Positions 1 to 35,195 of a stretch of 35,195 nt of DNA are shown here, one piece after another; positions within the stretch are counted from its first letter, which is position 1, and each line of letters opens with the position of its first letter. The position numbers and the translations under genes are program-made. Source of the stretch: an uncultured delta proteobacterium (GTDB taxonomy: Bacteria; Desulfobacterota; WTBG01; CAIYCZ01); the NCBI GenBank assembly GCA_963803975.1, contig CAWDOY010000024.1, forward strand, positions 1-35,195. Reading direction: 5' to 3'. A model generated the notes under the pieces. The model was not told the DNA's origin, ran no database searches, and saw only the letters and a list, made by a program, of their open reading frames with translations.

Positions 1-1
1 T

Positions 2-589
2 GGGGTTGTCAGGGTATTGGGGCATTGGCGGGGTGTCAGCCCTGCCGGAAATGAACGACATGTTGTTTTGTACCGTAAGGGTCATGTCATATTTCAGCTT
101 GCCGTCGACGATGTAGCCGTCATCCTGGTTTTTATAGGCATCGCCGTAGCTGCGGCACCTGAAATTGTGGGCCATTTCAAGAGCACTTGTGGTGTTGGGA
201 AACGGTACGCCCGCAGTCCAGCTTACTATCTCTCCGCTGGCATCCAGCTTTGACTGGCCATAATATTCCTTGGTGGCCTTAATATAGCCGGGAGAATAGG
301 GCACTTCCTGGTAGGGAACAATAATAAACCAGTTGTCGCCCCAACGGCCGGTGTCCTTCATGAGGTTATAGTAGCTTTCAGGGAGAAACTCCTTTACCTC
401 GTCCACGTTGGCCGCGGTAATCTTCTTACCGGCAAAAGTCTTTTCCCACTCGCGCACTTTTGCCAGCTCATCTCCCTGATAGCAGGCAACCGGAAAGCTG
501 AGGTCGGCAGCCAGCACCACATCAGGAACCAGCATGAACACCGCACACAGCAGCGCAACGAACTTTCTGAAATCTTTATTATGTGACAT
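2..589 (-). CDS. DUF1329-like periplasmic protein (LolA-like fold family), N-terminal part; runs off the window edge
   Basis: Not in the ORF track because it has no stop in the window. Hand translation from ATG 589 (GGAGG RBS): MSHNKDFRKFVALLCAVFMLVPDVVLAADLSFPVACYQGDELAKVREWEKTFAGKKITAANVDEVKEFLPESY. This has a signal peptide and clearly matches 21500..22813 (ELAKVRDWEKTWAGKKIDQSNVDQIKEFLPESY). Confidence 0.8.
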   Translation of the reverse strand, partial: MSHNKDFRKFVALLCAVFMLVPDVVLAADLSFPVACYQGDELAKVREWEKTFAGKKITAANVDEVKEFLPESYYNLMKDTGRWGDNWFIIVPYQEVPYSPGYIKATKEYYGQSKLDASGEIVSWTAGVPFPNTTSALEMAHNFRCRSYGDAYKNQDDGYIVDGKLKYDMTLTVQNNMSFISGRADTPPMPQYPDNP

Positions 590-610
590 TATGTACCTCC
601 CTCCCGTTTG

Positions 611-2129
611 TTAGAATTCGTATGTTATGTCGAACAATACCTGGTCAAGGCTTTCAGTGCTTTTCGTGGTTTCAACATAATTAAGATACCGAATCATGTA
701 CGTCCAGCCGAATGTGGGTTTGAAAGCGGTCATAAGCGTGTAATAGAACGTTCCCCTGGTAAGACCGTAGGCGCCGTAAAATCCGGCCAGTATCCGGTCG
801 TTCCAGAACCCGTAATCCAAAGACTGGGTGATCGTCTGCCAGGCATGGCGGTCTAGCGCATAGGTGACGTAGGGAAAGACCTGGTAGGTCTTGTGCTTGT
901 TCTGTGTCCACTCCATGGCCAGCTGTGTAGAGGAGCTGAGGTGCTTGTTGCGGTTCCAGGGGGTAAGGCCGGGAATAAAAAGCTTGGTGTCCCAGCCTAT
1001 GGTCGTGGCATAGCGGTTATAGCTGCGCACATCATTTGCTATACCCACAAGGTTGGTTGCCTTTTTGCTCAATTCCGCAATGAATTCAGTACGGAGCATA
1101 TTGCCGCTCATGGACAGATCCGTGCCGGGAAGGATGCAGAATTTTTTATCTATGGGCTTGTTAAAGGTGAAACCGACATTATTGTAGCGCTGGTACTGCT
1201 TTATATCCTCTGCCCTGCCAAAAAAGTTTTTATTCAGCGCGGACAGCTGCAACGCGATCCCTTTGCCGGTTCTGACCACCGGGTTGTTGTCGCGCTTGTT
1301 CAGATAAAAGAAGGTCCAGTCAAAACCCTTGAGAAAGCCCCTGATCCTGAAGCCCATATCCGGGTTTCCCCAGGTGGCCGGCTTGTCACGGTAATCGACC
1401 AGAAACAGTTCATTGGGATTCTGCAGGGAATTAAATCCTTCCGGGTGCAGTCAGGTGGTAGCCTGCGGGCCAGTTCCGGGTGGGCTCAAAGTCAGGGATA
1501 ATAAGACCTTCAAAGGTCATGTCCAGGGGCATGTCGGGCGGTGTGATGTAAAACCGCAGCATCCACAGGCCTCTTTTTATCTCGGCAAAGTCAGGGTAGC
1601 CGGGGTTCAGCAGGCCGCGGGCATCAACCGGATTTACGATATCGGCGGTCCGCTCAAAGGAGGTCTCGCCCCAGGACACAATCTGCTTGCCGGCGCGGAT
1701 CTGCCAGGACGGGGTGGTGTATTCAAGGTACAGTTCACGGCAGATATCGACGAATTTGTTGTATGACCGGACCTCCTGGATTCCCTGGTGCCCGCTGAAG
1801 CGCTCAAGATAGTTGTTGTAGCCCGAGTCAACCTCATGTGCGGCATCGTAGAACTCCTTCCATACGCCGTAGAGGTTGATCTGGTAGTCCGGGCATTGCT
1901 GGAGGCGGAACATGGTCTCCAGTTTCAACGAGGTCCGGAAATTAAAGATATCGTAATCATATAATTGTCCGGGGGAGGTTTTGTTTGCTCGCATGGCAAG
2001 CTGCTCTGAAATCTTGCCGTGGATGGTGACCTTGCCGTCCATGAGGTCAATAGCGGGTGCAGTTCCTGCCGATGCCAGCAGCGCGAAAACAGCAAGGACT
2101 GCTGCGGTGATTAATGCTCTTTTTTTCAT
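611..2129 (-). CDS. DUF1302-like outer-membrane beta-barrel protein (one frameshift near 1445)
   Basis: Joins ORFs 1431..2159 and 611..1357. AAGGAGG precedes ATG 2129. Signal peptide, RAGKQIVSWGET...DIVNPVD motif shared with 19856..21430, and C-terminal YEF beta-signal. Confidence 0.75.
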
Positions 2130-2248
2130 GGGCCCTCCTTTGGTTAGATGGTTAATCAATACCCCTGAATTGTATTCTAAGAAACTTATAGTAAAAATAA
2201 TTCAGCATGTAAAGAAATTTTTAGCAGAATTATACAAAAAATAAGCCC

Positions 2249-4629
2249 CTATTTCTCCGCTACTTGTCCCGCCTTCAAGAGAAATTTCGGCTTGAACAGG
2301 AGTATCAGCACCGGGCACCAGAAATACCGCACCCAGGCAGTTGAGGAACAGGATGACCGCCAGCATGAGCCCCATCTGCGCCTGGAACTTGAGTCCCGAA
2401 AGCGTCCACACCAGAAGGCCGATAACCAGGGTCCCGGCAATGGCGATGATTGACTTTGAGTAGCTGCGGATGGTGCGCATTAAGGCCTCCTCAAGGGTGA
2501 TGGACGGATCGTTTCTTTTCTCCTCCGCCACACGCGCCAGAAGGTATATCCCGTAATCAACGCCCATGCCGATGCCCGCAGCAGAGACCGGCAGCGTTGA
2601 TATGGATAGGCCGATCTGGTTCAAGCGCCATATAGGCATAGGCCATCCAGTTGGAGATGGCCAGCGGTATGGTGAGGATGAGCCCGGCCTTGAATGATTT
2701 GAACTCGAGGGCGCAGAAGAAGAAAACCCCCAGCAATGCCAGAAACAGGGTCTGCAGCTGCTTGTCCCAGACCACCTCGTTGATGGCCGCCTCAGTGCCG
2801 ATGACGCCGCCGGCAAGCCGGTATTTAAAACCTTCCGGCAGTTTGGCCAGCCCATTGATATATTGTTTTGCCGTATCAATGGCGCGCTTTATGGTGGGCC
2901 CGGTCTTGTCGGTATAAAAGAGCACGAGGTTGGTCTGCATGATCTTGGGGTCAACGAACTTGTTCATGTCACCGGGGTCGCCTGACTGCAGCAGGCCGAT
3001 AAGATAGGCATTGGCCGAAACCGGGTCCTCTGCCATGCCCATCCATTTGGGATCGTCCTCGTGCAGCTTCTGGGGCATGGCCATAATGGGGGATATCAAA
3101 TTCTGAAAGCCCGCCGCCCCGGAATTTTTCATCATGTAATAGGAGAATTTTTTCAGATCAACCAGGGACTGCGGCTGCGTGAGGGAGCGCTGCTTTTCCC
3201 CCTCCAGCATGATATAGAGCGGGTTTATGAGCGGCAGGTTCTGATTGATGCGCACGCTGTCCTGGTTGTAGCGGGAAGACGGGTAGAGGAGGTTTGACCC
3301 CACCTCGGCATCGCCCACAATCAGCTGCTCCGACCAGTAGTAGGAAAAGCAGGTTATGAGAACGCTGACAACAATGACGATGTAGCGGCCTTTGCTCACA
3401 ATCCACGGGGCAAGCCAGTCGGCAAATTTATTTTCCCAGCCTTTGCGCTGCTCATCCTGCAGCCGCAGATGCTCTATGTGTTTAAGCAGCTTTGGCGATA
3501 CCGGTACATAGGTGAGCAGCACCGGCGTGAGAATAAGGCCCACAATGACCGTGATGATTGACCAGAACGCGCCGGCTATGGCAATGTGCTGCAGCACCGG
3601 CACCGGCGTGATGGCGACGATGGCGATGCCAAAAGCATCGGTTATAATACTGGTCAGCCCGGGGAGGAACATCTGCTCGATAATCACCCGCACCCCTGCC
3701 AGGGCATCCCGGGTCTTGATGTACTCCTCATAGTAGCGGTTATAGAGCTGGTGTGAGTGGCGGAAGGCCATGAGGGAGATAAGAAACGGCAGCACAAATA
3801 CCAGCGGGTCAAGGTTATAGCCCATGATGGCCATGAAGCCGAGGCCCCAGATGCCTGAAACGACTGCTGCCAGCGGGACAATCAGGATCGCCCAGAACGA
3901 TCGGTACGCCAGGAACAGCAGTATGGGGATTATTACCAGGGTGGCCCCCATGATGTAGTTCATGGTGTCGATCATGTTGGCGACCACGCCCAGATGCATG
4001 GGATGCCCCACGATGGAAAGGGTGGTGTTGGCATCCTCGGTTGTGGCGCGCAGGCGCTCAAGCTCTTTAGTTATGCGGGAGTAGTCAAGCGCCTCATCTT
4101 CAAAAAAGTCAGCGTAGATGAGTGATTTTTTCGAGTCAAGGGAGACATAGGAGCCGTAATAGGCCTCGTTTGAGTAGATGGCCTGCTTTAATTTCTGCAT
4201 CTCCTGGTCTGTTTTCGGCACCTCCGGCCACATGAGGGATGTTGATTCAATGCCCCAGGAGGTGATTTTAGGGTTTTTCAGCTTCCGGGATGCAAGGGAA
4301 ATAATTTTGTAACGGTCAATGCCGGGAATTGCCTCGAGCTCATTGGTGATGTAGCGGATTTTTCCCAGGGTGTCCCTGTTGAAGATGTCACCATCCTTCA
4401 CCGAGATCATGATAACCAGAAAATTGGCGCCGCCGAAGGTTTTACGGAAATCATTGTGAATCTTGATGTATTCATGGGTCTGCGGCAGGAGCTCGTTGAA
4501 ATTGGTGCTGAGCGTGAGGGTGCGCATCTTATCGGCGAAAATACCCGGTGATGCCGTGATTATCAGCAGTACCAGCAGGCGTCTTTTAATAACAAAGTCG
4601 GCTAGCTTTTTCATGAGCAAATCAGTCAT
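2249..4629 (-). CDS. MMPL/RND-family inner-membrane transporter (frameshifts near 2625 and 2310)
   Basis: Joins ORFs 2557..4659, 2202..2879 and the end of 2249..2440. Two-repeat architecture with large periplasmic loops; LDPLVFVLPFLI, ITDA and GIGMGVDYGIY motifs. Confidence 0.85.
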
Positions 4630-4684
4630 AGGGACTTTCCTTCTATAAGAGATTAACAATCTAGTTTAAAATCTATGCGCGAGT

Positions 4685-5750
4685 TTATTTCTGTTTTACG
4701 GGTATGCCGGAAAGCATGTTCCAGGTTTTGCCCCCGTCTTCTGTCCTGATAATGGTGCCGCGTGAGCCGACTGCCCAGCCATTGAGCCTGTCACAAAAAT
4801 CCATGTCGCGCAGCCAGAATTTTGTATTGGTGGCATCGGCACGCAGATCCCAGTTTCTGCCGTTGTCTGCGGAATGCAGGTAGGTGCCTTTCTGCCCCAC
4901 TGCCCAGAGGTTTCCCTCGCGGGCAACAATTTTATAGAGGGTGAGCTTGACGGCTTCCGCCGGGTTCTTTATTTTTTTCCAGGTGGTGCCGCCGTCCTCG
5001 GTGGCGATGATGGTTGAGTCCATGCCCGACTGCCCAGCCGTGCTGCGCATCGACAAACCATACGCTGTAGAGCGACGGGGTAGGGGTTTCCCACTGGGTT
5101 TTATCCACCACCGGGATAATGTCCGGTGCACTCCTGCTTTTGCCAGTTTTTGCCGCCATCCGCGGTGTGATAGATGAGGCCGAATTCTCCGACCACCCAG
5201 CCGTTATTCTGGTCCGTAAAGAAGATACTGTTGTAAATCTTGTCTTCTCCCGCAGCCCTGCTTGACCCAGGTGGCGCCGCCGTCAGCTGGTGTGGATAAT
5301 GGTGCCGAATTCTCCCGGCAGCCCAGCCGTTGCGCTCATCAACAAACGAGAGGGTGAAACAGATGGCTGGTTACGCCGGTTTGCTGCTTGCGTCCAGGTC
5401 TTGCCGCCGTCAGCGGTGTGCAGCATGATGCCGGCCCGACCGCTTATCCAGCCGATTGCGGGCGAGACAAAGGATACGGCGCAGAGATTGTTTTCCACGC
5501 CGCTTTTCTGAAACTCCCAGGTTTTGCCGCCGTCTGCGGTGCAGACAATCACCGAGTTGAAGCCGACTGCCCAGACATGCTGCCGGTCAACGCAGTCAAC
5601 GGCAAAGAGATTGTCGGCGGTAATGATGGGAAAGGGCGGCTTCCGGGGCGCTGGCGGCTGTACCCGGCTGCATGAGGCGACAAGCAGGGCCGGCAGGATG
5701 AGCAGAAAACAGAGCAGGGCAGGTGTAGCAGTTTTTGATTTGCCGAGCAT
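4685..5750 (-). CDS. YCF48/BNR (Asp-box) repeat beta-propeller lipoprotein (several frameshifts)
   Basis: Lipobox LVASC. Repeated WAVG...T-x-D-G-G-x-T-W units are spread over ORFs 5283..5750, 4932..5159 and 4685..5131. Confidence 0.8.
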
Positions 5751-5813
5751 GACACATTGTGGCTTACCTCATATTCGTGGTTGAATAATATTTTCATTCT
5801 ACCTGGGTGAACT

Positions 5814-5842
5814 ATTATAAACATTTTCCCGGAAAATGTCAA
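5814..5842 (-). promoter_or_regulatory. Consensus sigma70 promoter for cluster A with a palindrome overlapping the -35 box and spacer
   Basis: Minus strand reads TTGACA-17 nt-TATAAT exactly. ACATTTTCC-C-GGAAAATGT inverted repeat at 5821-5839. Confidence 0.8.
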
Positions 5843-5878
5843 TTGAGGCAAACACTAATTTATTCGTAGGGGAATCCC

Positions 5879-6564
5879 CTATGGCAGTTCGCCGCTTAAC
5901 ACCCAGTGAATAGCGTGCTGGACCAGCTCGGCGGAGCCTTTGAGATTGAGCTTCTCCTTGATGTTTGCCCGGTATGCTTCAACGGTTTTGATGCTGACAT
6001 GCAGTTTGTCCGCGACCTGCCGGGTGCCGAGGCCGCTGCCCAGCAGCTTGAACACCTGCAGCTCGCGATCACTGAGCAGCTCCATGGGCGAAGACGTTTC
6101 CTCGCGGCGGCTGTCAATAATTTTATTGAGCATTTTGGCACTCATGGCATCGCTCACATAGATTTTCCCCTGCAGCACCTGCCGTATTGCAATAATGACC
6201 TTTTCCGGCGCCTCCTGTTTCATAATATAACCCCTGGCGCCGGCGCGGAGGGCGCGTTCCGCGTACAGCGACTCATCGTGCATGGACAGGACCAGGATGG
6301 GGAGGTCAGGATGCTGCAGCCTGATATTTTTAATGAGCTCGATGCCGCTGTCGTGGCCGAGCGAGAGATCAATGACGGCGATGGCGGGCTTTAATTCCCG
6401 GATGGCAGGCAGTACCGCATCCGCGTTTTCCGCCTCACCGCACACGGTCAGGTCAGGCTCCTGGTCGATGAGCAGCTTGAGACCCTGGCGCACGATAGGA
6501 TGATCGTCAATAATAAACACCTTGGACTGCGGCTGCTTTTTACCGTACGGATTTCTGCAATCAC
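5879..6564 (-). CDS. NarL/LuxR-family response regulator (REC + HTH)
   Basis: IIDDHPIVRQG, phospho-acceptor in VIDLSL, GARGYIMK, LSDRELQV...TVEAYRANIKEKL. The ORF track start is 6520. The likely true start is GTG 6564 (AAGGA RBS), with one base lost from an A-run near 6540. Confidence 0.9.
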
Positions 6565-6567
6565 TTG

Positions 6568-8596
6568 TTATCCTTTCACGATACCTGTTGTCTGAAAAGT
6601 ACAGGTTACGACAGTGCCGCCCTCTGCCCGCGGTTTGACCGCCAGGGATGCTCCGATCATCCTGGCGCGGTAGCTCATAATGTGAAGCCCCATGCCTTTA
6701 CCGCGGTCAGAGGGTAGCGCTAATCCCACGCCATCATCATCAATAGTGAGAACGGTACTTTCATGGTTTGAAGCAAGAGAAATGATGACCTGGCGCGCAT
6801 GACCGTGCTTGATGGCGTTATTGACCGCTTCCTGGGCAATGCGGAACAGGTGCGTGGCGGTAGTATTGCTCGAGACCACTATCGCTGTATCTCCATGAAA
6901 AAGGCAGTTGATGTTGAAAAGGCCGGTGACCGTGTCAGCCAGTTCCCGGAGCGAAAGCACGAAGCCGTCTTGCCCCAGCGCAACCGGTGAAAGCCCCCGC
7001 GCCAGGCCGCGGGTCATTTCTATTGACTGATTGACCAGCTGGGTGATTTCCTTTGCCGGGCCTGCTTCAGCCGATGATTGCGCTGCCAGCTTCTGCTCCA
7101 GCACCTTGCTCAGAAAGGCAATGCCGGTCAGGTGCTGCGAAAGCCCGTCGTGGAGGTCCTGGCCGATTCTGATCTGCTCACGCCCGCTTATTTCAATGAT
7201 CTCCCGGATAAGCTGCTGGTTGACGGTAATGTCGAGGATGACCGCCATGATGCCCCCCACCGCGCCTGACGCGTCGCGCAGCGGTGCCGTGGATATGGTC
7301 AGATCAATCGGTGCGCCATCTTTTTTATTGCAGCGAATTTCAAAACCAGTAAAGCTGCTGCCCTGCAGCACCCGCTCTATCATTCCTTGAACGTCACGCT
7401 GTTTATCCGCAGGCACGAACGGCAGCGGCCGTCCCAGCACTTCCTCTTCCCGCCAGCCGAACATGCTCTCTGCCGCCGGGTTCCAGGTTTTTACTTTTTG
7501 TTCAGCAGTAATAGAGACAATAGCCAGCGGCGCTGATTCAATAAGCGCCGCGAGGGCCTGGTTGGTTTCAATGAGGGCTGCCTCGGCACGCGTGCGCTCG
7601 CTCACCTCCTTTGTCAGCTCCACCTTCTGATGGAAGAACATGGCTATGAGCTGCGCCAGATTGCCAAACTCTGTTTTATCAGTGCGCAGCTTCTTCAGTG
7701 AGTCGGGGTCCCCTTTTTCCAGGCTCTTTGAAATCAGCTTGAGCGGGGTGCTTACCCAGCGCACCAGAAACAGCGAAATAGCCACTAAAATAACGAGCGC
7801 GAAGATGATAAAGAGCACCAGCTGGGTCGTGGCCAGCGCATTAAATTGTTTGAGCAGGGAAGATTCACTGAGAACGTGTATGCGCATCACGGGGTTCCAG
7901 TCCCAGCCGGAGAGCATCCGCGAAAAGCCGAAAGAGCCGCTTATCGGGTCGTAGCGGTAACTGCTTTCAAATGTTTTTTCTCCTGCCCTGATGGGGCTCA
8001 GGGTAATGGTGCTTTCGGTAAGGACGGACAGCTCATTGATATAGTCTTGTACTCCATAACCGGCCCGCAATAAGGTATCCCCGGGGCTCCGTCTCCCGGA
8101 AGTGATCACTGACCGGGTGAATGGGGGCGGTGTGTATTTCAATCGGCCCGGCGGAGGTATTGAGATAAAAGTGGCGAAAATAGTGAGCGGAAAAGATTAT
8201 TTTTAGAACAGAAGACGGCAGAACGATGTCTGAAATGCCTGCGTCCCTGATGGTTCCGGCAGAATGCACAAGCTTGAAGTCAGGGCTGTAAAGACCTATG
8301 TACTGGACATTGGAGCTCGCCATCACGCTGTCGATGGTGGCCCGGGGCCAGATGGTATCAAGCCCGGAAACAAAGCGCACTATCTTATCGCTGTATGAAA
8401 ATTCGTAGGCAAACATCTCCAGGGAAGCCTCTTCGAGCTTAAGAATCTTATCGAACATGGTATTCTTTTCGTGGATCCTGGTGCTCAGCAGGACTTCTTC
8501 ACGGTTTTGTTCCGTAGAGCGCAGGGAGATGAAACCGGTGAGAAAAAGCACAAAGATTACCAGCAGGAAAAGGATAATTTTTGTCTGGATTTTCAC
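6568..8596 (-). CDS. Sensor histidine kinase: TM - CHASE4-like - TM - PAS - HisKA_3 - HATPase (frameshift near 8050)
   Basis: EQIRIGQDLHDGLSQ H-box, QEAVNNAIKH N-box, DDDGVG, GMGLHIM. PAS motif WNPAAESMFGW. The periplasmic region ends GYLIAGRLW. Joins ORFs 8033..8770 and 6568..8142. Confidence 0.85.
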
Positions 8597-8727
8597 GGCA
8601 TTATGAAAACGGATGCCCGGGTTATTTGGATAACTACAATTTATACCACAGAAGCGCGCGTTCAGTAATGCTAATTTTAGCGCGAGAGGGATAGGGAGAG
8701 CGCAAGCAGGGAGGGGCAAAGAAAGTA

Positions 8728-8763
8728 ACGGGTGCCGGGCGTTACACAATGCCGGGCACCCGT
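8728..8763 (-). terminator. Probable intrinsic terminator
   Basis: ACGGGTGCCGGGCGTT / AATGCCGGGCACCCGT hairpin followed on the minus strand by a T-rich tract, just after the stop at 8777. Confidence 0.55.
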
Positions 8764-8776
8764 GCTGCAAGCGCTC

Positions 8777-9672
8777 TCAGAGTCCCGGGCCGTAATAGCC
8801 GGTACGCCAGAAACCATCTTTGAAATAGTGATTGAATTTTTCCTCGCTGTTAAAAAGCATGTTCCCGAGACTTACCGCGGAATCATTTTCTATCAGGATG
8901 TTGATGAACTCTTCCGTGCCGGACTTGGTGCCGCTTATCAGTGCCGCGTCATCTTCGGGCTGCAGGCGGGCAAGAGCCGTCAGATAGGCGTCAGCAAAGA
9001 GCTTGAATGCCGCAAGCGCTGCATCGTGATACGCTTTGAGCTCGGCTTCCACATCGGTATCAGGCACCTCAATCTCGATTCGGTATTTGGATTTATAGGC
9101 ATCAATATGCGTGGTGTACTTACCGCCGTCTTCTCCGGTTCTCTGGTATTGTTCAACGAGCGCCAGCCCCTGTTCGAGCTTTGCAACCTCATCGCCAAAG
9201 AAGGTGTCAACGTCGATTTCATCCATGTTCACATCATAGAAATCCATGCTGAAGGAGGTGGACATGCCGGCCATTACCTTTGAGTGCGTCGCCATGCAGA
9301 AGGGGGCCCGGATGTCCGCATTGGGCCGCACCACGAACGCAACATCGCTAAAGTTTCCGGAATCCGGCGGTCTTCAAACTGGCTGATGCAGCCGGTTGCC
9401 ATGTGGTCGCTCTCCTCCGGATAGAGATGGACTTCAAGCTGGCTGTTGCCGAAAACCAGGCGGGGTATCAGCGTGAGTTTCAGGACATAATCATCAAAAT
9501 CATTTACAATGTCATCGCGGGTCTCGAATCCGGGCATGGCCTGAAATTTTGCCAGGAGATACTCCTGCATGTTTTTATACAGGTCATAGTCTTTTTCCGG
9601 GGTCTTGGCGCAGGAAACAAGCAGCGGGATACAGCACAGCATACAGGATAGCAAACGAGAAAGATTTTGCAT
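8777..9672 (-). CDS. Hypothetical lipoprotein (frameshift near 9335)
   Basis: Lipobox LVSC and AAGGAG upstream. ORFs 9274..9672 and 8777..9334 overlap in different frames and read as one acidic protein. Confidence 0.6.
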
Positions 9673-9790
9673 GTTTCATAGGGATACTCCTTGTGTGAGT
9701 TTGTAAATATATAACCATGGTCTCTTAATGGGTAATAAAAGAGTTGATAATGGATGTCAAGGTGAAAAGCTGGATGTGTATGTATTTAAA

Positions 9791-9839
9791 GTGAAAAGTG
9801 AAAGGTGAAAAGTGAAAGGTGAAAGGTGAAAGGTGAAAT
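9791..9839. repeat. Heptamer tandem repeat (GTGAAAR)x7
   Basis: gtgaaaa gtgaaag gtgaaaa gtgaaag gtgaaag gtgaaag gtgaaat. Confidence 0.9.
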
Positions 9840-9849
9840 GGAGCATACG

Positions 9850-10545
9850 TTAGCTTCTGTTAAGAAGTTTGATGAGAAAGACAGCGGCGCCAGCCCCGTT
9901 TTCAATGAGATGGGCAATAACCGGCGTCAGCAGCGAGCCGCTCCACAGATAGCCCAGCGCAAAGAAGATGCCCATGCAGAAAAGGAGCACGGAGTTTTGC
10001 AGCGGGAAGAAATGATAGAGGGTGAAAACAAGTGACTGAAGAATGAGAGCAACGACCAGGCCAAGCCGGCTGGATAGCACCGGCAGCAGCATGCCCCGGA
10101 AAATAATCTCTTCACCGAAGGCATTAAGCAGGGCCGCCGTGAGCAGGAGCGCGATAGCGACAGCTGAACTGGTGTGCTCCAGGGCAGCGCCGCCGGTTGA
10201 AACATACGGGGTGCCAAACAGAAGATACGAGTATTTCTGGTAGAGACCGGCAAAGACCATCATCCCCGCAGCCAACACCACACCCTTCCACAGCGCCTGC
10301 CACAGGCCGTTGTTCACCCAGCCGAGACAGGATGGGTTCAGGCCGGCAAGTTTCCATAGCAGAAAAAGAGGGATAATGGTCTTAGAAGAAATTACCAGGA
10401 AGGTGAGCAGGGCAGGGTAGACATCCCTGCGGGAAGCCAGCATCGGGTGCAAAGCCCTTTCCAGAAGCACCAGGATACTGACAGCGATGATAACCGCTAA
10501 AGTAATACCGGGGGCTTTTGGATACTGCTGGAAGAGATTCAGCAT
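9850..10545 (-). CDS. CPBP (CAAX/Abi) family intramembrane glutamic endopeptidase
   Basis: FGEEIIFRG (EExxxR), FTLYH (FxxxH) and HLIEN (HxxxN) motifs with multiple TM helices. Confidence 0.9.
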   Translation of the reverse strand: MLNLFQQYPKAPGITLAVIIAVSILVLLERALHPMLASRRDVYPALLTFLVISSKTIIPLFLLWKLAGLNPSCLGWVNNGLWQALWKGVVLAAGMMVFAGLYQKYSYLLFGTPYVSTGGAALEHTSSAVAIALLLTAALLNAFGEEIIFRGMLLPVLSSRLGLVVALILQSLVFTLYHFFPLQNSVLLFCMGIFFALGYLWSGSLLTPVIAHLIENGAGAAVFLIKLLNRS

Positions 10546-10577
10546 GGTACAATGCCTGCAGTGGAGAGACAAAATAA

Positions 10578-10617
10578 AATGTGGAAACCCGCGGCCGCTG
10601 CCGGAAGTTTCCACATT
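10578..10617 (-). terminator. Probable intrinsic terminator ending the tetR operon
   Basis: AATGTGGAAAC...GTTTCCACATT inverted repeat followed on the minus strand by TTATTTT. Confidence 0.55.
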
Positions 10618-10653
10618 GCCGTGAACTATTGTTTCAGAACGGGCCTTAGATGC

Positions 10654-11451
10654 TTACTCAAGTCCGAACATGACGGTGCGGATGTACTCCTGCTGTTTCT
10701 CCGGGCCGAGCAGCTTTTTAAAGACATCGACCGCGGGCCCGCCTTTTTCCAGGAGTGTTGTGACATAGAGTTCAAATCCCTGCCGGACTTTCCTGCTCTG
10801 TTCGGCATCGAGCTTCTGCGCGTTCTTTGTCATTTCGATGTAGGCGTCAAGATACCCCTGAAATATGGCAAGCAGCTTAGCATCATCTTCAGCTTTTGCA
10901 TTGGCATGGATACTGACATCGGCAACAAAGTCCTTGTACCAGTCACGAACCCCGACCGGCGCGAAACCCTTCAGCTCAGCTGAAAGCTTTCTCATCTTGT
11001 CATAGCAGGCCTTCTTGTTGGCGTCATCAATGCGGGCAGGATCAATCAACTCCATGACGTATACCCGCTTGCCGCCCGGGATCGCGATGATATCGACAGA
11101 GAGCATGGGCAGGTTGTAATCATAGGCGGGCCTGAGCAGCAGCGTGTACATCCTGATGCAGAGAAACATGGTGGCGTCAATATTATTGATGCGCGCCAGG
11201 CGGTCAGACTGCTGGCTGTCCACCATGAACTGAAACATCTTAAGCGCCTTCCAGGGAGCGATGTATTGAAATTCTGCCTTGATCGGGTAGGGCTGCAGCG
11301 GAAAATTTTTCGCCAGCGCCTCGCGCGCATAGCTGTCGTAGCGCGCATACATGCGATCACCCTCTCTTCTCATAACCGAGGCGATGATCAGAGCCGCTAT
11401 GACCAGCAGCACGATGATGATGCCGAGATATTTAAGTATCTTTAAGAACAT
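10654..11451 (-). CDS. FDBR/RCCR-like (ferredoxin-dependent bilin reductase fold) protein with an N-terminal membrane anchor
   Basis: RPAYDYNLPMLSVDII...KRVYVMEL resembles the FDBR P-x-Y-D/N-L-P-x-F/L-G-x-D strand. The C-terminus Y...GGPAVDVFKKLLGPEKQQEYIRTVMF resembles the FDBR (D)P...FG...Y/F...LF tail. Residues 9-26 are hydrophobic. Confidence 0.65.
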   Translation of the reverse strand: MFLKILKYLGIIIVLLVIAALIIASVMRREGDRMYARYDSYAREALAKNFPLQPYPIKAEFQYIAPWKALKMFQFMVDSQQSDRLARINNIDATMFLCIRMYTLLLRPAYDYNLPMLSVDIIAIPGGKRVYVMELIDPARIDDANKKACYDKMRKLSAELKGFAPVGVRDWYKDFVADVSIHANAKAEDDAKLLAIFQGYLDAYIEMTKNAQKLDAEQSRKVRQGFELYVTTLLEKGGPAVDVFKKLLGPEKQQEYIRTVMFGLE

Positions 11452-11502
11452 GAAAGTACCCCTCGCTGCTTTTTAGACGCTCTGTATATGCAGTGCAGGC
11501 GC

Positions 11503-12592
11503 TTATTTCGCGTCTTCAATCTTCCTGCCGTCCGCCCAAAGGAGCTTTTCCGCTTTTGCTACATCCTCTTCTGCACCCTTTCTGACTTCAGGCTTGTCAT
11601 AGCTGCGGAACGAGATGTGAACATGGCCCGGATCGTCAGGCATCGTGGCCGGCACGATGTGCAGCGTCAGTTCCTTCCCGCCGTAGTTCTTTACTGCATG
11701 ATAGTAGATGTTAAAGAAGGTCCGGCGCTGCTCCTTCAGCGTCAGGCCGTTTTCCTTGGCCCACTGCTGCAGCAGCTTCTCTGCGGTCTCAAGATTGCCC
11801 CGAATACGTGAGCGGGTGAACAGTATCCGGTCAGTGCTTTTGTGCTCGGTATAGTGGCGGGGCTTGTATTTAAGCTTGCTCGGATCGGTAAGGGATGCCG
11901 GCTGCAGCGAGGTCCAGTACCCGCGGTATTTTGCCAGATCAGTGCGCGCCGGCAGGTTCAGCATCTTCTGCCGTACCTCGTTGCCAAATACCTCAACCCG
12001 CTCCGGCACCAGCGATTCCCAGATATCAAGACCACTCCAGGCCGCTCCTTCCTTGGCCAGCTTTTCCAGCAGCCAGATCTGAAACGCATCAAATCCCTGC
12101 AGCACCGGCATGACCTGCCTGCCGCCGAATCCGCCGATGACAACCGGCTTCACGTTGGGGAATTTCTCCTGGATCTCAACCAGATAGTTGCGTGCCGCCG
12201 ATAAGGTGCGGCGTACCCCCGGCACTTTCAGCACCATGGTCTCGTCCCAGTCACCCTGGAGAAGAAAATACGCGACCTTTTTCTGGGCAAGCTCATTCTG
12301 ATAGACCTCCACAAACTTGTAGATCCGTGGGCGACGGCTTTTCATTCTTGGAATAGCTGCCGATGATGACATAGTCATAGGGCTTTACCGTTATTACCTG
12401 GTCAAGCTTTTTTACATCAAGCTGCTGCTGATCATCGCCGATGATGGCCCTGAGCCAGTAGGCCACTTCAGGGGTTGAGCCATAGATTGAATCATACACC
12501 AGAAGCCCCTTGAGCGGAGCAGCACTGGCCAGTGCCGGCAGCATCAGAAGCATTAGTACGGCGACTCCAATCAGATTTATTCTTCGCTTCAT
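11503..12592 (-). CDS. Secreted flavodoxin-domain (HemG/Flavodoxin_5-like) protein with an unknown C-terminal domain (frameshift near 12330)
   Basis: Signal peptide ending ALASA-AP. LLVYDSIYGST FMN phosphate loop, YDYVIIGS, KKVAYF, FGGR. Joins ORFs 12293..12616 and 11503..12378. Confidence 0.7.
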
Positions 12593-12697
12593 AACATCCT
12601 CCTTGTAAATGAACACAGGTTTAAAGATTTAAAATCCTATATACCGCAAAATATAGAGGACACAAAGGATTTTATTTGGGTCCTCTACGGCGATCTT

Positions 12698-14062
12698 TTA
12701 TATGGTGAAGCTGCAGTCGTAGCCGGCGCGGATGGTGTTTTTCAGCATCACCTTGGTGGGCAGGGTGGCAAAGCCTTCAAGCTTTTTCAGCAGCTCCGGC
12801 CGCTCAGCCTGAATGGCCGGAATGACTTTCGCCATGGCGCTGCCCATGTGCTTCGGCACTTCATAGGGATCAAGCAGGGTGGGCAGGGTTTCCTTGATTT
12901 TGCTGAATATATAATCAATCTCGCTGTCAGTGCACAGAATAGGCATGGCAAGGTTCTTGAGGAAGACCGTATAGTCAAGGGTATCCAGATGATAGGTCTT
13001 CCACCAGTCGAGATACGGCTGTATGCCCTCCTCATTGCGGAGCCCTTCCTGGAGAGCATAGCTCACGGTATTCCCGGCCTTCCAGCCGCACATCACCGCG
13101 CCGCTCATCTCTGCTTCCTGGCACCAGCCTGCATCGCCGGCAAAGATAACATTATCCTTGAACGGATGGACGATGGGGCCGTACATGTTGCCGCACACGC
13201 CGAGTTTGCGGATTTTTTTTGCCTTCTTGAACCAGGGGGCAAACCGGCTTTTGCTGATGAAATGTTCACAGAGCGCTTCATGATCGTTGGGCGGATTGGT
13301 ATCAGATACCATTACCAGCCAGAGGTCCTCACCATTGTGCTTCCAGGCCCTGGGGATGATGAAGCCGAGCATGGGGGGATCACCGCTCTGGACCAGAGGC
13401 TGAATCAGCGCGTAGGGACTGGGGAGATCCAAATCAGTCATCTCGTAGGCCCATGAGGCACACGTGCCGTAGAAGCCGCGGTTCTTGTTCATGCCCAGAA
13501 GCCGTGCGGTCCGAGAGACGCGACCGTCTGCTGCTATGACAAAAGGGGCTTTAATGCTGAGGCCTTCTGCGGTATACACCCATACCCAGTCGCCGGTTTT
13601 GCGCACATCCACCACATTGGCGCTGGTGAAAATTTTCACGCCCAGCCTCTGGCACTCTTCAACCATGCTGCGCAGAAAATAGCCCTTGTCATAAACCGCT
13701 GTGGCTCTTCCGGCTTTTCCCTTCTGGACGTTGGTCGAATAATCTCCGAACTTGATTTTTTCTCCTCCGGGAGAGAATATCTCCCAGGAATAGAAGTCTT
13801 TTGCCGGGCCGTCATATTTTACGCTGAAGCCGTGATGGGGGAATGAGAAGAGCTTCTGCTCCTCATTGTATATAAGCCGCTCGCCCATATAATTTCCCGA
13901 CAGCGTCACCAGCATCATGCCGCACATGCGCAGCACGTCATGAATAACCTCCTTGCGCTCCAGCAGCGCGACAGAAAGGCCGTTTTCTGCGGCAAATTTC
14001 GCGGCAGTAAGCCCTGCCGGGCCGGCACCTATTACGATGAGATCATATCCGCTTTTCACCAT
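12698..14062 (-). CDS. FAD-dependent oxidoreductase, geranylgeranyl reductase/FixC-like family
   Basis: YDLIVIGAGPAG, a CG motif after ERK, IAADGRVS and FAGDAG. Confidence 0.85.
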   Translation of the reverse strand: MVKSGYDLIVIGAGPAGLTAAKFAAENGLSVALLERKEVIHDVLRMCGMMLVTLSGNYMGERLIYNEEQKLFSFPHHGFSVKYDGPAKDFYSWEIFSPGGEKIKFGDYSTNVQKGKAGRATAVYDKGYFLRSMVEECQRLGVKIFTSANVVDVRKTGDWVWVYTAEGLSIKAPFVIAADGRVSRTARLLGMNKNRGFYGTCASWAYEMTDLDLPSPYALIQPLVQSGDPPMLGFIIPRAWKHNGEDLWLVMVSDTNPPNDHEALCEHFISKSRFAPWFKKAKKIRKLGVCGNMYGPIVHPFKDNVIFAGDAGWCQEAEMSGAVMCGWKAGNTVSYALQEGLRNEEGIQPYLDWWKTYHLDTLDYTVFLKNLAMPILCTDSEIDYIFSKIKETLPTLLDPYEVPKHMGSAMAKVIPAIQAERPELLKKLEGFATLPTKVMLKNTIRAGYDCSFTI

Positions 14063-14101
14063 TTATCCTCCTGCTGTTAATAATTTTATACTTACGTGTT
14101 A

Positions 14102-14755
14102 TCAGTCCCCGCCGGTCTGGCCGGTACCCGGTGGCTTGACGGCAGAGCCGTCATTTTTCAACAATAAACCTTCAAGGCATAGATTGAGGCGCTCATAGAG
14201 ATCATCAGAAGATAGTTTGCTGAGCCGTTTCACCAGGCAGTCTATGACAAACAGGTTGAAGATGCCCTCAAGCAAGGTGGCAAGCCTCATGGCCGGGACA
14301 TCCCTGCGTATTTGGCCCTGTTCCTGCCCCTGCTCCAGAAGACGTTCCAGAAACGTGCGGAACTCCTCGAAAAAGATCCGGTCATACGTCTGATTGAGAG
14401 AAGCGACATTATTAATAAGCAGCGCTCTGCTGATATTTTCATTTTTAGCGGCAAGCTGGGCGGTGGAGTGGAAAATGTCATGGATTTTTATTTTTATGGA
14501 AGCAGAAGAATTAAGAATCTCATGCCACCTTTTCTTGAGGGTGGGCAGCTTTTTATGGAACATCTCCGGGATAATATCTTCTTTGCGCGGGAAATAATTA
14601 AAGAAGGTGCTCTGGGCAATATTGATACGCCGGGTGATGTCCTCAACCGCGGTATTCTCAAAGCCCTTTTCAGCAAAAAGCTTCTGTGCGGTCTTTAAAA
14701 TGGCATCGCGCGTGGTTTTCTTTTTTTGTTCTCTCAGTTGTGATATTTTCTTCAC
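14102..14755 (-). CDS. TetR/AcrR-family transcriptional regulator
   Basis: REQKKKTTRDAILKTAQKLFAEKGFENTAVEDITRRINIAQSTFFNYFPRKED HTH. Likely start is GTG 14755, because the longer ORF runs through a REP-like element. Confidence 0.93.
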   Translation of the reverse strand: MKKISQLREQKKKTTRDAILKTAQKLFAEKGFENTAVEDITRRINIAQSTFFNYFPRKEDIIPEMFHKKLPTLKKRWHEILNSSASIKIKIHDIFHSTAQLAAKNENISRALLINNVASLNQTYDRIFFEEFRTFLERLLEQGQEQGQIRRDVPAMRLATLLEGIFNLFVIDCLVKRLSKLSSDDLYERLNLCLEGLLLKNDGSAVKPPGTGQTGGD

Positions 14756-14822
14756 CGGATATCTCGATGCAGCAGAACTTTTGATATATAATATAAATCC
14801 AAGCAAATATATTTGAAATTTT

Positions 14823-14873
14823 TGTAGGAGCGCATTTATGCGCGATGGTTTCGCGGCTAAAGCCACTCCTACA
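14823..14873. repeat. GTAG-type REP doublet (REPIN-like palindrome)
   Basis: TGTAGGAGCGCATTTATGCGCGA...TCGCGGCTAAAGCCACTCCTACA: two inverted GTAG-capped mini-hairpins. Confidence 0.7.
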
Positions 14874-15069
14874 ACAAAATCCCATGTCTATTAATAGTTA
14901 CCATTGGGTCCGGCTTGTCCGGGTTAGGGATTCCCCTATAGATTAAACAGGGATACCCTGACTTGACAGTATGGTGATGCACCTGATACTTAACAGAGTA
15001 TAACTATTGTATTGGCTATGGTGCCTGGTACTGGTATAGTTTAAATTAGTTAGCGCGCACAAAATTATC

Positions 15070-15121
15070 TTGACATAAATGAGTAAACTCATTAATAATG
15101 CAAATAACAAACATATGTCAA
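15070..15121. promoter_or_regulatory. Overlapping divergent sigma70-like promoters with palindromic operator AATGAGTAAACTCATT (15078-15093)
   Basis: TTGACA at 15070 (+) and TTGACA at 15121-15116 (-), each with an AT-rich -10-like box 17-18 nt away. 16-bp palindrome with a central mismatch. Confidence 0.7.
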
Positions 15122-15685
15122 GTTAATTTTTCCTCTTGCGCTGCGTTAAAAACGCGCTAAACACGCTGTCCCAAAGGCCCGTCCCCAAAGAGCCTGTTTC
15201 CAGGCAGCAGTCAATCAAAACGCACCTGACGCGGGGAATAGTTACCCGATGGCACCGGTAGGAACCTCAACCATACAGGGCTGGATCAGCTGTAATGCCC
15301 CGGCTCCTGACGTATCCACAGTACCCGGCACGGGGAGGCGAGACCTTCCCCCGCTCATACATAAAGCTGCGCACAGCACCTCTCTATCTATTGCCCCGGT
15401 TACGCAGCACTGCACAATGCCCCCAGCGCCCGCACCACGCGGCACTTTACCCGGCTCAAAAAAAACAGTAATTGACAAAATATACTCAGCGTGTAAAAAT
15501 TTGGCAATTTTTCAAACAGCTTGCCGAACTGCCTGCATAGTCTGCCCGGAACACCTGGTAAACAACAGGAGATGCAATACTATGATGAGTTGCTCGTACT
15601 ACTGTAATTCCGCGTAAATGAAAGACGCGTGGGAAATATAATCTACGGTAAGAGGATGACCATAAAAACATTAAGGGGTGAAGAC

Positions 15686-16774
15686 ATGAGAAAATCATTT
15701 TACGTCTGTGTGGCAATAACAGCACTAATACTGGCTGCTGGTTTCGGGACCGGCTGTAAAACAGGAGAAAAATTCAGGCACCGAAGATACCATCGATAAC
15801 ACCGGAAAATGTGACGGCGATTATGGCCCCGGATGAAAACAACCTGTGGCTAATAGGGAATTACGGCATAATCTTCCATTCAAGTGACGGCGGTAAAAAC
15901 TGGGCAAGTCAGGATTCAGGGATAAAAACTCTTCTCACGGATGGTATGTTTCTTGACAATAAAAATGGCTGGGTGGTGGGCATTGATGGCGTCATAATAC
16001 ATACCGGGGACGGCGGCACTACCTGGGTAAAACAGAATTCAGGCACAACCAAACATCTCATGAACATCACCTTTACTGATAAAGACTATGGATGGGCAGT
16101 AGGAGAATTTTCAACCGTTGTTCATACCGCTGATGGCGGTAAAACCTGGGCTCCCCAGCAGCCTGAGGCTGATAAGATTTATAACGATGTCTGTTTTCTT
16201 GACCGGCAGAATGGATTTATTGTCGGAGAATCCGGTGTTATGGTTCCGTACCATTGATGGGGGTGCTCATTGGGTTCCGATTATGCCCAAAGCCTTTGAA
16301 CGCAAAGATTTGGAAGACGAATATGAACGGCCCCGGCCATCGCTTTTCTGTATAATCTTTAAAGATAAAGTAAACGGATGGGCGTGCGGCAACTTTGGAG
16401 CGATACTGCGCACCACGGATGGAGGAATCTCCTGGGATGTGCTTCCCAGTCCAAGCCTTTTGGCTCTCTACACGATATGCATAAAGGATGGGAAAGGATG
16501 GTGCGTGGGAGATAAGGGGACCTACATGACATCACAGGACGGCGGCTTGACCTGGAAAAACGAAGAGGAAACCATCAAAACAAAAATGTGGTTTCGCGAT
16601 GTTGTTTTTACGACCCCTGATAAAGGCTGGATTGCAGGAGCGGGCGGTACCGTAATCAGTACAACGGATGGAGGGAAAACATGGGAATTTCACTCCGGCC
16701 TGTCTTATGACACCAAAGCCTTTAAATTCTTTGATGACATACTGGCTAAGTTTGAAAAAATGATGTCGGAATAA
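15686..16774 (+). CDS. YCF48/BNR repeat beta-propeller lipoprotein, paralog B (frameshifts near 15775 and 16250)
   Basis: ATG 15686 gives MRKSFYVCVAITALILAAGFGTGC, a lipoprotein-like signal. ORFs 15811..16257 and 16118..16774 carry many S/T-x-DGG-x-T/S/N-W repeats. Confidence 0.82.
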
Positions 16775-16793
16775 TTGAGATAATTAATAATAA

Positions 16794-16855
16794 GGATTGC
16801 GTCGTCGTTTCACTCCTCGCAATGACAGCAGGGGACTTTTTACGACTTTGTCAAG
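16794..16855. mobile_element. Right half of a MITE/REP-like palindromic element
   Basis: GGATTGCGTCGTCGTTTCACTCCTCGCAATGAC followed by the terminal repeat GACTTTTTACGACTTTGTCAAG. Inverted counterpart at 19363-19402. Confidence 0.6.
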
Positions 16856-16914
16856 ATTGGTCAAGAAAGCGTCTCTGATATTTGTCAAAGAAATTTAGAA
16901 AGGAAGATAATAAC

Positions 16915-19309
16915 ATGGGTAAAATAGAAACATTCATGGAGCGCGTTGCGAATCATGTCATAGAGAAGCGCAACATCTACCTTATCCTCGCCATCATCAT
17001 CACCGTCTTTTTCGGCTGGCAGTGCCGGAAGCTGTCGGTTAAGACCATATTTGCCGACCTGCTGCCGCAGCAGCACCCGTACATAAAGCTGCATAATGAG
17101 ATCCGCAACAAGTTCGGCGGTGCCAACCAGGTGCTTATCATGGTGGGGGTAAAAGCTACCGGCAAATACAAGGATGTATTTAATACCGAAACGCTGAAGA
17201 AAGTAAAATCCATAACAAATGATCTCCTGCTGTTTCATGCTGTTGACCGCTTTAAGATATTCTCTCTGGCAAGCTCGAAAGTTAAAGATTTCAAAGCCAC
17301 TCCTCAGGGATATGTATCTCTCTCGGTGATGTATCCAGAAGTTCCCACCACAGAAGAAGGTCTCAAAAAACTGAAGCTCACGGTCTATGGCAGTCCCGTC
17401 TGCTACCCGGGGTTAGTGTCTCTTGACAGCGCCAAGACGTTAGTCCAGGTTGACTTTTTTGAAGAGCAGATGGATTACAAAATCACCTACAAAGAGCTGA
17501 TGGATTTGCGGAAGAAATATGAAGATGATAATCACTTTGTTGCCATAGCCGGCAATCCCATGCACATCGGCTACATTGAAAGCTATGTGCCGCAGGCATT
17601 GAAGATTTTTGTCTACACCATTATCGCCATGCTGGTGATGTTTTTTCTGTTTTTCCGCACCAGGCGCGGTATGGTGATGCCGGTTTTTGCAGCGCTGATC
17701 AGCGCGGTGTGGGGCCTGGGGTTCCTGGCCATGCTCAACTTCAACCTTGACCCGCTGGTGCTGGTGTTCCCGTTTCTGATCGGGGCGATGGCTGCATCGC
17801 ACTCGGTGCAGGTGGTGAAGCGCTACCGGGAAGAGTCCATAACCCTTGGCAATGGCAAGGCAGCCTGCAAGAAAGTTATTACCAGCCTGTTCGTCCCGGG
17901 CATTGCAGGAATTATAACCGATGCCTCGGGCATTCTGATTATCGCCATTACGCCGATCGATATCCTGTATAAGATAACCATATCCTGCGCGTTCTGGGCC
18001 TTCGGCACAATATTTATCGCGTTTTTTCTGCTGCCCATCATCTTTTCCTATTTCCCAGTGCAGACAACACCGGAAAAGGAGGGGTTCCTGGACAGGATGC
18101 TGCATGGCATTGGTCATTTTATCTGCCGGAAAGGAAAAATCCCCATTCTGGTCATTGTATTGATTGTCTCCATCTGGGGCTACTTCCAGCAGCTGAAGCT
18201 GCCGGTAGGGAATGTGGTGCCGGGGTCTGAAATCCTGTGGCCGTTTCACCGCTACAACGTGGATGCGTTCCGGCTTATCTTTAATATGCCGCTTTTGAAC
18301 CCCATGTACATAGTGTGCGAGGCTGACAAACCCTATGCTCAGAGCAACCCGGCACTTGTACGTGAAATAATAAAATTCGGGCGCTATATGTCACGAACCC
18401 CCAATCAGCGGGTTGTTTTTGTGGGAAGCCTTAACGGACCGATCCCGAATTTTAACCGGGCAATAAGAGATACTGACCCCAAATGGATATTTCCTGCCAC
18501 CGTTAATGATCAGCTCAAAATGTTATGGCAGGTTGTCTATTCTACCGGATCTCCCGGGGACTGGGATAAGTATATTAGCGCGGATTCAAAAGACGCTAAT
18601 ATAGTTTTGTTCCTGCGTGACAAGACAGCGGACAGCCTCAGAGAAGTTATTGACCGGGTGAATAAATTTGTTAAAGAGGAATCTCTGGCCGGCACACCGA
18701 TAAAAGCGAAGCTCAATACTGACGAGGAGATAACCTTCACCTTCAAGTACCGGCTGGCCGGCGGCACCGCGGGAGTTCAGGCAGGTATCAATGAGACGCT
18801 GGTGAAATACAATGGCATGACGACAATCATTGCCTATATCATGTGCTTTTTGCTTTGTTGCGTTCTTCTTCCAGTCCTTTGTGGCGGCGATCTTTATCAC
18901 TCTGCCGCTGCTGACCTCGACCTTTCTGACCCAGGCGTTCATGACCCTCATGAACCCGCCGATCCCCTTAACCACGGCAACCCTGCCGATAGCATCAGTG
19001 GGCATGGGGCTTGGTGTTGACTATTCGATCTATATTGTCGGCCGTATTATTGAGGAATACCGGGATAACAAACGTGACCTGTATGACGCGATTGCAATAT
19101 CGCTGGGAACGTCCGGGAAAGCGGTTCTGTATGTCGGCTTAACCCTTATCTGCGGCCTGGGATTCTGGGCGATATCAAAACTGATGTTCCAGGCTTTGAT
19201 GGGGTTGCTGCTGGCAATCGTGCTGGTAATTAACATGCTGGGAGCGGTTTTTGTCGTACCCAGTTTTATAGCTCTGTTTAAACCAAAATTTATAACGTCT
19301 AAACGATAG
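16915..19309 (+). CDS. MMPL/RND-family transporter, paralog B (frameshift near 18865)
   Basis: ORFs 16882..19020 and 18830..19309. LDPLVLVFPFLI, IITDA, GMGLGVDYSIY motifs. AAGGA precedes ATG 16915. Confidence 0.88.
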
Positions 19310-19362
19310 CACGCTATGTGCGGTACCATACTGATTAAACTGCGTGAGGGAAAGAAAGGAGG

Positions 19363-19698
19363 CTTGACAAAGTCTTAAAAAGTCACCTGCGGTCATTGCG
19401 AGCATCTGACCCCGGCGCTGCGCTTCGGGGTTGTTCATGAAAGAAACAAGTCTCGGAAGACCCCTCTTACATCCCCCCTTGGCAAGGGGGGAAACAGGGG
19501 GGTGTCATTGCATGCATGAACCACCTGCACAATGTTTTTGAATTGTGCATGAACGGAAGTTTCTTAGGAGGAGCGACGCGGCAATCTCGCTTTTTCAAAC
19601 ACTTACAAAGGTAGATGCTTCACTTTCCCTTCGCTATGCTCTGTGTTACAGTTCACCGCAATGACAGTTTTTTATGACTTTTTTACGAGAGCATCAAA
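19363..19698. mobile_element. Non-autonomous MITE-like element with nested palindromic repeats
   Basis: Ends CTTGACAAAGTCTTAAAAAGTC / GACTTTTTTACGAGAGCATCAA, inner GTCATTGCG / CGCAATGAC, internal hairpin CCCCCCTTG-G-CAAGGGGGG. No transposase. Confidence 0.6.
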
Positions 19699-19855
19699 GA
19701 TTTAAAATATTTTAGTTGCAAAAACAATTTGACTGGTATAAGTAAATTTAAAAAACAGAGAAGCGGCAGGTGCGGACACAATTTCTGGTACTGGTTAAAC
19801 AGGGGTAAAACAGAACGTATTTGAAAATCTATTAATCTAAACAAGGGAGGGCTTG

Positions 19856-21430
19856 ATGAAACGCAAAATTCTATTCCTATCAGCGATCATTCTGGCATTT
19901 ATAGTAAGCGCGACAGGGTTACGGCAGGCTCTGGCTGAGGTGCGTTTTTTAGACGACAAGATTATTGTCAATGGAACAATTAAGCAGACGATGTACTATC
20001 GCACCCAGATGAACAGTGCTGAATACAAGACGTACCACAAGACCCGCATGGACTACAACCGTTTCAGCGCTCTCATTGAAGGGCAGTTCAAAATCAAGGA
20101 TTGTCCCGAGGAGCAGATAAACTTTATCGGCGGCTTTAAATACTGGTATGAGCTGGCACCGGTCTATGATCCTAAGATGCGCAATGGCATCAGCCCCGCA
20201 GTCCCCTCATTACAGAGAAACTGGTACTCTCGACCCCAGGACCGCGACCTGATTTCAGAGGCATATATAGATTACATACGCGGGCCGTGGAATATCCGGT
20301 TCGGGCAGCAGATTGCGGTCTGGGGTGAGACCGACATCAAGCGGACCGTTGACATCATTAACCCCATTGACGTCAGGCTCGGCTCTCCGGGTGTGGATGC
20401 CTGGGAAGAGATAAAGATGGCCTTGTTTATGCTGCGCGGCACCTACCAGAGCCAGCTTCCCGGCAACCTGCTGTTCGAAGCCCTCTACATCCCCGGAGAT
20501 TTCAGGCCAGCGCGGCTGCCGGTGGAAGGTACCCATTACGGCCCCAATCCAGTTATAAATAAAAACGGATTTTATCCCTACCTGCCCTATGGCGTAACTA
20601 CCTGGCAGTTTGAAAAGGCGCGCATGGACGCGCCAGGCTGGAACCTGAAGAATTATGAATACGGACTGCGCGTACGCGGCTTTACCTGGAACATTGACTG
20701 GACATTTCTTTATTATAACGGGCTGTATGACGCCCCGATTGCCATAGCTGATACACTGATCCCCTCTTTCACATCAGATTATATTCTCAAGGGTGTAGTA
20801 GGCTCCATCACCAAAAAGCCGCAGAAACCCACGTTCCCGGATGAAAAGTGTTTTAAGTACCCGCGCTACAGTATGATCGGCGGAACGGCCCAGACGGTAG
20901 TGCCCGCACTGCATGACTCGGTATGGCGCCTGGAATGGTTTTATAACCATAATGAACCCTATAACCGTGGGACTAACGCTGACAACGCCGCCATATACGA
21001 CTCGGTAAAACGTGACTGCTTAGGCATGGGCCTCAACTATGGTGATAAATTCACCATGCCCTGGACACACAAGTACTGTCAGGATAAAATGATGGATGTG
21101 AGCCTCACGTTCTTTTACGAGAGGGTGTTGCACTGGGATGATGATATTATTATTGCCGAGAGCGGCCGGGGGCACCGCCGCGGCGCAGCCCACTCTTCAG
21201 AGGTCGCCTGGAACGTGCAGCAGTTCTTCTTTAACCAGACAGTCATGTTAATGTTCACCGGAAGCTACAACCCCATTGGAAAATATTTCTTATGCCCGAT
21301 TATAGCTTATGTTCCGGGAAACCACTGGCGCGGGGAGCTTGGCTTCCCCACCTACGGATCCCGAACACCGTCCAACAAGGGCCTGCATGACAAAGACAGC
21401 ATCCTGATCCGCGCGCGCTACGAGTTTTAA
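19856..21430 (+). CDS. DUF1302-like outer-membrane beta-barrel protein, paralog B
   Basis: GGGAGG RBS, signal peptide, RFGQQIAVWGETD...DIINPID motif, C-terminal RYEF. Confidence 0.8.
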   Translation: MKRKILFLSAIILAFIVSATGLRQALAEVRFLDDKIIVNGTIKQTMYYRTQMNSAEYKTYHKTRMDYNRFSALIEGQFKIKDCPEEQINFIGGFKYWYELAPVYDPKMRNGISPAVPSLQRNWYSRPQDRDLISEAYIDYIRGPWNIRFGQQIAVWGETDIKRTVDIINPIDVRLGSPGVDAWEEIKMALFMLRGTYQSQLPGNLLFEALYIPGDFRPARLPVEGTHYGPNPVINKNGFYPYLPYGVTTWQFEKARMDAPGWNLKNYEYGLRVRGFTWNIDWTFLYYNGLYDAPIAIADTLIPSFTSDYILKGVVGSITKKPQKPTFPDEKCFKYPRYSMIGGTAQTVVPALHDSVWRLEWFYNHNEPYNRGTNADNAAIYDSVKRDCLGMGLNYGDKFTMPWTHKYCQDKMMDVSLTFFYERVLHWDDDIIIAESGRGHRRGAAHSSEVAWNVQQFFFNQTVMLMFTGSYNPIGKYFLCPIIAYVPGNHWRGELGFPTYGSRTPSNKGLHDKDSILIRARYEF

Positions 21431-21499
21431 GAGCTGACAGCTTTTAAAAGTAACTATTTAATAAATTTTTTGCAAACAATAAAGTGAAGGAGGTTATAC

Positions 21500-22813
21500 A
21501 TGAGTTTACGACGGTTTCAAACAAATGTACCAATGCTCTGCCTGCCACTGATTGTTCTTGCGCTACTTTTTGCGGCTCCGGTTATGGTCTGTGCGGAACA
21601 GCTTAACTTTCCTCTTGCCGCTTTTAGTGATGAGGAACTGGCAAAGGTGCGCGACTGGGAAAAGACCTGGGCGGGCAAAAAAATTGATCAGAGCAATGTT
21701 GACCAGATTAAGGAATTTTTACCAGAATCTTATGCCGGCGTTTATAAAAAGCCTGAGGTATGGAATGAGCCCAAGGGGTTCTGGTTTACCATCCTTCCCT
21801 ATAAGCGCTACGTAGAAACGAAAGGGATGATTGAGGCTACTAACAAGTATCATACTCAGGTGAAAGCTGATGCCCAGGGTATTATTCAGAATTATGGCGA
21901 AACAGCCGGCATGCCGTTTCCCAATCCGGATTTATCAGATCCCATGAAGGGTGGGCAGCAGCTTGCCTGGAATTATGATTTCAATACCCACGGTGATGCC
22001 TATCACTGGCTCAGAACCGGCCCGGCACTGGAAGTTAAGCAGAGGACTGAACGGGTTTCCAGTCAGGACATGACCGAGCTTTATTTCGTGAGCCGTGTGG
22101 ATGTTGACCCCAAGCCGAACCTTCTTGCCAGCAACCCCAAGGGCATGCGCCGGGGCTATTTCATTCATCTGTACAAGCCGCCCGAGTTCGTTAACACCCG
22201 CATGTTCAACATTCGCTATCTGGATTACAGCAAGAGTGATGACGGCTATATGTGGTACAGCCAGTTCAGGAGAATACGCAGAATTTCAACAGCGCAAAGA
22301 ACAGACTCAATTGACGGTTCAGACCTCATCTATGATGACGAATACTTATGGGACGGCGCAATCCCCAGAAATACGTATAAGTATATCGGCAAAAAAGACC
22401 TGCTGTGCAGCCGCCAGCAGGATCTTAAAATATTGCAAAGGGTGTCCGGCCAGGGCATGCCCAACGGCATCACCAGGGAACGGCTGAACACGATAGTTGT
22501 TGAAGTCGTGAGCAAAGATAAAAACTACATCTACGGGAAGCGGGTGTGGTATCTTGACCCGGAAAGCTATTATATCCAGTGGACCGAAATATATGATAAC
22601 CTGGGCAGGTTCTGGAAATGTTTTGAGAACTGGACCAATCAGTTCCCGCTGGAATCAACCGGCGAGATGAAAAAAGTGATTGTCGGAACTGAGTTCATGG
22701 ATTTTCAGCGGACTCATTGCGGCATCAGTTTTCAGGAATGCAAGGGTGTCGGCCTGACACGAGTTGACCAGAACATGTTCACCATCAATAACCTGCAGAA
22801 GGGCGGTTACTAA
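21500..22813 (+). CDS. DUF1329-like periplasmic protein, paralog B
   Basis: Signal peptide; GMPFP, DDGYMWYSQFRRIRR, YIYGKRVWYLD, IYDNLGRFWK motifs typical of this family; standard position after DUF1302. Confidence 0.85.
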   Translation: MSLRRFQTNVPMLCLPLIVLALLFAAPVMVCAEQLNFPLAAFSDEELAKVRDWEKTWAGKKIDQSNVDQIKEFLPESYAGVYKKPEVWNEPKGFWFTILPYKRYVETKGMIEATNKYHTQVKADAQGIIQNYGETAGMPFPNPDLSDPMKGGQQLAWNYDFNTHGDAYHWLRTGPALEVKQRTERVSSQDMTELYFVSRVDVDPKPNLLASNPKGMRRGYFIHLYKPPEFVNTRMFNIRYLDYSKSDDGYMWYSQFRRIRRISTAQRTDSIDGSDLIYDDEYLWDGAIPRNTYKYIGKKDLLCSRQQDLKILQRVSGQGMPNGITRERLNTIVVEVVSKDKNYIYGKRVWYLDPESYYIQWTEIYDNLGRFWKCFENWTNQFPLESTGEMKKVIVGTEFMDFQRTHCGISFQECKGVGLTRVDQNMFTINNLQKGGY

Positions 22814-22838
22814 TAACTGCCAGTTAACGGAAGAAGAT

Positions 22839-22870
22839 AAAAGCCTGCCTCATGTGAGGCAGGCTTTTTT
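22839..22870 (+). terminator. Intrinsic terminator
   Basis: AAAAGCCTGCCTCA-TG-TGAGGCAGGCTTTTTT. Confidence 0.9.
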
Positions 22871-22906
22871 GTCGCTTGCGACGCGCAGCAAAAACAATAA
22901 AATTCC

Positions 22907-22950
22907 TTGACATAAATCCTGCGATTTAGTTATATATGAGCGCACTCATA
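22907..22950 (+). promoter_or_regulatory. Sigma70-like promoter with palindromic operator TATGAGCGCACTCATA (22935-22950)
   Basis: TTGACA at 22907 and a TATATA-like -10 near 22931. The operator has the same ATGAG-N4-CTCAT form as the one at 15079. Confidence 0.72.
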
Positions 22951-23101
22951 ACCGGCGGACTGCGCCATCATCCTGATACGTTGGTATAGGTATAAAATTC
23001 TGTATGTGGTTTAAAACGCAATCCCAACCCACCCATAGCACTCTGCATTTTGAAACAATAAATCCTGATAGTATAAAACACCAATCACAAGGAGGACCTG
23101 C

Positions 23102-23872
23102 ATGCTAAGGGCTATTACTATTGCTATCCTGGGAAATTTATATTTTATCGTATCGCTGGCCATATTCCTGCCATTCCGCATGAAACCCGTCGAGAACTAT
23201 AACCTGTTTGCTTTTCCCATCATGGCTGCTATTTTCCTCGGCCTCTTATATAAGGCATGCACGGTCGAGAAAGAGAGCAAGGGCTATCTGTATGCGTTTT
23301 TCGCGGGCATTGTGATGTGGCAGGTTGTCGGTGAAATACCCTATATCAAAGTACCTGCGGGAAAAATACTGCAGTTCAGCGACCTGAATATAAAAATGCT
23401 CGGAGGATACTACTATATGCTGGCGGGATGGGTGCTGCTGCATATTCTGGTGCGAAGCGGGGCGTTAAAGCGGCAGGTCGCATTCTGCTTTGCAATCTTT
23501 CTCGGCATCTGGACCTTTGAGCTGTACATGGATAACTATTCTTTCAGAGTGCCGCTGGAAGTCATGCCCATGGTCGCAACGGTCATCATGTGGGTGGCCC
23601 TGATAGTGAGCATTGTGCTTCTCATTATGGCCAGGAAGGCAGCAACGGTCGAGCGCAAGACCGTGATAGGCGGTATTTTATACCTGACCCTTTCTATTAT
23701 ACTGATGTCATCAGGGCAGTGGAAAAAGCCTGCTGACTTCTATCTCAAGTATGAAAGCACTGCTTTAGTTGACGAGGCAAAAGACGTGCAGGAAGAAATA
23801 CAGTATGTCGAACACCTCAAAACACGGATGGGGATACAGTCTTATACGACTCCCAATCCATGGATAAAGTAA
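23102..23872 (+). CDS. Hypothetical polytopic membrane protein
   Basis: AGGAGG RBS and about 7 hydrophobic segments; no family recognised. Confidence 0.75.
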   Translation: MLRAITIAILGNLYFIVSLAIFLPFRMKPVENYNLFAFPIMAAIFLGLLYKACTVEKESKGYLYAFFAGIVMWQVVGEIPYIKVPAGKILQFSDLNIKMLGGYYYMLAGWVLLHILVRSGALKRQVAFCFAIFLGIWTFELYMDNYSFRVPLEVMPMVATVIMWVALIVSIVLLIMARKAATVERKTVIGGILYLTLSIILMSSGQWKKPADFYLKYESTALVDEAKDVQEEIQYVEHLKTRMGIQSYTTPNPWIK

Positions 23873-23936
23873 TCATAGCGGTTAGGAACAGAAACTTATA
23901 TATTTGATTTTGCATCCAATAACCGGAGGAAAGTGT

Positions 23937-24587
23937 ATGGCAGAAAATTACACAACACCGCTTGCCCGCGCGGCGAGAATAATGGAAATTGTTATCCCCT
24001 GCTATATGTTCGGCAAGGCCTGGGGGATAGCTGACGCGAAGACGGTTGATCTGTTCCGCGCCATGTTTCCCTCGTTTTTAATCGATATAGCGGAATTTTT
24101 TAAGAGAATAATGCAGACGGACAACGCTAATATCCAGAGATTTTTTTCTACGATGTCAGGTGCCATCGTCGGTTTCGTTGTTGTAGCGCTGCTGGCGCTG
24201 GTCATGCATTTGGTACTGCGGGACAGAAAATATATTAATTCCCTGCGGTTTACCGCAGTTTCTTTGATACCGATAGCGGTCCTGAACGGCACGCTCTCTC
24301 ATGCGATAAAAACCCTGGTGGAAAATATGGGCACGCAGACTGCTGACGCGCTGTATGCAAGCACGGTGAGCAGCTCCCAGGGCAATATCCTGATAGACGG
24401 CACCTTTTACCTGACGGCCATGTGGATGATGGGACGGAGAACCGGGGTCAGCAAGGGAAGGCGTTACGGCGTGGTTGGTGTGGGCATCGGCTTTATGGTG
24501 ATCTATATGGCATTGGGCCTGATGATTTCTCCCGCTGAGTGGCAGGCGCTTCTGCCCAAACTGCAACAGGCTCTTGCCAATCACTAA
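23937..24587 (+). CDS. Hypothetical membrane protein
   Basis: GGAGG before ATG 23937 and about 4-5 hydrophobic segments; no family recognised. Confidence 0.72.
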   Translation: MAENYTTPLARAARIMEIVIPCYMFGKAWGIADAKTVDLFRAMFPSFLIDIAEFFKRIMQTDNANIQRFFSTMSGAIVGFVVVALLALVMHLVLRDRKYINSLRFTAVSLIPIAVLNGTLSHAIKTLVENMGTQTADALYASTVSSSQGNILIDGTFYLTAMWMMGRRTGVSKGRRYGVVGVGIGFMVIYMALGLMISPAEWQALLPKLQQALANH

Positions 24588-24601
24588 AAGGAGGACTGAC
24601 C

Positions 24602-25711
24602 ATGACCATCACAAAACAGCGTTTTGTAACTATAAATAAATATGCGCTCTGGGCGGCGATATTCGTGTACCTGTATGGCCTGTTTGGGACCAAGATTATG
24701 CAGCCGGGAATATTTTTCGCACTTGCGGCGGGATTTTTCAACCTGCTGCACCAGAAGTATTTCAATGCGCGGCCGCGTCTTGCAGCGCATGTGTGGCTGA
24801 TTCCGGCAGTGATTGGTGCATTCACCTATCCAATGCTCATGGAGAAGCAGCCGAGCGGGCAGAACACATTTTATTTCATGCTGACCTTCATCATCAGCAT
24901 AATACCGTATCTGCTGCTGGTTTTCGGCAGCACCGAGGAGCAGCCGCCCAAAAAGGAGCGCCTCAAGGTAATCAGCTTCCGCATTTTTGCGCAGATAACG
25001 GTTTTCATGATCTACGCGGTGTTCACCGCTTATTCGTTCATCTATGGGTCAAATGTAGCTCTTTTTTTCTGGGGCATGTTTCATGTGTTGACTGTTGCCA
25101 TTTTGCCGTTTCTTTTCGGCAGGGTGCTCTGCGGCTGGCTCTGCCCCAATGCGACGCTGCAGGACGGCCTGTTTAAGAACATGACCTATACGCGCCCCAT
25201 TCCGAAGCTGCCCAAGGCAATTGAAGAGCAGAGCCACAGTACCGCCATGTATCTGAGCGGCGAGGTTGATAAGAATGCGCCGTATTTCCCGTTCACGCTG
25301 CTTCTTTCATGGTTCCCCATGTTTTTCTGCGAGACGGTCTTTGACCTGACCGGTGACCTCTGGTATCCCATATACTTCATGTATGGTCTTTTTATCGGCT
25401 CGTTGCTGCTTCCCTGGAGAAAGATGTGCACCCATTTCTGCTGGCTGTCATCGTACCGCGGGATTGCCGCGCACGGCAGCTTGTGGCGCATTCGCTATAA
25501 CAAATCAAAATGCAAGCAATGTAAAGTTTGCCAGGCAGAAAAAGCCTGCCCGTTCTATATTGACATCTGCGCCCAGGACAATGAAATGCCGGCAACCTGC
25601 TGCCTCTGCTTCAGCTGCATGGAAGCATGCCCGTTTGAGGGGGTCATAACGTTTAAGAGAGATCCGGAGGAAAAAGCGCGGATCAAGGCGCTGGGGAAGA
25701 AGGCCGCATAA
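24602..25711 (+). CDS. Membrane 4Fe-4S binding protein (NapH/MauN/RdxA-like)
   Basis: AGGAGG before ATG 24602. Many TM helices; GRVLCGWLCP, CTHFCW, CKQCKVCQAEKACP and CCLCFSCMEACP motifs. Confidence 0.85.
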   Translation: MTITKQRFVTINKYALWAAIFVYLYGLFGTKIMQPGIFFALAAGFFNLLHQKYFNARPRLAAHVWLIPAVIGAFTYPMLMEKQPSGQNTFYFMLTFIISIIPYLLLVFGSTEEQPPKKERLKVISFRIFAQITVFMIYAVFTAYSFIYGSNVALFFWGMFHVLTVAILPFLFGRVLCGWLCPNATLQDGLFKNMTYTRPIPKLPKAIEEQSHSTAMYLSGEVDKNAPYFPFTLLLSWFPMFFCETVFDLTGDLWYPIYFMYGLFIGSLLLPWRKMCTHFCWLSSYRGIAAHGSLWRIRYNKSKCKQCKVCQAEKACPFYIDICAQDNEMPATCCLCFSCMEACPFEGVITFKRDPEEKARIKALGKKAA

Positions 25712-25774
25712 CCTGCGCAACACCGTGCAGTATACATAGTGTGAAGTTTAAACCTGTCGCATGGAGGGGAGTCT

Positions 25775-26473
25775 ATGGGAAGCCTCAAAGATATTCACAC
25801 GCTTGCCCTGGCTGAGATAAAAAAGAGATTTTCTCTCAACCCGGTCCGGCTCAAATATCCGTTTCCGGAACGTTCAAAAAGAACGCTGGGCCTGGTAAAA
25901 GTAGACGGTCAGGTCTACAGCTCTGAACAGTTTTCCCGCGTGGTGTTTATGAAAATAGACTTGCCGTTCTATCTTTCAGTGCGCTCCACATTTCTGCGTC
26001 CCCGCATTGAACTTGATTTGCCGGTGTTCACCGGGGAGGTCGTCATCACCGGTAAGAAGCGCATGGTTATGGTGGATATTCACCGGGCCGGCGACGATGG
26101 GCAGCATGACGATAACGCGCTGTTCGACCGGATGATACAAATACGGGACCGGTATCCAGCCCTGCTAAAGAAGTCGGGTGCTGTCCAGGGAGAAATTCAG
26201 AGCGTTTTTTCAAGGGCAGCTGTTCAGTCGCGCATTACCGAAGCACAGGATGATGATGCGCGCGGCATCTTTCGCGAGTATCTCAATGTCTTTCTTGACC
26301 TGACCCAGAAATCAACGCCCCTCACCGGCGGATCGCTTGAACGGGCAAACAATGGTTTTGAGAAATATCTAAAGACCGTCGTCGACCACGACCCGGGCGT
26401 AAAGGGCTATAAGGTTCTGTTCGGCAAGGAAAGCGGTGTGACCCGCGCTCTGGATATCTTCTTTGACCGTTAA
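25775..26473 (+). CDS. Soluble FDBR/RCCR-like protein, paralog of 10654..11451
   Basis: FLRPRIELDLPVFTGEVV...KRMVMVDI and FEKYLKTVVDHDPGVKGYKVLFGKE...DIFF align by eye with the first copy and with FDBR motifs. Confidence 0.65.
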   Translation: MGSLKDIHTLALAEIKKRFSLNPVRLKYPFPERSKRTLGLVKVDGQVYSSEQFSRVVFMKIDLPFYLSVRSTFLRPRIELDLPVFTGEVVITGKKRMVMVDIHRAGDDGQHDDNALFDRMIQIRDRYPALLKKSGAVQGEIQSVFSRAAVQSRITEAQDDDARGIFREYLNVFLDLTQKSTPLTGGSLERANNGFEKYLKTVVDHDPGVKGYKVLFGKESGVTRALDIFFDR

Positions 26474-26494
26474 CCATTTTTCAGGAAAGAAAAT

Positions 26495-26529
26495 AAAAAA
26501 ACCCTGCAGAATCTCTGTAGGGTTTTTAT
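26495..26529. terminator. Bidirectional intrinsic terminator
   Basis: AAAAAAACCCTGCAGA-ATC-TCTGTAGGGTTTTTAT between convergent genes. Confidence 0.85.
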
Positions 26530-26552
26530 GACTGGCTTCTGACTTCTTTCTA

Positions 26553-27134
26553 TCATTTCTGCTTCTTTAATGCAGCCCCCAGTTTTCTGCCTGCATCTTC
26601 TGCCCGTTTCATAACTTCCGGCATATCTACAACATCATTCATCCCCACCGGTTCAGCCAATGCTGCAACGATCTTCATTTTATGACAGTAATCAAGAAAT
26701 ACCTTGAGCGTTTCAATGGTCCGCTCATGACCTGCGCCCGCGACGGTGGTTATCGCGACCGCCGGTTTCCCGGTAAATGGCCGTTTTCCCAGCACCTCGA
26801 TTTCCGCATCCGGGCCGATACCCCGGTAGTAGAGGGCCATGTTACGGTCGATGAAGCATTTCACCGCGCCTGAGACATCCAGGAAGTAGGTGGGTGCGCC
26901 GACAATCAGGGCATCAGCCTGCAGCAGCTTTTCATATATCTCCTGCATGGCATCCTGAATGATGCATATACCGTCATTCATCATACAGTTAGCACAGCCG
27001 GTACACGGCTTGATTTCATTCCGGGCAAGATATATGAGCTCATATTCACACCCGGATGCCTCGGCAACTTTCTTTACCAGCTTGTTGGTATTGCTTTCAT
27101 CGCGATAACTGCCGCAAATACCCAGTACTTTCAT
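26553..27134 (-). CDS. Iron-sulfur flavoprotein (Isf)/NADPH-dependent FMN reductase family
   Basis: GICGSYR..SNT FMN loop, CTGCANCMMNDGIC (CX2CX2CX6C), ADALIVGAPTYF...KCFIDR. Confidence 0.9.
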   Translation of the reverse strand: MKVLGICGSYRDESNTNKLVKKVAEASGCEYELIYLARNEIKPCTGCANCMMNDGICIIQDAMQEIYEKLLQADALIVGAPTYFLDVSGAVKCFIDRNMALYYRGIGPDAEIEVLGKRPFTGKPAVAITTVAGAGHERTIETLKVFLDYCHKMKIVAALAEPVGMNDVVDMPEVMKRAEDAGRKLGAALKKQK

Positions 27135-27176
27135 AACGCCTCCTGATTACTATGTTATAGTCCCTTAATTGTTTTA

Positions 27177-27350
27177 GCCACAGAACCACACAGATTTTCA
27201 CAGAAAGAGATTTTTAACTTCAGTGTTATTCTGTCCACCCTCCGCCGCGCTTCCAGCCGCCATACGAAGCACGCTTCGTGCGGAGGGCAGGAACCACGCT
27301 TTGCGCGGAGACAGGCAGAAATGCTTCGGAGGACGGGCGTTTTCTGTGGC
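27177..27350. repeat. Interrupted (CACAGA)n...(TCTGTG)n palindromic repeat with nested GC-rich inserts
   Basis: GCCACAGAACCACACAGATTTTCACAGA ... TCAGTGTTATTCTGT[insert of about 100 bp]GTTTTCTGTGGC. Confidence 0.55.
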
Positions 27351-27422
27351 CATAAATTCCGGTATTGTAAACGGTAGTATATGAAAGATGGTATGTCAAG
27401 CGCAACAGAATTCTATTGCAAA

Positions 27423-27451
27423 TTGACTATAAAATATATTTTCAGTATAGT
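27423..27451 (+). promoter_or_regulatory. Sigma70-like promoter
   Basis: TTGACT-17 nt-TATAGT upstream of 27495. Confidence 0.55.
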
Positions 27452-27494
27452 TTATGACGCTGGTTAAAAATTCTCCTCATGGAGTTTGTTCAAC

Positions 27495-29813
27495 ATGGGC
27501 TCCCTGCTTTTTTCTTTAATCCTGCTGCTGGTCGGCGCCTATTCCATGGCTGCCCAGATCTTTTTTATCAGAGAACTGCTGGTGCAATTTTTTGGCAGCG
27601 AGCTGTGCCTCGGGCTTATATTTTTCTACTGGTTTCTGGGCATTGCCGGCGGGGCCTGGGTTGCCGGCAGGTTCTGTAAAAAGCTGCAGCATCCCTTGCG
27701 GGTCTTCCTGCCATCCCTTGTTATTCTCACCATTACCCCGTTCATCGTGATCCCTCTCATGAGAGGGCTGCGAAGCATTATGATCGTAGCGCCCGGGGAA
27801 TATATATCCTTAATCAAGATGATTGCGGGTGCCGGTATGACGGTGTGCCCTTTCAGCTTCTTAATCGGGATTTTATTTCCAATCGCATGCAGGGCAGCAG
27901 AGCGGCAGGAAGCAGGTTCGGCTGCTGTCGGGCTGGTGTATGTGTGGGAATCTGTCGGCAGCCTTGTTGGCGGAGTGATTATCTCTTTGGTGGTGATACC
28001 GGCATACCGTCCACTCCAGGTATTCGGTTCAATTGCCGGTATTATCTGGGCAGCCTCGTTCTGGTTCTTTTTAAAACAATACGAAGACCGTCTGTCAAAA
28101 ACTATAATCTCATTCTTACTGGTGTTGTCAGTAAGCATGCTGGTGCTGCTATCCGCAGGAACGATCGCAAAATTTGATGACTATTTGGTCAGGCTGCGCT
28201 GGAATACCTTTAATAACCGGATGCAGCTGCTTGCTTCCCGCGATTCCCGTTATCAGAATTTAATACTGGCTGAGGCAGGCAATCAATATGGTGTTTTTGC
28301 TGATGGCCAATTGACCGGCAGTTATCCGGAGGAGTATCAGGCAGCACAGAAGGCGCATCTGTTCATGTGTCAGCACCCTGCTCCAAAGAAGGTGCTGCTA
28401 ATCAATGATGGCTTAACCGGACTTGTGAGAAATATACTGCAACATAACGTAAAAACAGTTGATTATATTGAGATTGATACAGAGATGGTCAGCCTGGTCA
28501 GGCCGATTCTCGCAGGCAAAGACAAGAAAGCTTTGGCAGATCAACGGGTGAATATTATTTATAAGGACGGCAGACAATTTGTTAAAGGCATACAGGGAAC
28601 ATATGACCTGATAATGGTAAATACCCCCGAACCGACAACAGCAGCCCTGAACAGGTTTTATACCGTTGACTTTTTCAGGGAGGTTAAAAATGCTCTGGCA
28701 GAAGGCGGAGTAATGGTAATCGGTCTGTCAGCATCATCAAATTATCTGGGAGGCATAATCTCAAATTATGCCGCTTCCCTGTATGACGGATTAAAAAATG
28801 TATTTCCCTATACCCTGGTTATTCCGCAGGAGGACAAAAGTTATTTCTTTGCAGCAATAAAACCTGATCTCTTAACACCTGATTACCGGGTGCTTCAGAG
28901 ACGCTATCAGGAGCGCGGCATTCAGTCTGAGGTATTTCCTGCAGAGCTCTTTAGAGTGCTGGTACAGAAAGAAAGAATTGAATCGATGACGAGCGCTCTC
29001 AACAGAAATACCGGCGCTCCCGTTAATACGGATATGCAGCCGATAACCTATTTTTACCAGCTTCTGCTGTGGGAACTATTTACCGGAGGGCAGGCAGAAG
29101 CAGCTATTTTCCATACTGTTGCGCGGTATATAGTATTCTTCATAGTAGCAGTGCTGGTAATTTTTTGCCTGGCGCGCAGCCTGCAAATATATGCCGCAAA
29201 TGGAAAGAGCGTCAGGTATTTTAATTGCCTTTGGGCAATCGGTACCACGGGATGCACTGGCATGGCCCTTGAACTGGTCCTTATTTTTATGTTTCAAAAT
29301 ATGTACGGGTATATTTACCAGATGATCGGCATTATAGCAGGTTCATTTATGTTTGGCCTGACCGCAGGCGGGTACTCCATCAAGAGGCTGATAGCTTCCG
29401 GGAGGCGCTGCGGCACTAAGGCGCTGTTGGCCTGTGAAATTGCGCTATGCGTGTATGCAGTGCTGCTGCCTTTTGCTTTATCAGGATTGAATATGCTCAA
29501 AGGAGCACTGCAGATTTCTGTTATTGATATTACTGCCTGCAGCTTTATGATATTAGTATTTACAGCCGGCTTTATCGCCGGGCTTGAATTTCCTCTGGTG
29601 AGCCATATCCTTATTTCTCATAACAATGATATTGGCACTGCAGCAGGGCGGGTAGATGCAGTAGACCATCTGGGTGCATGTGCAGGGTCACTTTTAACCG
29701 GAGCGCTGCTGGTACCGCTTGCAGGTGTTTATCAGGCCTGCTTTATAATGGGCCTTCTCAATGCATCCAGCGTTCTGTTTATCGTGATGCAGATAAGGAT
29801 GGATAAAAATTAA
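27495..29813 (+). CDS. Membrane-bound spermidine-synthase-like/SAM-dependent transferase (fused MFS-like TM domains)
   Basis: N-terminal TM block (AQIFFIRELL...GSEL), DSRYQNL, central Rossmann-like KVLLI...YIEID...DGRQF...YDLI...PEP...NRFYT, C-terminal TM block (LELVLIFMFQNMYGYIY, DHLGA). Confidence 0.8.
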   Translation: MGSLLFSLILLLVGAYSMAAQIFFIRELLVQFFGSELCLGLIFFYWFLGIAGGAWVAGRFCKKLQHPLRVFLPSLVILTITPFIVIPLMRGLRSIMIVAPGEYISLIKMIAGAGMTVCPFSFLIGILFPIACRAAERQEAGSAAVGLVYVWESVGSLVGGVIISLVVIPAYRPLQVFGSIAGIIWAASFWFFLKQYEDRLSKTIISFLLVLSVSMLVLLSAGTIAKFDDYLVRLRWNTFNNRMQLLASRDSRYQNLILAEAGNQYGVFADGQLTGSYPEEYQAAQKAHLFMCQHPAPKKVLLINDGLTGLVRNILQHNVKTVDYIEIDTEMVSLVRPILAGKDKKALADQRVNIIYKDGRQFVKGIQGTYDLIMVNTPEPTTAALNRFYTVDFFREVKNALAEGGVMVIGLSASSNYLGGIISNYAASLYDGLKNVFPYTLVIPQEDKSYFFAAIKPDLLTPDYRVLQRRYQERGIQSEVFPAELFRVLVQKERIESMTSALNRNTGAPVNTDMQPITYFYQLLLWELFTGGQAEAAIFHTVARYIVFFIVAVLVIFCLARSLQIYAANGKSVRYFNCLWAIGTTGCTGMALELVLIFMFQNMYGYIYQMIGIIAGSFMFGLTAGGYSIKRLIASGRRCGTKALLACEIALCVYAVLLPFALSGLNMLKGALQISVIDITACSFMILVFTAGFIAGLEFPLVSHILISHNNDIGTAAGRVDAVDHLGACAGSLLTGALLVPLAGVYQACFIMGLLNASSVLFIVMQIRMDKN

Positions 29814-29883
29814 AATACATTGTATTTTTAGCGAGATACTATTTGTATCGTAATGAATTAATTTAAGCCGGATGGAGGCGACT

Positions 29884-31773
29884 ATGTACGGATGGGCAGG
29901 GAAAATAGTGCGTGTTGATCTTAATGAAAAAAGAGTTTCAACCACTGACATTGAACAATACTGCGAAGATTTTATCGGCGGAATCGGCATTGCGGAAAAG
30001 ATTTATTGGGACGAGGGGCATCCGGATAAGGATGCGTTTCACCCTGATAACCCCCTCATTTTCATGACGGGTCCCCTGGCTGCAACAGCCGCACCAGCCG
30101 CCCCGCGCTGGATAGTCTGCGGCAAATCACCGCTCATGTATCCCGAGACATTTTACAGCGGCAGCATGTCCGGTTTCTTCGGCGCAGAGCTTAAAATGGC
30201 AGGGTTTGACGGCATCGTCATAAAAGGAAAAGCAGAAAGTCCTGTTTATATAAGCATACACGATGAAAAAGTTGAAATAAAGGACGCACGCCATCTCTGG
30301 GGCAATACTAACAGCAAAGTTCATGACGCTCTACGGAACGCGGAAGGAGATACGGCAAAACTGCTCAGCATCGGCCCGGGCGCGGAAAACGGCTCCCGCA
30401 TCGGGACCATTTTAACAGACGTTGCAGGGAGCGGTTCCCGCGGGTTTGGTTCAGTGATGGGCGCAAAAAACCTGAAGGCAATAGCAGTGGCAGGAACAGG
30501 GAAGATACCGGTAGCGGATGCGGCGGCAATACAGCGCATACGCAATAAAATTAAAGAGATGACCGGTCCTGGATATTTCAATCTCTACGGTAATCCTATT
30601 ACTACGCCCGGTTCGACCGTTGTTAAAAAAGTCCATTGCCATGGCTGCCCCATGGGCTGCTGGCGCTCTCTGCACAGAAGCGCTGCCGGCAACGAGGACA
30701 TACGAAAATGCCAGACGCCGTTATTCTACAGCCTGTGGGATAAAAAACTGCACAAGGAAGTTACTGAGGCAAGCTTTATTGCCGCCACCATGGCAAACGA
30801 CTATTCCCTGTGCGTTCTGGAAATAGTATTCCTGCTGCTGTGGCTTGAGAAATGTTATGAGCAGGGCATCCTGTCAGAAAAGGATATAGAGCTGCCCATG
30901 AGCACGATGGGGAGCCTGGAATTTCTGGAAGCACTGTTTATGAAAATTGCACGACGGGAAGGATTCGGAGCTATCCTTGCCGAGGGAGTGGCTAGAGCAG
31001 CAAAGAAGACCGGCATGGCTGCAGAAGAGATCGCCAACGCGCAGCGTATGTTTCCCTACGGGCCGAAGGTTTTTCCCCAGTCAGCGCTTTTATATGCCGT
31101 GGAGCAGCGTCCGCCTATCACCGAACTTCATGAGGTGTGCACAGCTCCGACGAAATGGGCTGTCTGGCATAACACCAAGGGAGAAAAGTCCTATGTATCT
31201 ACTGAGGTGCTGAGAAAAATCGGGCAGCAGTTCTGGGGCAGCGAAAAGGCGGTTGATTTCTCTACCTATGAAGGCAAAGCGCTTGCAGCTGTTAAGGTGC
31301 AGCACCGTGAATACGCGAAAGAATCGCTGATACTGTGTGATTTTGTGTGGCCTATTTACGATGATGCGAGCTCTGCAGGTCATGTGGGAGATCCTACCCT
31401 GGACAGCCAGCTGCTGTCCGCTGTCATTGGCAAAGAGATTGACGGTGCAGCGCTGGAGCATACGGCCGAGAGAATCTTTAACCTGAACCGTGCGATTCAG
31501 CTGCGGGAGGGGAAAAAGGGCAGGGAGGATGACAGCCTGCCGGAACGGCTTTTTATAGAGCGCGAAGAGCCGATTATGGATGTGTTCGGCATGCACAACC
31601 CGCAGCTGCTGCTTCCCGGAGCCGGGGATGAAATCATCTCACGCAAGGGAAAAGCAGTGGACAAAGAGAAGTTTGAGCGGATGCTGGATGAATATTATGA
31701 CCTGCGGGGATGGGACCGGGCTACGGGTTTCCCTAAACAGGAAAAGCTCGAGGAACTGGGCTTGGCTGGGTAA
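29884..31773 (+). CDS. Aldehyde:ferredoxin oxidoreductase family (W/Mo-bis-pyranopterin) enzyme
   Basis: MYGWAGKIVRVDL, KSP, ELKMAGFDGIVIKGKA, IGPGAEN, GSVMGAKNLKAI, CHGCPMGC, DDSLPERL, MLDEYYDLRGWD. Confidence 0.92.
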   Translation: MYGWAGKIVRVDLNEKRVSTTDIEQYCEDFIGGIGIAEKIYWDEGHPDKDAFHPDNPLIFMTGPLAATAAPAAPRWIVCGKSPLMYPETFYSGSMSGFFGAELKMAGFDGIVIKGKAESPVYISIHDEKVEIKDARHLWGNTNSKVHDALRNAEGDTAKLLSIGPGAENGSRIGTILTDVAGSGSRGFGSVMGAKNLKAIAVAGTGKIPVADAAAIQRIRNKIKEMTGPGYFNLYGNPITTPGSTVVKKVHCHGCPMGCWRSLHRSAAGNEDIRKCQTPLFYSLWDKKLHKEVTEASFIAATMANDYSLCVLEIVFLLLWLEKCYEQGILSEKDIELPMSTMGSLEFLEALFMKIARREGFGAILAEGVARAAKKTGMAAEEIANAQRMFPYGPKVFPQSALLYAVEQRPPITELHEVCTAPTKWAVWHNTKGEKSYVSTEVLRKIGQQFWGSEKAVDFSTYEGKALAAVKVQHREYAKESLILCDFVWPIYDDASSAGHVGDPTLDSQLLSAVIGKEIDGAALEHTAERIFNLNRAIQLREGKKGREDDSLPERLFIEREEPIMDVFGMHNPQLLLPGAGDEIISRKGKAVDKEKFERMLDEYYDLRGWDRATGFPKQEKLEELGLAG

Positions 31774-31820
31774 AAGATGGACTGCAGCTCGGCCTGTCCC
31801 AGATTATTGAAGGGCTTAAG

Positions 31821-31909
31821 GAAAAGGTAAAAAGGTAAAGAGGTAAAGAGGTTAAGAGGTGAAAAGGTGAAAAGGTTGAAAAGGTGAAAGAGGTGAAAAG
31901 GTGAAGAGA
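31821..31909. repeat. Degenerate 8-9 nt purine-rich tandem repeat (about AGGTRAAR)
   Basis: aaggtaaa aaggtaaag aggtaaag aggttaag aggtgaaa aggtgaaa aggttgaaa aggtgaaag aggtgaaa aggtgaag. Confidence 0.85.
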
Positions 31910-32032
31910 TTTTTGGGGAAAGTTTTAATGATATGGCTATTGACAGAAATGAATTAGTATTTCATATATATACAATTTTCAACATGGTAAATCGTGATAT
32001 TAGTACACACTTATTACAGGACTTCGGTGCCT

Positions 32033-32281
32033 ATGAAAAAACCAGCGAAGATGTACATCTATCCAAGATGGTCTCATGAAAATCAAACAGCGGTGCTGTT
32101 CTGCTCAATAATCGGCTTTGTTTTCGCGGTCTGCGGTTCTGCTCTGCTCCATTACAAGATGAGGGCAGCAGGGATCGTCACCTGGCATATCGGCCTGTTT
32201 GCGGTACTGGTATACGCAGCATATTATATCCGGGGATTATATCAGAAATACATGGATTGCGCGTGGGATGTCTATTATTGA
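32033..32281 (+). CDS. Possible small two-TM membrane protein
   Basis: Two hydrophobic segments and a TTGACA at 31940 upstream; no clear RBS. Confidence 0.35.
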   Translation: MKKPAKMYIYPRWSHENQTAVLFCSIIGFVFAVCGSALLHYKMRAAGIVTWHIGLFAVLVYAAYYIRGLYQKYMDCAWDVYY

Positions 32282-32379
32282 CGATATAAAGCGCGCAGCA
32301 GAGCGGGATGTAAACAATTACAGAAGGCAGTGCTCATACTACGGGCACTGCCTTTTTGCTAATCGCTGTTGCAATGGTC

Positions 32380-33276
32380 TTAGTGGTCATCCCGGACGGA
32401 GACGCGGTTGAAGGAGAAATGAGGGCCATGCGCAGCCCTGTCATATTCGACGGCTGCCAGACCATCTCCCTTCAGCTCGAACACAATTCGCTCCGGGTTA
32501 ACCGGCTCCCCGTTTTTATGCGTCACTGTTACTGCTAAAAGATTTTTTTCCATAGACCAGACGCCAGTCTGTTTTACAATCCCCTTCGAGTATCTGGAAA
32601 GTAACTCCACGGAATTATTACGCAGCACGTGCAGGGTCTCTTCAACTTTGCCACCCGCGCCAATGAAACTTCGCGAGTAGGTGCCGATGTACACCCGGGA
32701 ATCAGCGTGTGAAGGGGATACCATGGAATCATAGTCAGCACGGGAAGCGCGCTCACCGCCAGCCGCTGCTACAAGGACACGGACATTCCTTGCATAGCCA
32801 TGGGTTACAACAAAAGCAGGAGATGTATTACAGTACGCCGCTTCGCCATTGCGCATGATGCGCGCCTGAACCGTGTAATGATGTGTCGGGTTAATCCTGG
32901 CCGGGTCATAGGTAAGCTTGAATGGTATTGGTATATTACGGGCCGATGTAATTTTCTGGTACGCAATAACAGCGGCAGAACTGCGGGAAGAAAAGTCAAG
33001 CAGCTGCACCTCGATTACATCATTTGGATGCAAGGGCAGGGCCTGCAGGCAATCAACCGTTCCCGTGATACTGACCATTATTACCGGGGGAGCCTCAGGC
33101 AATTTTTGCGAGGGCCTGCCAATAAGCAGGCCGGTATTTTCTTCACCGGTCCGGTACTTCCACAGGTCAATCATAAAGTCGGTGCCGAGCTCGCCGGGGA
33201 AAATATCGTGAGGCAGCATCAGGCCCAGTGCCATAGTAATGGACAGGACAAGCCGCTTGAAGTCTTTATTGATCAT
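32380..33276 (-). CDS. Exported protein with a YbaY/YscW-like domain and an NlpE-N-like C-terminal domain
   Basis: SITGTV...LPLHPNDVIEVQLLDFS...PIPFKLTYDPARI...YTVQARI (YbaY-like); YIGTY...ETLHVLRNNS...TGVWS (NlpE-like, weaker). Confidence 0.7.
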   Translation of the reverse strand: MINKDFKRLVLSITMALGLMLPHDIFPGELGTDFMIDLWKYRTGEENTGLLIGRPSQKLPEAPPVIMVSITGTVDCLQALPLHPNDVIEVQLLDFSSRSSAAVIAYQKITSARNIPIPFKLTYDPARINPTHHYTVQARIMRNGEAAYCNTSPAFVVTHGYARNVRVLVAAAGGERASRADYDSMVSPSHADSRVYIGTYSRSFIGAGGKVEETLHVLRNNSVELLSRYSKGIVKQTGVWSMEKNLLAVTVTHKNGEPVNPERIVFELKGDGLAAVEYDRAAHGPHFSFNRVSVRDDH

Positions 33277-33384
33277 GTCAGGAATACAAAAATACCAGCG
33301 CACAGTCTCAAAACAGCGATGAAACAGCTGCGCTGGTTGTTAATGTTAATTTGACCATTTGCATCAGGCGTTATCCCGGAACAC

Positions 33385-34083
33385 TTACAAAACACCGCCT
33401 GTCTCCCCGAGAACCTGTTTAAGACCGAAGCAGGCGAGTTCATCAGCTGTAAGCCAGCGCGCGCCCATGGAAAAGAAATCTTTTGCATTGAGAAGATTTT
33501 CGGAAAGGGCCTGCTGGGTTTTATCAAATGTCGCCTGCCACACGGGGATACCCTGTTCAATGTTCAGCAGGTACAAGGTAAAAGCGACTGAGGCAGGGTT
33601 GGGGGAGGCCTGGGCAGTGCCGACGCGCTCCTTGTATCTCCAGACAATGCCGACCATCACATGGTCGGTCTGCAGCTTCCTGCCCAGTGCGATTGCCAGT
33701 GACTGCGGTGTGTCAGTGGCGGGATATTTTGGCAACCCCTCATACGCAGCCTGAGCAGTCGGAACAGGAACCAGTACATCAGCGTATCTCTTTTGCATGG
33801 CATCCTGCAGAAAGCCGGTCATAAGCACGTCGGCATTGCCTTTGACCTCCTTGATGTTAAAGCACAGATTGGAAATGGTGCAGTAGAGCAGCCCGTTCAT
33901 GGGATCGCCCAGGCTGCTGTCATGCAGGCCCCTGACAAAAGGCATCAGCGCGATTCGCTGTACTTTTACTGCAGAAAGCCCGCTGCGCGCTTTAACGGTT
34001 TCCGGTTTTGACAGGCAGCCCGCCAGAACTACAAGCAAAGACATAAACGCTAACGCGGTCCGCGGTAATCGTAATCGCATCAT
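33385..34083 (-). CDS. Lipoprotein, CsgG/LpoB/GNA1162-like alpha/beta fold
   Basis: Lipobox LAGC; RIALMPF...ALGRKLQTDHVMVGIVWRY...SVAFTLYLLNIEQGIPVW. Confidence 0.7.
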   Translation of the reverse strand: MMRLRLPRTALAFMSLLVVLAGCLSKPETVKARSGLSAVKVQRIALMPFVRGLHDSSLGDPMNGLLYCTISNLCFNIKEVKGNADVLMTGFLQDAMQKRYADVLVPVPTAQAAYEGLPKYPATDTPQSLAIALGRKLQTDHVMVGIVWRYKERVGTAQASPNPASVAFTLYLLNIEQGIPVWQATFDKTQQALSENLLNAKDFFSMGARWLTADELACFGLKQVLGETGGVL

Positions 34084-34280
34084 AACATCATCTCCCCATT
34101 TTATTCTCAAGATGACATAGTGTTGGTAATTGAATCGTATGGCATGAGCCAGCACAACTTCTGTTAGCTTTTTTATTTAAAAAGTCAATTATATTAATGA
34201 TGCTGTACCATGGTACTTATTTATAAACGCTGCCATGTGCAGCAGGGCAGCATAAAAAAACAAACTTTGCTTACGGGGGC

Positions 34281-35195
34281 TTAAAACCGGTAGATAAATA
34301 CCGGGGTGATGCAGAACAGGCCGGAAAAGTTTGATCCCACGTCCACCATGAATTGAAAAGTTTTTGTTATTTCAATGTGTGTTCCAATGTGCGTGCTCCA
34401 TGGTTTTTGGGTGCTCTCCTGCAGGCTGAACCCTACCTTGCCCTATAACCGGAATGACAGGGTTCCCTCGTATGGTATTGGTCGTGTCCCAGTAGGTTTC
34501 ACCAACCCAGAGATTCAGCCAGGAATTACTAAACTTTTTTCGCCATCCAAGGCGGACAGAGCACAGCATTGCTCTCACATCCGGGCTTAATCTGTTCCCG
34601 AAAACAAGATCACCCTGCAGCGCGCTGATGGTGTAATTCGAGTCAATCGCAGCAAAAAAATGTTTATACCCGCCGACCAGCGTTATCCCTCCCCCATAGG
34701 TGATGCCGGTTAAATGAACAGACACTTTAAAATCTTTACGGCGTGCACCTCGCAGGTTACGTATGCGGTCAAGCAGGTCTACACCGATAGTCGCATCGGT
34801 ATACTGACGCGTGTACCCTCCCAGCGCATACAGGCTTAAAAATGGAAAAATCCATGTATCCAGGCGCACCGACCAGTTCTTCTCCCTGCTTTTCACTTTT
34901 ATTTTTGTGAGTTTATCAGCGGGAATCGTTAATTTCGCGAGAGCAACCTTTGCATTGTCCACCTTGATATGGCGCCGTGCCGTAATAGAATCCCGGTGTT
35001 ACCCCGATGGCATGGGGAAGCTTATGGCCTCTTTTCTCAGCCGCGGCACCGAAAATGGGAAAAAGTGTTTGCCATTTCTGTTCGGGGTCTGGCTGAGCTG
35101 TGTTGACTTTAACGGGGACTCGACCGGGCAGCGGTTCAGGCGTCTGAGGAATATTCGCCTCTTGCTTTTTCTCATTCATGACGCTCATGCGCCAA
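34281..35195 (-). CDS. Outer-membrane beta-barrel protein, probably 5'-truncated (frameshifts near 34980 and 34440)
   Basis: ORFs 34916..35188 and 34372..34962 plus a hand-translated tail GKVGFSLQESTQKPWSTHIGTHIEITKTFQFMVDVGSNFSGLFCITPVFIYRF-stop at 34281. Amphipathic strands and a C-terminal YRF. Confidence 0.65.

Follow-up and report, generated by a model that had tools for sequence, protein, structure and literature searches.

The stretch of DNA analysed here, called the window, comprises positions 1–35,195 of contig CAWDOY010000024.1 (GCA_963803975.1) of an uncultured delta proteobacterium, whose genome is designated G000. Using profile searches, we recovered the gene order and families given in a preliminary description, i.e., two operons and a YCF48/MMPL/DUF1302/DUF1329 cluster (Table 1). 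The terminators claimed for both FDBR-like genes were also found, as U-tailed hairpins follow F1 and F2; another one after DUF1329 was the only one that the simple terminator scan listed. F1 is followed by a CAAX-protease gene and then by F3, both missing from the earlier description; the protease gene occupies this place in the relatives G001 and G003 as well. The habitat labels of the lineage are freshwater and sediment metagenomes from 14 studies. A type-II reaction centre was found in 0/21 relatives, which are kin and not independent samples, a limit carried by all counts across relatives and loci given below. The host is a non-photosynthetic freshwater-sediment bacterium. We rejected its identity as a sulfate-reducing bacterium since dsrA was not found in G000; dsrA occurs in 5/41 genomes, all of them from the two families in which neither FDBR nor GGR-like matches occur.

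Table 1. Features of the window, with strand and basis of assignment (z, hairpin score).
Feature	Position	Strand	Basis
F3, third divergent FDBR-like gene, lipoprotein-type N-terminus	8777..9672	-	in-genome profile match, hhalign
CAAX/Rce1-like intramembrane protease	9850..10545	-	PF02517
Terminator-like hairpin, U tail, after F1	10560..10653	-	z -2.4
F1, FDBR-fold protein, one N-terminal membrane helix (residues 8-26)	10654..11451	-	PF05996, Foldseek
Flavodoxin-domain protein, signal peptide, extra C-terminal domain	11503..12592	-	PF12724 via G003 ortholog
FAD-dependent oxidoreductase, GGR/FixC/halogenase superfamily	12698..14062	-	profiles, below GGR cut-off
TetR-family regulator (ORF limits)	14102..14866	-	PF00440
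Two opposed TTGACA hexamers, operator 1 between	15070..15121		motif and promoter scan
YCF48/BNR beta-propeller protein	15686..16774	+	profile
MMPL/RND-type inner-membrane transporter	16915..19309	+	profile
DUF1302 protein (predicted outer-membrane protein per PMC6394551)	19856..21430	+	profile
DUF1329/LolA-like periplasmic protein	21500..22813	+	profile
Strong terminator hairpin closing transport operon	22839..22868		z -5.0
TTGACA, 23 nt, operator 2	22907..22949	+	motif scan
M1, polytopic membrane protein, no known family	23102..23872	+	profile searches
M2, membrane protein, no known family	23937..24587	+	profile searches
Membrane polyferredoxin (Fer4_5)	24602..25711	+	profile, Cys motifs
F2, soluble FDBR-fold protein	25775..26473	+	PF05996, Foldseek
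Terminator hairpin between F2 and convergent FMN-reductase gene	26496..26527		z -3.7
Flavodoxin-like FMN reductase	26553..27134	-	profile

The flavodoxin gene carries one frameshift near position 12330, the YCF48 gene two, and the MMPL gene one in a T run near 18846; all three are whole in G003. F3 is frame-broken near 9370 and whole (about 300 aa) in a near-copy of the block on contig C36 of the same genome, which is 84–96% identical. Four broken genes and a near-copy would fit a decaying duplicate with real frameshifts. We regard this as very improbable: the copies differ by 112 frame-breaking indels, which are scattered and differently placed, with only 15 in runs of at least four, and resemble an error-prone long-read assembly; all broken genes are whole in G003 or the second copy; and the reading frames of F1, F2, the FAD enzyme, and TetR are unbroken. 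Judged from these alignments, the frame breaks are probably assembly errors. The true start of tetR is probably a GTG near 14755.

The assignment of both operon-end genes as FDBR-like proved correct. F1 and F2 score 70.9 and 63.6 bits against PF05996 (cut-off 31), and their predicted models (pLDDT 93.7 and 89.8) form an alpha/beta/alpha sandwich with Foldseek TM values of 0.73–0.80. The best match of F2 is HY2 (6kmd; E 7.7e-14, TM 0.80), and those of F1 are PcyA/PebB (E 3.7e-12, TM 0.73). Among the matches listed, all entries at E<1e-5 were FDBR-family or RCCR, and no solved structure outside FDBR/RCCR/HemF appeared for either protein. Both are only ~20–25% identical to PebA/PebB/PcyA, missed every cut-off of the NCBIfam FDBR models (best 53 bits vs. 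263–327), and occupy deep branches of their own in an FDBR tree that held no pre-PcyA sequence. On the basis of the predicted models, F1 and F2 have the FDBR fold and lie outside every named FDBR family.

Their active sites also differ from those of known enzymes. F2 has the acid pair Glu88/Asp206 (position 88 is Glu in 75/78 and Asp in 3/78; Asp206 is conserved in 78/78), keeps the C-terminal Asp-Pro loop of FDBRs, and has Val202 where PebB-type enzymes have Arg215. RCCR likewise has a Glu/Asp acid pair. F1 carries Asp120, invariant in 85/85, at the position of PcyA Asp105 and GtPEBB Asp99, and a Gly at the Asp219 position, with Gly-Gly-Pro replacing Asp-Pro; GtPEBB requires Asp99 and Asp219, according to the available text of PMC6755814. 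The Glu/Asp pair and Val202 of F2, the Gly of F1, and the sub-cut-off scores rule out membership of PebB/HY2. PcyA/pre-PcyA membership is ruled out as well, since the position of PcyA His88 is Thr103 in F1 and Ser71 in F2, and the window holds no haem oxygenase-globin-V4R cluster; as far as the available part of PMC10151467 states, such genes typically accompany pre-PcyA. F1 is like pre-3 of the same partial source in its Thr at the His88 position and its Asp at 105. RCCR identity was excluded by its Foldseek ranks (26–27 and lower) and the lack of a PF06405 match. In several FDBR-fold paralogs of the genome, the first position is not acidic. F3 had no Pfam match, but matched the alignment of the FDBR paralogs at an hhalign probability of 97% and has Asp at both acid positions.

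With PebB/HY2, PebA, PcyA, and PebS (PF05996; PDB 6kmd, 6qx6, 2g18, 2x9o, 2vck), the proteins share the predicted fold, length, and central-strand acid, and F2 also the Asp-Pro loop. Unlike known FDBRs, they come as many paralogs per genome, with a membrane anchor or lipoprotein signal, a flavodoxin neighbour, and no haem oxygenase found. The FDBR family now extends to members that are membrane-anchored or exported and occur without haem oxygenase.

The ATGAG-N4-CTCAT palindrome previously noticed at TTGACA promoters is present in exact form at 15079–15092 (operator 1, ATGAGTAAACTCAT) and 22936–22949 (operator 2, ATGAGCGCACTCAT), each 23 nt past a TTGACA aimed at its operon (minus strand 15121–15116 and plus strand 22907–22912). 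Its count is not above chance, with three at up to one mismatch in the window vs. 1.3 expected (16/100 shuffles as high) and eight exact ones in the whole genome vs. about 5.7 expected. In 8/8 tetR loci the palindrome stands 23 nt past the TTGAC upstream of tetR, and it is absent in 9/9 tetR-less loci. We take it as real because of this spacing and conservation, not because of its count. The palindrome is very likely the TetR operator, and its co-occurrence with tetR supports the shared regulon suggested earlier. Operator 1 also lies within the spacer of the region's best-scoring promoter (15070–15099, 11/12), which is aimed at the YCF48/MMPL genes. The transporter, described before as bracketed by the two operons, does lie between them but is therefore probably part of the regulon itself. 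The gene block is conserved, and one repressor likely switches all of it. Further palindromes in G000, several of them conserved in relatives, precede distant FAD/CCG dehydrogenase, aldehyde:ferredoxin oxidoreductase (AOR), and CoA-transferase/ligase operons. Operator-like sites before oxidative and CoA-activating operons therefore point to catabolism; they speak more for breakdown that yields carbon and energy than for the pure electron sink previously considered.

Each FDBR-like gene had been said to follow a redox-carrier gene. This is conserved for F1, with flavodoxin adjacent in 22/35 loci, but not for F2, which adjoins the 4Fe-4S gene in only 4/52 loci; a dedicated membrane 4Fe-4S electron donor for F2 is not supported. 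Outside the host's family, F2 is more often preceded by an alpha/beta hydrolase gene, and in the sister family M1-M2-4Fe-4S usually shares its operon with a flavodoxin-like FMN reductase gene. The whole G003 ortholog of the flavodoxin matched PF12724 (Flavodoxin_5) with 39.4 bits (cut-off 27); no NCBIfam model, HemG or other, matched the flavodoxin at 1e-5, and most orthologs have signal-like N-termini. The membrane polyferredoxin contains CGWLCP and CTHFCW motifs and a Cys-rich C-terminus; the best model for a paralog of it is NapH/MauN. M1 has seven related ORFs or pieces in the host genome. GGR is the best family match of the FAD oxidoreductase, as its earlier label "GGR-like" implied, but the protein is not a member (71.6 vs. 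158.8 bits for TIGR02032; 29.1 vs. 343.3 for BchP TIGR02023). Its family has 21 matches in the host genome, and GGR-like matches number 3–24 per genome across relatives.

The transporter genes represent a complete AmeABCD-type set. The host genome contains about 10 copies of this transporter type, several adjoining tetrapyrrole-type enzymes; carotenoid-ketolase-like and tocopherol-cyclase-like genes adjoin other such clusters. DUF1329 is found in 40/41 relatives, including FDBR-negative ones. MMPL proteins are frequently lipid exporters. AmeABCD of Castellaniella and DUF1302-DUF1329-BNR-RND of Pseudomonas are likewise four-part envelope systems for hydrophobic compounds, whereas they are tied to monoterpenes or fatty esters and their direction is debated; AmeABCD, the best-studied homolog, was interpreted as an exporter (PMC6394551).

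Rather than the single pathway envisaged before, the block is one module among many in the lineage, as 30/40 relatives carry 6–18 FDBR matches each. Outside the order, 292 genomes gave no FDBR match above the cut-off, and the expansion of FDBR-fold and GGR-like genes is class-restricted. At least 13 FDBR-fold paralogs could be distinguished; they are about 20% identical and differ in their active sites. G000 further encodes three DPOR/COR-like N+B pairs, an HCAR-family protein (E 8.5e-76, 259 bits vs. 63 for the next match) whose gene lies behind an SDR, five ferrochelatase-family matches, a HemF-like gene beside a transporter, and, beside two FDBR genes, a gene with BchE as its best model. 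AOR and FAD_binding_4 are among its largest families (34 and 32 ORFs or pieces). Acetyl-CoA synthase and hemA were found, and Mg-chelatase/CobN was not found in G000. A single enoyl-CoA hydratase in G000 suggests little beta-oxidation. The lack of haem oxygenase noted earlier extends to the genome level, with PF01126 not found in G000 and detected in 0/41 genomes and in 3/14 control genomes. HutW-type matches stayed below cut-off (212/400 bits), no ring-opening enzyme was found, and the BilR-like OYE of the genome scored 357 against a cut-off of 750.

We consider it probable, at roughly 60%, that the block is a TetR-regulon module for the oxygen-free uptake and reduction or breakdown of external chlorophyll- or haem-derived tetrapyrroles. 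The lineage, with its many modules of this kind, likely gains its living from anaerobic degradation of such pigments, for which our literature search turned up no pathway. A pathway for an external tetrapyrrole or other conjugated compound had been suggested before; the tetrapyrrole part is much strengthened because of the DPOR-, HCAR-, ferrochelatase-, HemF-, and BchE-like genes and the single enoyl-CoA hydratase, while the substrate and the directions of transport and of the redox reaction are predictions. TetR would cover the transcription start until freed by a pigment-derived ligand, and passage of the hydrophobic substrate through the envelope would fall to the DUF1302/DUF1329/YCF48/MMPL set. 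Anchored in the membrane, F1 probably sits on the periplasmic side, where the exported flavodoxin and lipoprotein F3 would also be found; it could reduce the substrate in coupled one-electron/proton steps with flavodoxin as the carrier. Cytoplasmic F2 might perform a second reduction at a different place, the FAD enzyme might saturate a double bond of side chain or ring, and the distant operons might yield acids by oxidising the side chains, with energy conserved via CoA thioesters. Open-chain substrates could be plant phyllobilins, algal phycobilins, and animal bilins in the sediment, or could arise by an undescribed oxygen-free ring opening following DPOR-like reduction. Counting against the uptake-and-breakdown reading are the missing second Asp of F1, the missing Arg215 equivalent of F2, and the paralogs without the first acid; the low identity and sub-cut-off scores of F1 and F2 and the lack of an identified ring-opening enzyme; the exporter interpretation of AmeABCD and the DUF1329 of FDBR-negative relatives; hemA, which makes a biosynthetic role possible; the HCAR-like gene, found in just 14/41 genomes; and G016 (same order, 95% complete), in which PCP_red proteins and 15 GGR-like matches are not accompanied by any FDBR match.

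The prevalence of reductase relatives in the toolkit could also mean that the cell does no more than reduce pigments, to dispose of electrons or to detoxify them, and then re-exports them while its carbon comes from other substrates, as in gut bilirubin reduction. The exported flavodoxin and anchored F1 fit reduction outside the cytoplasm, the exporter interpretation of AmeABCD fits re-export, and without dsrA another electron sink is plausible; bilQ-bilR-bilS, in the available text of PMC10769871, shares the logic of regulator, reductase, and flavodoxin. We nevertheless consider this unlikely given the operator-like sites before FAD/CCG dehydrogenase, AOR, and CoA-transferase/ligase genes, the very large AOR and FAD_binding_4 families, and acetyl-CoA synthase as an alternative sink. 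The operator-like sites before CoA-activating genes likewise argue against the idea that the cell builds an unknown tetrapyrrole cofactor or pigment out of its own precursors and exports it. FDBR, DPOR, chelatase, HemF, BchE, and GGR relatives are biosynthetic elsewhere, hemA is present, and MMPL proteins often export lipids; however, the varied FDBR paralogs and many GGR-like matches suit a mixed diet better, Mg-chelatase was not found in G000, and many parts appear exported, making this improbable.

Finally, the folds may be re-used on other hydrophobic substrates such as steroids, terpenoids, quinones, or N-heterocycles, the tetrapyrrole theme being an accident of best hits. The literature links of the transporter type to fatty esters and monoterpenes, the generic GGR-like, OYE-like, and hydrolase neighbours, and the carotenoid-ketolase-like and tocopherol-cyclase-like genes agree with this. 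We give it little credence, as five unrelated folds in one genome (FDBR, DPOR-like, HCAR, ferrochelatase-like, HemF-like) have tetrapyrrole-handling best matches, little beta-oxidation is expected, and the solved structures among the Foldseek matches listed are only FDBR/RCCR/HemF.

In the papers covered by our literature search, oxygen-free chlorophyll or bilin breakdown had not been assigned to any organism or gene set; what is new is the system, the single enzymes being new variants of known folds. ChuW/HutW with ChuY serves iron uptake. According to the available text of PMC10151467, this haem degradation is likewise oxygen-free. The gut bilQ-bilR-bilS system also reduces bilins anaerobically with a regulator, a reductase, and a flavodoxin-like protein, but in the part of PMC10769871 available BilR belongs to the Old Yellow Enzymes and BilQ to the MarR regulators, whereas the block combines the FDBR fold with TetR, a transporter, and oxidative operons. 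RCCR of the plant PAO/phyllobilin pathway shares the fold of F1/F2 (TM 0.60–0.74) and is catabolic, acting on a chlorophyll-derived bilin; that route, in contrast, opens the ring with oxygen, and RCCR ranks below FDBRs as a match here.

Chlorophylls and bilins enter anoxic sediments in bulk and undergo alteration there. The locus supplies named genes, an operator, and a repressor, which would be expected to bind the substrate or an intermediate as its ligand; in addition, F2-type enzymes are small, soluble, and suited to assays with coloured substrates, making the question directly testable. We tentatively propose, as a possibility short of even odds, that several families of one Desulfobacterota class are specialist anaerobic chlorophyll/bilin eaters. 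They would remove ester groups and the metal from pigments in the envelope, de-aromatise these by ATP-driven DPOR-like enzymes (the tetrapyrrole counterpart of benzoyl-CoA reductase), act on the opened chains with at least a dozen FDBR-fold enzymes of differing regiospecificity, and ferment the pyrrole fragments. If true, this lifestyle would supply the biology that accounts of chlorophyll turnover in anoxic sediment have lacked.

The results widen a family known from oxygen-dependent pigment synthesis and bear on the origin of bilin reductases and the reading of sedimentary pigments. FDBRs of the lineage diverge as deeply as PebA, PebB, and PcyA do from one another, and in the same tentative reading this diversity may have been the reservoir for the bilin reductases of phototrophs. 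Like the proteins described here, pre-PcyA and Ca. Schekmanbacteria sequences are FDBR relatives in non-photosynthetic bacteria, the latter used as outgroup only in the available text of PMC10151467. F2 groups with the Schekmanbacteria protein P0115 (58% identity, support 99/95).

Both bilin-reductase-like proteins of the window, the membrane-anchored F1 and the soluble F2, belong to the FDBR family (Pfam PF05996) to which they had been assigned, scoring 70.9 and 63.6 bits, respectively, against a cut-off of 31; both lie far below the NCBIfam FDBR cut-offs and they share 25% pairwise identity. The ORFs and domain families in the window show that the gene positions of the preliminary description were also correct. 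Structure models predicted from an 85-row (F1) and a 78-row (F2) alignment reached pLDDT values of 93.7 and 89.8. In Foldseek searches with these models, HY2, PebB, PcyA, and PebA ranked first, followed by PebS and RCCR and lastly HemF, in agreement with the proposed fold (best values E 3.7e-12 and TM 0.73 for F1, E 7.7e-14 and TM 0.80 for F2). A profile search of cluster representatives returned 1229 proteins at E<=0.001, and a phage collection searched with one FDBR paralog gave no match. F3, a divergent FDBR-like lipoprotein gene, lies downstream of F1 after a CAAX protease gene.

According to PMC6755814, GtPEBB requires both Asp99 and Asp219, whereas PebA requires the first acid alone. F2 carries Glu88 at the Asp99 position (75 E and 3 D among 78 rows) and Asp206 at the Asp219 position (78/78), and F1 has Asp120 at the former (85/85 rows) and Gly-Gly-Pro at the latter. 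PcyA His88 and PebB Arg215 are absent from both proteins in the alignment. RCCR has a Glu/Asp acid pair. A hydrophobic helix opens the F1 orthologs, and most flavodoxin orthologs start with what, by eye, is a signal-like peptide (exceptions are loci L120 and L127 and the second flavodoxin in L132), features from which we infer that F1 faces the periplasm. A predicted complex of F1 from G003, a relative from another genus, with its flavodoxin and FMN gave a score of 0.01 (mark 0.32), a value given no weight for or against their pairing.

G003 retains the entire block in unchanged order, from the aldehyde:ferredoxin oxidoreductase (AOR) gene through the CAAX gene. Each FDBR-like gene had been described as tied to a redox-carrier gene, a link that across relatives holds for F1 but not, as a rule, for F2. 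In relatives besides G003, 35 regions surrounding F1-like matches were compared: the flavodoxin gene immediately precedes F1 in 22 and occupies another place of the locus in 4, and 9 regions lack it; the GGR-like FAD enzyme comes first in the gene group in 18 regions, and YCF48-MMPL genes are within the locus in 13. At the 52 F2 loci mapped (of 54), the membrane 4Fe-4S gene is immediately upstream in only 4, and 4 further loci have a separate M1-M2-4Fe-4S-FMN reductase operon converging on F2. As a general rule, the 4Fe-4S protein was therefore dropped as the dedicated donor of F2, and gene order backs such a donor for F1 only. An alpha/beta hydrolase gene occurs within two genes upstream of F2 at 12 loci (45 of 121 neighbouring ORFs scanned, 45 loci); its identification as a pheophytinase was rejected, the matches being only generic and of the epoxide-hydrolase type.

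The palindrome ATGAG-N4-CTCAT noticed earlier is present in two exact copies, each located exactly 23 nt past the TTGACA of a promoter aimed at tetR (site 1) or at M1 (site 2). Its abundance by itself is not unusual: as many near-matches occurred in 16 of 100 shuffles of the window, and the host genome, G000, contains the exact sequence 8 times where about 5.7 occurrences would be expected. Counts alone were thus discarded as evidence, and we take the palindrome to be real, and very likely an operator, because of its geometry. Site 1 also falls within the spacer of an opposite-facing promoter aimed at the YCF48 gene. U-tailed hairpins follow F1 and F2, as the preliminary description had it, and also DUF1329. 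Allowing at most one mismatch within 500 nt upstream of tetR, we found the operator at 8 of 8 tetR-bearing loci (including the window), always 23 nt past TTGAC. It was missing from all nine loci whose orthologous FAD-enzyme gene has no adjacent tetR (one had a 2-mismatch match at -498). The operator precedes M1 in G000, G001, and G003, and in G002 it follows DUF1329 at the contig end with identical spacing; at five sister-family loci, one with just 116 nt of upstream DNA, none was found before M1 at up to one mismatch. These sequence patterns suggest that TetR binds at the operator.

When G000 was scanned with a matrix, 19 matches scored at least 13.5, the top eight being the two window sites, their copies on contig C36, and four more AT-rich sites. 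With a stricter pattern on both strands, five relatives had 4-12 matches per genome versus 0-4 with a reversed control. Among the 13 of 17 such loci examined, counterparts of the distant sites listed in the table were seen for the FAD site (G001, G002, G036), the CCG site (G003), and the CoA site (G001), whereas none of the 13 showed the AOR site. The same 13 loci include a G003 counterpart of a weak G000 site, C1:140719, leading to another FDBR gene. The remaining loci look like chance matches. With the exception of C1:140719, weak in-gene matches, both in G000 (scores about 13.5-15.6) and among the loci from the stricter pattern (e.g., L169 and L173), were taken as chance.

Positions of features in the window and elsewhere in G000 (C, contigs; L, fetched loci)
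Feature	Position	Remark
Second YCF48/MMPL/DUF1302/DUF1329 cluster	1-5750 minus	also frame-broken
LuxR-type two-component pair	5879-8770	ahead of second transporter cluster; CHASE4-PAS-HisKA_3 sensor in two pieces
F3	8777-9672 minus	
F1	10654-11451 minus	
Flavodoxin	11503-12592	
FAD enzyme	12698-14062	
Operator site 1	15079	tetR side
Four-part envelope system (YCF48, MMPL, DUF1302, DUF1329)	15686-22813 plus	
Non-coding element, ~200 bases	19364-19579	between MMPL and DUF1302; also on C3, C9, C30, C36 (96-99% identity)
Operator site 2	22936	before M1
M1, M2 (membrane proteins)	23102-23872, 23937-24587	
4Fe-4S protein	24602-25711	
F2	25775-26473 plus	
Membrane-fused spermidine-synthase-like gene and AOR gene	27486-31773	after block; AOR also in G001, G002, G003, the other at least in G001 and G003
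YscW-family lipoprotein domain (PF09619)	32380-33303 minus	
Distant operator-like site (FAD)	C36:7679	before FAD_binding_4 dehydrogenase genes; matrix scan
Distant operator-like site (CCG)	C30:8671	before CCG-FAD pair; matrix scan
Distant operator-like site (CoA)	C14:175073	before CoA-transferase/acyl-CoA ligase/ADP-forming ligase cluster; matrix scan
Distant operator-like site (AOR)	C39:59541	before AOR; matrix scan
Near-copy of nearly whole window	C36:22702-64844	84-96% identity
DPOR/COR-like reductase pairs	L052 (C3:158000-176000), L051 (C50)	with chelatase-like genes and GGR-like paralog
SDR, then HCAR/BciB-family gene	L152:10154-12127 (C26)	
UbiD decarboxylase, AOR, two carotenoid-ketolase-like flavoproteins, SDR, transporter, TetR, two FAD_binding_4 genes	L046 (C3:45000-65000)	
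Old Yellow Enzyme	L044:12331-15276 (C42)	best model bilirubin reductase, 357 of 750 bits; BaiCD 351
Large signal-peptide protein	L158:8015-9652	paralogs on C43, C29, C26

The relatives compared are all metagenome-assembled, and the sequencing runs containing the stretch, from 14 studies, are labelled freshwater or sediment. G000 (98% complete) has 22 PF05996 matches, some of them duplicates or pieces, and at least 13 distinct full-length FDBR paralogs with about 20% identity and varied acid residues. Thirty of 40 relatives have 6-18 matches each, and in an evenly drawn sample of 301 genomes from the phylum nine were above the cut-off, all in the order of G000, with one other weak match. For the FAD enzyme, 32 of the 41 genomes yielded 3-24 matches each. 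Since dsrA, found in 5 of 41 genomes, is confined to two families without either expansion, the FDBR-expanded genomes are probably not sulfate reducers. Haem oxygenase, already noted as lacking in the window, was not found in any of 41 genomes, nor a type-II reaction centre in any of 21 or Mg-chelatase/CobN in G000, and no HutW-type ring opener scored above cut-off. G000 does encode hemA, acetyl-CoA synthase, one enoyl-CoA hydratase, five ferrochelatase-family matches, an HCAR-family protein (E 8.5e-76), and three DPOR/COR-like N+B pairs, which are under cut-off with BchB/BchZ as best models. Of the 41 genomes, 14 have an HCAR-like gene, and every one of these also carries FDBR matches. In G000, a HemF-like gene adjoins a transporter, a BchE-like gene adjoins two FDBR genes, and corrinoid methyltransferase genes adjoin two others. 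G016, of the same order and 95% complete, goes against the pattern, with 15 GGR-like matches and PCP_red proteins and no FDBR match, and serves as a natural contrast genome. DUF1329, present in 40 of 41 genomes, was rejected as a lifestyle marker.

G000 is a non-phototroph in which five unrelated folds come together, and the best-known proteins of each act on tetrapyrroles; the genes are multiplied, partly exported, and linked to transporters, and the window block has its repressor site in common with oxidative and CoA-activating genes. For these reasons, the simplest reading of the gene content, with a probability of roughly 0.6, is that the organism feeds on external tetrapyrroles. The pigment would be taken up via the four-part envelope system and reduced by F1 with flavodoxin, and by F2; the FAD enzyme would saturate double bonds, side chains would be oxidised to acids, and CoA thioesters would yield energy. 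Benzoyl-CoA reductase would be an analogue for a possible DPOR-like ring reduction. Given the oxidative and CoA-activating genes behind the common repressor site, it is unlikely that the pigments are reduced only, as a sink or for detoxification. Synthesis of an unknown cofactor, which the reductase folds might also serve, seems improbable beside the many varied FDBR paralogs and the parts that look exported. The transporter bears on direction and substrate alike: AmeABCD, its best-studied homologue, is interpreted as an exporter in PMC6394551, and Pseudomonas on fatty esters requires such four-part transporter genes, as bioRxiv 2020.07.04.188060 states. Another substrate class nevertheless appears doubtful, considering the co-occurrence of the five folds.

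Four genes of the block are frame-broken, as a decaying window copy might be, and each is intact in G003 or in the C36 near-copy. Comparison of the window with the C36 copy shows 112 indels that break the reading frame; they are scattered, and 15 fall within base runs of at least 4. Assembly error is the likely cause of the four breaks, and decay is very improbable. Further near-copy pairs exist in G000 (C4/C31, C39/C40, C40/C41); like C36, they represent strain mixture or segmental duplication, and gene counts for G000 are inflated because of them.

PMC10151467 describes active pre-PcyA enzymes from non-phototrophs, in most cases together with haem oxygenase and globins, and its tree has Ca. 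Schekmanbacteria sequences in the outgroup. F2 clusters with a Schekmanbacteria protein (58% identity, support 99/95) in our 31-row tree, so that its family may already have been glimpsed in the tree of that paper. Several branches of FDBR paralogs are as deep as the PebA/PebB/PcyA splits in our midpoint-rooted tree, in which the base is unresolved and long branches meet; HY2, RCCR, PebS, and pre-PcyA rows were left out, and branching order was not read from it. The nearest logical parallel, bilQRS (PMC10769871), is made of other folds than the window block. Literature searches on bilin reductases in Desulfobacterota and on anaerobic chlorophyll degradation, with most subscription papers outside their scope, found no description of such a system, and Schekmanbacteria together with FDBR led to PMC10151467 alone. 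The system is real, conserved, and undescribed within the literature searched. What this analysis adds is the comparison of operator and tetR occurrence, further members of the regulon at distant sites, an FDBR expansion restricted to the class, the contrast in dsrA, and a negative outcome for the 4Fe-4S donor of F2.

No type III secretion genes were among the window ORFs scanned, which include the YscW-family domain. The large signal-peptide family of L158 is without Pfam or strong NCBIfam match and has, by eye, a chelatase-like N-terminal motif. The DPOR/COR-like set on C50 includes its iron protein and adjoins a transporter cluster. In L044, the Old Yellow Enzyme and an NAD(P)-binding_10 gene head a transporter cluster that has an FDBR gene at its end. 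The genes of L046 would, speculatively, fit a route from methyl via aldehyde and acid to decarboxylation of pyrrole fragments. SDR and HCAR, adjacent in L152, are the enzyme pair of the plant chlorophyll cycle.
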